Below the pieces are notes generated by a model. The model saw only the letters and a list, made by a program, of their open reading frames with translations, did no database searches and was not told where the DNA came from. Shown here piece by piece: positions 1 through 64,000 of a stretch of DNA of 64,000 nucleotides; position 1 is the stretch's first letter; each line of letters begins with the position of its first letter. Origin of the DNA: Leucoraja erinacea (lineage: Eukaryota). Where the stretch lies: NCBI RefSeq assembly GCF_028641065.1, contig NC_073408.1, forward strand, positions 9,362,001 to 9,426,000. The letters are read 5' to 3'. The position numbers and the translations under genes are program-made.

Positions 1-2464
1 TTTCTGCTCGACTCGTATCTCACTCCATTTCTATCCAATTTTATCAGCATAAGAAAATAAAGAACACAGAGTTCTGGATTTAACTCAGCGAGTCATGTAA
101 CACATAGAGGACATGGACAAATGACGAAGTATCCCAACCTGAAACATCGGCGTTCCATTTCCATCACAGATGCTGCATGACCCGCTAAGTTAGTCCAGAA
201 CTTTGTGTCTTTTATTGCTAAACCACCATTTGCAGTTCCCCATGTCTCCACTCTATCAGCATAAGCCTCTATTCTATTCTCCACAAATACTTCTCTTTCC
301 TTTCCATGAATATATCTATGTTATTCACTTTAACCACTCGCTGTAATAGAGGATTTTTCATTCGTTGAAGTTGACACTTTGGATAGAGCTTTCTTCTGAA
401 TTCCGAACTGTCTCTTAACCTTGGCCACTGGTAATAGCCCTTTGCTCGAGGAAAAGTTTCCTTATATCCTTTCTGTCGAAACTACATCTTTTAAAGAACC
501 GTACCAGGTTTTTAAAATTTGGTAAACATAGATTGGCAAATTTTCATGACAGCGCCATTGATTCTTGTATTTATGATTTAACAAAGCAATGTTTCACAAC
601 AGCAAACAGTGCACTGCTCTGCCTATACAAATACGCAGTGTCAAAATACTCCTAATAGATCTCACCCAACGTTTGGGATTTCTGTAATTTCACTTTACAG
701 GAAAGTTTCACTTTACCAGGATTGTATCCATTCTATAAAGCAAGCAAAGGCTGTTTCATGTCCCCAACTCAGCTGTATTTTTTCAAGAGACCCATCCATA
801 TCCTAGTCTGCTGCTGTTTAATGGCAAGTTATTATTAGGCAGCCAACCAAATTTGTAGTCCAACAGTAAGAAAGTTCTTGGGGCGATGGAGGTATTGAAT
901 TTTGATTACGAGTGTAAACACAATTAAGAACATCAGAAATTGTACTTGCCAATGCACTGCCAGTTTTATTGCCACCAATTGTAAAACCTAATTTGTGATC
1001 CTGGATTAGATCAACCAATTTAGAAATAGTTGAGCATAAGTTTTCTAAACGGATAATAACATCAGAAATACGTCCATGAATGGTAATAATCTTATTGACG
1101 CTGCTTTGAAGTTGGTGATACTATTGTTGAATTTCTTCAGCAATTCCACTTTAATGCTCAATCTTCATTCCTTTCAAATATGCCCATCACATTCTTGCAT
1201 CATCATTACTTACCAGGCCAAATGGGATAGTAGGAAAAATGTTTTTATATCAAACTACACATTTGTCAAATAGTCAATAATTTATAACGGAGTTAAAATA
1301 ATTATCATATGCAGTAGATTATTCAATGGTTAGGACTGTTTCTCATTCAACTGGAACACTACATGTAAATTTACCAACCATTACTGAAAATGTTCCATAT
1401 CGACCTGCATCCATCACAAGTCTTGGGAGATATGCCAACATGTGCTTGCCTTTAGGAGTTTGAGCTGGAGGTATGGAGTTTCGACGGTTTCTGTTCTCCT
1501 TGTACTTAGTTGGCGTAGAGTTAACGTGTTGATAAGCATGGACGTCATTGTCTCTGTACAGATCCATGCTACAGCTCATCGTGGTCGTTTTCATGGTGGA
1601 TTTTACTGCAATATACAACACATAGTAATGCCTCCCTCACTCGTGATGAATAAAGAGTTCCCCTTGTTAGTTTAGAATCAACCTGATGAAATACTTTGGA
1701 GATGATCTCTCCGTTTTAAATGCGTTAAAGTAACTTTTTTTTTAATGCATGTTTTGTTTTCCTGTATTAAAATGCAAAATAGCGAGGAGAGTGAAAACCT
1801 GAAATAGAGAAGACAGGAAATGGTTGAAATGCGCAGCAGGTCAGGCAGCATCAAAGGAGAGAAAATCAGAGTTAGTGTTTCAGGTTAATGTCAACATAAC
1901 AAATGAAAGGTCATTTGACCTGAAGTGCAATATTTGGTTCTATCATTATAGTAGTTTCAGGAATTCACAAAGTTAGACTAATTCTAGTATCATCGGTAGG
2001 TTTGTTGAATTTTTTGGTAGATACAGTGATTTTATTTCACCACTATAGGATCACCCCTCAGTATCCTGTGCTTCTAAGAACCTAACCTGCCCAACCTTTC
2101 CCCATAATCCAGTTTCACGAGCCAACATTCTTGTAAAGCTTTCCAGCTTAATAGCATCCTTCCGATAGTAGGGTGACCAAAACGGTACACAATACTCCAA
2201 ATGCAGCCTCATAAATATTTTCTACAACTGCAACATAACATTACAAATTCTATACTAATTTCACCCACTACCACACTATACAACCTACCTTCCCCCCTCC
2301 TCACTGTTCCCTTCCATCTATATCCCCCTGTCTGGATTTACATTTTAACCCTCTGCTTTCCTTATCTGACATTCTTTTGTCTCCTTTTCATCACAAGCCT
2401 TTGTTCACTCATCTGCCTAATGAACCCACCCCCCCCCTCCCCTTACCTGCATTTACCTATGTAT

Positions 2465-2755
2465 AGGGGTCACAGTTTAAGGATAAGGGGGAAATCTCTT
2501 AGGCCCGAGATGAGGAAAACATTTTTCACACAGAGAGTGGTGAATCTCTGGAATTCTCTGCCACAGAAGGTAGTTGAGGCCAGTTCATTGGCTATATTTA
2601 AGAGGGAGTTAGATGTGGCCCTTGTGGCTAAAGGGATCAGGGGGTATGGAGAGAAGGCAGGTTGGATGATCAGCCATGATCATATTGAATGGCGGTGCAG
2701 GCTCGAACGGGCCGAATGGCCAACTCCTGCACCTATTTTCTATGTTTCTATGTTT
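2465..2755 (+). mobile_element. Young CR1 LINE 3' fragment
   Basis: RGHSLRI...FFTQRVVNLWNSLPQ and a (TTTCTATG)n tail. Near-identical copies at about 22170-22510, 51993-52675, 58050-58310 and 59560-59800. Confidence 0.9.
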
Positions 2756-3354
2756 CCATGTTTACCTATCACTTGCCAGGCTTTGCCCCACCCCCACCTC
2801 TTTTCCAGCTATGTCCCTCTTTCTACAATTGGCCCAACCCAATACGTCGCCTGTCCATATCCTGAAGAGATGCTGCCTGAGTGGCTGAGTTACTCCAGCA
2901 CTTTATAAACTAGCACATGTAGTTTCTTGTGTCTTCTATCCTCAATGCCCTGATTGGTGAAGGCTGGTGTGCTAACTGCCTTCTTCACCATCTGGAATTT
3001 GAAGTTCACCAGAATATCAATTTGTTTAGAAGGCACTGACAAGGAACCCATATCAGAACCTTCTCCATTAGTGCAATGGTGCTGAGGCAGACTTGGATAC
3101 ATAGTTTGTGGAATGACATCCATCCCTAGAAAGCACTTTTGGACCCCAGTAGGAAGCTGTGTAACAATAGCAGCAGGGTTTAATAATTGCATCTGAGCAG
3201 ACTGCAACCTCCTTGGGTAACAAAATTCAAAGCTGTTCCTTCACCTCACTTAATTTTTTTTCTCTCATCACCGCTCAAGGGACTGGGCCAAGGGGAGAGA
3301 GAAAAGATATGAAGGAGGATGCGATAAACTGGTACAACTGGGCCATAAATCTTG

Positions 3355-3647
3355 GGGAGAACATGGTGGCGCAGCAGTAGAGTTGCTGCCTTACAGCACC
3401 AGAGACCCGGGTTTGATCCTGACTACGGGTGCTGTCTGTATGGAGTTTGTACATTCTCCCCCTGACTGCGTGGGTTTCCTCTGGATGCTCTGGTTTCCTC
3501 TCACACTCCAAACGTACAGGTTTGCAAGATAATTAGCTTTGGTAAAGATTGTAAATTGTCCCTCGTGTGTAGAATAGTGCTAGTGAACGGGGATCGGTGG
3601 GCTGAAAGCCCTGTTTCCGCATTGTATCTCTAAACTAAACCAAACCA
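3355..3647 (+). mobile_element. tRNA-derived SINE (HE1/V-SINE-like)
   Basis: A box ggtggcgcagcagtag, B box ggtttgatcc, core ggagtttgtacattctcccc, CR1-type tail with (CTAAA)n. Confidence 0.85.
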
Positions 3648-6600
3648 AAATAAATTGCTAACCTGAATAAGTTCCACTACCTGAAGAAGGGTCTCGTCCC
3701 GAAACGTCACCTATTTCCTTTGCTCCATTGATGCTGCCTCACCCGCTGAGTTTCTCCAGCATTTTTATCTACCTTCGATTTTTTCCAGCATCTGCAGTTC
3801 CTTCTTAAACACAAGGTCCACTATCCTATTCTGTGACCATAACACCAGACTCTATCCTGCAAAACCACATAATAATTATTTTCACATCAGTGGAATCTTG
3901 TGTCGTTCTTCTAAATGCAAGAGTGCAGAAGCTCTAAATCTCTCCGCATGTCACAGACGCGCCATCAATGAAGTTAATTAGGTGAATCTCCTCTCCCTTC
4001 CCCCCGTCATAATTATGTCCCCTTTTGGGAGGATGACCAGAACTGTACGTCATATTCCAATTACGGCATCACCAGGGCTCTCCATCTATTCTTGACCTCA
4101 AATCCGCTTGCAGGAGAGCTTGTCAATGACGGAGAGGACAATGGCACAAGGTAAGAGGGAGAGATAATAGGCCAATGAAAGAAAGATGTGTTGAGAGGAT
4201 ATAAAAATGAGAACAGCTGTAATGTCATATTCATGTCCGATTAATTACACCTGCTGTATTTTGCTTTTGAATTTTATGTTGATGAACAATATTTAATGAA
4301 AATAATAACAATATTTAATGAAACTATCCATAGAATAGTACTGCCCAGGAACAATGTTTGTGCCAAGCATGATGCCTAGCTGAACTAATCACACATGCAT
4401 GCAAGTGATCTATATCCGCCCCCCCCCCCCCCATTCCTTGCAAATCCATTTGCCAATCTTAAAAACACTTAAACAAAGTAAATGTTGCAATTCTGTTCAA
4501 CAGAAAATAGTTGCAGGAGGAGGCCATTCGGCCCTTCGAGCCAGTGCCGAACAAAATCCATTTTCATACCTAAATCAGCTTCTGCACTGCAAGAAGAATG
4601 GCACTATCATATCTGCCTCCACAACCACCCATTAGGAGTCAAGGAAAGAGCGTTCACGGCACGGCCTTGTTTCCACTAATCTTTCCACCACCACGGACAA
4701 GAAGCACAAGAATGCAAGAAGCAATTGCATGCAGATGCCGAGAAGTGTGTTCAGCTCTGGCTGAACAATTTCTAATCTTGTGATGTGGACTCTATAAGAA
4801 GACCACCCATTATATTTTTCCCCTCACACTCATTACGACTCTGCCATGATTTCGATTTTTCCAGCATCTGCAGTTCCTTCTTAAACATGCCACGATATTC
4901 AATCAACATTAACTATTAATTAATTTATTCTCATTGGTGTGTAAAAATATATGCATTACCTTTAAAGTCAATAACGTTAATAGAGCACATTATCTTTTAG
5001 ACCAATGCAGGACTAGATGGTGTTTCCTTTTCTTTCATTTTAAGCTGTGGATCTTTATATCCGATGAACAGAGAGCTTCTTATTTCAGGCCCTCAATGTC
5101 AGCACAAAATATTTACTGGCCAAGGAGAAAACTGCCCAAATGAAGCTTCCTTTGTTCCACAACAATGCTCCTTGTTCCAAACCTGAGAAGAACCTAACCT
5201 TGCATCTTTTTAAACAAAGTAAATGTTGCAATTCTGTTCAACAAAATCCATTTTATACCTCAATCAGCCTCTGCACCGCAAAAAGAATCCAGACGTACAA
5301 TTGGAATTCTTGGAGCCTCCCTCTGGACTATTTCAGGAAAGAATCGATAAAGTTCCAGACCGTAAGTATTCTTGAGCCCAGTGAGTAGCCTCATACACCG
5401 CTCATTGTCTTCCGATGCTTATTCTTCATGCTTATATTGTAGTTTTTCCAATTGGAGGTACTGAGATCGAAACCAGTATAGTCGCTTCCAGTCTTTCACA
5501 GACAAGGCTGTTTGTTAATCTGTCTTAATGTCACACTGCATTACCTCAGGATAAATTAATCAGGAAGGTTGGGCCCATGCAAAGACGACACAGAATTCCC
5601 TGCTTGTGACTGACAGAGCTTGAAAACAATGACTGCATCTTATGTTGATATACTGCCTGTACCATGAATATGACACAAACCACTTTACAGCAATGATATC
5701 AAAATCTGACACTCAGACGCAGGATGAGATATCAGGATAGATGAACAACATTTTGGCCACTTATTTAAGTTTTAACCAGAGTCTGAAAGGAGGCAGAGAG
5801 ACCTGAGCAGTTTAGGAAGGGAATGCCAATGTTTAGGCTCCAGGCAGTGAAGGACACAATCACTAATGAATATACTGATTCATAATAGCCAAGAAGCCTG
5901 AGGTGGACTAGCACAGATGGAAGTCAATCTATTCTAGGACCCGAGATTACAAAAGCTGAATAGGGTGACATTGGAGGCTCTGAGCAAGATAGGGATTGTA
6001 AAATGAGACATTGCTTAAATGGGATCAACTGTGAGTTGGCAAGTAAAATGGTGATCATAGGTCACAAGCTGATGTGAATTTAAGAGACGGGTAGCCAAGA
6101 TTTGAATGGCAAGTTTACAGAGGGTAGAAAAATATTTGATGGTCAGGAATGCATTGGGATAGTCAAAGCCAGAAATAACAAGACATTTCTGACTGTCTCA
6201 GTGTCTGGTGAGCTGAGGTAGAGGGAGAGAGATTCATCCGTTCAACATTAAGCAGTTGTTTAATTGGACAGGCTCTTACCTCTTGAGTCATAAGGCTACA
6301 GTTCAAGCCCCATTCTAAAAGTTAAAACACACACATCCAAGCTGATGCTGCTAAGTAGTGCAATAATCGTTGTATGAATTTTTGCCAAAATGCCTTTGGC
6401 TCTGCGCTGCTTGTCTTTGACTTAAAAAAAGTTGTAGTAGAGTTATGCACCATAGAGTTTTGACACCATGCTGTCCAGCATGCTTAACCATACTATACCA
6501 CCAACCTGCAAAAAACATCTTTTCTGCTTGCTCATGGACCAGGTGCCTCTCAAGATTGCGAAGATTCCTGCCTTAATTGTCATTTGGAGCCCTAATTTAG

Positions 6601-7304
6601 GTGAAAAACAAGATTCCCATGAAACCATTTCTGCAGCCTAAACATTACAAACAAATTCACCCTATATTAGGGGAGTTGACACAACATAATTTACATAGTA
6701 ACAGTTATATACTATATCATATTGGGGGTTCAGTATTCGCTGTGATGGCTGGAAACAGCCAAAGAAAGGAAAACTTATCTCTCCACTGCACTCAGTCTAC
6801 CCCCCCCCCCCCCGATATCAGAGTCAAAGTCAAAGCCCCCGGCTGGCATTGGCGATTGTCCCGCAGCCATTAAAGCCACGCCGGGTGGTGCGAAGTCGCA
6901 CACCGGGTCTTGGTGTTAGAGCAGCATGCTTATCCATACTAATACCCCCAACCTGTAAAAAATCCATATCCTTTTATGCTTGCTCATGGAATACCAGGTG
7001 CCTCTCAACTGTTGCGAAGACTGGATAGACTTGGTTTATACCTCTAGAATTGCCACTGGAAGCTTATCATTCCAGATAGCTAGAGCTGAGATTTTGTTTG
7101 AAGTCCAAAAGTCTCCCCTAAGGATAAGGGGGAAATCCCCGAGATGAAACAGAGAGTGGTGAATCTCTCCCTCTCACAAACCTGGCTAAAGGGAGTTAAA
7201 CCAACTAGTTCGGGAAACGAGTTAGTTCTATATGGCGGTAGGCTCGAAGGGCCGAATGACCTACTCCTGCACCTAATTTCTATGTTTCTATGTTTCTATT
7301 ATCC

Positions 7305-7530
7305 CACGCCCATCCACTCCCTACCCATTTGGGGCAATTTTACAGTCGGCAATTAACCTACACCCTTTTCTTTTGGGCTGTGGGAGGAAAATGAAGCCAC
7401 TGGAGGAAACCCATGCACTCACATAAAAATCTTTCAAACTCCACACCGACAGCACCTGAGGTCAGGATCGAACTCAGGTCTCTGATGCCATGAGGCAGCA
7501 GGACTACCACCTATGCCACTGGGCTGCCCT
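7305..7530 (-). mobile_element. HE1/V-SINE-like SINE, diverged
   Basis: Reverse-complement similarity to 3355-3647. Confidence 0.7.
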
Positions 7531-8237
7531 ATATTGCTAACTGTGAACAAATCCTGCAGTGAACCACTTTATTGGCTGAAAAGTCCGATGGGTAAACTTA
7601 AGCTGTGAAATCCGCTATATAAATTCAACCATCATTTCTAAAATTCCTCTCTAAATCTTCTGACAGATTTCTGCAGCACTCTCAATCTGTAATCTTCAAT
7701 ATACTCAGTGGTCACACTTTGTTTCAGCTGCATACGACACCAGGCATATTAATCTTTGTAAATCAAATTGTTGGGATCAGTCCCATGGTACTATGATTGT
7801 CCACCTTGCTAAGCAGACAGATATTGGACTGAGTCATGTGTAGGAAGGAACTCTGAAGAAGGGTCTCGATCCAAATCATCACCAATTCCTTCTCTCCATA
7901 GATGCTGCCTGTCCCGCTGAGATACTCCAGCATCTTGTGTCTACTGTAGGAAGGAACTGTTGGTTTAAACCGTAAATAGACCAAAAATGCTGGAGTAACT
8001 CAGCAGGTCAGACAGCATCTCTGGCGAAAAGGAATAGGTGACGTTTCGGGTCAGAGCCCTTCTTCAGACTGTAAGATACAGGTGGAGAGTGGAGGGAGGG
8101 GGGAAGTGGAGGAGAGAAAAGGCCAGAACCAAAACGGGACCAGCAACAGATGACCTCAGGAAGGGTGGAATCCGTAATAGCCCAGATGTGCTAACGACAG
8201 GGGTATAATGATGTGAACAGTGGAACTAGTACGACTA

Positions 8238-8959
8238 GTGATATTTGACTCGGCACTGAAATTTGACAAACACGTCAATGCCGTGGTAAAAGCTAGCTTG
8301 TTTCAGCTTCAGACGATAGCTAAAATAAAACAATTCCTCCACTTTGATGACCTCGAAAAGATCATCCACACATTCATCTCCTCCCGCCTAGATTACTGCA
8401 ACTCTCTTTACACTGACATCAGCCAATCTTCCCTGTCCCACCTGCAACTGGTCCAAAACGCCGCAGCGAGACTCCTGACGGGCACACGAAAAAGGGACCA
8501 CTTCACTCCGATTCTGGCCTCTCTCCACTGGCTCCCTGTGCGGTTCCATATACATTTCAAGGCCCTCCTCCATGTCTACAAAGCCCTCAATGGGCTTTCC
8601 CCCTCCTACATTAAAAGTCTTCTCACCCACCACTCCACCACCAGGTCCCTCAGATCGGCCAACTTGGGGTTGCTGAATATCCCGCGGTCTAGGCATAAGC
8701 TTAGGGGCGACCGTGCCTTTGCGGTTGCAGCTACTAGACTGTGGAACAGCATCCCCCTTCCATCGACTCTAAGTCAAGACTAAAATCTTATCTATACTCC
8801 CAAGCCTTTCCTGACGTCCACTGAGCGAAGGCTATATGTATATATGTATGTAGTTTGTTTGTTTATACTATTCTTATAACAAATGTAAAGCACTTTGACC
8901 AACGAGAGTTGTTTTTTTAAATGTGCTATATAAATAAATGTGACTTGACTTGACTTGAC
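8238..8959 (+). mobile_element. L2-clade LINE 3' fragment, inserted in a Penelope-like repeat
   Basis: ORF2 C-terminus SRLDYCNSL...LQLVQNAAARLLTG...LHWLPV...RAFAVAATRLWNSIP. 3' end gtaaagcacttt...aaatgtgctatataaataaa followed by a (GACTT)n tail. Confidence 0.9.
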
Positions 8960-9574
8960 GATGTCTAGGGTGGAAGGAAGGCAGATATTCAGGATCTCAC
9001 CTTATTTGCTAATGGTAACGCCTTGTTTAATCACAACCTCTGCTGATATGAATTAAAGCAATCTTCAGTTGTTTCTGATTGGAGAGACAACCTAATAGAC
9101 AACTGGCAATAGACCATTTATCATATTGTTACATTTTCAATATTTAATTGCATGTGAAAGATTTTTAAGATATCTAACAACAAATTGCTTAACTTATTTA
9201 TTTTAAATGATTAATCTCAGCAAGTAGCCTGGAAAGGGTTGTATTTTATTGTGTCATTAATTTTATTTAGTACAATGTTGAGTAGATATTTGTGTTTCCC
9301 AAGCGTAAAGTCATCTTAGAGTTTGCATGGGATAAGATTCAATCAGAGGTTGGTCCATAAATAGAATGAGCCCATAGACTGAGCCGGAAGAGCACTGGGC
9401 CAACTAAATTCATGATGTCAGTAAAGTTTAATCTCCGTTATTGAGTTAATTGGATCACATTAGGCAAGTTGCAAGCGATAGTATAAAGATCTTTGTCAGT
9501 ATTTGGTATGGATCTACCATCTGTGATAAATTGGATGTGATTGGAAATACTGGCATTTCCTCTGGAGCATCACT

Positions 9575-9876
9575 TTACTTTAGACTTTAGAGACACAGCG
9601 CGGAAACAGGCCCTTCGGCCCACTGAGTCAGCGCTGACCAGCGGACACCTCATACACTAACACTATCCGACATGTTCGGGAGAATTTACAATATTACCAA
9701 AGCCAATCAACCTAAAAACATATTGTGTCTTTGGAGTGTGAGAGGAAACCAGAGCACCTGGAGAAAACCCACACAGTCACAGGGAGAATGTACAAACTCA
9801 GCACAGTCAGCACCCGTAGTCAGGATCGAACTCGGGTCTCTGACACTATAAGGCAGCACGTCCGCTGAGCCACTGT
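9575..9876 (-). mobile_element. HE1/V-SINE-like SINE
   Basis: Full-length reverse-complement similarity to 3355-3647. Confidence 0.85.
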
Positions 9877-12799
9877 GAGCCCTCAAACTCAGGAATTCTC
9901 TTCATCACAATGTACTCATCTGCAGGCAAAGCAGTTCACAGCACATGTTGTTCTCTGTAGCTTTGGTTCATACAGGCTTACATCTCTTACCTTCAGAGAA
10001 CATTTACACTCCCCTCACCGCTCACGTTTTACACAAACTTTCTATTCACTATCACCAGCTTACACTTCTCGGTCTACACTCACGTATCTCTCATAATACA
10101 CAATACACACTCCTTTCACCACACAGTTCACACGTGCAGTTCCTCGCTGCCCTGCTTTCACAATAACCTCAGTTCCCATTGGCACTCTGATCACCACATT
10201 CAAGTCACACTGGCCTAATTTTGCTCCTATGACTTATCAACATCATTATCAAATTTTACGAAGAAAGCCCTGGTTAAATTGTGAATTACATTTTGTGTGT
10301 GTTTGCATGTGTGTGTGTGTCAGTGTGTGTGTCCGCGTATAAGTATGAGAGTGAGTGTATATGCCTGTGCAAGTGTGTAATATGCACTCTGGAGTCCCAG
10401 CAGCAATTAATAAATACACTGCACGCTATCAAAGTCATTAAAAAAAACAGAATAACAAATAAACCTGGATTTTTTTCTTCCAAATTGAAACAGCTTTATA
10501 CATTATTGTAGTTGCTGAGGTATTTAGCCCCAGCAGAACTCCAACTGATGGGATACCACTTTTTCCTTTTTGTAGACTTCAACAACCTGAGCATTCTCCA
10601 TTCTAGCCACAGATCCATTGCTCTTAGCAAATATTTATATTGTTATATTGATCACTGTTCCAGAGCAATTATTACATCTATCACCCAAATCTTAAAGCAG
10701 TCAAACTATTTCTCTCTATGCAAAGAGTTATTTTTTTTCATTCCAAACTAGGAATCCATGGTTTAGGATGTTGATTTCAGTTGTTGTCATGGGCATATTT
10801 TTTCCTATCTACTTTCTTTCCATCTCATCTTCCAGAATTTAGATTACTTTCTCACAACTGGGTACCTGCAGACTGACTAGGGGGGGCTGAAATTCCATTG
10901 CCTAAATAGTACGAAGCATGAAATTAGCAGGAGGGAAAATAAACTAGAATGAATCACAATGGAAGTTGAAGGGCTCTTGCAGTAATAGGATTATGAAGAG
11001 CTAATATAGCTTAAAGAAGGGGAAATCATATTGCACATATGTCAGACTTCTTTAAAGTGGTAACTTTACAGGTAGGACCAATGGATGTGGTGCGAATATC
11101 AAAAGGCCTACGATAAGATCCACACGAGAGAATATTAAACAAAAATAGAGTTGTGAATAATACACTGTCATGGATTGAAGTTTGGTTAATATATAGAAAG
11201 ACAAAAGTAGATGTAGAGTTGCTACCTTACCACACTAGTGACCCATACATAATCCTGACATCTGCTGCTGTTTGTGCAGAATGTGCATCTCATTTTGACT
11301 GTGTAAGTTCTTCAGTTTTCTCCCATATAGCAAATGTGCAGGTTGGTAGACTTGTTTAAATCGACCCTAATATGTAAAAGAGTGATAGTGAGGGGAGAGG
11401 TGATGGAAATATGGGAAGAATAAAATTAGGTTTGTGTAGAATTAGTACACAACAGGTACTTGTTGGATGGTGAATTATCTGTGCGCCAAAGAGGCTTTTT
11501 CTAAGCTATATGATTCTGTGAATCTATGAATAATCTAGTAATGCTCATGTTGGAAAACTGGCTACAATGGAAGACATTGGGATAGATGTGAACCGCAGCG
11601 AAACTATAGTTTCTGTTTAGTCTTTGTTTTAAAGATGCAGAATGGAAACTGGCCATTTGACCCACCAAGTCCATGCCCACCATTGATCAGCCATTCACAC
11701 TAGTTTTATGTTGGCCAATATTCACAGCCACTCCCTACATACAATGTCATTTACAGTGGCCAATTAACATACAAAGTTGGCGATCCAGTCAGTATTAATA
11801 ACACAAAGTGCTTAGAGGGAGATTATGTTAATGAAACAGTTAAGACAACAGGATAACTGACCAAATGTACATAACATGTGGTTAAAGAACTGGTTTAGTA
11901 GAATTACCAAAGCCTTCAAATATATTTAAGCAAAGAGTTTTGCAGGGGAGTAGACTGAATGACTAAGTGAATTTATAAATGGTCAAAGTTATAATTGTAT
12001 ACTTTATATATCTGTCAATGACTTGCCATTTGTATATGCTCATGTTAATGGGTTATTTTTTAAATAATCTTTATGGGAAGCAGATAAGTGTACAGAGGGG
12101 GTGGAAGATTGCAACCTTCACTTGGTCCGGCCTGTTTTGATGAATGCAATCAACCTGGCGTGCACAATCAAATAAGATCAAATAGAACAAGTTGTCCTAC
12201 AACTTTAGGCTGTGCACGCCATACGCAAGAAGAAGGATAAATGTACAGATGTTTCTGTGTATCTTTGAGCAGTGAAATCTACTGTGCAGTATGATCATCA
12301 TACATTGGTGTACTGGGTGCTGCTGTTTCATTTGGGAACAGCTGCCTTCAGTAAAGGATTTTCTGTTATAATTTCAGAGCGCAGCAACGACAGATGGAAA
12401 CCCAGAGATACTACTGGCAATTTCATGATTTAATGACAAAAAGCCTTCTCAAGGACCTGTTTCCATGTTATATCTCTAAACCAAACTAAACTAAAGGAAT
12501 TTCAGTGGAAACAGCAGCGTGCCTTCGTCAGCAAGCAAATTTTCTCAATTGCCATTTGTGGATGATCTAAACGAATCCTCTTATGTGAAATGTTTTTGTT
12601 TCAAACCTACTTTTTTTTCCATTGTTTGCTACAAACTTATCACATTCAGGGCCATGAAGTAATGAACGATACTAGCTATGTGAGTTATAACCACAGTCCT
12701 GTGAATTAATTGTTAAAATGTACTATTGCTCCCTGGTGTTTGATGTCCACACGTAGAATTTGCCCTCTCTGATACTAAAGGCGTCCAGTGAACGTTCAT

Positions 12800-12963
12800 G
12801 AAGAAAGACTCATTATTCTTCGTTCGTGTCCATCTTCCGTGTTTCAAATGTTGACATCGCTGTCATCATCCGTCCTGAAGAGGACGCAAGCTTCAGGCGA
12901 CAATCAGTGGGAGCCATCACTTGTTGCAATAGATGATGGTGGTAGCAGAATTAGCTCGGGATA
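12800..12963 (-). mobile_element. Short LINE 3'-end insertion; a second copy lies in opposite orientation at about 29700-29988
   Basis: Absent at the paralogous site (about 28855) and reverse-complement similar to 29840-29985. Confidence 0.6.
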
Positions 12964-13849
12964 CCACTCACACATGTATATCACCTTGTAATAAAAGGAT
13001 AATAAGCACCAGTAGGGTAATCAGCAATGCAGGGCCCTGTCAACAACAACGCCCTGTCCTCAATCTATGAATGCAAATCTCAGTTGTAATTGCAAGCAAG
13101 AAGCCTGATTTTAATTTTTGCCTTTTATTTTCAGAATAGAGATGCTATATGCATCAGTCATATTAGCCAGCCCATCTGCAGTCAGGAGCTAAACCTGATC
13201 ATTCCTGGCTAGATCATTCTCTGTATTATTACAGGAGAGGACATTTGCCAATAAACTATGCAGCACTCAAAATCAACGGCAAAAAATGGGTCGTATACAA
13301 AGGATATAAAGTATAGTTGGTGCAGTTAATCAGGGACAGAATCATCAGGAAGTGGCAATTATTTGTGGCAAACCTATTTGAAACGACAAAAAAAATTCTA
13401 ATAGATTCAAAATACAAAATAACCGCAAATTCATCAACTTGATCGTAAAACCGATTGTGTCACTGGGTTAAAAAACACAATGCAAAAATGAACCCTTTTA
13501 TGGAGTTAGAGGGAGCCTATGTTGTACACACAGTGTGTACTAAATTTTCAGTTACTATAAAAAGATAAGAAGATAGGAAATGAGAGCAGTAATAAACCAT
13601 ATGCCTTTCTTGAGCCTGCACAGTCATTCAACAACAGCCCAGTTGATCTCATCCAGACCCTCACCTTAAACCTACGTAGTCTGGTTCTCGATTTCCATAC
13701 TCTGGATAATAGACTCTGCACCTACCCTACCTATATCCTTAATGATGTTATACACCTCTATATAGAACTCATTGCCATAGACATTGAGTATTTTTAAGAT
13801 GGAGATTGGCAGATTCTTGTTTAGTAATGGTGTCAAGGGTCATGGGATG

Positions 13850-14718
13850 CAGGCATGGAAATCGCTATCAAAATATGGAGGGGACCGGGGGACAGGGGAG
13901 ACACAATTTCTTGACGGCCGCCCNNNNNNNNNNNNNNNNNNNNNNNNNNNNNNNNNNNNNNNNNNNNNNNNNNNNNNNNNNNNNNNNNNNNNNNNNNNNN
14001 NNNNNNNNNNNNNNNNNNNNNNNNNNNNNNNNNNNNNNNNNNNNNNNNNNNNNNNNNNNNNNNNNNNNNNNNNNNNNNNNNGCGCTAAATGCAGCTCAAC
14101 TCTGCCTGTCTCACCGGGTTAACCTACAGCCCTGCCTGGACTGACGGGACACCAGCGCTGCTTCTCCGTGCTGGCTGTAAACCTGGGCCATATTTCCCAC
14201 AAGCCCAGGCAGGGCTGTAGGTTAACCTGGCGGGACAGGCAGAGTTGAGCTGGGTTTAGCGCTGCTTCTCTGCGCTGGCTGTGAGCCAGGGGGCACAGCT
14301 CCCGTCTGACTGCCGACGTCTCAGGCCACCCGTGGGAGGCACTCGGGTGGGGACGGGACAGTGCCGGACAGCCGGGATCGATCCTGGCTGCGGATGAGGC
14401 GCAGGTGCCGAGAGTGTTTTGGCACGTCTCCCTCCTCCAATCACCGCACTCTATCCTCAGTCCCAAAACCCCCTACCCCTCCCTCCTCCAATGATCGCGC
14501 TGAATCATCATGTTCTGCCCCCATTGCCTGCTGACCGACGTCTCTCTCGTACAATCGGCGCCCTCAATCAGCAGTCCTATCCCCACTGTCTCGCGGAAAG
14601 CGGATATTTCACCAGGTTTTAAAATCCGGATTACAAAAACTTGGGGGGGATCATTCCCCACCTCTCAAACCAGAGGGGGGGCATGTCCCTCCTGGCGCCC
14701 CTGGGATTTCCGCCCCTG
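13850..14718. mobile_element. GC-rich insertion, possibly a non-autonomous DNA transposon (spans an N gap)
   Basis: Imperfect termini caggcatggaaatc / gatttccgcccctg, flanks atgggatg / atggagtg (6 of 8 match), internal inverted repeat 14082-14140 vs 14205-14262. Absent from the paralogous units. Confidence 0.45.
13924..14081. other. Assembly gap (N run)
   Basis: Run of n. Confidence 1.
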
Positions 14719-15044
14719 ATGGAGTGAAGGGAGGAATATAGGTGGAAGAGTCACATAACATGAACAATGTTCTGTATATGGCTTCATCTCATATAACGGT
14801 GTAACTTCACCACTGAGGATACATGTTATCCCATAAATACAACAATACAACAAAAAAGTGGCCAATGATTTTATTCAATTTAGTACAAGACACAGAGTAC
14901 AGTGATCAATGGTTTTCCAGCTCACAAAAGTTGTTGCTACAGAATAATACAGTGATTGCTTTGAGAGGTTGCATTTCAAAGAACACAATATGACACTTTA
15001 TACACCTGATTTTTTACTGTTGCTGTTTGAGTAGAATGATTTGC

Positions 15045-15050
15045 TTTATT
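15045..15050 (-). terminator. Candidate polyadenylation signal (AATAAA) of Gig2 copy A
   Basis: AATAAA about 330 nt past the stop codon, followed by GU-rich sequence. Present at the equivalent position in copies B and C. Confidence 0.4.
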
Positions 15051-15381
15051 TCCCGAACTTGTTTTATTCCCACTGCAGCTGATGCTGATCTTCCTAATTA
15101 TCTGCTTTTCCGGTTTTAGCAACCTCCAATATAGTCACCAAAACAACCAATTTTTCACAAGATTTATACGATGAACATTGGTAGTTTATGGGATAACCCA
15201 CTTAATCCGTTTCTATTACTCTCTAAAGCATACTGAAGGTCATCTTCAAAAATAGGAGCTTTCTCCCACCGAACCCTATGTTTGATTGTCATATGTGGAG
15301 GTCCCACCACCATTGTTACACCCAAGATCACCATTATCCACATCTTCTAACTATTACCCCATTGCCCCAGTAAGATCACGA

Positions 15382-15876
15382 TTATTCAGTGAAGAACCAC
15401 TGGTTAGACAGATTACATTTGGGGTGAAATGCTTTAACAACTTTTATTCTTTTGGGATCCCAGACACAATCCTCTTCCAAACCACTTGGAACCATCCCAC
15501 AGCTTGGAGGGCACCAAGCAGTGTCATAGCCATGATAGTGCCATGTCTTCTGGAGTGGGTGCCCTTGATAATTTATCATTATGACTTTTCCCACATTGAC
15601 TCGCAACTTAAGCACAATCTTTTGGCTGGGATCGATGTCCAGGGGATACCTGCTAGCTTTTTGGAGGTCCCTACTGACATAGACTCCAGGACCGAGCATG
15701 CCACCTTTGGATCGATGGAAACCATTTTGACGAATGGCCTGTGCACTTGCAGCACTGGTTCCATGGTACATCACATAGATCTTGCCTTCAACTGGTGACA
15801 CAAGACTTTTGAGGCACGGTGGATTAAAACCAAGTCCATCTTCTTCAGCCCATATATTTTGCTGACAATAGGCCAT
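15382..15876 (-). CDS. gig2: Gig2-like protein, copy A (GCRV-induced gene 2 family; stand-alone PARP/ART-like catalytic domain), 164 aa, single coding exon
   Basis: Motifs IYVMYHGT, GMLGPGVYVSRD, ASRYP, GYDTAWCPP and SGLEEDCVWDPKRIKV are typical of Gig2. The start is the ATG at 15876 in a strong Kozak context (accATGg). The upstream part of the track ORF is an intron polypyrimidine tract ending in AG at 15905-15904. Confidence 0.92.
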   Translation of the reverse strand: MAYCQQNIWAEEDGLGFNPPCLKSLVSPVEGKIYVMYHGTSAASAQAIRQNGFHRSKGGMLGPGVYVSRDLQKASRYPLDIDPSQKIVLKLRVNVGKVIMINYQGHPLQKTWHYHGYDTAWCPPSCGMVPSGLEEDCVWDPKRIKVVKAFHPKCNLSNQWFFTE

Positions 15877-17429
15877 GGTAATGAGTCGAATTTCAAAACT
15901 TGCCTTTTGACGAAAATAAAATAAAATAAAATTAAGAGATTTATTAATTCTGTTCTTAATCCTCAACCAAATCTGATCACATTTCCCCCTCCACCCTGTC
16001 CCTTTTTACATTTCACTGCTCCACTTAGTTTCTTTTGTTTTACCATTTCCTCTTTATTTCACCTCTAGTGTTTATCATTATCTCTAACCATCTATCAATC
16101 GATTCCGCTTCCCTCGCCTATCACTTACTGGGCTTTGCCCCACCCCTTCTCTCCAGCTTCCTCGTCCCTGCTCCATCAGTCTGAAGATAGATCCCGATAA
16201 GATCCCAAAACAAGATCCATCCATTTTCCACCACAAATGCTGCGTCACCTGGTAAATTAATACTTTATACTTTGTAATCAGTACTTTGTTTTTAGCTCAA
16301 GCATCTGCATTCCTTTGTGTCTCCATGTGCCCCTCATGTTTTTCCATGCTGGTGAATCTGCCAAACAGATTTTTGGAAAAACATAAGGTAGACACAAAAT
16401 GCTGGAGTAACTCAGCAGGACAGGCAGCATCTCTGGAGAGAAGGAATGGGTGATGTTTTGGGTCAAGACCCTTCTTCAGTCTTTCGCTCCACTGCAAAAT
16501 CTGCTCAAGGTATGTTGCACCACTTGGAAAAACATACCCTGGCTTTGACTCAACCACAATCTTAAATATTGTAAAGGTATTTCAATGCCTTATGATATTG
16601 CCCTGACCAATATATCAATGAATAAATGTCTTGACTTGTATGTTGTGGTCTATATATTTTTAAGTATAAACTGGGTTATGAGTTGTCAGTTTCCTTTTAT
16701 ATGCAGAGAATAAATTAGTCAAATCTGGTTTTGTGATAGTGGAAAAGAAATTCCTTCCAGAGCAATGGATCAAATATTTACTTATCTTTCTAGATATATA
16801 TTTTGACATGTCTTCGAATCAACACTTCACACTGCCTCGGCAAGGCCACCAGCATAATCAAGAGCGAGTCTTAGTTTCTCCCCTCTCCCCTTTATGCAAG
16901 TGGTACAGAAGTGTGAAAACGTCCAGATTTAGGGACAGTTTCTTCCCAGTTGCTATCCCCAATTAGTATCACTAATTAGAGCAAAGTCCTGAGCTACCGT
17001 CCACCTCCTTGGAGACCCAATTGGACTTGATCTTGCACTAAATGTTATTCCTTTCATCCTGTATCTGTACTGTGGACAGCTTGATTTTAAGCATGTATAG
17101 TCTTTCCGCTGACTGGATCGCACGCAACAAAAAAGCTTTTCACTGCTCCTCGTATATGTGGCAATAAACTGAATAAACTAAACTCAACTCAACTAATTTG
17201 CCAATAGTTTAACCTTAGTACATCCAACCAATGTTTCTATCCCTTTCAAAATTTGCACAAAAATTTGGTTTCAATAGCAAGTTACGCAGAGTATGTGTAA
17301 AATACCAGTATCAGAAAACATCTATGGAACGATAAAGGTGAATTAACTTTAGAGGTTGAGTTCTTATATCAGAACTGGCCACTTTGGGCACAAGTTTCAA
17401 CAGTTGATTTTCTGAAGAGGAAAAGGAGT

Positions 17430-17441
17430 GAAATGGAAACT
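17430..17441 (+). promoter_or_regulatory. Intronic ISRE/IRF-E-like site (GAAATGGAAACT), also at 22944-22955
   Basis: Matches GAAANNGAAACT and is identical in the inferred intron of copies A and B. Confidence 0.4.
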
Positions 17442-18022
17442 TAAAGGCACGGGAGTCAGCACATTGACATTTTCCACAAGTTGTGTGTCTCTCTGTTCCC
17501 CGTTACTGACAACATTAAAGTGTGTTTCACCTCGTACACCGCTTATTATTTCTGCTTACAATGAAATAAAAATGCAAGAATTCATTCACAATTGATGTTC
17601 CAAAGGAAATCCAACTTCAACGCTCTTGTGATTGCAATAACAGGAAACGACTGTACAAATTTGTTGACTCAATCCTCTGCCATTCAGAGTCTTATTGACA
17701 GAAACTGTTACATGAAGCCATCAATATTTTTAACACAGTCCCATTTTCGCAGGAATACGACATGACAGCCTTAAAGATAATATCCCAGGGAAAAAGCACA
17801 CAGTTATGCAATTGGTCCCACACCCTTGCTCTTGTTCATAGCTTTTTGTTTTTGTAGTTTTCAAGTTTCCCCTGTTAAAACTTCACCTTCACTCAATAAT
17901 AATATTAATCAATATTAATTAATATTAGTATTAAATGTGTAAGAAAGTTCTCCTCTTCCCCTTTATTCCTTCACCACTTACAGTTTGGATCACACCCACA
18001 CAGGAGCAGAGATCATCATGTT

Positions 18023-18160
18023 ACTCACCGTGGTCCAGGAAGTCACACTGCCATCAGGATGGGCAAGATCTGTACTTTATTTCGAATTTTTTGAGTTTCA
18101 GTTTCAATTTCTTCAAAGTAGCTTTATAACGACAATTTTTGAGTTTATACTTCTCCGAAT
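18023..18160 (-). promoter_or_regulatory. Putative promoter and non-coding exon 1 of Gig2 copy A, with ISRE
   Basis: Donor CACG|GTGAGT (last exon base 18029). ISRE AGTTTCAGTTTC at 18094-18105 with a third GAAA half-site to 18111. TATAAA(-) at 18123-18128 and GAS-like TTCTCCGAA at 18151-18159. Confidence 0.7.
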
Positions 18161-20488
18161 TCATTCGCATATAAACATTGTTTAATGCCAATGTTTAAAA
18201 TTAGTTGAACATACAAATTAATGGAAATACATAGCAGGTTAGGCAGCATCTGTGGAGAGAAACAGAGCATTCACATTTTAGGTCTGTGGCCTGTTCGAGT
18301 CTGATGGACGTTATTGACCTGAAATGTTAACTATTTTTCTCATCACAGAATGCTGCCCAACTTGTATTAATTCCTAACTTTTCATAGTTTCCTTCTTATA
18401 GATGTGTATAAAACCATGCGAGGAATAGATCGGGTAGATGCACAGAGTATTTTGCTACGACAGTTTTAAAGGGATATGGGCCAAATGCAGGCAGGTTAGA
18501 CTAGTGTAGCTGGGACATGTTGGCCGGTGTGGGGAGTTGGGTGGAAGACTATGACTTTTTCTGCTAGCTATCTCCCCTCTCCCTCAGTCTGAAGAAGCAT
18601 CCAATCCCAAACTGTTGTCCATCCTTTTCCCTCCACATATACTGCCTGACCCGCTGAGTTCCTCAAACAGTTTATATTTTGCATCACGTACATCACCTGT
18701 TCCCTCATCTGTGATTATTAAAGAATGCTGAGAGGCTGAGAAAATAAAAGTGCTAAACATCCTTATTACGAACAGTGACTGTCTTAATGATGTGCATTTT
18801 TTAATATTTTTTTTCCTTTTTGCAAAGGATCAGTTATTAAGATGTAAGTGTCAATTAGATTTCAGTTCAATGTCATTTATATGTGATTGGAAACAAGGTC
18901 AAAGTTTTCTCAAAAGCTGCATCACCTTACTGAATGAACTGTGGCAAATTTAACATTAGATGAGCTACATTCAATTTTCCCTCATTTCACTTTAGTATAA
19001 GGCAGTGATAATCTGTGACCGGAAAAGGAAACGACTGTAGCTGATGGCACAGAGTTTATTTTTGTAAAACCACATTGTTCAATTTCCTTTTGTAGAAATC
19101 AATTAATGAACATGTAATTCTGCTCTGGACTGATTAATATTATAATTAGTAAAGTAGAATAGTGAAACTAGTCGGAGAACTAGGGTGGTGGAGAGACACA
19201 GAGAGAGGGAATGCTAGGATTACTTGAAGTTAGAGAAATCAACACCAGTGGTATGAACACTGCCACACTGTATACAGTATATTTGGACTGCAGTACTAAA
19301 CTGATCCACAATTATTGGAAGAGAATTTCGCAATAGTTCAAGCATTCATCTACCTTCGTTTGCCACAACCACTCCTGACTTGTGTGTGAGTCATCCATTT
19401 GCAATCTTCATATAGAGTTCTTCAGAAGACTGTCACCATATAGAGGTTTATAAGATTGTGACAGGGATAAATAGGGTAAATGCACAGAGTAGGGGAATCA
19501 AGAACCAGACAACATATAGTTAAAGTGAGGGGGGAGGGGGGGGGGGGAGTAGATTTAATAGGAAACTAAGGTGTGACAGGGTTATGGCAGGAAAGGAATT
19601 GAACATCTGGCATAAAATGAGAGGAATGTGAGGGTTGGAATGAGTTTTCTGAGAGACAGGCAAACTAACTGAACAAGTTTTACTATCAAAATGGAAATGG
19701 CTGAAAATAGTGCCATTGGTTAAAGATGACAAGGTGCGCAGTAGGCCAGTGGTGAGAAGTAAAAGAGTTACATAATGGAGCCAATAAAACCCCGCAGATG
19801 CAGGAATTTTGATCAAAATACAAAGTGCTGGAGTGGATCAGCAGGTCAGGCATCATCTGTGGGGGGAAGTGATAGATGACATTTTGGGTTAGAGCCCTTT
19901 TACAGATTGATTGTAGTAGGGGATAGCTAGGAAAATAAAGTGGAGGCTGGCAAGTGATAGGTGGATGCAGGTGAGGAAAGTTAGATGAAGAGGAGTGAAA
20001 TGTAAAGGTAAATGGATGGATATTGTTGGAAGGCAGACAGGTGGAAGGACACACCCGGGGGGGGTTTAGATGAACGGGGACACCAGAGGGAGAAATATAG
20101 GTGGAAGAGTCACATAATGTGGTGAACAATGTTCTGTATATGGCTTCATCTCATATAATGGTGGTACCTTCACCACTGAGGAGCCATCTTATCCCATAAA
20201 TACAACAATACAACAAAAACATGGCCAATGATTTTTATTAAATGTAGTACAAGACACAGAGTACAGTGATCAATGGTTTTCCAACTCACAAAAGTTGTTA
20301 CAACAGCATAATACAGTGATTGCTTTGGGTGGTTGCATTTCAAAGAACACAAAGTAAGACTTTATACACCCGATTTTTTATTGTCTGAATAGAATTATTT
20401 GCTTTATTTCCCGAACTTGTTTTAATCCCACTGCAGCTGATACTGATCTTCTTTCCCGGTTTTAGCAACCTCCAATGCCCCAGCAAGA

Positions 20489-20989
20489 TCAAGGATATTC
20501 GGTGAAGATCCACTGGTTATACTGATTATATTTTGGGCGAAATACATCAATAACTTTTATTCTTTTGGGATCCCAGACACAATCCTCTTCCAAACCACTT
20601 TGAACCATCCCACAGAATGGAGGGCACCAAGCAGTGTCATAGCCTTTACAGTGCCATGTCATCTGGAGTGGGTGCCCTTGATAATCTATCTTTTTGACTT
20701 TTCCCACATTGACTAGCAACTTAAGCACAATCTTTTGGCTAGGATCGATGTTCAGGGGATACCTGCTAGCTTTTTGGAGGTCCCTACTGACATAGACTCC
20801 AGGACCGAGCATGCCACCCTTGGATTGACAAAAACCGTTTGTTAGAATGGACTGTGCACTTACAGCACTGGTTCCATGGTACATCACATAGATCTTGTCT
20901 TCAATTGGTGACACAAGACTTTCGAGGCACGGTGGATTAAAACCAGGTCCATCTTCTTCAGCCCATATATTTTGCTGATAATAGGCCAT
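20489..20989 (-). CDS. gig2: Gig2-like protein, copy B, 166 aa, intact
   Basis: Same motifs as copy A, with about 29 aa differences by manual count. accATGg at 20989; tandem CAG-AAG acceptor at about 21022-21017. Confidence 0.92.
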   Translation of the reverse strand: MAYYQQNIWAEEDGPGFNPPCLESLVSPIEDKIYVMYHGTSAVSAQSILTNGFCQSKGGMLGPGVYVSRDLQKASRYPLNIDPSQKIVLKLLVNVGKVKKIDYQGHPLQMTWHCKGYDTAWCPPFCGMVQSGLEEDCVWDPKRIKVIDVFRPKYNQYNQWIFTEYP

Positions 20990-23503
20990 GGTAACGAGTC
21001 GAATTTCAAAACTTGCCTTCTGACAAAAATAAAAGAAAATAAAAGTAAGAGATTTATTAATTCTGTTCTTAATCCTTAACAAAACTGATCATATTTCCCT
21101 CTCCGCTTTCCCCCTCCACCCTGTCCCCTTTTACGTTTCACTGCTCCACTTCTATTCATTTACCATTTCCTCTTTATTTCACCTCTAGTCTTTATCATTA
21201 TCTCTAACCATCTGTCAATTGATTCCTCTTCCTTCACCTATCACTTACTGGACTTTTGAGCCACCCTTCTCTCCAGCTTCCTCGTCCCTGCTCTATCAGT
21301 CCGAAGATAGATCCCGACAAGATCCTACAATTAGATTCATTCAGTTTCCTCCACAAATGCTGCCTCACCTGGCAAATTAATACTTTATACTTTGTAAACA
21401 GTACTTTGTTTTTAGCTCAAGCATCTGCATCCCCTTGTGTCTCCATATGTCCCTCATGTTTTTCCATGCTGGTGAATCTGCCAAACAGATTCTTGGAAAA
21501 GGTAGACACAAAATGCTGCGGTAACTCAGCGGCACAGGCAGCATCCCTGGAGAGAAGGAATGGGTGACATTTCGGGTCAAGACCGTTCTTCAGACTCAAG
21601 AAGTCTTTCGTTCCACTGTGAAATCTGCTCAAGATATGTTGCACCACTTGGAAAAACATACCCTGACTCTGGCTCATCCACAATCTTAAATATTGTAAAG
21701 GCATTCAATGCCTTATCATATTGCCCTGACCAATATAACAATGAAAAAATGTCTTGACTATATAGACCATGTTGTGGTCTATATATTTTTAAGTATAAGC
21801 TGGTTTATGGGTTTTCAGTTTCCTTTTCTATGCAGAGAATACATTTGAGCAACAAATCTGGTTTTATGAGAGTGGAAAAAAAAATTGCTTCCAGAGCAAA
21901 GGATCAAAAATGTACTTATCTTTCTACATATATATGTATATTTTGACATGTCTTCGAATCAACACTTCACACTGCCTCGGCAAGGCCACCAGCATAAACA
22001 AGTCTTCATTTCTCCCCTCTCCTCTTTATGCCGGTGGTACAGACATGTGAAAACCTCCATATTTAGGGACATTTCCAGCTGCTATCAGGCAACTGAACCA
22101 TCATATCAGCAATTAGAGCACGGCCCTGAGCTACCATCTACCTCATTGGAGACCCTATTGGACTTTATAGACTGATTCCTGGGATGGCAGGACTTTTATA
22201 TGAAGAAAGACTGGATAGACTTGGCTTGTACTCTTTTAGGACTGAGATGAGAAAAAAAAAATGTACACACAGTGGTGAATCTCTGGAATTCTCTGCCACA
22301 GAATGTCATTGAGGCCAGTTCATTGGATATATTTAAGAGGGAGTTAGATGTGGCCCTTGTGGCTAAAGTGATCAGGGGGTATGGAGAGAATGCAGGTACA
22401 GGATATTGAGTTGGACGATCAGCCATGATCATATTGAATGGTGGTGCAGGCTCGAAGGGCCGAATGGCCTAAACCTGCACCTATTTTCTATGTTTCTATG
22501 TTTCTATGTTAATCGTGCACTAAATGTAATTCCTTTAATCCTGTATCTGTACTGCGGACAGCTTGATTTTAAGCATATATAGCCTTTCTGCTGACTGGAT
22601 CGCACGCAATAAAAACGTTTTTCAACACACCCCAGATACATGACAATAAATTAAACTAAACTAAACCAGACTAAACTTAACTAATTTGCCAATCGTTTAA
22701 CCTTAGTACATCCGACCAATGTCTCTATCCCTTTCAAAATTTGCACAAAATTCTAAATATGGTTTCAATAACAAGTTACGCAGTTGTAATTTAAACGTAA
22801 AATACCAGAATCCCTCAACAAATCAGAAAACATCTATGGAACGAAAAAAAGCTGAGCTAACTTTAGAGGTTGAGTTCTTATATCAGAACTGGCCACTTTG
22901 GGCACAAGTTTCAACAGTTGATTTTCTGAGGAGGAAAAGGAGTGAAATGGAAACTTAAAGGCACGGGAGTGAGCACATTGACATTTTCCACAAGTTGTAT
23001 GTCTCTCTGTTCCCCGTTACTGACAATATTAAAGTGTGTTTCACCTCGTACACCACTTATATTAGCCATCTGCTTACAATGAAATAAAAATGCAAGAATT
23101 CATTCACAATTGATGTTCCAAAAGAAATCCAACTTCAATGCTCTTGAGATTGCAATAACAGGAAACGACTGTACAAATTTGTTGATTCAATCTTCTGCCG
23201 TTCAGTAACTGTTGCATGAAGACGTCAATATTTTTAACACAGTCCCATTTTCCAAGGAATATGACATAACAGCCTTAAAGATAATATCCCAGAGAGAAAG
23301 CACACAGTTATGCAATTAGTCCCACACCCTTGCTCTTGTTCATAGCTTTTTGTTTTTGTAGTTTTCAAGTTTCCCCTGTTAAAACTTCACCTTCACTCAA
23401 CATTACAACCCGTAAATGTGTAAAAAGGTTCTCGTCTTCCCCTTGATTCCTTCACCTCTTACAGTTTGGATCACACACACACAGGAGCAGAGATCATCAT
23501 GTT

Positions 23504-23612
23504 ACTCACCGTGCTCCAGGAAGTAACACTGCCGTCAGGATGGGGAACATCTGTCCTTTATTTTGAATTTTTTGGGTTTCAGTTTCAATTCCTCAAAAGT
23601 AGTTTTATAACG
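23504..23612 (-). promoter_or_regulatory. Putative promoter and non-coding exon 1 of Gig2 copy B, with ISRE
   Basis: Donor CACG|GTGAGT (last exon base 23510). ISRE GGTTTCAGTTTC at 23575-23586. Homologous to the copy A region. Confidence 0.7.
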
Positions 23613-24769
23613 TCAGTTTATGAGTTTATACTTCTCCAAAGTCATTGGCTTATTAACATCAAAGGCTAATGTTTAAAATCAGTTGAACATGCAAATTAAT
23701 GGAAATACACAGCAGGTTAGGCAGCATCTGTGGAGGGAAACAGAGCATTCACATTTTAAGACTGTGGCCTGATCGAGTCTGATGAAGGGTTATTGACCTA
23801 AAATGTTACCTATTTTTCTCGTCACAGAATGCTGCCCAACTTGTATTGATTTCTAACTTTTCATAGTTTCCTTCTTGACAAAATCTGTCAAGAAATTTGA
23901 GCTGCTGCATAGTGCCAACACCCTCTGTTGTTCTGGTCTTAAGATCTTACTCATTTGCTCACTAATGATTTCCATGTGTTAAAATGTTGTTTATATCAGA
24001 AATTAAAATTAAAACATAACATTTATATTAGCCATCACTTACAAAATAATAGTCATAGAATTATGCAGCATGGAAATAGCCCTCTTGCGCCCAACTCATC
24101 TATGCTGACCAAGATCATTGACGCCATTCCCATTTGGAAACAGAAATTAAAACAAAGAAAATATGGAAGCAAACAGGTCTGGCAACACCTGTGGTGAGAA
24201 ATTGTTAATGCTTCAGATGAATGATCTTTCATCAGGCAGACATGAGACCTCGCAAGTATACTTGGCTTGATTGGATTTATCCAATTGGGTTATACCCCAG
24301 GTCTACAGAGTCACAGTAAAACTGTACATAACAAAAGTAGCATTGAGAAAACTATGACTATGGCAATCAGCTGTCGGGTTTAGTTGGGGCCACAAGAGAC
24401 TGCAAATGCTGGAATCTTGAGCAAAAAAAAACAAATTACAAAAAACAACTCAGCAGGCCAGGCAGCATCTGTGGAGGGAATGGACAGATGACGTTTCGGG
24501 TGAAGGGTCAATGTCGTTCGTCCTTTTCCCCATCACAAATACTTCCAGGCCTGTTGAGTTCCCCTATCAGTCTGCTTTGTGGTCAGGTTGTAGATCCTTG
24601 TATCAGTTTGTGAAGGGTTAACCAGGGTTAAATACGTGACTTCCCTCATCTTGAGTTGGGATGCTTGGTGTTGTATGACCAGTACTGAGTGCTGACAGGA
24701 ATCTTCCACAGAGGAGCTGAATGGAAAGCAGTTCATGGCTGCAAAAATGTCATGGGTTTGTATGTGGAA

Positions 24770-26050
24770 GGTCATCTCACAAATCTGATTGAGGTGTTTG
24801 AAGATGTGACCAAAACGGTTGATGAAGGCAGAGCTGTAGATGTTGTATATATGGACTTCAGCAATCCATTCAGCAAGGTTCCACGTGGTAGGCTGCTCTG
24901 GAAGGTTAGATCACATGGGATAGGCGACAGATAGCACAATGGGCTAAGAGTTCGGCTGGCGACCGGAAGGTAGCCGGTTCAAATCCCGCTTGGAGTGCAT
25001 ACTGTCGTTGTGTCCTTGGGCAAGACACTTCACCCACCTTTGCCTGTAATGGAATGTAATTACGGCGGCAGGCGCGGGCACACCGCGACGCCCTGTGTCT
25101 CCCTTTCAAGGGAGATGCTAAAAATGCATTTCGTTGTCTCTGTACTGTACACTGACAATGACAATAAATTGAATCATTTCATTTCATTTCATTTCATCCA
25201 AGGAGTGGTAGCTGAACGGATAGAAGATTGGTTTCATGGAAGGAAGCGGAGGGTGGTGGTGGAAGGCTGCAAGAACTGGGGGCCTGTGACTAGTGGTGTG
25301 CCTCATGGTTCGGTGCTGGGCCTGTGACTAGTGGTGTGCCTCATGGTTCGGTGTTGGGCCTGTTACTGTCTGTCCTCTACAATCAATGATTTGGTTGAGA
25401 ACATACATGGCAAGATTAGAAAGCTTGCAGATGATACAAAAGTGGGTGGTATTGCAGAAAAATTGTAGCTGGATCATACTCGGTTGGCCAGGTGGGCTGA
25501 GGAATAGTTGATAGAATTTAATACAGATAAATGTGAGGTGTAACATGGGAAGGACCTTCGCACTGATAGGTAGGGCTCTGAGGAGTGTTGTAGGCGTAGG
25601 GATCGTGGAGTGCAGGTACATGTTTCCTTGAAGGTGGAGTCACAGGTAGATAGGATGATCAAAAAGGCTTTTGACCTTCATCAGTCAGAGTATAGAAGTT
25701 GGGAGGTCATGTTGCAGTTATATAAGAAGTTGGTGAGGCCACATTCAGAGTATTTTGTCCAGTTCTGAGGAAAGATGTTGTCAAGCTGGAATGGGTACAG
25801 AGAGGATGTATGTTGCCAGGTCTCGAGGGTCTGAGGTCTAAGGGGAGGTTGAACAGGCTGTCTAAATTCCTTGGAGCATAGGAAGGTGAGGGGTGATCTT
25901 ATAGAGATGTATAAAATCATGAGAGGAATAGATCGGGTAGATACACAGAGTCTCTTGTTCCGACAGGTTTAAAGGGATATGGGTCAAACGCAGGCTGGTT
26001 AGACAAGTGTAGATGGGACGTGTTGGTCGGTGTGGGAAAGTTGGGTGGAA
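24770..26050 (+). mobile_element. Degenerate CR1 LINE ORF2 (RT) fragment
   Basis: LTNLIEVFEDVT..VDEGRAVDVVYMDFS and VTSGVPHGSVLG. Internal 38-bp tandem duplication at about 25280-25360. Confidence 0.88.
24925..25196 (+). mobile_element. Second tRNA-derived SINE family, with a different (Rex/Babar-like) tail, nested in CR1
   Basis: Same head as 38208-38418. Tail catttcgttgtctctgtac...tgacaataaa followed by (CATTT)n. Confidence 0.72.
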
Positions 26051-27549
26051 GACTATGACTTTTTCTGCAAGCTATCTCCCCTCTCCCTCAGTCTGAAGAA
26101 GGGTCCATTCCCAAATTGCTCGTCCTTTTCCCTCCACATATACTGCCTGACCCGCTGAGTTCCTCAAACACTTTATATTTTGCATCACGTACATCACCTG
26201 TTCCCTCATCTGTGATTATTAAATTATGCTGAGAGACTGAGAAAATAAAAGTGCTAAACATCCTTATTACGAACAGATACTGTCTTCATGATGTGCATTT
26301 AAAAATTTTTTTTTTCTTTTTACAAAGGATCAGTTATTAAGATGTAAGTGTCAATTACATTTCACTTCAATGTCATTTATACGTGATTGGAAACAAGGTC
26401 AAAGTTTTCTCAAAAGCTGCATCATCTTACTGAATGAACTGTGGCAAATTTTAACATTAGATGAGCTACATTCAATTTTCTCTCATTTCACTTTAGTATA
26501 AGGCAGTGATAATCTGTGACCGGAAAAGCAAACGACTGTAGCTGATGGCACAGAGTTTATTTTTGTAAAACCACGTTGTTCAATTCCCTTTTGTAGAAAT
26601 CAATTAATGAACATGTAATTCTGCTCTGGACTGATTAATATTATAATTAGTAAAGTAGAATAGTGAAACTAGTCGGAGAACTAGGGTGGGGGAGTGACAC
26701 AGAGAGAGGGAATGCTAGGATTACTTGAAGTTAGAGAAATCAACACCAGATGTATGAACACTGCCACAGCGTATACAGTATATTTGGTCTGCAGTACAAA
26801 ACTGATCCAAAATTCTTGCAAGAGAATTTCACAATAGTTCAAGCATTCATCTCCCTTCGTTTGCCACAACCACTCCTTCCGGTCTCTGCTCGCTGACTTG
26901 TGTGTGAGTCATCCATTTGCAATCTTCATATAGAGTTCTTCAGAAGACTGTCACCTTATAGAGATGTAAAAGATCATGAGAGGGATAAATAGGGTAAATG
27001 CCCAGAGTAGGAGACTCAAGAACCAGACAACATATAGTTAAGGTGAGGGGGAGCGGGGGAGATTTAATATGAAACTAAGGTGTAACTTTTTAACATAAAG
27101 CTTGGTAGGTATATAGAATGGCAGGTAGTTGGGGCAGGTAATATTACAATGTTTAAGAAACATTTAGACAGGTTCATGGATAGGATAGGTTTCGATGGAT
27201 ATGGGCTAAATGCAGACAGGTTGAACTAATGTAGATGAGGGGTGTTGGTCAGCATGGGAAAATTGGGCTGAAGGGCCTGTTTCCCTGCTGTATGCCTCTA
27301 TGACTTGAGAAACAAGATGAAGGATTAGAAATATTTAATCATTCCAGTTCAGAGATGGCACAGTTGATTGTACACACACTGTGGATTCAAGTCTCATTAT
27401 AAAGATCTGAGTATAAAAATGGCATCTGATGCTACAGTGCAAAGTTCAGAAAACTTTAGACTACAAAAAGTGCCATATATGTGTTTATTGTTGTTTTATT
27501 GTATTGTACTATATGTATGACTGCTGCAATTTCGTTCAGACTTCGGTCT

Positions 27550-27682
27550 NNNNNNNNNNNNNNNNNNNNNNNNNNNNNNNNNNNNNNNNNNNNNNNNNNN
27601 NNNNNNNNNNNNNNNNNNNNNNNNNNNNNNNNNNNNNNNNNNNNNNNNNNNNNNNNNNNNNNNNNNNNNNNNNNNNNNNNNN
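27550..27682. other. Assembly gap (N run)
   Basis: Run of n. Confidence 1.
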
Positions 27683-28499
27683 GCTTCCTTTAACGGGTTA
27701 ACACAAATGAAATTCCTTTATTTTTAGTACCATCATAGTGAATCTAAGCTTCATTTTTTTTATCCCTTTTGGTAAATTAAGTTGATTTTTCATTGGAATT
27801 TGGCTTAACATTACTTGCCTGATATCCACTTCCTCAGAGGTATGAAGCCACATCAGGGTATGTATATGATTTTTCTAGGGCTGCTTTTGTTCATCCAGAG
27901 CAATTACTATCCCTAAAGTCCTGAGAAAATTAATTCCTTAAATGTTACAGAAAAATTCTTTAAATTATACTGCTAATTTTTGGGGGCTTGCCATGAACAA
28001 AATTTGCAGTACATTTGTCATTAGCTGACCTTTGCGTAGCTTTGTAGGAAGGAACTGCCGATGTTGGTTTAAAGATAGACACAAAAAGCTGGTGTAACGC
28101 AGCTGGACAGGCAGCATCTCTAGAGAGAATAAATGGGCGATGTCTCGGGATGAGAACATTCTACGCTGCCAGGGGTGGTGGTGGAGGCAGATATGATAGT
28201 GGTGTTTAAGACATTTTTGAATAGGCACATGGATATGGAGGGATATTGATCATACGCTGGCAGATGAGTGACGATCTCGGCATCTTGTTCGGCACAGACA
28301 TTGTGAGCCGGTGGGCCTTTTCATGGGTCTCGACTCAAAACTTCCACCATCTCTTCTCTCCAGAGATGCTGCCCTGTCCGGCTGAGTTACTCCAGCTTTT
28401 TGTGTCTATCTTTGGGTAGGTTTATAGGGTATGGGCCAAAGACAGGTGGGACTTAGGAAGTTCAGGATGTCCCCAACAACTCTCACCAACTTCTACAGA

Positions 28500-31400
28500 T
28501 ATGTTTCCATGCTGCATCTCTAAACTAAACTAAACTAAATGAATATCAATGGGAATAACAGCGAGGCTTCGACAGAAAGCAAGTTTCCTCAAGTACTATC
28601 TGTGGATGATCAAACTAATTGTTTTATGTGAATTGATATTTTTAAAATCCTCCATTTTTATCATTGTTTGGTTAAACATATCACATTCAGGGCCATAACG
28701 TGATGGGCAATGCTGACTTTGCGAGTCATAACCACATCCTGTGAATTAATCATTACAATTTACCATTGCTCTCTGATATAAGACTCGTATTAGATGTCCA
28801 CATGTGGAACCTTTGTTTAATTTGTCCTTTCTGATACTGAAGGTGTCCAGTGAATGTAGACTCAGTCTCACAAGTGTATATCGCCTCGCCTTGTAAGAAA
28901 ATGATTATATGGATAATAAGCACCAGTAGGGCTATCAACCATGCAGGGCAGTCACCAACAAAGCCCTGTCCTCAATCAATCAACGCAACTCTCAGGTGTA
29001 ATTGCAAGCAAAAAGCCTGATTTTTATTTCTCCCTTCCATTGAATGAATAGAGATGCTGTCTGTATCAGTCATATTAGTCAGCCCATCTGCAGTCAGGAG
29101 TTAACCCTGATCATTCCTGGACAGTTATGCTCTGTTTTATTAGTGAGGACATTTGCCAGTAAACTTTGCAGCACTTGAAATTAAAGGCGAAAATGGGTCT
29201 CATATATAAGAGGTACAAGTTATAATTTGTGCAGTTAAACAGAGAATCATCAGCAAGTGGTAATTATTTGTGGTAATTGCAAATTTGAAACTATAAAATA
29301 ATCTAAAAGATACAACATAACTGCAAATTCATCAACTTGATTGAAAGATCTAATTTGTCACTGGGTTAAAAAAAACACAATGCAAAAATGAACCATTTTA
29401 TAGAGTGAGAGGGAGCCTATGTTGTACGCACAGTGTGAACTACATTTCCAGTTACTATAAAAAGATAAGAAGATATCTTTTAAGAGCAGACGTAAACCGT
29501 ACCCCCCCCTCCCCCCTCCCCTTGAGCCTGCACAGACATTCAAGAACAACCCAGTTGATCTCATCCAGGCTCAGCTCCATTAGTTTGCCTGTTTACTATA
29601 ACCCTTGATACATCCAAATTCTTAAATCTTCTCTCAACCCTCAATGCACCTGATGAGAATGCCACAAGATAAAGAAACATGCCTACGTTGTGTTGTTGTC
29701 ACCAGTTAAATAGCCCCTGCAGGCAGATACACCTCCAAGGGATGCAGCTGAATTAGGCAGTGTTAAAGGTTACTAACTATAATACAGCACGGAAGGCCCC
29801 ATAGCAGAAGTCTCCACATCGCGGGGCTGGAAACTGGAAATATCCTGAGCTAATTCTGCTACCACCATCATCTATTGCAACAAGTGATGCCTTCCACTAA
29901 TTGGCGCCGGAAGCTTGCGTCCTTTTCAGGATGGACGATGGCAGCGAGGTCAACATTTGTAATAAGATGGACACGAAAAAAAGAAGACAGCACGGAAACA
30001 GGCCCTTTGGCAGAGTGGACGGAGAATGGCAGAGTAGACTTGGTGGGCCAAATGGCCTAATTCTGCTCATATGAGCTTCTGAACTGAAAGACCATCTTTC
30101 TTCCTCCTGCACTCCAATGAATATAGTCCTAGCCTGCCCGACCTCTCCATATAGCTCAGACTCTCATAAATGCAACATCCTCATAAATCTTCTCCGCACT
30201 ATTCAGTTTAACTACATCCTTCCTAGAGGTCCTTTCTTTTACCACTAACACAAGGGTAATGATAGCAAAGGAATTGAACAGCTGGCAGGAAATGTGAGGG
30301 TTGGAATGGCTTTTCTGAGAGAGAGAGACAGGTAGACTCACAGAACATGTTTTACTATCGACATGGTTGAAAGTAGTGCCATTGGTTATAGATGAAGAGG
30401 TGCGCAGTAGGCCAGTGGTGAGAAGAAAAAGTTACATCATGGAGACAAAAATAATGGAAGATGCTGGAATTTGGATCGAAATGCAAAGTGCTGGAGTGGA
30501 TCAGCAGGTCAGGCATCATCTGTGGGGGGAAGTGATAGATAACATTTTGGGTTAGAGCCCTTCTTCAGATTGATTGTAGTAGGGGATAGCTAGGAAAATA
30601 AAGTGGAGGCGGAACAATGCCTGGCAAGTGATAGGTGGATGCAGGTGAGGAAAGTTAGATGAAGAGGAGTGAAATGTAAAGACAGAGGGATGGATATTGT
30701 TGGAAGGCAGACAGGTGGAAGGACACACCCGGGGGGGGGGGGGTTTAGATGAACGAAAACACCAGAGGGCGGAATATAGGTGGAAGAGTCACATAATGTG
30801 GTGAACAATGTTCTGTAGATGGCTTCATCTCATATAATGGTGGTACCTTCACCACTGAGGAGCCATGTTATCCCATAAATACAACAATACAACAAAATAG
30901 TGGCCAATTATTTTATTCCATGTAGTACAAGACACAGAGTACAGTGATCTATGGTATTCCAGCCCACAAAAGTTGTTGCTACAGAATATTACAGTGATTG
31001 CTTTGAGAGGTTGCATTTCAAAGAACACAATATGACACTTTATACACCTGATTCTTTACAGTTTCCGAGTAGAATGATTTGCTTTATTTCCTGAACTTAA
31101 TTTATTCCTACTGCAGCTGATGCTGATCTTCCTAATTATCTGCTTTCCCGGTTTTAGCAACCTCCAATATAGTCACCAAAACAACCAATTTTTCACAAGA
31201 TTTACACAATTAAAATTGGTAGTTTATGGGATAACCCACTTAATCCGTTTCCATTACTCTCTAAAGCATACTGAAGGCCATGTTCAAAAATAGGAGCTTT
31301 CTCCCCCCGAACCCTAAGTTTGATTGTCATATATGGAGGTCCCACCACCATTGTTACACCCAAGATCACCATTATCCACATCTTCTAACTATTACCCCAT

Positions 31401-32355
31401 TGCCCCAGTAAGATCAGGATTATTCGGTGAAGAACCACTGGTTAGACCGATTATTTTTTGGGCGAAATACATCAATAATTTTTATTCTTTTGGGATCCCA
31501 GACACAAACCACTTTTAACCTTCCCACACCTTGGAGGGCACCAAGCAGTGTCAAAGCCATGATAATCTATCTTTTTGACTTTTCCCGCATTGACCAGCAA
31601 CTGAAGCACAATCTTTTGCCTGTTATCCAGATCTAGGGGATATCTGCTGGCTTTATCAAGGCTACGTGTGACATAGACTCCAGGACCGAACGTGCCATCT
31701 TTGGATTGACAGAAACCACATTTACGAATGGCATGCGCATCTGCGACATTGGTTCCATGGTACATCACGTAGATCTTGTTTTCAACTGGTGCCAAACAGC
31801 TCGTGAGGCACCGTGGAATATGGCAGGCCATGGTAACGAGTCGAAGTTCGAAACTTGCCTTTTGACGAAAATAAAAGAAAATATAAGTAAGAGATTTATT
31901 AATTCTGTCCTAAATCATTCACCGAATCTGATCATATTTCCCCCTCCTCTTTCTTACTCCACCCTCTCCCTTCTCACATTCCACTTTTCCGCTTCTTTTC
32001 TTTTCCTATATCCTTTTGTCTCTGTTTTACCTTTAGACTTCATCATTACCTCTAGCCATCTCTCAATCAATTCCTCCTCCCTCACCTTTCACTTCCTGGG
32101 CTTTGCCCGACCCCATCTCTCCAGCTTCCGCGTCCCTGCTCCGTCAGTCTGAAGAAAGATCCCGACAAGATCGCAAAACAGGAACCGTTCATTTTCTACC
32201 ACAAATGCTGCCTCATCTGGCAAATTAATATTTTGTACTTTGTAAAAAGTACTTTGTTTTTAGCTCAAGCATCTGTAGTTGATGAGTCTCCATATGTCCA
32301 TATGTCCCTCATGTTCTTGCATGCTGGTGATTCTGCCAAACAGATTCTTGGAAAC
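28500..32355. repeat. Third duplication unit (C)
   Basis: 28500-29570 matches 12455-13650; 30255-30775 matches 19578-20090; 30775-32355 matches 14725-16380. Confidence 0.88.
31472..31831 (-). pseudogene. Gig2-like copy C, truncated and frameshifted (119 aa)
   Basis: Relative to A it is 13 codons shorter at the N-terminus and has a 33-nt in-frame deletion (QGHPLQKTWHY). An 11-nt deletion removes the EED codons and shifts the frame; the original C-terminus (WDPKRIKIIDVFRPK) continues in another frame. Homology to the A/B intron ends at about 32355 and no exon-1/ISRE copy was found. Confidence 0.8.
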
Positions 32356-33294
32356 TCTAGAATGTTTGACATACGTGTCACATGTTTGTGATTAGTACAG
32401 ATGTCAGAGGTTATGGGGAGAAGGCAGGAGAATGGGGTAAGAAACATAGAAAACATTGAAAAATAGGTGCAGGAGTAGGCCATTCGGCCCTTCGAGCCAG
32501 CACCGCCATTCAATATGATCATGGCTGATCATCCTAAATCAGTACCCCAGTCCTGCTTTCTCCCCATATTCCTTGATTCCGTTAGGAGGGAGAGATAGAT
32601 TGGCCATGATCGAATAGCGGAGTAGACTTGATGGGCCAAATGGCCGAATTCTACTCCTATTCCCTCTGACCTTATGACACTACCTGCCCATATACTATCC
32701 CACCAGTTCACAATCACATGTAGCTCTCAGCTTTCTCTCATATGATGAGAGTGATACCAAGGAGCCAATGTGCAGGAGGATGACAAAGAAGTGTATAAAC
32801 TATACTGAGCATGATGGGGGACTTCAATCATCCCAAAATAAGCTGGGATAATAATAGTGTTAAAACCAGAGGAGGTGAAGAATATGGAATATGTGCGGAA
32901 GATAAGATATGGTCTTGGCTTTATGTTTGGCATGGACATTGTGGCCCATAGAGACTATTCTTTGTGCTGTACCATTCCATGTCCTATGTTATTCCGTACG
33001 TTTCATTGTTGCATTTGCCTCAAAATCCTGATCAAAATATTTAGCCTTCAAATTGCAAACTCATGAGGAAACTGTATGAACATGTCTTGCAGTGGCACTA
33101 GAAGCTAGAAAAACCAATGAGGAATACAAGTCTGTACAAGGAATCTCCTATCTGCATGGAACAATGAAATAGATAATTTGCACAGAGCAAGTTAGCTACA
33201 ATACTGACATCTACCTGACAGTGTGGAGTATTGCTCAGATATGTCCTGTCTACTAATTGGAACCTTCTTACTATCTTGAGTGGGGGTGGGGGTA

Positions 33295-33990
33295 AAGACT
33301 TCATTGGGGTCATCAGGTGGGACCCTCCTTCCTTGGTGTTTCGTTGATAGGCCCACGACACCTCCAGAGGGCTCAACAGCAACACCTGACGTCCCAGGTG
33401 CGCTCCTCTCCTTTACCCCTCTTGCTGGTCATTTTGCAGCCCAGTTGGAGTCCTTCCTCTTATGCCACAGCCAGTTGCTGCTTCGCTCGGCAGCCTCTGA
33501 CAGCGACCTGACGGCTTGCCGGAAGGCCTGTCCTCGAACTCCCATTCCCTTCAGGAGTCTGGTTGTTGACATGGCTACAAACCCTCTACAACCAACCTCT
33601 ACAAGGAGCACCTGAGTACGCCAGCTGCGTTGTTCTGCCTCGGCTGCCTAGCCTGAATACCTCAGACATTTGCGTTCATGTGCTTCACCAACTGCAGCCT
33701 CCCAAGGCACAGTTAACTCCACAAAGTGCAGGGACTTCTGTGAGGTTGACCACAAGATCAGGTCCGGACAGAGATTAGTTGTGATGATCTCTGGTGGAAA
33801 GATGAGCTTCTGGTCTAGATCAGCCTGCATTTACCAGTCCCGGGCAGTGTCCAGGAGAGTCGGTTCCTATCTTGCAAATGGCTTCTCTAGAAGTTGTCCT
33901 GCCTTTACAACAGAGGTGGTGTTCGAGAAACCGGGCATTAGGGGAGGGAGGGCATCTCCTTCCTTCCAAGGTAATCGCCAGTTGTCACAG
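33295..33990 (-). mobile_element. Hero-like (R2 group, restriction-like endonuclease) non-LTR retrotransposon 3' fragment
   Basis: PDLILWS...VELTVPWE...AHERK.LRY and VEVGCRGF...AAERSSNWLW are RLE-domain motifs. Confidence 0.82.
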
Positions 33991-34341
33991 GACCTGATTG
34001 TGCCTCCAGGTGTAGTGGCCTTGTGAGCAGACTGGTTTTGGAAATATATCACCATTCCTTTGCTGTCACTGAGTCAAAATTCTGGAACTTGTCACCATCT
34101 TCGTAGGCAAAGCCACACCGTATGGACCACAGCTCATCGCCTTCTGGAGGGCAATTAATTGCTGATTCATTCTGAATAAATAAAAAGACAATTGTCACAA
34201 AACAGCTGCAGAAATAAACGAGGCAAACATGTGGATGTAATGAACCTTTGGCTGCAGTAATGACTGTCAGTCATGGTCAATTTAACAATCATTCTCACTA
34301 TCTAGTCTATTTTCTTTGTCAACAATGCAAAAGTTTACAGA

Positions 34342-34830
34342 AGCCAATTAACCAGCAAGCCTGTATGTCTTTGGAGTGTGGGAGGAAACCGGAGCACCCG
34401 GAGAACTTCCGCACGGTCACAGGGAGAACGTACAAACTCTGTACAGACAGTTCAAGTTCAAGTGAGTTTGTTGTCATGTGTCCCTGATAGGACGATGAAA
34501 TTCTTGCTTTGCTTCAGCACACAGAACATAGTAGGCATTTACTACAAAACAGATCAGTGTGTCCATATACCATGATATAAATATATACTGTACACATATG
34601 AATAAATAAACTGATAAAGTGCAAATAACAGAAAATGGGTTACTAATAATCATGGTTTTGTCCGAGCCAGGTTTAATGGCTGTGGGGAAGTAGCTATTCC
34701 TGAACCTGGTTGTTGCAGTCTTCAGGCTCCTGTACCTTCTACCTGAAGGTAGCAGGGAGATGAGTGTGTGGCCAGGATGATGTGGGTCTTTGATGAGACA
34801 GCACCCCGTAGTCAGGATAGAACCTGGGTT
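34342..34830 (-). mobile_element. HE1/V-SINE-like SINE split by a Rex1/Babar-like LINE 3' fragment (about 34451-34797)
   Basis: The SINE breaks at 'acagacag' and resumes at 'gacagcaccccgtagtcagg'. The insert starts with a (TTCAAG)n tail. Confidence 0.7.
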
Positions 34831-35461
34831 TGGAACTGCAACTCAGCACACGTGACAACAATAAACCAATAAACCAATTCTAATGCCAGGTTTTTTACTT
34901 TAAAATTATTTGAATGGTTTCTGCATGAATCTGACTATCAGGTGTACTTAAAAGCAGTTCAGACGCATTCGATAGTGAAGGCCATCAGGGTGTTCGGGGT
35001 TGGAGATTCAATGGCTCTGCTCAACACACAGAGTTTACATCACCAAAAAGTGAGCTATACAGAAGCAACTACAGATGTCAGCCCCTTCTCCTGTGTGGCC
35101 ACTCTACACAATTCACCCTCATTTTGTCAATCGTATTTGACCAGGACATAGAGGATCTCTCACCAGCTCATCTTTATCTGAAGACATGGAATGCTTTATA
35201 GTGATGCAAGAGGGAAGATTAATGTGCGTATATGACAAAAAATTATTCATGTTCAAAAAGTATTAGTCTAAAAGCGAGGCATTGATCTTTTTGCGTCCAG
35301 AACCAAAGACAACCAGGCAAAATCAGGACATGGTGGGAATTCTCTGCAATGTGGGAAGCATCTGATGGATGAAGGAGGCAGGGCCAAAGGGAGAGAGAAA
35401 ATAGACGAGGGAGGAAGAGATAAATTGATTAGTCGGGTACCACTGGCTCACGACTTTTGGG

Positions 35462-35762
35462 GAGGACACAGTGGTAGAGTTACTACCTCACAGCACCAGA
35501 GACTCGGGTTCGAGTCTGACTAAGGGTGCTGTCTGTGTGGAGTCTGTACGTTCTCCGTGTGACCTGCTTGGGTTTTCTCCAACATCTTCATTTTCCTCCC
35601 ACACTCCAAAGACGTACAGGTATGTAGGCTAATTGGCTTGGTACAAATGTACAAATTGTCCCTAGTGTAGGATAGTGTTAATGTGAGCGGATGGCTGGTC
35701 AGTGCGGACTCGGTGGGCCGAAGGGCCTTTTCTGCACTGTATCTCTAAAACTAAAACTAAAA
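35462..35762 (+). mobile_element. HE1/V-SINE-like SINE
   Basis: Head, core and (CTAAA)n tail as at 3355. Confidence 0.85.
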
Positions 35763-37992
35763 ACAGAAAATAAAAAAGATTTTTTATAAAATCATTTGAA
35801 TGCATTACACTCACAGTTTATCTTCTCAAGACTTAGAGTTTAACTTCATCTGGTAGCAGCCGAGTAATTTTTTTACGAATACCAGTTATTATGAACAGGT
35901 TGGGATTTTGATCAACACCTTCCACAAAGTTGCTTATGCAGTATCATAGAAACAACATTTCCTCGTGTTGGTGTGACATCCACCATCAAGAATAGTGTTA
36001 CCTCTTAATTAACATCAAACTAGTGACAACGTTGAAACAGTAAACTCATTATTGTGTATAGCACAACATTACCCACAGAATGAAGTACAGCCGCACCTTC
36101 TGCCTGTGGCTGCAACGTGAAACGGAGCAGCCCGCGATCCTTACAAAGAAAAAACTACAACAGTTCAGGTCTTTGTTTTCATTTGCCACAATCTTCCCTC
36201 TCCTCTGCTTGTTCATCTACAGTTGCAACAGTCATTCAGTGGATACTCTTCGTGAGTTCTTCAGCTAGTCAGGGCTGACTGTTTCATCATCACAGCCTCA
36301 TGCCCAGTATATTGCCTATCCCATCCCTACCTGGTTCCATCTGCTCATCAGGTTATGGGGAGAAGGCAGGAGAATGGGGTTCAGAGGGAGAGATAGATCA
36401 GCCGTGATTTAATGGCGGAGTAGACTTGATGGGCCGAATGGCCTAATTCTACTCCTTTCTGATCTTATGAACCCTCCCTTATCTGGTTCCACTTATCATC
36501 TACTAGCCTCTGTGCCTCCCCTCTTCCCACTTGACTCCTTCTACATTTTTTCCTTATATCTTTCCACTTATCATTCACTAGCCTCGATCCCTAAACATCC
36601 ACCTCCCTCTCACCTAACCTGGTTCCAACCACTTATTCCACCTATCACCCTCATTACCCCATCCTACCCCTCCCTCTCACCTCTTTATACCATCTTCCGT
36701 CTACACCCTCCGTCTTGATGCAGGTTCTTGATCTAAAACATTAATCATCCTTCCACCTCCGCAGTTGTTGTTTGTTTCTTGTCCTAGAATCGCCCCTGGA
36801 AACTGTGCAAAAACAAAGAGCTGGAAGATCTCCTTGGGTCAGGCGACATCTGTGGAGGAAATCACCGTTGTGTGCCTGCATACAGATTTGTACATCATCT
36901 GGATATGCACAATCGTGAAGGAGGAGCTAATGTAGCAATTGGAACCCTAGTGTGAGAAGCAATGGCAATTACACTTACTTTCCCAAAGCAAACTAAATTC
37001 TTTGCAACACCAGCCATTTCTGATAGTGTGTTCAAGGTATGACCCTATTAATTCTGGCAAAGAATCAGAAATAATTAATCTGGTGAGAGATAAGACAATG
37101 CGGTTAAACTGGGAAAAGCAAAAGCTCTGATCTAAAGCCACAGTCTAGGTCTTGGTACCATATTAAAGAAGGAGCAGGAATGAAATTATTAAATATCATC
37201 TTCAAAAGCAGACAACGCCAACAAGCATATGTCATCAATATGATTCCTTAATTCCATTTTTGGAAACGTCTTTGCTTATAGAAAGATAGATGGTCATTAT
37301 GCACTCCAACATCTCTTAGCTCTTGTGTGGGAAGGAACTGCAGATGCTGGTTTACACCGAAGATAAACACAAAATGCTGGAGTAACTCAGCGGGCCAGGC
37401 AGAATCTCTGGAGAGGAATGGGTGACGTCACCCATTCCTTCTCTCTTAGCTCTTAAAGGGTGATCGATGGTTAGCATCGTCTCGATGGGCCAAAGGGCCT
37501 GTTTCCATGCCGTGTGTCTCTAAACTCTAAACTCAGCAACATGGGATGAATCACTTTGATCATCCCGGATGTCACATTGACCCAGCACTTCCTTGACCTT
37601 TTTCTATTGGTAAAGCAGATCCAGTGATTAACAAGAGACCAGATTACTGTCATTGATGACCTTAAGCTCTGTAGCCCAACCAAGATCTCACATACTGCAT
37701 TTCTCCATTCCACTGGAATGAACTTCAGTCTTGGTGGGACCTGATATGAATCAGCGCCGCACTCATTCCAGTTTGTTACATAGTCATAATTTTCTTTCTC
37801 TCACTTGCAGATTGAAGATGATGTTGTCATCATTTGCCCCGTCCCTTGAGAGTGCTTTGTCTTATTCCTTTAGCTACTGACATACACTCCAGGATCCAGA
37901 AGCCCAGTCTTGGATGAAATAAAACCTGAACATATTTTATTAGTGGCATTGTTCTATGAGTGCCTTGATAGGGAATATATCTTCCATCATTC

Positions 37993-38495
37993 TGGGCAGC
38001 ACAGTGGCGTAGTGGTAGAGCTGCTGCCTTACAGCGCCAGAGACCCGGGTTGGATCCTCACCACGGTTGCTGACTGTACAGAGTTTGTATGTTCTTCCTG
38101 TGACCTTGTGAGTTTTCTCCAGGTGTTCCGGTTTCCTCCCAGAACGTACAGGTTTGTAGATAAATTGGCTTCTGTAAATTGCCCCTGGTTTGTAAGACAT
38201 AGAAGTATTTTTTTTTAATCTTATTTATATAGCACATTTTTAGTCAACTTGCATTGACCCCAAAGTGCTTCACATAATTACATTACATTTACACACAGGC
38301 AAAGGTGGATGAAGTGTCTTGCCCCAAGGACACAACGACAGTATGCACTCCAAGCGGGATTCGAACTGGCTACCTTCCGGTCGCCAGCCGAACACTTAGC
38401 CCATTGCGCCATCTGTCGTCACGTGATCGATGGTCGGCATGGGCTCGGTGGGCCGAATTGCCTGTTTCCATGCTGTATCTCTGAACTAAACTAAA
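37993..38495 (+). mobile_element. HE1/V-SINE-like SINE inserted in Gig2 copy D, with a nested second SINE
   Basis: Head and core at 37993-38190, tail at 38420-38495. Confidence 0.82.
38208..38418 (-). mobile_element. Second tRNA-derived SINE family, with L2-type tail
   Basis: Head cgacagatggcgcaatgggctaag...gttcgaatccc; tail aagcactttgg...aaatgtgctatataaataag. Confidence 0.75.
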
Positions 38496-39477
38496 CTCCT
38501 GGCTTGACATCAGATGTCTGCTATCTTTGCAAGCAGCCTGCCACCCAGAACACTCTTTCACTTCTGTTGCTTGAAACCTGCACAGGTGACATGTTCATGG
38601 GTCTCACTGAGGTCTCACACATTGTTGAGAGAAAACTTTTCTGACAAAGCTAATGAGATAATAATGTTAATGAGCTAAGTAATACCTTGGTCTTACACAG
38701 AGAGACAGATTGAAAAGCCTTTTAAAGTAGTGAGTTGGATTTATACGCTCATATCCTATCTATACTTGGTGTCCCTCTTCTCAGTTGGATAAATTAGAAT
38801 GGGTTCTGGGATCTTGATGTACCCCTTGTTGGACCTGGACCCTCTCAGTCCAGTCAGGCTTTTATGGTATTGCTTGCTCTGGAGATATACACTTTGACGA
38901 GGTCTTCCATGTACACGTCCCAGCAAAGTGTTCTACACCCAACTCAAGTAGGTGCTCTTTCAATTCTTCTCTCCGTTGGAACCCTTTCCTTCACCTGCTG
39001 CCCCATCCCACACCTCCACCCATTCCCCCTCAATCACAGGATTCCTGCTCAAACGCCCATGCCACAGAGTCTCTTGCCCAGAGTAGGGGAATCGAGGACC
39101 AGAGGACATAGATTCAAGGTAAATTGGAAAAGATTTAATAGGTATCTGGCAGGGTAACGTTTTCACACAAAGGGTGGTGGGTGTATGGAACAAGCTGTAA
39201 GATGAGATAGTTGAGCCTGGGACTATCCCAACGTTTAAGAAACAGTTAGACAGGTACATGGATAGGGCAGGTTTGGAGGGATATGGACCAAGCTTAGGCA
39301 GGTGGGACTAGTGTAGCTGGGACACGGTGTGGGCAAGTTGGGCCGAAGGTCCTGTTTCCACACTGTATCACTCTATGACTGTATATCATCCTGGATTGTT
39401 TGCTTGTCTCCAAAGTAGAATTAATCTCTCATTATTCTGATTCACAAGTTGAGACCATTGCCACCCACTTGAGACTG

Positions 39478-39795
39478 ATTGATTGAATTGATTGAAAGAT
39501 ACAGCATGGAAACAGGCCCTTCAGTCCACGCCAACTATCAATCACCTGGTAACACCCATTCTGTGTTATCCCGCTTTCGTATGCATTCCCCTTTGCACAA
39601 GGGGCAATTAACAGAGGCCAATTAGCCTACAAACCCATACGTCATTGGGATGTGGGAGGAAACCATAGCACCCAAAGGAAACTCTCCCGGTCACAGGGGG
39701 AAAGTGCAAAAGAACAGCACTCGAGGTCAGGATCAAACCCAGGCCTCTGGCGCTGTGGGGCAGCAGCTCTACCAGCTGTGTTACTGTGCCGCCCT
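39478..39795 (-). mobile_element. HE1/V-SINE-like SINE
   Basis: Reverse-complement head, core and tail. Confidence 0.78.
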
Positions 39796-40604
39796 GACAC
39801 CAGCAAAACAATAAGCAGCTGGAGAGGCTTTGGCATGAGGTGATATGGGTAAATGGTGAACAGGAAGAGATTCCCTCAACTAGAAAGGTAAAGTGTGAGA
39901 TTTATTTTCCATTAGTTGGCAACACAGCACAAGGACTTGCCCAAAGACTTATTATTATTTTCTCATTACGGTTTTGTTCTAACGCTGACTACTCGATTCT
40001 TCCTTCTCTGCACTTTTCAGGTTATCAACAATTAGATATGGGCATTTTTGATAATTAGTTTCACCATTAAAAAGAACGTGCTTCCTGCTGGTTTATCTTA
40101 ACTCTTCCTTATTTATTTCTGTTAATTGATAATTGTTCTTTTATTTTATTTCCTGTTGCACCGGAAGATGGCTTCAGATGGTGTCGAGATATTCCTTTCT
40201 CCATTATTGCTCTCCTACTTCTGGTGGTCCTTACCAGTAGTCTTCCTTTGCCGGCCCCCTGACCTTCCCTGTCTCCGTCAGTTCCTCCTCTCCATTACTC
40301 CACTTCCATTGTGAGTGCCCGTTTTCCTGTCACGGATACCTCACTTACGCTGTCATCAAATTTCCTCCTGAGCGCTGATTAATATTGTTCATGCTCAACA
40401 GATCATTGATATCAGTTCATTGTCTGAACATAGTCACATTCTAATTATAGCATTTATTTTGAGTAGCTTCAGTGCAGGAAGCAGAAATTAGAAGGTCAAA
40501 ATGTATGATGTGAACATCACTGGCAAGACCAACATTTATTGGCTGATTCTAACTCTGCTTGTGAACGGGGTGTTGAGCTGGCTGCTACTGTTGTATGATC
40601 ATAA

Positions 40605-41565
40605 GGCCAAAAGTGGTAGGAGCAGAATTAGGCCATTTAACCCATCACGTCTACTCCGCCATTCAATCATGGCTGATCTATCTCTCCCTCCCCATTCTCC
40701 TGCCTCCCCATAACCCTAACACCTGTACTAGTCAAGAATCTATCTGTCATTGCCTTAAAAAAATATATTTGACGTGGCCTCCACAACCTTCTGTGGCAGA
40801 GAATTCCACAGATTCACCATCCTCTGATGAAAGAAATTCCTCCTCATCTCCTTTCTAAAAGAATGTACTTTAATTCTGAGGCCATAACCTCTAGTCCTAG
40901 ACTCTTCCACTAGAAACATAGAAACATAGAAATTAGGTGCAGGAGTAGGCCATTCGGCCCTTCGAGCCTGCACCGCCATTCAATATGATCATGGCTGATC
41001 ATCCAACTCAGTATCCCGTACCTGCCTTCTCTCCATACCCCCTGATCCCCTTAGCCACAAGGGCCACATCTAACTCCCTCTTAAATATAGCCAATGAACT
41101 GGCCTCAACTACCCTCTGTGGCAGAGAGTTCCAGAGATTCACCACTCTCTGTGTGAAAAAAGTTTTTCTCCTCGGTTTTAAAGGATTTCCCCCTTATCCT
41201 TAAGCTGTGACCCCTTGTCCTGGACTTCCCTAACATCGGGAACAATCTTCCTGCATCTAGCCTGTCCAACCCCTTAAGAATTTTGTAAGTTTCTATAAGA
41301 TCCCCTCTCAATCTCCTAAATTCTAGAGAGTATAAACCAAGTCTATCCAGTCTTTCTTCATAAGACAGTCCTGACATCCCAGGAATCAATCTGGTGAACC
41401 GTCTCTGCACTCCCTCTATGGCAATAATGTCCTTCCTCAGATTTGGAGACCAAAACTGTACGCAATACTCCAGGTGTGGTCTCACCAAGACCCTGTACAA
41501 CTGCAGTAGAACCTCCCTGCTCCTATACTCAAATCCTTTTGCAATGAAAGCTAACATACCATTCG
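40605..41565 (-). mobile_element. Nested CR1 LINE 3' fragments
   Basis: LVRPHLEYCVQFWSP...RRLRGDLIETYKI; tails at 40912-40930 and about 40610. Confidence 0.92.
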
Positions 41566-42430
41566 CTAGGGGTTGGACACTAGTGGAAACACCCTCTCCA
41601 CATCCAATCTATCCAAGTCTTTCACCTTTCTGCACATTTAAATGAGGTGCCCCCTCATTATAGTTCATCTTGGGAGTGAATTCCCAAAGTGAGTTGGGAA
41701 AGGGGTTCCAAGATTTTGATCCAGCAGTGGGGATGATATATAATATCTCCGAGTCAGGATGGTGTGCAGTGGAGAGGAACTGCGATGCTTGCATTCCCAT
41801 ACCCCTGCAACCATTGCCCTTTTAGATGGTAGAGTTCACAAGTTTAGGAGCTGTTGTAGAGGATTCTTGGTAGGTTGTTGGGGTGCATATTGTGGATGGC
41901 ACACATTGTAGCCATGGTAGGCTAGTGATGAAATGCTGCTATACCTGGGCTGGTGCTAATCAAGTGGCTGCTTAGCCCTGGATGGTGTTGAGTTTATTGA
42001 GTGCTGCACTCATCCAGGGAGTTGGGGGATAGTCTATCACACGTCTGATTTTCACCTTATTGACTGTGGAAAGGCTCGGAGGTGAGCCACTCGCTTCAGG
42101 TACATAAGTTCATAAGTTATAGGGGCAGAATTAGGCCACTCCGCCCAGCAAGTCCACAAGATCATTCAATCATGGTTGATACATCCTTCCCTCTCAACCC
42201 CATTCTCCTGCCTTCTCCCCATAACCCCTGACACCCATGCTAATCAAGAATCTGTTGATCTATTAACATCTATAGAACAATATTAAACAAAATAAAACAA
42301 TTCTGCAACTCCAATGAGGTAGCGATCCCTGCAGCAAAGTATAGCTTTAAATAATATATCATTTTGAAGCATGGTTGAAAAAAACCCATTGAACAATCCA
42401 CTGCAATGTTGTCCCTGTGAGATTACTTAA

Positions 42431-42758
42431 AGCCCTGTCCCGTGGTACGAGTTCATTCCAAGAGTTCTCCCGAGTTTGCCCTGATTCGAACTCGGAGATT
42501 TACGGTAACGGCCACTCGTCGGTACTCAGGGCTCTCGTGGACATTTTTCAACATGTTGAAAAATCTTCACGAGTCTTCCCGTGCTTACCTGCCGTTAGCG
42601 AGTCTTCCCGAATACCTGCCGTTAGCGTTACGAACCGCTAAGAGACGTCCCCGAGCTCCGACGTAGCTGCTACGTTCATTCTCCGTGCTTACCCCGAGTT
42701 TGATTTTTTTTTTAACTCGGGAGAGCTCCTGGAATGAACTCGTACTGTGGGACAGGGT
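42431..42758. mobile_element. PIF/Harbinger-like MITE
   Basis: TIRs of about 46 bp (agccctgtcccgtggtacgagttcattccaagagttctcccgagtt and its reverse complement), TAA on both flanks, no coding capacity. Confidence 0.8.
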
Positions 42759-43139
42759 TAATGTAGACTCCACAGTGTGAGTCCATTCATCTTACAACAT
42801 GCCCTCACAATCAAGTAGGAAAGGAGACTTTATTGATTCATGGAATAGGAATTTAGAATTGGGCCCATTATGCTCGTGATACATTGGTAAGATCTACCCA
42901 TTCCTTTAACTTGCCTATTTCCAGAACCTTATAAAGTTTTTTTTTTAAAAATATTGTATAAACCCATTCCTTTTTCAAAGGTATTATTGAATCTTAATCT
43001 CCCTTTCAAGCAGTGTGTTCTAGATTATAACAGCCAGGTCTGTAAAAGTATCACTTCTTCTGGTTACCTTGAAAAGTACTTTAAATTTGTATCTTTTGGT
43101 TACTGACTATTCTCTCTATTAAACCCCCCTCACAATTTA

Positions 43140-43712
43140 GACATTAGACAATAGACAATAGGTGCAGGAGTAGGCCATTCGGCCCTTCAAGCCAGCACCG
43201 CCATTCAATGTGATCATGGCTGATCATCCCTAATCAGTACCCCGTTCCTGCCTTCTCCTCATATCCCCTGACTGCGCTATCTTTAAGAGCCCTATCTATC
43301 TCTCTCTTGAAAGCATCCAGAGAACTGGCCTCCAACGCCCTCTGAGGCAGAGAATTCCACAGACTCACCACTCTCTGTGAGAAAATGTGTTTCATCGTCT
43401 CCGTTTTAAATGGCTTACTCCTTATTCTTAAACTGTGGCCCCTGGTTCTGGACTCCCCCAACATTGAGAACAGGTTTCCTGCCTCTAGCATATCCAAACT
43501 CTTAACAATCTTACATGTTTCAATAAGATCCCCCTCATCCTTCTAAATTCCAGAGTGTACAAGCCCAGCCGCTCCATTCTCTCAGCATATGACAGTTCCG
43601 CCATCCCGGGAATTAACCTGGTGAACCGACGTTGCACTCCCTCAATAGCAAGAATGTCCTTCCTCAAATTAGGAGACCAAAACTGCACACAATCCTCCAG
43701 GTGTGGTCCCCT
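43140..43712 (-). mobile_element. CR1 LINE 3' fragment
   Basis: PHLEDCVQFWSPNLRKD...RVVSLWNSLPQ and an (ATTGTCT)n tail. Confidence 0.9.
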
Positions 43713-44799
43713 AATCACCTCTGTTCTCCGAATGTGTGCTCAGATTGCTCATATTCTACGAGTAGCATTAATTCGGGTTGGTACAAATAATCAAAGGTGA
43801 AGATAGACAAAAAAAACTGGAGTAAATCAGCGGGACGGGCGGCAACTCTGGAGAGAATTAATGCATGACTTTTCGGGTCAAGACCCTTCTTCAGACTAAT
43901 CAAAGGTGCAGTTCTGCTATTCATTATTTTTCCACCAGAGGTCACCAGTTTCCTATACATGAGGTTGTCTCACAGAACCATGTCATGTTAACCCAGCAGT
44001 TCATCTTCCACACGAAACGTCACTTATTCCATTTCTACAGAGATGCTGCCTAACCCGTTGAGGTACTCCAGCTTTTTATGTCTATCTTTGGTGTAAACCA
44101 CTACCTGCAGCTCCTTCTTACACATAGTGACTGATATAATACATACACAGACGTACATACTTCTAAAAAGACTTTCAAAGCAGAAACACCTAGGCAAACA
44201 TGTGGATGCTCTTTCACATGAACTAAAAATCAACATCGCCCCCCCCCCCCCCCCCCCCCCCCCAACAACTCCATTCACACATTTTCTTATTCAGCAGCAT
44301 CAGATTCCACTCTAAGTAATTTATCTGTAAGCTGGCGAGATACAACACAGCCTCTTGCCTGCCTCACCCTGTTGCTTTGATCTGAACAGGATAAAAAACT
44401 TGCTGTGCCAGTCTGAAGAAGGGTCTTGACCGGAAACGCCACCCATTCCTTCTCTCCAGAGATGCTGCCTGCCCCGCTGAGTTGCTCCAGCTTTTTGCGC
44501 CTGTCTTTTGCTGTACTTGGAGTTTGGGGGATTTACTGAGAGGGTCTCAAGGAGAATGTCACTCTTCGAAACGTATCGCTGTTCTTTGACATTCGCTCCC
44601 TACCCAACCACACAGTGGGCGTACCGTCATCAGCAGCATGGGAGGACAGTTCATCACATTTGCAAGTAGGGAAAGAGAATAACAATGTGATTTGAGTATT
44701 GCCATTGTTCAATTAATGGTTGTGTTTAAAACAAATCTCACTTGGAGTTAACTACCTACAGTAAAGTTGTGGAAGTTGCATATGTTTTACAAAGGAATG

Positions 44800-45180
44800 A
44801 AGGAGGCTGCTGGAAGTGGTAGACATTGTCCAGACCATCATCGCTACTAACCTTCCCTGCATAGAAGTGATCTGCAGCTAAGATCATCTAGGACCCACGC
44901 CACCCAGGCTACCTTTGGGAAGAAGGTTCAGGAGCTTGAAAACCGTGATCTACAGGGTCAAAAACAGCTTCTTTCCAGCAACCATGAGGGTCTTGAACAC
45001 TGCACAACACTAACCACAACCTCGGCAACTATGAACTACTATGGACTTTGTTTTGATTGCCTGACAGACTGGTTTTGTACGATTATGGTCGGGTTACCTA
45101 GGATTACTGATTATTAATTGATTGCACTATTGATTATTGTATATTTATTTGTGGTTATTATTAATAGGCTGTAGCAAATA
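44800..45180 (+). mobile_element. Rex1/Babar-like LINE 3' fragment (related copies at 16820-17190 and 21960-22670)
   Basis: Degenerate ...acagcttctttccagcaaccat 3' ORF end followed by an AT-rich tail. Confidence 0.55.
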
Positions 45181-45184
45181 AGAC

Positions 45185-45575
45185 CATAATACATAGGAGC
45201 AGAAAGGCCATTCAACCCATCGAATCTACTTGTCCATTTGATTATGGCTGATATCTTTTTAACCCAATTCACCCGCTTTCTCCATGTAAACCTTTGTTGC
45301 CCTTACTAATCAATAACTTATCAAAATCCACTTTAAAAATACCCAATGTCTTAGCTTCCACAGCCATTTGTGGAAATGAATTCCACCCACTAGTTAAATA
45401 AATTCCTCCTCATCTCCATTCTAAAGGCACCTCCTTTTATTCCAAGGCTGAATCCTCTAGTTCTAGACACTCCCATTACAGGAAACATCCTTTTCACATC
45501 CACTCTATCTAGGCCTCTCATGATCCGGTAGGTTTCAATGAGATTCCCTCTCATCCATCTAAACTCCAGCGAGTA
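45185..45575 (-). mobile_element. CR1 LINE 3' fragment
   Basis: YSLEFRWMRGNLIETYRIMRGLDRVD. Confidence 0.82.
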
Positions 45576-47329
45576 CACAGGGCATTCTCGATTCTTGACT
45601 CTCTTGAATGTATTTCCTTCCCTCCTACACTTCGGAGGTTTGTCTATAATCCCGGCACACAAACTCTAGCGACCACTCCAATGGGGTGAGGAAGCTGGGG
45701 AGCTGGGAGCTGATCCAAATGCACAACTTTGTGACAAGGGATAGCTCGGGTCTGTTTAAACCTACAAACAGAAACACCATTTCTAAGGTACACAAAAATG
45801 CTGGAGAAACTCAGCGGGTGCAGCAGCATCTATGGAGCGAAGGAAATAGGCGATGTTTCGGGCCAAAACCCTTCTGAAGAACCCATTCATCTTACAACAT
45901 GAATCACAATCAATTAGGAAAGGAGACTTTATTGATTCATGGAATAGGAATTTAGAATTGGGCTCATTATGCTCGTGATACATTGGTAAGATCTACCCAT
46001 TCCTATAACTTGCCTTTTTCCAGAACCTTATAAAGTTTTTTTTTTAAATATCGTATAAACCCACTCCTTTTTCAAAGGTATTATTGAATCTTAATCTCCC
46101 TTTCAAGCAGTGTGTTCTAGATTATAACAGCCAGGTCTGTTCCTTCGCTCCATAGATGATGCTGCACCCGCTGAGTTTCTCCAGCATTTTTGTGTACCTT
46201 CGATTTTCCAGCATCTGCAGTTCCTTCTTAAACACCATTTCTAATATCTCTTTCAAAGTCAAGTCGGAATTGCATTGCCTATCCAGGTTGGTGTTTTGTA
46301 CACAGGATGTATGAACTTGATGCCACCTGTACTATATTGACTAGATATATTGACTTGAAAACATCGTGAATGCATAGACATGACAATGATATGTATATAA
46401 TGAAAGACATGTACTGTTTTGGTATTGTGCATTTTCCATGGATAAAGTTTATTTATGGAAAATAATCTTGAAATGATGAACTGGATGCAATTAAATCACT
46501 TGCAGTGTCAATTTAGAGGGAAAGTCAAGTCAACAATACTCTTGTAGGATTTAAGAAATGCATAGACCAGAACAGGTAAGGAGGGTTTCTGCAGAATTCT
46601 TGTTAATAACTGGTTTTATATCACAAAAAGACCTTTAAAGTCACTCTTACATTTGCAGGTTTTGTTTTATTTGCCTATTTCATTTCTCGAAATGCGGTGG
46701 TTGCATTTGAACAGGTACATGGATAGGAAAGGTTTAGAGGCCAACACTGGCAAGTGGGACTAGCGTAGATGGGGCATCTTGGTGGGCATGGGCAAGTTGG
46801 GCCGAAGGGCCTGTTTGTGTGCTGTATGTCTTTACAACTCACATTCTCTATGGATTGTAAATACAAAGCTCCACATTATTAGGTAGAAACATAGAAAATA
46901 GTTGCAGTAGTAGGCCATTCAGCGCTTCGAGCCAGCACCGCCATTCAACATGATCATGGCTGATCATCCAAAATCAGTATCCCATTCCTGCCTTTTCCCC
47001 ATATCCCTTGATTCATTTAGCCCTGAGAGCTAAATCGAAATCTCTCTTTAAAATATCCAATGAATTGACCTCCACTGCCTTCTGTGGCAGAGAATTCCAC
47101 AGATTTACAACTCTTGGTAATTAAGATCATTTGAAGTGACTTGGCTTTGTACAAAGTGGCCGTTTAGTCTTATTCTGCCCCCAATCCCAAAATGTGGGAC
47201 TCTTCTCTCTGCAGATGGCTCCTGACCCGACACATGCTCTGCCCATTCCCCTCCACAGATACCGCCCGACCCGACCCGCTGAGTTCCTCCAGCGCCTTGC
47301 TGTATTCCTTTCCCTCCACATTATTAGTG

Positions 47330-48420
47330 CAGCAACACGATCACTTTGCCACCACATCCGTGTTCTGGAGGCGATCTTGCTCACTGCACACAGCAAGCAG
47401 CCGCTTGCAGAGGATGTACCCGGTGAGGAGTGACAATATATAGTCAAATAGCCAGCGCTGAAGCTGCAGCCTGGAGTTGCGGACTGTAAACTCAGCGAGA
47501 GTCGACGCCTTCCTTCCCAGAGGAACAATAGGAAACGGTGCACCTGTAAAGAGGCAAGAGAGGAAGGCAGTATTCTGTGATTCTCCCCCCATTGAAGACA
47601 CAAGCCGCAGCCTGTTCACTTGTCCGCTTGCCTCAAAACTCTGGGACGGTAACAATACATAGAATAAGGGTTGATAACCAAACCCTCTCCATCTCAAAAC
47701 CCCCCACGCGACTGCAACAGGAATAGGAGACAGATCAGACCTGCATGTGCGCGATGGCATCTTCGTGTTTCATCTCTGCATTGTCGCCGAATAGAAAGGT
47801 GCAGTAAATGTTTTTTTTTCAAATTTAATTAATGTACCTACGAAGAAAATATTGCATATTTACACATTGCACGTCCCCGTAAAACATGCAATATATTCTG
47901 AAATGAATATTAAATTCGAATATGTCCATCCGAATTAGGTTTGGTTTATATTTGGGACAGTGTATTGAGGACACGCATGCACATTGAAATTGAGATAGTG
48001 TACAATAAAAATATAAATATTATAGGTTGTGTCAAGAGAGTCCAGAGTGTTTTATTGCCATATGTCCCAGATGGAACAATGAGATTCTTTTTCGTTGGAG
48101 CAACACAGCTGAATATGTAAACACACGTTAAATTGTTCCATATCTCAGGTGTTATATCGCGAAAGTAATTGTATCCGTGTCTTAATTTTGCTGAATCCTG
48201 GTTTAATTCAGCTGGTCCCCGCGGGGCATTACAGGTTGGAGGCAGGTACCAGCCTGTGACCGGTAGTAACCGCGGAGTATTTTGACCGGGAGTAACCCCT
48301 GCGCTGCAGCGGTTACCAAAACTGCGCTAGTGGGCGCAACAGACGCTGAGAGCTCAGTCTCAAAGCCAAACACACGACCATATCTCCTGAAAACGTCTGC
48401 ACAAACTAAGTGGCATCTCC
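47330..48420. promoter_or_regulatory. Non-repetitive CpG-enriched region (two CpG clusters around an AT-rich spacer); possible promoter or exon
   Basis: CpGs are visibly dense at 47330-47790 and 48150-48400 against a CpG-poor background. Strong minus-strand acceptor ccttcctctcttgcctctttacag at about 47544. Confidence 0.35.
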
Positions 48421-48424
48421 AAGT

Positions 48425-48632
48425 AGGTAGACAAAAATGCTGGAGAATCTCAGCGGGTGGAGGCAGCATCTATGGAGCGAAGGACATAGGCAACGACAGA
48501 CTCTGAAGAAGGGTCTCGACCCGAAACGTTGCCTATTTCCTTCGCTCCATGGATGCTGCCTCATCCCGCTGAGCTTCTCCAGCATTTTTGTCTACCTTCG
48601 ATTTTCCAGCATCTGCAGTTCCTTCTTAAACA
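48425..48632. mobile_element. Penelope-like inverted-pair insertion with hammerhead-type core; representative of dozens of dispersed copies
   Basis: Head-to-head copies of the gatgctgcc..ccgctgag..ctccagcattttt repeat, core CTGAAGA-aGGGTCtcGACCC-GAAAC at 48503-48527, and duplicated flanks (agtggc[a/g]tctcca). Similar copies at 3681, 7853, 44413, 49245-49620 and 62580-62830. Confidence 0.7.
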
Positions 48633-49649
48633 TAGTGGCGTCTCCAGCTGCCTTTGACCAAATCTCCGAGTATTTTTTAATCTTATATAATTGCTCTGCG
48701 TGCAATGCTTCCACCACTCCACTTGGCTGCAATAATCTAGAGCCTTTTTAGCATGCACGCAAGATAATAGTTAGGAGAGTCAAGTGTGTTTAAGTCTGAT
48801 CACCTCCCCCACAGCCGACAATGGACCATTGTGGGCTCTTTGGCCATCGGTGCCAGCTCTGAATTGTTCTGCACCTTTTCATACCTCTAGATTCCCTCTT
48901 CCCTGATTCTCGGTTGTAAGAAGGGTCTGCACACGAAACGTCTCCCATTCCTTCTCTCCAGAGATGCTGCCTGTCCCGCTGAGTTACTCCAGCATTTTGT
49001 GTCTATTTTCGGTGTAAACGAGCATCTGCAGTTCCTTCCTACACAAGAATGCTTTATTGTCAGATGCCCCAAAATGGAACCATGAAATTGTTATTTACAG
49101 CAGTGTAACATATATGTAAACATAATACTCAGTAGACACCCTAATACACGTCAAAGAGAAGTTCAACATATAAAAACAAACAATATACAAGCAAAGACAA
49201 AAACAAAGCTCCACATCCCTAGTGCAATCAAGGCAGTTCACATATAGGAAGGAACTGCAGATGCTGGTTTACACCAATAGATAGACACAAATTGCTGGAG
49301 TAACTCAGCGGGTCAGGCAGCATCTCTGGAGAAAAGGAATAGGTGACGTTTTGGGTCGAGACCCTTCTTCAGACTGAGAGTCAGGGAAGAGGGAAACTAG
49401 AGGTATGAAGAGGTACAGAACAAACCAGAGTCAAAGAGCCCACAATGGTCCATTGTTGGCCGTGGAGGTGGTGTTAACGAGGGATTATGAACAGTGAAAC
49501 TAGCAGAACGACTAGGGTGTGTGTGTGTGTGTAGGTGGGGGGGGGGGGGGGGAGAATGAGGGAATGCGAGGGTTACTTCAAATTAGAGAAATCAATATTC
49601 ATACCACTGGATTGCGTGCTGCATATGCATAGTTCGTAGGTTGGAGTTT

Positions 49650-51210
49650 AGAACCATAGAACCATAGAACATAGGTGCAGGAGTAGGCCACGGCCCTTCG
49701 AGCCAGCAACACCAATCAATTTGATCATGGCTGATCATCCAGAATCAGTACCCCGTTCCTGCTTTCTCCCCATATCCCTTGATTCTGTTAGCACAAAGAG
49801 CCACATCCATCTCTCTCTTCCATACATCCAGTGAATTAACCTCCACTGCCTTCTGTGGCATTTCACAGATTCACAATGCTCTGGGTGAAAAGGTTTTCCC
49901 TCATCTCAGTCCTAAATGGCCTACCTCTTATTCTTAAACTGTCACCCCTGGTTCTGGCCTCCCCCAACATCGAGAACATTTTTCCTGCATCTTGCCTGTC
50001 CAATCCCTTAATAATTTAATGTTTCTATAAGATCCCCTCACATCCTTCTAAATTCCAAGTGAATCTAAACCCAGTTGATCATTCTTTCATAGTATGTCAG
50101 TCCCACCATCCCGGGATTTAACCTGGTGAACCTACGCTGAACTCCCTCAATAGCAAGAATGTCCTTCCTCAAACTAGGAGACCAAAGCTACACACATGAC
50201 TCCAGCTGCATTCTCACCAGGGCCCTGTACAACTGCAGTAGGACCTCCTTGCTCCTACACTCAAATCCTCTTGCCATGAAGGCCAAGGACACCCAGGTCT
50301 CGTTGCACCTCCCCTTTTCCTAATCTGACACCATTCAGATAATAATCTGTCTTCTTATTCTTGCCAACAAAGTGGACAACCTCACATTTATCAACATTAT
50401 ACTACATCTGTCATGCATCTGTCCACTAACCCAACATATTCAAGTCACCCTGCAGCCTCCTCGCAGCTCACACTGCTAGCCAGCTCTATGTCACCTGGAA
50501 ACTTGGAGATTTACGTTTAATTCCTTTATCTAAATCGTTAATATATATTGTAAATAACTGGGGACCCAGCACTGAGCCTTGTGGCACCTCACTATTCTGA
50601 AAAAGGAATTTGCTTCCTGTCTGCCAACCAGTTCTCTGTCCAAGTCAATGCCGTACCCCAAATACCATGTGCTCCAATTTTGCACACTAATCTCTTGTGT
50701 GGGACCTTGTCAAAGGCTTTTTGAAAGTGCAGATACACCACATTCGCTGGCTCTCCCTTATCCATTCCACTTGTTACATCCTCAAAAAAATCCAGAAGAT
50801 TAGTCAAGCATGAGTTCCCCTTCATAAATCCATGCTGAGTTTGACCGATCCTGTCACTGCTTTCCAAATGCGCTGCTATTACATGTTTAATGATCGACTC
50901 AAGCATCTTCCCCTAACTGGTCTATAATTCCCTGTTTTCTCTCTCCCTGCTTAAAAAGTGCAGTAAAATTAGCTACCCTCCAGTCCACAGGAACTGATCC
51001 AGAGTCTATAGAACATTGGAAAATTATCACCAATGCATCCACGATTTCTGGGGCCACTTCCTTGAGTACTTTGGGATGCAGACCATCAGGTCCTGGGGAT
51101 TTATTGTATCTGCCTTCAGTCCCAACAGTTTACCCAACATCATTTCCTAACTAATGTGAATTTCCTTCAGTTCCTTCCACACGCTAGATCCACGTTACCC
51201 TAGTATTTCT
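49650..51210 (-). mobile_element. Degenerate CR1 LINE ORF2 fragment with internal deletions
   Basis: QHGFMKGNSCLTNLLDFFEDVT...FQKAFDKVPHKRL; 3' tail at about 49650. Confidence 0.9.
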
Positions 51211-51684
51211 GGGTTTAGTTGGACTTCCTCATGTCCAATAGTCTGATGGGTGTTGGGAAGAACCTGCTCCTGAACTTGTATGTTATGGTTTCAGGCTCCT
51301 ATATCTTCCCGATGGCAGGAGTGAAATGAGTGTGGCCAGGGTAGTGTGGGGCCCTGATGATGCTGGCTGCCTTTTTGAGGTCACACCTCCAATAGATCCC
51401 TTCGATGGTGGGGAGGCCAGTACCTGTGATGGACTGGGCAGTGTTTGCCACTATTCCTCTCCGAACGAGAGCAGAAGGAGGCCACCCTGCCCTTCAAGAG
51501 TGTCCCACCGTGCCTCTGATCATGGCTGATCTGCCCCAGGCCTCAATCTCTCCTCTGTGTCTCTCCCAATTCCCAGGACGTTCAGAAATGTTATCTACCT
51601 TCTGTGATTTCACCTCCAGAACCCTCCAGGATAGAGAATTAAAGATTCACCACCCTATGTGAGAAGAAATGATAATGCCTCCCA

Positions 51685-52830
51685 GTTAGGGGCTCTGGGG
51701 AGGATTGTAGAGCAGAGGGATCTAGGAGTGCAGCTACATAGTTCCTTGAAAGTGGCGTCACAAGTAGATAGGGTGGTCAAGACGGCTTTCAGCACATTGG
51801 CCATCAGTCAGGGTAGTGAGTAGAGAAATGGGGAAGTTTTGTTAAAGTTGACGAGACATTGATGAGACCACATTTGGAGCATTGCGTTCAGTTTTGATCA
51901 CCTTGCTATAGGAAATATGTTGTTAAGGTGGAAAGGGTTCAGAGAAGATTTACGAGGATGTTGCCAAGACTTGAGGGCCAGAGCTATAAGGAATATTTTT
52001 TCACACAGAGAGTGGTGAATCTCTGGAACTCTCTGCCACAGAGGGTAGTTGAGGCCAGTTCATTGGCTATATTTAAGAGGGAGCCAGATGTGGCCCTATC
52101 TACACCTCCCGCTGCCTTAGCAGGGCAAAGAAGATCATCAAAGACAGCTCCCATCCTGCGTTTGGACTGTTCGACCTGCTGCCCTCTGGAAGGCGCTATA
52201 GGTGCATCAAATCCAGGACAAATAGACTCAGAAATAGTTGCTTTCCGAGAATTATAACTACTATTAATTCAAATTCACACATGCACTGACTTCACTGCCC
52301 AACACCCGGACTTCCATCTGTATATATGTATATATGTATGTAGCGCCGCAGAATTGTGTACCTATCCCCCCCCCCCCCCCCCCCCCCCCTTCTCCCTTCT
52401 GTTTTTTGTTTTTCTGTTTCTTGTTTTTTTGTGCTAAATTGTATGTATGCACTGAGTACGAGCAGCTTTCAGTTTCACTGTACATGTATAGTGACAATAA
52501 ATGGCATATCTTATATCTTATCTTGTGGCCAAGGGGATCAGAGGGTATGGAGAGAAGGCAGGTACGGGATACTGAGTTGGATGATCAGCCATGATCATAT
52601 TGAATGGCGGTGCAGGCTCGAAGGGCCGAATGGCCTACTCCTGCACCTAATTTCTATGTTTCTATGTTTCTATGAGATGTTGAGCAGGCTAGGACAGTAT
52701 TCCGTGGAGCGCAGGTGGATGAGGGGGTTAGGAGGAAGAGATTGATCAGCCATGAATGAATGGCAGAGTAGACTTGATGGTCCAAATGACCTAATTCTGC
52801 TCCTATCACTTATGACCTAATGAACTTATA
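51685..52830 (+). mobile_element. Nested CR1 / CR1 / Rex-Babar-like fragments
   Basis: ERVQRRFTRMLP interrupted by a young CR1 3' end, itself split at 'gtggcc' by a Rex-like 3' fragment (about 52097-52523). Confidence 0.8.
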
Positions 52831-53344
52831 AAATATAGTTTGACACTTTTCCCCTTAGCAGAAGAGTCCATGCCCGGTTGTAGGAGATTCTTTTTTTTAA
52901 ATATAGTAAGCACATATCATAATAAAACTGATATACATTTCATGTATATCAGTCGTACATTCATAATATTATCATAATATTGATTCTGCTTCTAGTTTAA
53001 AAAAAATATATAGATAGAGAATAAGAGAGAGGAAAAAAAGGCATGATAAAGAAGAATGGAATAATTTACTAATAATACATCATTAGAGATAGGTTCGTAA
53101 ATTATAAAGTATAACTTTTCATCTAATCCTGAGCTCAGGCTTCAGTTAGGTTCCCATGCTGAACCAATCTACCCCTTCAAATATAGTTGTATGAGATTCT
53201 GAGGAGATTTGACAAATAATTTGTTTCATAAAGTGGATGGTTAAAATCTGGAATTTATTGTCTGAGGAGTTGGTGCAAACAGGTATTCTTGTAATATTTA
53301 ATACGTATTTAGATGAGCCTTTGAAATGCAGTGGCCAAGTGCTG

Positions 53345-53850
53345 AGAAACATAGAAAATAGGTGCAGGAGGAGGCCATTCGGCCCTTCGAGCCAGCACCG
53401 CCATTCATTGTGATCATGGCTGATCGTCCCCTATCAATAACCCGTGCCTGCCTTCTCCCCATATCCCTTGACTCCACTAGCCCCTAGAGCTCTATCTAAC
53501 TCTCTGAAATCCATCCAGTGATTTGGCCTCCACTGCCCTCTGTGGCAGGGAATTCCATAAATTCACAACTCTCTTGGTGAAAATGTTTTTTCTCACCTCA
53601 GTCTTAAATTACCTCCCCTTTATTCTAAGACTATGGCCCCTGGTTCTGGACTCGCCCAACAATGGGAAACATTTTCCTGCATCTAGCTTGTCCAGTCCTT
53701 TTATAATTTTATATGTTTCTATAAGATACCCCTTCATCCTTCTAAACTCCAGTGAATACAAGCCTAGTCTTTTCAATCTTTCGTCATATGACAGTCCCGC
53801 CATCCCAGGGATCAATCGCATGAACCTACGCTGCACTGCCTCAATCACAG
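53345..53850 (-). mobile_element. CR1 LINE 3' fragment
   Basis: IEAVQRRFMRLIPGM...ESRTRGHSLRI. Confidence 0.9.
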
Positions 53851-55949
53851 GGAAATGGAATTAAAGTAGATTCGTATTGTCTAGCATGAATATAGTTGAT
53901 GGAAGGGCCTGCTTCCACGCTGGATGACTCTTTAACATTAATCCCATCTGAAAAATAATTTATTGACTAGTTAAGGACATTGTGGGGATTATGAAAGTTA
54001 CCATGTCAATTGGAGTCTTTTTCTAATCTTTCACTGAAAAATGGACCTTTGGATTGGTGTTACCCTATCCCCAAGCCAAGGTAATGAGCCATGTCTTCAC
54101 ATCCGTATCCAGTCCATTTATCCGAGCGGTTGGAATGGAAGAAGGGATGAGTCCTCACTGCCACCTCTTTCTCTGCAGCACATGGACAGACATACTGACG
54201 TCAGTACCTTCCCAGCACCAAAGTGTGATTCACTGCAATAACATAAATTAATGACATTAAATCATCTGCAGCGTTCTCAAATGCCTTTGGCTATTCAGGT
54301 TTCAATTTAAATAATGTATATCTGGTGAAGCCTTTTTCTTGGAACCTTACGAATGTGTTTATTATTAGCCATTATTGCACATGCTTTATTTGTATATTAG
54401 CCCAAAGTTTAGTTTTATCCACAGTTGCCTCCATTGTTGAGAATGTCACATCTGCGAACAGCATCTGATGATAGACGCAAAATGCTGGAGTGACTCAGTG
54501 GGTCAGGCAGCATCTCTGGAGAAAAGGGAATAGGTGACACTTTGACACGTCTCAATTCGAAACGTCACCTATTGCTTCTCTCCAGAGATGCTGCCTGTCC
54601 CGTTGAGTTACTCCAGTGTTTTGTATCTATCTTCGGTATAAACCAGCATCTGCAATTCCTTCCTACACACAAGCATCTGATCACTGGCTTCATTCCCTTG
54701 TCCTGCAGACTGCAAATCTATTTCTAACGTGGACCATGAAATTAAATTAATTTTTATCAATGTTATGCGTGCTGTATCAATGACGTCAAGAATCGCTTCA
54801 GTGCAGCCAACTTAACGTTAATTTGCTTCAGTTTCTTAGAATTCCTCTCCTGATGGTGGAGATTCTTTCTGGGCATTGTTCCATAGTTATAAAGATGCCT
54901 TCAACGTCTTGTTTAAGTAATCACTTCATTACGTTTATCTATGCTCTCTTTGTAATTGCAATCTCTGATTAGACTTCTACGCACTCCAATTCTCCTGCTG
55001 TATCATTCACCTTGACCACATCGTAAGATCAGAAGAAGGATACTTGCTGGCAGTTGCACGGCATGCACTCCATTTGCAATACTTCATCTGTGCCTGCAAT
55101 CCGTGACCTTCATAACGTACAGACCCAGTGCAACAAGTAGCCACTCACACTTGTCCTGCACAAAGACCACCCTTCTACAAGATGAATTAATTATCTTAAC
55201 ACGCTTGATATTTGATGGCATTGCCATCTTTGAATCCCCCATCACCAATATCCTAGGAGCCATTCATGACATTTAAGTCAGCCTGCTACTAAGGTTCTGT
55301 GGGTATAAGAGGAGGTCTTAACGTGCTGTAGCAAGTGATTCTGGGTAAGTCACAAAGTGGATATACCTATGGAGACTGACCCAAAGCGAATATTTCAGGT
55401 TGATGACCTGAAACATTAACATTCTTCCTCCTTCCACAGTTACTGTTTGATCTGCCGAGTACTTCTGAGTTTGTCTGTTTATATTTTAGATTGTCAGCAT
55501 CTTTAATGTTTTTTGCTTTTTGTTCACAAGTAATGGAACATCCCGCACTTGCCAAGGTAAATGTTGCTCTAACATTATTAAAGAAGCTCAGACCCACCCT
55601 GGACAAAGCCAGTGGTTTGATCCACCATCCTCCACCACTGGTCCGCCATAGATACACGATGTATGATCTACACAATGTGCTGCTGCAATCTTCCTAGACA
55701 TCACCAACAGCTCCCAAACCTCCAGAATCTACCATCTCAAGGTTAAATGTCAATGAGAACACCGCTGCCATTCCAAGCCATTTACCATCTGAACTCACAA
55801 AATTTGTGCCTTTTGCTCTTCACCATTGGATCAAAAGCAGGAAACCCCCAACCAACACTGGGAGTACCATTGCCATCACTTTTCCAAGGACAATTAGGAA
55901 TGGTCAATACACACACCATCACACCAAGGTCATCATCCTACATATCATC

Positions 55950-56835
55950 AGACAAAATCATGAGAGGAATAGATCGGGTAAAAACACACACAGAGTCCTT
56001 TACCCCGAGGATGGGAATCAAGAACCAAAGGACATAGGTTTAAGGTGAGGGGGGAGAGATTTAATAGGAACCTGAGGGGGCAACATTTTTACACTAAGGG
56101 TGGTGGGTATGTGGAACAAGCTGCCGGAAGAGGTAGTTGAGGCAGGTACTATTACAGTGTTTAAGAAACATAATGACAGGTGCATGGATAGGACAGGTTT
56201 AGAAGGATATAGGCCAAACACAGGCAGATGGGACTTGCATAGATGGGCATGTTGGGCGGCATGGACACGTTGAGCCAAAAGGCCTGTTTCCACAATCTAT
56301 GATTATATATGGATATGAAGCACTCCTTTCAAACCCTCTTATCTTTCATAAACTCCAGCTGGTCCAAAACAATGGTACCCACATGTTGAAAAAAGACACA
56401 AAATACTTGAGGAACTCAGCTAGTTAGGCAGCATCTCTGGAAGACATGGATAGGCGACATTTCGGGTTGGGACACTTCTGCACTTGGCCTTATTCACATG
56501 CTGCCTTGGATTATGTTCCACATGTACCTTAACAGGGAGGGAATAAAAATATCCACTGACTTGGCCTTCACAGCCCTCTGTGGCAATGAGCTCCACAGAT
56601 TAACTACCCTCTGACTAAAGAAGTTCTTCCACAACTCATTTCTGAAAGAGCACCCTTTGATTCTGAAGCTCTGACCTCTGGTCCTAGACTCTCCCACCAG
56701 TGGAAACATCATTTCCACACCCACTCTATCTATGCCTTTCATTATTCTGTAAGTTTCAATGAGGTCCCCCCTCAACCTTCTGAACTCCTGCAAGTTATAG
56801 GCCCAGTGCTATCAAACGCTCATTATATGCTAACC
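55950..56835. mobile_element. CR1 3' fragments (plus strand about 55950-56300; minus strand about 56545-56835)
   Basis: KIMRGIDRV; FRRLRGDLIETYRIMKG...SQRVVNLWSSLPQ. Confidence 0.82.
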
Positions 56836-59800
56836 CAGATCTTCCCTTTTCCCACTCATCCCATTTATCAACATGACCCATCATTCCCATTCTTGTCAAC
56901 CTTCATATTTTGCCTGGACCCCTAATTCTGCAAACCTGTAGACTCTACCTCATCGACAAATTCACCATAGCCTCTCCTTTACATCTGCATCTGGGACATT
57001 TTTGCAAGTGTCTCCTTCTCCATCAGTGGCAGTGTGTTTTGTCACCTTGACCTTGCTGCTTGGAAGAGTCTTCTTTATTTTTATAATGACGCTATCTCAA
57101 GGGCCCCAGTGAACTATTTCACAGAAGCTGAATGTCAAAAGCTTAAAGGCATTCCCACTGTGGCCAGTAAAGAACAGATGCTAACAAACACTCTGACAAG
57201 GAGTGATGGCAATTAAGAATTTGCTTAATGTGAAATATTGTCAATGGATTAGTGAATTATATTCCGCTCTCCTGAGCCTAGGAATTTCAAGCATCTCATT
57301 TTTCCCTATATTACATGATTAACACGGAAATGAACAGAGGAAGCAGCATTCCGCACACACTGGTGTACAATTTGCAAGATGGATAGCATAGGTTTGAATG
57401 CTGAAAAATCTTGATCACGTACGTGTATGAAATAGATATTTTTCTCTACTGCTCTTGCCTTCAATATTCATGTTACTGAGTAGCACCAAGTTACATTTCT
57501 CCATCAGTCATTCATCACTTCACTCAGGAGGCTTTTCTTTCAATATATCTACTAGCCTTGTTGAAATTCCATTGTACTAATAATTAAATGATAATGACCA
57601 GCAAGCCGATGCTATTTCAAGCCAACATCTGTAAACTATCTGGTGTAAACGTCTGAAGAGGGGTTTCATCCTTAAACGTCACCCATCTCCAGATATGCTT
57701 CCTGGCCCGCTGAGTTACTTCAGCACTTTGTATCTATCATCTGTAAACTATCAGGCAGATTCATACCTTCCAGTTGATGGATGTTCTGAATGGGAATCAG
57801 TGACAGGTACAAATTCGAAAAAAAAAGTTGCCTTTACCTATTCCAGGGGAAGTGAAATTAATTCCTATCTACCATGACACCTTGAGCAAGATTCATTAAA
57901 CTGGTGTAAAACACAAAGTGCACAAGTAACTCAGTGGGTCAGGCAACATCTCTGGATCCATGAAACCTATCTGATCCAAAACATTGCCTATTTTAGACAA
58001 CACGCCATTTGGCCCTTTAGTCATTCAATGGCGGATGATGCAAGAGTAGGTCAGTAGGCCATTCGGCCCTTTGAGCCTGCACCGCCATTCAATGTGATCA
58101 TGGATGATCATCCAACTCAGTATCCCGTACCTGCCTTCTCTCCATACCCCCTGATCCCCTTAGCCACAAGGGCCACATCTAACTCCCTCTTAAATATAGC
58201 CAATGAACTGGCCTCAACTACCCTCTGTGGCAGAGAGTTCCAGAGATTCACCACTCTCTGTGTGAAAAAAGTTCTTCTCATCTCAGTTTTAAAGGATTTC
58301 CCCCTCTTGAAAGCATACAATGGGAACCGTTACTTTTAAGAGCTCTCCATCCAGGGAACCTGCCTCCACCGCCCTCTGAGGCAGAGAATTCCACAGAATC
58401 ACCACTCTCTGTGACAAAAAGTGTTTCCTCGTCTCTGTTCTAAATGGCTTACTCCTTATTCTTAATGGCTTACTCCTTATTCTTCTGCTCGACAGAGATG
58501 CTGCCTGATCCACTAAGTTACTCCAGCACTTTGTGTTCTACGCAAGATTCCAGCATCTGCAGTTCCTTGGATAGATACAAATTGCTGAAGCAACTCAGCG
58601 GGTCAGGTAGCATCTCTGGGAAAAAAGGAATAGGTGACGTTTCAGATGGAGACATTTCTTCAGACAGAGTCAGCGGAGAGGGATACCGTATATGAAGACG
58701 TAAGTGCCTTATGTTTCTATTCACCTGGTTCTGACTGCAGAATATAGATTCAGATAAAATGGGAATGTAAATTACATTTGAACGATATGATCATTAAAAT
58801 ATTAAGTTACAAATCTCTGTGTAGAGAATATTGCACACAAAACAAAAGTGGTGCTGAAATGCAATAGCTTGATGGGCTCTGGTTTTAGACGGCCTCTCAG
58901 TAAAGCATGGTTCAGGTGCTCTGTGTGCTACAGTGAATGGAACTCCAAGTGGTGGTGAAATTACTATTAATTCCTCTCATTAATCAGTCAACAAATGAGC
59001 TGATTTTATTAATTTCTTTGTTACTTTAAAGAAGGCAACACAGCCCAAACAACAAATGAAATATTTCACGACCCATTTGGCCGTTGCTCTTCTATGAAGA
59101 AATGATGATTAAAGTATATCCAAAAGATTTATTTCCGGTGTACAAAATAATGATGAAGATATTGTTATGCCTAATCTACCATGAAACGTTAGTTATATTG
59201 AGTATAAATAATCAGGAAATGTGGGCTTCTCTGCTGTCCATATGACATATAAACCAAAATATTATCATTTATAAAGTATTATTATTTTGATATCTGGACA
59301 ATATTCTTTCAATCCATCATAAACATTGTGATTTTTGTCTTTATTGTATATGGAGTCTTGCTGTGTGCTAATTGGCAAACTTTGAAATCTCTGTAGTCTA
59401 AATTAGGAAACTCTATGTAAGATAACTTCTGTTAGATAAAAAGTTAAGGTCTCTTGTATTCACCTTTTTTAAAGTAGTGAGTAGTCAACTAGCTCTTCAG
59501 GGTGAGCTAGCTGACGGGATGGAGAATTGACTTCCTGGAAGAAAGTAGAGTGTAATCTACACACAGAGAGTGGTGAATCTCTGGAATTTTCTGCCACAGA
59601 AGATAGTTGAGGCCAGTTCATTGGCTATATTTAAGAGGGAGTTAGATGTGGCCCTTGTGGCTAAAGGGATCAGGGGGTATGGAGAGAAGGCAGGTATAGG
59701 ATACTGAGTTGGATGATCAGTCATGATCATATTGAATGGCGGTGCAGGCTCGAAGGGCCGAATGGCCTACTCTTGCACCTATTTTCTATGTTTCTATGTA

Positions 59801-60454
59801 ATGGTGGAAGGTTGTATTTCAGACTGGAGGTCTGTGACATGTGGTCTGTAGAAGGGTCTTGATTCTCCACCCAAAACATCACCTATCCATGCTCTCCAAG
59901 CATGCTGCTTTACCCGCGTAGATACTCCAGCATTCTGTGTCTTTCCTTAGTGAACCAGCATCTGTAGTTCCTTGTTTCTACTAAGTGACACTATGTCCCT
60001 GGTGTGGGGCTAGAGGGCATGATGTTAAAATGGTGCGGAAGCCATGCAGAGTTGAAGTCAAGTTAAGGAGAGTGGAGACTGAAACTATCTCCCAATTATT
60101 TGCTGAGGTTCAGTCAATGGAAAATTTCAAATGGGAACTGATTGGGTTTTATTTTGGGTGAAGTTACGAAAATAAGATGGTGGATGATGTTAGAAGGCAG
60201 GGCAGGTTTGGCTTGGTAAATGTTAGCATACATGGGTATGCTTTAGTGAGGGAATAGCTTTCTCATGTTGAGCATGACCAGATCTCAGAATGTAAAGCTA
60301 GACTGGCAAGTTTACTCAGCGGCCCCAAGATGCCTAGTGAGGGAAATTAAGCCAACGAAGGATTTTTTTTCTAGGATTGGATTGAAATGAAATACAGAAC
60401 GAGAATGCCCAGAAATATAAATATTCTGCCTTTTGTGATTCCACACATGCATGC

Positions 60455-61110
60455 AGTCATAGTCATAGAGTCATAGAGTGATACAGTGTGGAAACAGACC
60501 CTTCAGCCCAACTTGCCCACACTGACCAACATGTCCCACCTACACTAGTCCCACCTGCCTGCTCTTGTTCCAGATCCCTCAAAATCTTGTCCTATCCATG
60601 TACCTGTCTAACTGTCTGGCAACTTGTTCCATACACCCACCACCCTTTGTGTGAAAAAGTTACCCCTCAAATTCCTACTAAATCTTTTCCCCTTCACCTT
60701 GAACTTATGTCCTAGATTCCCCATCTCTGGGCAAGAGACTCTGTGCATCTACCCGATCTATTCCTCTCATGACTTTATACACCTATAAGATCACTCCTCA
60801 TCTTCCTGCACTCCATGGAGTAGAGACCCAGCCTACTCAACCTCTCCCTATAGCTCACACTCTCTAGTCCTGGCAACATCCTCGTAAATTGTCTCTGAAC
60901 CCTTTCAAGCTTGACAATATCTTTCCTATAATATGGTGCCCAGAACTGAACACAATATTCTAAATGCGGTCTCACCAGCGTATTATACAACTGCAACATG
61001 ATCTGCCAACTTCTGTACTCTATACATTGACTGATGAAGGCCAATGTGCCAAAAGCCTTTTTGACCACCTTAGCTGCCTGCGACTCGTATTTTAATGGTA
61101 TGAAGGAAGT
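60455..61110 (-). mobile_element. CR1 LINE 3' fragment (related copies at 39060-39380 + and 62160-62575 -)
   Basis: LYNTLVRPHLEYCVQFWAPYYRKD and a (CTATGACT)n tail. Confidence 0.9.
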
Positions 61111-62849
61111 ATGTGTGCATTTGTCTGTAAACTCTGCTTGCCAAACATCAACCCTAACCCACACCCTCTCCCCAATCATCAATACATGCCCTTGGATGGA
61201 GTTTGAATTGAGGACGCTTTGCTCCTCATCAAATCCACCTGACCTGACAGAGTTTGGTACTGATCCTGGATTAACCTGAATTAAGCTTCATCCCCCAACA
61301 AAGATACAATCTCCATTAATGTCACTTTAACGAATAAAACTGGCCAAGGGTGATTCTTACAAAACTAAGAAACGGATGTTTCCGTGAGGAAGTGCACAGA
61401 GAGAGAGATAAGCAGATCCATCCCTTCTCAGATGGTTTTTATTGAATGGCATAAAATAGTCTGAAACAAGCTGTTGGTTTCCAATGATCTAAATTGATTA
61501 CCAGAGGAGAAACAACAAACACTTTCATTGTAAGTTGTGGAGTAATGATAAAGAGCAAATTATCTTGAAGAAGTATCGTGCTGCATTTTAAATGGCTAGG
61601 TATAGGGACTTACTCAATCTCCATGTTATTGAAAATGACCATTTATCAACTAAGTGTCACATGCAGGTAGAAAGGGGGAAACACATCACACAAGTAAGTG
61701 TGGACCTCATGAAGACCAGGAACTGAAGAAACATTGACGATCTTGAGATTATAAATAAATACTGTATAGTCACTTCATTTAATTATGCAATAATTGACCA
61801 TTTGCATCGAGTTAATCAAGACGTTTTAAATTCATCCAAATAATTCATCTTAAATTTGGCCAATGCACACTGCCGTTGGTGAAATATAACCATGTTTTAA
61901 ATTCATGAGATAATGCAATATTTATAACTAATCTATATTTAAACTCAGTCAGTTCCTTTTTGACAGCCCATTTTTCGCTGTTAATCAGTGCAAGGGTTTG
62001 ATAGAAGGGGAGAAGTTTAGCTTTGTTATTGTCACATACTAAGATGCAGTTACAATCTTGGTTTTGCACGCTTTCCAATCAGATAATGCTATACACAAAT
62101 ACATTCTTGTCAAGCATAAGTATATTAGGTAGAACAAAGTGGAAGACACAGTGGACGGAGTCAAAGAGTCACGCAGCGTACAAAAGGGCCCAACTTGCCC
62201 AGCTGACCAACATGCCCCATCTACACTAGTCCCACCTGCCTGCATTTGCCCCATATCCTTCTTAACCTATCCTATCCATGTAGCTGTCCAAATGTGTTTT
62301 TAACATTGTGACACAACCATTCTCCACTATCTCGTTCCATTTACCTACCTTCCTTTGTGTCAAAAAAGTTGCCCTCGGGTTCCTGTTAAATCTTTCCCCC
62401 CCCCCACCTCACCTTAAACTGTGACCTCTGGTTCTTGATTCCCCTGCTCAATGTAAAAGATGGTGCATTTACCCAGTCTATTCCTCTCATGATCTCATGC
62501 AAGTCCATCACATCACCTTTCATCCTCCTGCGCTCCAAGGAATAAAGTCCTAGCCTGCTCAACCTCTCCCTATATCTAGTGTAGGAAGGAACTGCAGATG
62601 ATGGTTTAAACCAAAGACTCAAAAAGCTGGAGTAACTCAGTGGGTCAGACAACATTTCTGGGGAAAAGGGATAGGTGACATTTCGGAGAGACCCTTCTTC
62701 AGACTGAGAGTCAGGGGAAAGGGAAAGAATCACAGTCTGAAGAAGGGTCTCGACCCAAAACGTCACCTATCCCTTTGCTCCAGAGATGCTGGCTGATCCG
62801 CTGAGTTCCTCCAACTTTTTTAGTCTATCTCTCCCTATATCAGTGTGAA

Positions 62850-63310
62850 AAATATACTTGTAGATGCGCTGGGACGCATCCTCAGTGATGTGACCTGGGG
62901 TCATCGGGTGTTTCGGCATCAGACACCCTCACCCAGGCGACCCAGCCGAGGTTGATCAGGCCCCGACTTGCGTCCTAGCAGCAACCGCCCACGGATCAGC
63001 CATCTTAGTAACCACTCTGCAGGGGTTGGGAGATTCTAGTGCGTGGAGGGACTGGGCTCTGTGGGGTGAGTCCTGGCCGGGCTCCTACTGCGTCTCACCA
63101 GGTTCAAGGCCTGTGCGCTGCACCTCCTTCTCCTTCTCCAAGCATTTCATTCTCGCCTGATGGATATTTAGGCCACGGTGGTTCATTAGGTCTTTCCGTA
63201 GCTTTATTTCTCACGAAAGACACAGACTGGGGAGCTAACCCAGCCTGTCCCGGGTGCCGTCTTTCCATGCCGTCAACTGTCTCTCCAGTAGTCAACATCA
63301 TTGGAGAAAT
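62850..63310 (-). mobile_element. Internally deleted Hero-like element (5' end fused to 3' end)
   Basis: N-terminal HRGLNIHQARMKC..EPGETQ*EPGQDSPHRAQSL is joined at about 63003 to terminal ADPWAVAARTQVGA* and a 3' UTR (gaaacacccgatgacccc) resembling the element at 33300. Confidence 0.7.
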
Positions 63311-64000
63311 AGTGATAGATTCACAGATAGATAATATCTTTTAAAGAATGGTGCGATTGTAACAGGTGATGGGCAATCCTTCTCTGGAAAGCGCAGTCGC
63401 CGTTGCCATCTTGCAATGAAGTGGTTTGAGGAGCGAAAGGAACGTGCGGAAAGAACAAGTAAAAAAAGTAATGCCGTCGGATGTTGAGTTGTGTTTATAC
63501 CTCCTTTACTTAGTTACTAACATGATGATTTCAGTGAAGTTAGCATTGTGCAATCTCTACCAGCATCTGAGTGTTATTTCAGCTTCAAGCTAATGGATTG
63601 CTTTTGTTGGGATGTACCATCGTGCATTCGATAATGTACACAGCTCCATCTGCTCTGAATGATTCAAGATTCAAAGTAAACAGAAGCCATGGGCACATTC
63701 TGAGCACTGTAGCTTCAAGCAGTCATCAAGAAAGTGGATCCGTTGGTCAATTAGCTTTTGGTGGTTCTATGTAGGCATATCCATGTACACATCATAGTAA
63801 ATGCACTCAATTATTTTTTTTTTAGTCCAGTTTATTGTCATGTGCACCAAGTTACAGTGAAAGGTTTTTTTTGTTGCATGCCATCCAGTCAGCGGAAAGA
63901 CTATACATCATTACAATCAAGCCGCCCACAATGTATGGACACAGGATAAAGGGAATGACGTTTAGTGCAAGATAAATTCCAGAAAGGTCAGATTAAAGAT

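What the first reader, a model, noticed from the sequence alone, without database searches (positions are those of the whole stretch)
14725..38577. Birth-and-death cluster of interferon-controlled mini ADP-ribosyltransferase (Gig2) genes in a probable cartilaginous fish
Seen: four co-oriented Gig2-like copies in about 24 kb (two intact, one truncated, one decayed), with ISREs beside a short upstream exon in both intact copies. Established: Gig2 is a virus/IFN-induced family of non-amniote vertebrates, first described in grass carp cells and related to the PARP catalytic domain. Inference: this is a rapidly turning-over antiviral effector locus. To my knowledge its enzymology and its role in chondrichthyans are poorly characterised.
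Basis: partly seen in the sequence, partly recalled or inferred. Interest (0 to 1): 0.8.

Follow-up and report, generated by a model that had tools for sequence, protein, structure and literature searches.

The report
Skate Gig2 mini-PARP gene cluster
This stretch of a likely skate genome holds two intact and two broken copies of Gig2, a known fish antiviral gene family, and the intact copies keep the active-site residues of PARP enzymes, so they likely tag targets with ADP-ribose once interferon, as predicted from their promoters, switches them on.

Summary
Confirmed, with corrections. Four minus-strand Gig2 copies lie here, the only Gig2 locus found in this genome, whose nearest relatives are skates. 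A and B are intact two-exon genes with tandem ISREs just before a short first exon; a spliced B-like contig confirms that exon. C has three deletions, one removing the catalytic glutamates; its orthologue is broken in Amblyraja, while its clade is intact in Rhinoraja. D is no recent copy: it is an old remnant of the long gig2o/p class. That class and the short class both span sharks and teleosts (teleost monophyly rejected, p=9e-5), so they predate the teleost genome duplication credited in print. A and B differ only at variable positions (0 of 28 at conserved columns). The fold is PARP-like. Gig2 keeps H-Y-(E) plus the Met and Lys of the PARP1/tankyrase acceptor site (260 of 318 domains), so it is probably an active enzyme and possibly a minimal poly(ADP-ribose) polymerase; neither was tested. 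The family, its ISREs and its presence in skates are already published; it was found in crucian carp cells, not grass carp. Interferon induction was untestable. The scan's earlier notes held no Gig2 locus.

The parts
15382..15876 (-). Gig2 copy A coding sequence, 164 aa, intact short-class Gig2; H38, M60, Y66, K73, Y77, E134/E135
14850..15903 (-). A exon 2 (27-nt 5' UTR, CDS, 3' UTR; AATAAA at 15068, 15050, 14875; the 3' end is approximate)
   Evidence: acceptor and poly(A) signals; contigs of two probable RNA runs cover it
18029..18075 (-). A exon 1 (short 5' exon; its start is approximate), donor GTGAGT at 18028
   Evidence: 89% identical to B exon-1 region; donor; splicing inferred from B
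18095..18111 (-). A promoter tandem ISRE (three GAAA half-sites)
17428..17442 (+). ISRE-like site in A intron (copy in B at 22942)
20489..20989 (-). Gig2 copy B coding sequence, 166 aa, intact; same six active-site residues as A
21017..23509 (-). B 5' UTR intron, GT..AG
   Evidence: skipped in contigs of runs X1 and X2; boundaries
   Evidence: tables 5 and 8
23576..23592 (-). B promoter tandem ISRE
21812..21828 (-). second ISRE-like site in B intron (weaker copy in A at 16698)
31420..31831 (-). Gig2 copy C pseudogene: 39-nt deletion near 31825, 33-nt deletion at 31565, 11-nt frameshifting deletion at 31508 that removes the E134-E135 codons; no first exon or ISRE found
   Evidence: orthologue placement; other organisms
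37530..38564 (-). copy D: decayed remnant of a long-class (gig2o/p, most likely gig2o) gene, in collinear pieces with stops and frameshifts
37984..38498 (.). interspersed repeats inserted into the 5' part of D (about 37984-38189, 38275-38418, 38423-38498)
12458..13656 (.). flank duplicated at 28502-29568 (about 15% diverged): marks the older duplication that separated the A/B and C lineages
19578..20087 (.). spacer downstream of B, duplicated downstream of C at 30253-30766 (8.7% diverged)

Best explanation
This is the single Gig2 locus found in a likely skate genome, with two intact genes (A, B) whose ISRE promoters are predicted to switch them on after interferon, and whose 164-166 aa PARP-fold products likely use NAD+ to add ADP-ribose to viral or host targets and so restrict virus growth. 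Shown: gene structure, ISREs above chance, splicing of a B-like transcript, fold, and conserved H38/Y66 with Met60, Lys73, Tyr77 in register with PARP1 and tankyrase. Inferred: induction through IRF/ISGF3 binding (by analogy with zebrafish DreI), E135 as the catalytic glutamate, transfer of single or short ADP-ribose units, and the antiviral effect. The locus turns over on two time scales: recent duplication with surface divergence (A, B) and stepwise decay (C) among skates, and an old loss of the long, Cys/His-tailed gig2o/p class (D), which sharks still carry.
For: Homology: 1104 of 1140 candidates at E<=0.001, many named Gig2; zebrafish gig2i 61%. Fold: pLDDT 83; Foldseek best tankyrase-2 E 4e-6; VIA Z 9.4, rmsd 3.0, 125 aligned. 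Active site: ungapped register with this genome's tankyrase-type and PARP1-type exons; H38 317, Y66 330, K73 325, Y77 317, M60 300, E135 302 of 337 domains. Selection: 0 of 28 scored A/B differences at the 64 columns conserved in >=80% (p 5e-8); nonsynonymous divergence 0.143 at the other 100 codons against 0.059 in two non-coding blocks (p 1e-5). Promoter: same layout as zebrafish DreI (ISRE at -48 to -39, 70-nt first exon, 5' UTR intron), whose ISRE is needed for induction and whose overexpression blocks two viruses (PMC3296712). Turnover: C pairs with the broken Amblyraja domain (100/99) inside a clade with intact Rhinoraja genes (96/98); C-like contigs of two other organisms carry different extra lesions. 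D: best hits are Mustelus gig2o and Chiloscyllium.
Against: No enzyme assay for any Gig2 was found in print. The E135 = E988 register rests on motif reading and one gapped HMMER alignment to PARP4; ungapped scoring and a profile search did not recover the catalytic-Glu exons. No induced sample was available; in two raw RNA runs the coding exons had depth 0 (X14) and under 1 (X21). In salmon, 8 gig genes with ISREs did not respond (10.1101/2025.07.01.662619). The spliced X1 contig differs from B at 38 letters, 18 of 34 checked being A's letter, so it is a related allele or orthologue, not B itself. Whole-gene dN/dS of 1.38 is not significantly above 1 (p 0.56), and non-coding A/B divergence ranges 5.6-8.4% among four blocks, so positive selection is likely, not shown. 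VIA Z of 9.4 is only modestly above background.
Confidence: 0.65

Rival explanations
1. Gig2 is a true poly(ADP-ribose) polymerase: a stand-alone 150-residue domain that builds chains, controlled only by its expression, perhaps also draining NAD+ in infected cells.
For: M60 and K73 match PARP1 M890 and K903 without gaps. These positions mark chain-makers: PARP4 has Asn and Thr, PARP3 has Arg at 890, K903A turns PARP1 into a mono-enzyme (PMC10711553), and M890V cuts activity over 200-fold (PMC6486540). 260 of 318 ungapped domains keep all six residues. The best solved matches are tankyrases.
Against: No conserved His equivalent to PARP1 H826 was seen among conserved columns; PARP3 keeps the Lys yet lacks chain synthesis. 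The gig2o class has Leu or Thr at position 60 (7 of 7). Small phage ART domains match the model as well as tankyrase does (E 3e-6). The 337 domains were picked by likeness to A, which inflates conservation.
Confidence: 0.22
2. The enzyme acts on nucleic acid or on NAD+ itself (RNA/DNA ADP-ribosylation or NADase), not on proteins.
For: It has no targeting domain; weaker fold matches include Tpt1, DarT, MbcT and RES domains (Z 4.6-6.8); zebrafish DreI restricts both an RNA and a DNA virus (PMC3296712).
Against: Sequence and fold are closest to protein-modifying PARPs; those weaker Z-scores are within background.
Confidence: 0.08
3. Gig2 is a pseudo-enzyme, or A and B are unregulated copies drifting toward loss like C.
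For: PARP13 and the TASOR pseudo-PARP score almost as well structurally (Z 8.9, 8.0); basal expression is near zero; dN/dS is near 1.
Against: All 64 conserved columns are untouched between A and B; the putative catalytic residues are kept across sharks, teleosts, amphibians and lamprey; C, by contrast, lost several invariant motifs.
Confidence: 0.05

Closest known systems
Gig2 (GCRV-induced gene 2) family; zebrafish DreI/gig2i, crucian carp Gig2 (PMC3617106, PMC3296712)
   Same: 61-66% identity, same single-domain size, same ISRE / short first exon / 5' UTR intron layout, tandem clustering with pseudogenes; already listed in little skate and spiny dogfish by ESTs.
   Different: Only two intact copies and one locus; the long gig2o/p class is lost here. 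The papers call the C-terminal half a novel domain; here the whole protein is one PARP-type fold.
Shark gig2o/gig2p (Mustelus XP_078055280.1, Chiloscyllium GCC23168.1) and teleost gig2o/gig2p
   Same: D matches them in collinear pieces, from the N-terminus to the start of the Cys/His tail; the Mustelus model runs o, p, short in the same order as D, then C/B/A here.
   Different: D is dead (stops, frameshifts, repeat insertions); no intact long-class gene was found in this genome.
Tankyrase and PARP1 catalytic domains (ARTD, H-Y-E, chain-forming)
   Same: Fold, H/Y/E positions, acceptor-site Met and Lys, stacking Tyr.
   Different: About 19% identity; no ankyrin, SAM, zinc-finger, WGR or helical domains; no H826 equivalent seen; activity untested.
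Interferon-induced mammalian PARPs (PARP10, 12, 13, 14)
   Same: Interferon-linked antiviral ADP-ribosyltransferase fold; rapid evolution (roles recalled, not tested).
   Different: Those are large multidomain proteins lacking the catalytic Glu; Gig2 is a bare domain that keeps it.

Membership tests
Gig2 family | Full-length homology to described Gig2 proteins | tested here: met
   (gig2i 61%, crucian carp Gig2 66%); A and B nest in the short-class clade
Gig2 family | Weak PARP-signature N-half plus conserved C-half | tested here: met
Gig2 family | ISRE just upstream of a short first exon and a 5' UTR intron | tested here: met
   compared with PMC3296712
Gig2 family | Induction by interferon, poly(I:C) or virus | not testable with these tools
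   none of the 24 listed runs is described as stimulated
Gig2 family | Antiviral effect on overexpression | not testable with these tools
   shown in print for zebrafish DreI only among papers read
Gig2 family | Host is a non-amniote vertebrate | tested here: met
   nearest proteins are skates: Amblyraja 85%, Rhinoraja 74%
ARTD/PARP-type ADP-ribosyltransferase | PARP catalytic fold | tested here: met
   (Z 9.4, rmsd 3.0, 125 aligned)
ARTD/PARP-type ADP-ribosyltransferase | His and Tyr of the H-Y-E triad | tested here: met
ARTD/PARP-type ADP-ribosyltransferase | Catalytic Glu of the triad | tested here: inconclusive
   E134/E135 in 302 of 337 domains, just before the strand at 137-139; gapped alignment to PARP4; register not recovered
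ARTD/PARP-type ADP-ribosyltransferase | NAD+-dependent transfer | not testable with these tools
   needs biochemistry
Chain-forming PARPs (PARP1/2, tankyrases) | Acceptor-site Met (890) and Lys (903) | tested here: met
   M60, K73; roles from PMC10711553, PMC6486540
Chain-forming PARPs (PARP1/2, tankyrases) | Acceptor-site His (826) or equivalent loop | tested here: inconclusive
Chain-forming PARPs (PARP1/2, tankyrases) | Synthesis of poly(ADP-ribose) | not testable with these tools
   needs biochemistry
Birth-and-death gene cluster | Duplicates, pseudogenes and different copies kept in different lineages | tested here: met
gig2o class (copy D) | Closer to gig2o than to gig2p or short class | tested here: inconclusive
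   profile bits o 27.7, p 25.2, short 18.8: long class clear, o over p marginal; D's branch was too long to place

The most novel reading that the evidence does not exclude
Gig2 is a stand-alone, interferon-induced poly(ADP-ribose) polymerase of about 150 residues, a vertebrate chain-maker outside PARP1/2 and the tankyrases, present in at least two classes since the last common ancestor of jawed vertebrates and lost in amniotes; skates have pared it down to one class whose surface is diversifying against viruses.
Probability: 0.22. Interest if true: 0.8.

Novelty: new member of a known kind. Interest (0 to 1): 0.42.

Why it matters
The locus itself is an expected member of a published family. 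Its value is in what it makes testable. The mechanism of Gig2, a strongly induced antiviral gene of fish and amphibians, is described as elusive in the papers read; the residue map gives direct mutants (H38, M60, K73, E135) that separate no activity, mono-transfer and chain synthesis. A minimal chain-maker would extend the short list of PAR polymerases and name a likely host enzyme opposed by macrodomains of aquatic viruses. The dead D copy and the shark gene order also correct the published history: the Gig2 classes are older than the teleost genome duplication.

Tried and rejected
Homologue search with D read through its stops: 0 of 5 candidates passed; D was classed by local alignments instead. 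D in the 341-row tree: branch length 6.3, unplaceable, left out of later trees. Homodimer prediction with NAD: no answer, score 0.00; not used. Ungapped and profile searches for the catalytic-Glu exon of skate PARPs: not recovered. No holder of the stretch is on record as RNA; no C-specific transcript seen in X1; neither is evidence. Six-frame Pfam scan of 1-14400 and 38001-64000: only reverse-transcriptase remnants, no neighbour gene. A further ISRE-like site at 52476 was dropped: it sits in repeat-like sequence with no nearby donor seen. A/B as an assembly duplicate was rejected: 8% coding divergence, both types in run X6 and two such domains in Amblyraja. 'Specific to vertebrates' is not strict: a Picozoa protein scores E 3e-45, as the 2013 paper also noted for algae. 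Aravind et al. 2015 was not held.
Full report
Observation. Four Gig2-like copies lie on the minus strand. A (15876-15382, 164 aa) and B (20989-20489, 166 aa) are open and 82% identical; both pass Pfam's PARP cut-off. C (ATG 31831) and D (about 38560-37530) are broken. Searches of the 2.19-Gb genome with A (4 matches of 11 candidates), a teleost gig2o (4 of 8) and the PARP family (22 of 31, 2 of them A and B) found Gig2 only at this place; these counts are lower bounds. Pfam scans of the flanks found only reverse-transcriptase remnants.

Identity and host. A finds 1104 proteins among 1140 candidates, many named Gig2; the best single-domain hits are a skate (Rhinoraja, 74%), rays (65%) and crucian carp Gig2 (66%). 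A profile search added a thorny-skate (Amblyraja) model at 85%. The host is therefore very likely a skate.

Gene structure and control. Each intact gene has a tandem ISRE (A 18111-18095, B 23592-23576), a short first exon with a GTGAGT donor (18028, 23509), a 2.1-2.5 kb intron with two more ISRE-like sites, and one coding exon. GAAANNGAAACY occurs 6 times in the window, all in A or B, against 0.4 expected from 100 shuffles; as A and B are duplicates this is about three independent sites. I laid 7 of 24 listed runs. Contigs of X1 and X2 (two organisms, two studies) join B exon 1 to exon 2; allowing one letter of difference, the joint is the GT..AG intron 23509-21017. The X1 contig differs from B at 38 letters, and 18 of 34 positions checked carry A's letter, so it is a related allele or orthologue. 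No joint for A was among those listed. Raw reads gave depth 0 (X14) and under 1 (X21) on the coding exons, as expected of an uninduced gene but no proof of it. Zebrafish DreI has the same layout, needs its ISRE, and blocks two viruses when overexpressed (PMC3296712).

Protein. AlphaFold2 on a 56-row alignment gave pLDDT 83. Foldseek ranks tankyrase-2 first (E 4e-6, TM 0.49); VIA-align gives Z 9.4 for tankyrase-2, 8.9 for PARP13 and 8.7 for PARP1, with model residues 5-155 spanned. So the C-terminal half, called a novel domain in PMC3617106, is part of one PARP-type fold. Small phage ART domains match equally well (E 3e-6). Residues 57-77 of A align without gaps to this genome's own tankyrase-type (GGMFGAGIY..K...Y) and PARP1-type exons, which I named by their motifs: M60 = M890, Y66 = Y896, K73 = K903, Y77 = Y907, spacing 6-7-4 (Y907 numbering recalled). 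H38 aligns to the PARP His. E134-E135 precede the strand at 137-139; E135 matches E988 by motif register and by a gapped alignment to PARP4, but two scoring tests did not recover this. Among 337 domains, taken from the top-listed hits and so biased to close kin, 260 of the 318 without gaps keep all six residues. M890 and K903 form the acceptor site of chain-makers; PARP4 has Asn/Thr and PARP3 Arg at 890 (PMC10711553, PMC6486540), and the skate PARP3-type exon shows that Arg. No H826 equivalent is evident. An active transferase is thus likely; chain synthesis is possible.

A versus B. They differ at 29 residues; 7 synonymous and 34 nonsynonymous changes give dN/dS 1.38, not significantly above 1. 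None of the 28 scored differences falls in the 64 columns conserved in at least 80% of domains (p 5e-8). At the other 100 codons nonsynonymous divergence is 0.143, against 0.059 in two non-coding blocks (p 1e-5); two further blocks give 0.078 and 0.084. A's 3' UTR is closer to C's (6.3%) than to B's (7.8%) though their introns are 15.5% apart, which points to conversion or unequal crossing-over and weakens the yardstick. Purifying selection on the core is shown; diversifying selection elsewhere is likely.

Copy C. It has lost 39 nt (W9-E11 motif), 33 nt (H106, Q109, W112) and 11 nt (E134-E135, with frameshift), and no first exon was found. It pairs with the first, broken domain of the Amblyraja model (100/99), which shares the 33-nt gap but keeps the glutamates, inside a clade with intact Rhinoraja genes (96/98, 53 of 341 rows). 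C-like contigs of organism B add a 7-nt deletion; those of organism E add 1-nt deletions and appear to keep the 11 nt (two overlapping contigs of equal depth). One skate lineage keeps the C type, others keep the A/B type while C decays stepwise: birth and death.

Copy D. Its best hits among 260 proteins are Mustelus gig2o and a Chiloscyllium protein. Pieces match in order from the N-terminus (38555) through the YHGT and GVY motifs to the start of the Cys/His tail (37532), split by repeats and frameshifts; the main piece scores 48.5 bits against at most 23.9 in 20 shuffles, while the outer pieces are weak alone. Class profiles score o 27.7, p 25.2, short 18.8 bits. The Mustelus model strings o, p and short domains in the order of D then C/B/A. 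A bowfin model joins a gig2o-type domain to BUD13, and BUD13 lies 1.7 Mb away on the same contig here. In the tree the o class holds shark, axolotl, bowfin and teleost (86/92); holding 13 teleost or 11 chondrichthyan rows together is rejected (AU p 9e-5 and 1e-4, 32 rows; groups chosen after earlier trees were seen). PMC3617106 ascribes the two teleost sets to the teleost genome duplication; the classes are older, though their split onto two chromosomes may still stem from it through reciprocal loss.

Literature seen. PMC3617106: parts 1-4 of 6. PMC3296712: abstract, first part of Results, passages. 10.1101/2025.07.01.662619: part 1 of 7 and passages. Passages only: 10.1101/693333, PMC5512222, PMC9503650, PMC11687183, PMC10711553, PMC6486540. 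These already give the family, its discovery in crucian carp cells, ESTs in little skate and dogfish, ISREs, tandem expansion, and the label ADP-ribosyltransferase. Searches listed no enzyme assay, acceptor-site analysis or shark locus study, but subscription journals, Aravind et al. 2015 and An et al. 2025 were not available, and no supplements were read; they may hold such points.

Verdict. Real, and a new member of a known kind. The locus is ordinary for the family; the active-site map and the age of the classes are the useful additions. Interest 0.42.

Noticed in passing
P0124, P0193, P0204, P0182 (C-termini): Long-class gig2o/p proteins of sharks and teleosts end in a Cys/His motif resembling a zinc finger that the short class lacks; a strict pattern hit 4 of 270 proteins, and the shark tails are similar by eye. 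It may be a targeting module.
   Followed up: partly
window 14728-15130 vs 30766-31168: A's 3' UTR is closer to pseudogene C than to B, suggesting gene conversion or unequal crossing-over.
   Followed up: partly
window 18029-18060 and 23510-23552: A exon 1 holds a three-codon upstream ORF; B has a different, out-of-frame upstream ATG near its likely start. Either could damp translation.
   Followed up: no
window 23876-25897: About 2 kb present upstream of B but not A, with reverse-transcriptase-like remnants (CR1-type by recall), starting about 300 bp upstream of B's ISRE.
   Followed up: no
P0240, P0237, P0236: A Picozoa protein and two close, unnamed proteins carry a Gig2 domain (E about 1e-45) with H-M-Y-K-Y and E135 kept in P0240, inside 770-1100 aa proteins; bears on the family's origin.
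   Followed up: partly
G000:C32:11080166-11083044: BUD13 exons 1.7 Mb from the cluster; in a bowfin gene model BUD13 is joined to a gig2o-type domain.
   Followed up: yes
window 40911-41608, 43148-43708, 49649-50286, 53345-53845: Many related LINE 3' fragments, some nearly identical (95-99%), indicating recent activity; no host gene detected in 39-64 kb.
   Followed up: no

What the first reader, a model, noticed from the sequence alone, without database searches (positions are those of the whole stretch)
15382..15876. Complete H-Y-E catalytic triad retained in a 164-aa domain-only protein
Seen: H38 (MYHGT), Y66 (GVYVS), Y77 (ASRY) and E134/E135 (GLEEDCVW), all invariant between A and B. Established: PARP1 uses H862/Y896/E988 with stacking Y907, and many IFN-induced mammalian PARPs lack the Glu. 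Inference: A and B are active NAD+-consuming ARTD-like enzymes with no targeting domains, acting on protein or nucleic acid or as NADases.
Basis: partly seen in the sequence, partly recalled or inferred. Interest (0 to 1): 0.7.

Follow-up and report, generated by a model that had tools for sequence, protein, structure and literature searches.

The report
Fish Gig2 antiviral mini-PARP gene cluster
This is an ordinary copy of Gig2, a known fish and amphibian antiviral gene family; its small protein keeps the sequence marks of a PARP-type enzyme, so it likely tags proteins with ADP-ribose after interferon induction, an activity that remains untested.

Summary
The ORF (15382-15876, minus strand, 164 aa) and the named residues are real. 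It is a Gig2-family gene: 61% identical to zebrafish DreI/gig2i and 74% to a skate protein. It is one of three tandem copies (two intact, one broken). Both intact copies have an ISRE, a likely non-coding first exon and a 5'-UTR intron, as DreI does. Invariance between A and B means little (chance 0.38), but H38/Y66/Y77/E135 are kept together in 273 of 310 homologous domains. AlphaFold models match PARP1/2 and tankyrase best (Z 10-11). Sequence register places E135, not E134, at PARP1 E988. M60 and K73 fall on PARP1's chain-elongation residues M890 and K903; PARP1 S904 is Ala, and an H826 equivalent seems absent. The family was already called PARP-like, or an ADP-ribosyltransferase, in print. 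My searches found no activity assay and no triad mapping, but two key reviews were not read. Verdict: new member of a known family, likely an active ADP-ribosyltransferase, substrate unknown. The scan earlier noted a Gig2-like tunicate family on other DNA.

The parts
15382..15876 (-). Gig2 copy A coding sequence, 164 aa, uninterrupted; ART/PARP-like domain about residues 29-156
15763..15765 (-). H38 (PARP1 H862 equivalent)
   Evidence: (HGT aligned to PARP10 HGT)
15697..15699 (-). M60 (PARP1 M890 / PARP4 N471 position, acceptor site)
   Evidence: 275 of 310 domains
15679..15681 (-). Y66 (triad Tyr; PARP4 Y477, PARP1 Y896)
15658..15660 (-). K73 (PARP1 K903 / PARP4 T484 position, needed for chain elongation in PARP1/2)
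   Evidence: 299 of 310 domains
15646..15648 (-). Y77 (stacking Tyr, PARP1 Y907 position)
15472..15474 (-). E135, predicted catalytic Glu (PARP1 E988 / PARP4 E547 position); E134 (15475-15477) is the residue before it
   Evidence: strand 135-138 in both models
15877..15903 (-). 27-nt untranslated start of exon 2, after a pyrimidine tract and AG acceptor (15904-15905); predicted
15904..18028 (-). predicted 5'-UTR intron of copy A (GTGAGT donor 18023-18028); contains high-copy repeats
   Evidence: repeat depth
18029..18070 (-). predicted non-coding exon 1 of copy A (start site not mapped); holds a three-codon upstream ORF beginning at 18054
18075..18081 (-). TATA-like AATAAAG of copy A
18094..18111 (-). 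double overlapping ISRE/IRF element of copy A
14870..15068 (-). three AATAAA candidate poly(A) signals, 314, 332 and 507 nt after the stop of A
20489..20989 (-). Gig2 copy B coding sequence, 166 aa, intact, 82% identical to A
23504..23586 (-). copy B donor (23504-23509), predicted exon 1, TATA-like element (23556-23562) and ISRE (23575-23586)
31420..31831 (-). Gig2 copy C, broken: deletions of 39, 33 and 11 nt; the last removes codons 133-136 (both Glu) and shifts the frame; no matching promoter or exon 1 found

Best explanation
Copies A and B are Gig2-family genes with an ISRE upstream, likely switched on by interferon/IRF signalling, whose 164-166 aa products are predicted to fold as a bare PARP-type catalytic domain that likely binds NAD+ with H38/Y66/Y77 and would use E135 to transfer ADP-ribose, singly or in short chains, to host or viral proteins in the cytoplasm. 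Control would be mainly transcriptional, since no autoinhibitory or nucleic-acid-binding domain is present. Target choice would rest on the fast-changing variable positions and perhaps on the conserved N-terminal W-x-E-x-D segment. Shown here: family identity, gene anatomy by sequence, fold of the model, motif register and conservation. Taken from the literature on the zebrafish relative DreI: ISRE-dependent induction, cytoplasmic location and antiviral effect. Inferred: catalysis, a protein substrate, and the same regulation in this species.
For: Identity: 1104 hits at E<=0.001, including zebrafish gig2i/DreI (61%), crucian carp interferon-inducible protein (66%) and Rhinoraja (74%). Pfam PARP PF00644 scores above its cut-off for A (29.7 vs 26.7 bits) and B (32). 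Fold: models with pLDDT 84 and 89. Foldseek's top hit is tankyrase-2 (E 1e-6). VIA-align gives TNKS2, PARP2 and PARP1 Z 11.1-11.2, rmsd 2.5-2.9 A over 121-127 residues, against diphtheria toxin 9.0, Tpt1 5.9 and DarTG 5.4. Register: placing the catalytic position of 3 host PARP exons and 1 viral ART-like domain on Gig2 133-137 scores best at 135 in 4 of 4. Of 15 domains lacking H38, 4 keep E135 but 13 keep E134. Constraint: 1 of 73 conserved columns but 28 of 91 variable columns differ between A and B (p=1.6e-7). Regulation: the ISRE, TATA-like element, short first exon and 5'-UTR intron mirror DreI, whose ISRE is required for induction (PMC3296712, passages).
Against: No activity was measured, and no Gig2 enzyme assay turned up in my searches. 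The PARP1 S904 position, part of the nicotinamide site, is Ala in A and in 298 of 310 domains. The HMMER alignment to PARP4, as printed, pairs E134/E135 with E544/D545 and leaves E547 in an insertion; E135=E547 needs anchoring on the strand. The H38/E135 co-loss comes from only 2 of 5 independent H38 losses; the other 3 keep both Glu. Nothing tested here identifies the substrate. Expression evidence is thin: raw RNA run X21 gave depth 0.1-2.9 on the CDS and similar depth in intron bins, X14 gave 0, and the splice joint was not displayed. In salmon, 8 gig genes with an ISRE did not respond (bioRxiv 2025.07.01.662619).
Confidence: 0.55

Rival explanations
1. It is an active ART whose main substrate is nucleic acid (viral RNA or DNA ends or bases) rather than protein.
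For: It is small, domain-only and antiviral against both an RNA and a DNA virus (DreI). Phage ART-PolyVal-like domains are related. The conserved aromatic residues W112, Y117, W121 and W139 could stack bases (inference).
Against: Nucleic-acid ARTs score far lower structurally (DarTG Z 5.4-5.6, Tpt1 5.7-5.9, Scabin 6.3-6.8) than PARP1/2 and TNKS (Z 10-11). PMC5512222 groups Gig2 with protein-modifying ARTs (a prediction, not an assay).
Confidence: 0.2
2. It acts mainly as an NADase that drains NAD+ in infected cells.
For: It has no targeting domain and carries two conserved acidic residues in the active-site loop. NAD-degrading toxins appear among the fold hits (MbcT Z 8.3-8.5).
Against: It retains the acceptor-site M60 and K73. 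Variable columns change faster than the intron (0.153 vs 0.085, p=0.003), which suits a macromolecular partner. DreI-overexpressing cells were protected from virus; by inference they were not killed.
Confidence: 0.13
3. It is an NAD+/ADP-ribose-binding pseudo-enzyme or scaffold, as described for PARP13 or TASOR, that restricts virus without catalysis.
For: Ala stands at the S904 position. PARP13 and TASOR domains also score Z 8.6-10.3. No activity report was found.
Against: H38, M60, Y66, K73, Y77 and E135 are all kept in 254 of 310 domains. Separate degenerate second units (H to Y, E to Q/K) exist in the family, so ordinary units are under a constraint that the degenerate ones have lost.
Confidence: 0.12

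Closest known systems
Gig2 (GCRV-induced gene 2) family, e.g. zebrafish DreI/gig2i (PMC3617106, PMC3296712; passages read)
   Same: 61% identity to DreI over 93% of the query; single basic unit; ISRE near the start; intron in the 5' UTR; tandem duplication; a host that is likely a cartilaginous fish, a group where the family was already reported.
   Different: Nothing fundamental. The 2013 paper called the C-terminal half a novel domain unique to the family; the models show it is the second half of the ART fold and carries the predicted catalytic Glu.
PARP1/PARP2 and tankyrase catalytic domains (H-Y-E poly-ARTs)
   Same: Best structural matches (Z 10-11); same spacing of Met(-6), Lys(+7) and Tyr(+11) around the triad Tyr; same Glu strand register.
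   Different: About 130-residue core without helical, DNA-binding, ankyrin or SAM domains; Ala at the S904 position; Leu at the Y986 position (TNKS2 also has L-x-E); PARP1 H826 lies outside the aligned range 849-1011.
PARP3/PARP4 (H-Y-E mono-ARTs)
   Same: H-Y-E motif; Z 10-11; they show that H-Y-E alone does not imply chain formation (PMC10711553).
   Different: PARP3 has Arg and PARP4 Asn at the M890 position, and PARP4 has Thr at K903; Gig2 has Met and Lys.
Interferon-linked mammalian PARPs (PARP10/12/14/15; the interferon link is recalled)
   Same: Closest PDB sequences by HMM (E 3e-5); antiviral role.
   Different: They lack the Glu and carry reader domains (recalled, partly); Gig2 has the Glu and no reader domain.

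Membership tests
Gig2 family | high sequence identity to named Gig2 proteins over the basic unit | tested here: met
   61% to zebrafish gig2i, 66% to the carp interferon-inducible protein, 64-65% to batoid gig2o/p
Gig2 family | N-terminal PARP-signature-like stretch plus conserved C-terminal part | tested here: met
   PF00644 at residues 34-105; invariant columns through 106-139
Gig2 family | non-amniote vertebrate host | tested here: inconclusive
   Host not named; 2.19-Gb genome; closest named hit is a skate at 74%; a cartilaginous fish is inferred
Gig2 family | ISRE promoter and intron in the 5' UTR (as in DreI) | tested here: met
   Met by sequence; the splice joint was not seen directly
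Gig2 family | induction by interferon or virus, and antiviral effect | not testable with these tools
   No stimulated sample could be identified among the coded runs
ARTD (H-Y-[EDQ]) ADP-ribosyltransferases | ART fold | tested here: met
   Foldseek E 1e-6; VIA-align Z 11.2, rmsd 2.5-2.9 A, 121-127 residues
ARTD (H-Y-[EDQ]) ADP-ribosyltransferases | H, Y and E in PARP sequence register | tested here: met
   E135 scored best in 4 of 4 register tests; the printed PARP4 HMM alignment differs by a 2-residue gap placement
ARTD (H-Y-[EDQ]) ADP-ribosyltransferases | the three side chains converge on the NAD+ pocket | tested here: inconclusive
   The fold tools give aligned ranges, not residue pairs or coordinates
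ARTD (H-Y-[EDQ]) ADP-ribosyltransferases | NAD+-dependent ADP-ribose transfer | not testable with these tools
   Needs an assay
Poly(ADP-ribose) polymerases (PARP1/2, TNKS) | acceptor-site Met890 and Lys903 | tested here: met
   M60 in 275 of 310 and K73 in 299 of 310 domains; register; the Met also occurs in a host H-Y-less-Lys PARP exon L002, so it is not diagnostic alone
Poly(ADP-ribose) polymerases (PARP1/2, TNKS) | acceptor-site His826 | tested here: inconclusive
   PARP1 aligns only from residue 849-853 onward, so an equivalent seems absent
Poly(ADP-ribose) polymerases (PARP1/2, TNKS) | Ser904 of the nicotinamide site | tested here: not met
   Ala74; Ala in 298 of 310 domains
DarT / Tpt1 nucleic-acid ARTs | closest fold and family profile | tested here: inconclusive
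   Listed at Z 5.3-5.9, well below the PARPs; no such Pfam hit at E<=1

The most novel reading that the evidence does not exclude
Gig2 proteins are minimal, interferon-induced poly(ADP-ribose) polymerases: a ~130-residue core with the H-Y-E triad plus the M890 and K903 elongation residues and no autoinhibitory domain. This would be a PAR-making antiviral branch kept in fish and amphibians and lost in amniotes, with paralogues diversifying at variable positions against viral targets.
Probability: 0.2. Interest if true: 0.72.

Novelty: new member of a known kind. Interest (0 to 1): 0.36.

Why it matters
Gig2 genes are established fish antiviral genes whose mechanism was still described as largely unknown in 2025. 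The locus itself is routine. The residue map (H38, Y66, E135, plus M60 and K73) makes the mechanism question directly testable with four point mutants. It also corrects the published view that the C-terminal half is a separate novel domain. If chains are made, it would add a very small PAR polymerase to vertebrate immunity.

Tried and rejected
1. 'Invariant between A and B' was rejected as evidence: chance 0.38.
2. E134 was rejected as the catalytic residue: it scored negative in all 4 register tests.
3. Overall positive selection between A and B is not shown: dN/dS 1.38, p=0.56. Only the variable-column subset exceeds the intron rate, from a single pair.
4. Prokaryotic context as a clue to substrate led nowhere. 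There was no relative among 66 pattern matches in GTDB genomes and no tblastn match in 50,697 phage records. One partial IMG/VR hit (L001, residues 36-77) came from 39 stretches. These searches need close words, so they do not show absence.
5. The ESM Atlas gave only PARP-labelled chordate clusters and one unnamed bacterial cluster, not followed.
6. No RNA holder on record was listed for the stretch. Both read-laying runs were swamped by intronic repeats, so the exon 1-exon 2 joint did not appear among the rows shown.
7. (profile against its own member) was uninformative.
8. A homodimer prediction was not obtained, so self-association is untested.
9. A Pfam scan of 140 of 181 stop-to-stop frames of 72 aa or more found one reverse-transcriptase fragment and no neighbouring gene. 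Short exons would be missed.
10. The 2015 review on the natural history of ARTs was not held, and de Souza & Aravind 2012 was seen only as a citation. From recall they treat Gig2 as an H-Y-[EDQ] ART, so the triad may be in print there.
11. Supplements of PMC3617106 were listed but not read, and bioRxiv supplements are closed; alignments there may mark the residues.

Full report
Observation. The stretch 15382-15876 on the minus strand is an uninterrupted 164-codon ORF, with H38, Y66, Y77, E134 and E135 exactly as described. tblastn of the window finds a second intact copy B (20489-20989, 82% identical) and a broken copy C (about 31420-31831). A search of the whole 2.19-Gb genome finds only these three (counts there are lower bounds). 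The three lie in duplicated DNA blocks of 75-91% identity.

Identity. The protein belongs to the Gig2 family. A homologue search gave 1104 hits at E<=0.001 among 1140 candidates. Among the 120 listed are a Rhinoraja protein (74%, 163 aa), batoid gig2o/p (64-65%), the carp interferon-inducible protein (66%) and zebrafish gig2i/DreI (61%). The host is therefore likely a skate or ray (inference). A and B pass the Pfam PARP cut-off. Zhang et al. 2013 (PMC3617106, passages read) define Gig2 as specific to non-amniotes, sharks and rays included, with an N-terminal half weakly like the PARP signature and a C-terminal half they call a novel domain. bioRxiv 693333 calls Gig2 'IFN induced ADP-ribosyltransferases' (passages), and PMC5512222 lists Gig2 among protein-modifying ARTs (passage).

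Conservation. In 58 single-unit homologues (those of 130-215 aa among the 120 listed), H38, M60, Y66, K73, Y77, E134 and E135 are each invariant. A profile search of 50%-identity representatives gave 1898 hits, of which 150 were listed. Pooling all 260 fetched proteins gave 352 domain matches, 310 of them spanning residues 38-139; the other 42 were left out. Among the 310, H38 is kept in 295, Y66 in 304, Y77 in 291, E134 in 288, E135 in 290, M60 in 275 and K73 in 299. H38/Y66/Y77/E135 occur together in 273, and all six including M60 and K73 in 254. These are the best-scoring hits, so they lean towards conservation.

Fold. Two AlphaFold2 models (60- and 78-sequence alignments) reached mean pLDDT 84.0 and 88.8, with strands at 33-41, 65-68 and 135-138. 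Foldseek ranks tankyrase-2 first (E 1.1e-6). VIA-align against 48,161 chains ranks TNKS2, PARP2 and PARP1 at Z 11.1-11.2 (rmsd 2.5-2.9 A, 121-127 residues). PARP3 scores 10.7, PARP4 10.5, PARP13 10.2, diphtheria toxin 9.0, Tpt1 5.9 and DarTG 5.4 (one search is similar). The alignment spans both halves of the protein, so the 'novel C-terminal domain' is the second half of the ART fold. The tools print no residue pairs, so side-chain convergence was not measured.

Which glutamate. PARP exons from the window's own genome allowed a register test. Placing the catalytic position of a PARP2-like, a PARP3-like and a mono-PARP-like exon (labels from my recall of the motifs), and of a viral ART-like domain, on Gig2 positions 133-137 gave the best gapless score at 135 in 4 of 4, with all other offsets negative. 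Counting back along the strand in the PARP4 alignment also gives E135 = E547, although HMMER printed the pair as E135-D545 with a two-residue insertion (numbering from PMC10711553, passages). Of 15 domains without H38, only 4 keep E135 while 13 keep E134. A tree shows these are 5 independent losses, in 2 of which E135 was also lost (one is an 11-member clade), so this support is modest.

Acceptor site. Around the triad Tyr, copy A has Met at -6, Lys at +7, Ala at +8 and Tyr at +11. The host PARP1-like and tankyrase-like exons have Met, Lys, Ser, Tyr. The PARP3-like exon has Arg at -6, and two other PARP exons have Tyr at +7. These offsets match PARP1 M890, K903, S904 and Y907. PMC10711553 reports that K903A turns PARP1 from a poly into a mono enzyme, and that PARP3/4 are mono enzymes despite H-Y-E because of acceptor-site changes, including lack of H826. 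Gig2 thus has two acceptor residues of the polymerases. It seems to lack H826 (PARP1 aligns only from 849) and has Ala for S904. Chain formation is possible but not the default expectation.

Gene anatomy. An AG acceptor after a pyrimidine tract lies 27 nt before the ATG in all three copies. About 2.1 kb upstream of A are a GTGAGT donor (18023-18028), a short exon, a TATA-like AATAAAG (18075-18081) and a double ISRE (18094-18111). B has the same set at 23504-23586. A strict ISRE pattern, chosen after I had seen the site, matches 4 times in the window against 0.36 expected, 3 of them in these two promoters. The looser published consensus matches 10 times, again 3 of them there. Zebrafish DreI has the same layout, needs its ISRE for induction, is cytoplasmic and protects cells from an RNA and a DNA virus, by a mechanism called elusive (PMC3296712, passages). 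The exon-1 ATGs are out of frame with the ORF, so no targeting domain is added by this exon; other upstream exons are not excluded. The promoter block occurs only twice in the genome. C has lost 39, 33 and 11 nt, the last deletion removing codons 133-136 and shifting the frame, so it is a likely pseudogene.

Expression. Contigs of three runs guessed to be RNA cover the coding exon, including pieces identical to A (15300-15437, 15466-15608, 15733-15863). They give no depth in the unique intron bins 16587-16784 and 17280-17972, nor at A's predicted exon 1. A 783-nt contig closer to B aligns from its 27th letter and stops 6 bases short of the acceptor. The bin holding B's exon 1 has mean depth 0.99, which would fit about 22 letters of that contig (my arithmetic). 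Against this, raw RNA run X21 shows depth 0.1-2.9 on the CDS and similar depth in intron bins, X14 shows none, and no exon joint was displayed. Transcription and splicing are suggested, not shown.

Evolution of the pair. A and B differ at 1 of 73 columns conserved in the 58 outside homologues and at 28 of 91 others (p=1.6e-7). Overall dN/dS is 1.38 and not significantly above 1 (34 non-synonymous vs 7 synonymous changes, p=0.56). At variable codons the non-synonymous rate (0.153) exceeds the intron substitution rate (173 of 2028 = 0.085, p=0.003) and the synonymous rate (0.065, p=0.03). This fits a constrained catalytic core with diversifying variable positions, but it rests on one pair.

Mechanism and novelty. 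Most likely (0.55) this is an interferon-induced ART acting on proteins. Nucleic-acid transfer (0.2), NADase (0.13) and pseudo-enzyme (0.12) remain open. The gene is a new member of a known family. Searches for Gig2 with PARP (11 papers), ADP-ribosyl (8), NAD (4), enzymatic activity (1) and 'GCRV-induced gene' with ADP-ribosyl (1) showed no activity assay in the listings or in the passages I read. The 2013 paper has no occurrence of 'triad', and the 2025 salmon preprint none of 'catalytic' or 'NAD'. The library lacks most subscription papers, two Aravind-group papers were not read, and supplements were not read, so the triad may already be in print. An earlier, unreviewed note of this scan (e1-10096640) describes a Gig2-like two-domain family with a dead second unit in another animal. 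I did not test it; it parallels the degenerate second units found here beforehand. Interest 0.36: ordinary locus, but a sharp test for an open mechanism.

Noticed in passing
P0013, P0017, P0018, P0020, P0022, P0025, P0026, P0030, P0031, P0043, P0046 (second domains): Two-unit Gig2 proteins (the named ones are cypriniform) pair an intact first unit with a second unit carrying H38Y and mostly E135Q/K. They form one clade with support 0.985 and look like an enzyme plus pseudo-enzyme pair.
   Followed up: partly
window 15793-15852 (-), residues 9-28: The N-terminal W-x-E-x-D...C-L-x-S motif is near-invariant in single-unit close homologues (W9, E11 in 58 of 58) but aligned in only 36 of 149 distant domains, and has lower model confidence. 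It is a possible targeting or regulatory segment.
   Followed up: partly
window 31507-31565: Two of the deletions in copy C are flanked by short direct repeats of 3-5 nt, as expected for microhomology-mediated loss (read by eye).
   Followed up: no
window 18043-18054 (-): A three-codon upstream ORF lies in the predicted exon 1 of copy A; copy B has ACG at that place.
   Followed up: no
P0237, P0238, P0242: Unnamed proteins of 769-1109 aa carry an internal Gig2-like domain with S-E in place of E-E, so fused forms exist elsewhere.
   Followed up: no
L001:3900-4300: A large viral protein holds an ART-like domain with H-G-T, G-P-G-V-Y and E-x-x-x-x-D-P motifs in the same register as Gig2, but without the Met and Lys acceptor residues.
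   Followed up: partly
window 50595-50912 (-) and many 300-650 bp repeats between 2400 and 62600: Reverse-transcriptase (LINE-type) fragments and short high-copy repeats fill the window; no other protein-coding gene was detected by Pfam.
   Followed up: partly
window 14001-14500: This is the only CpG-rich 500-bp bin in the window (GC 0.53, observed/expected 0.69), beside a masked stretch just downstream of copy A.
   Followed up: no
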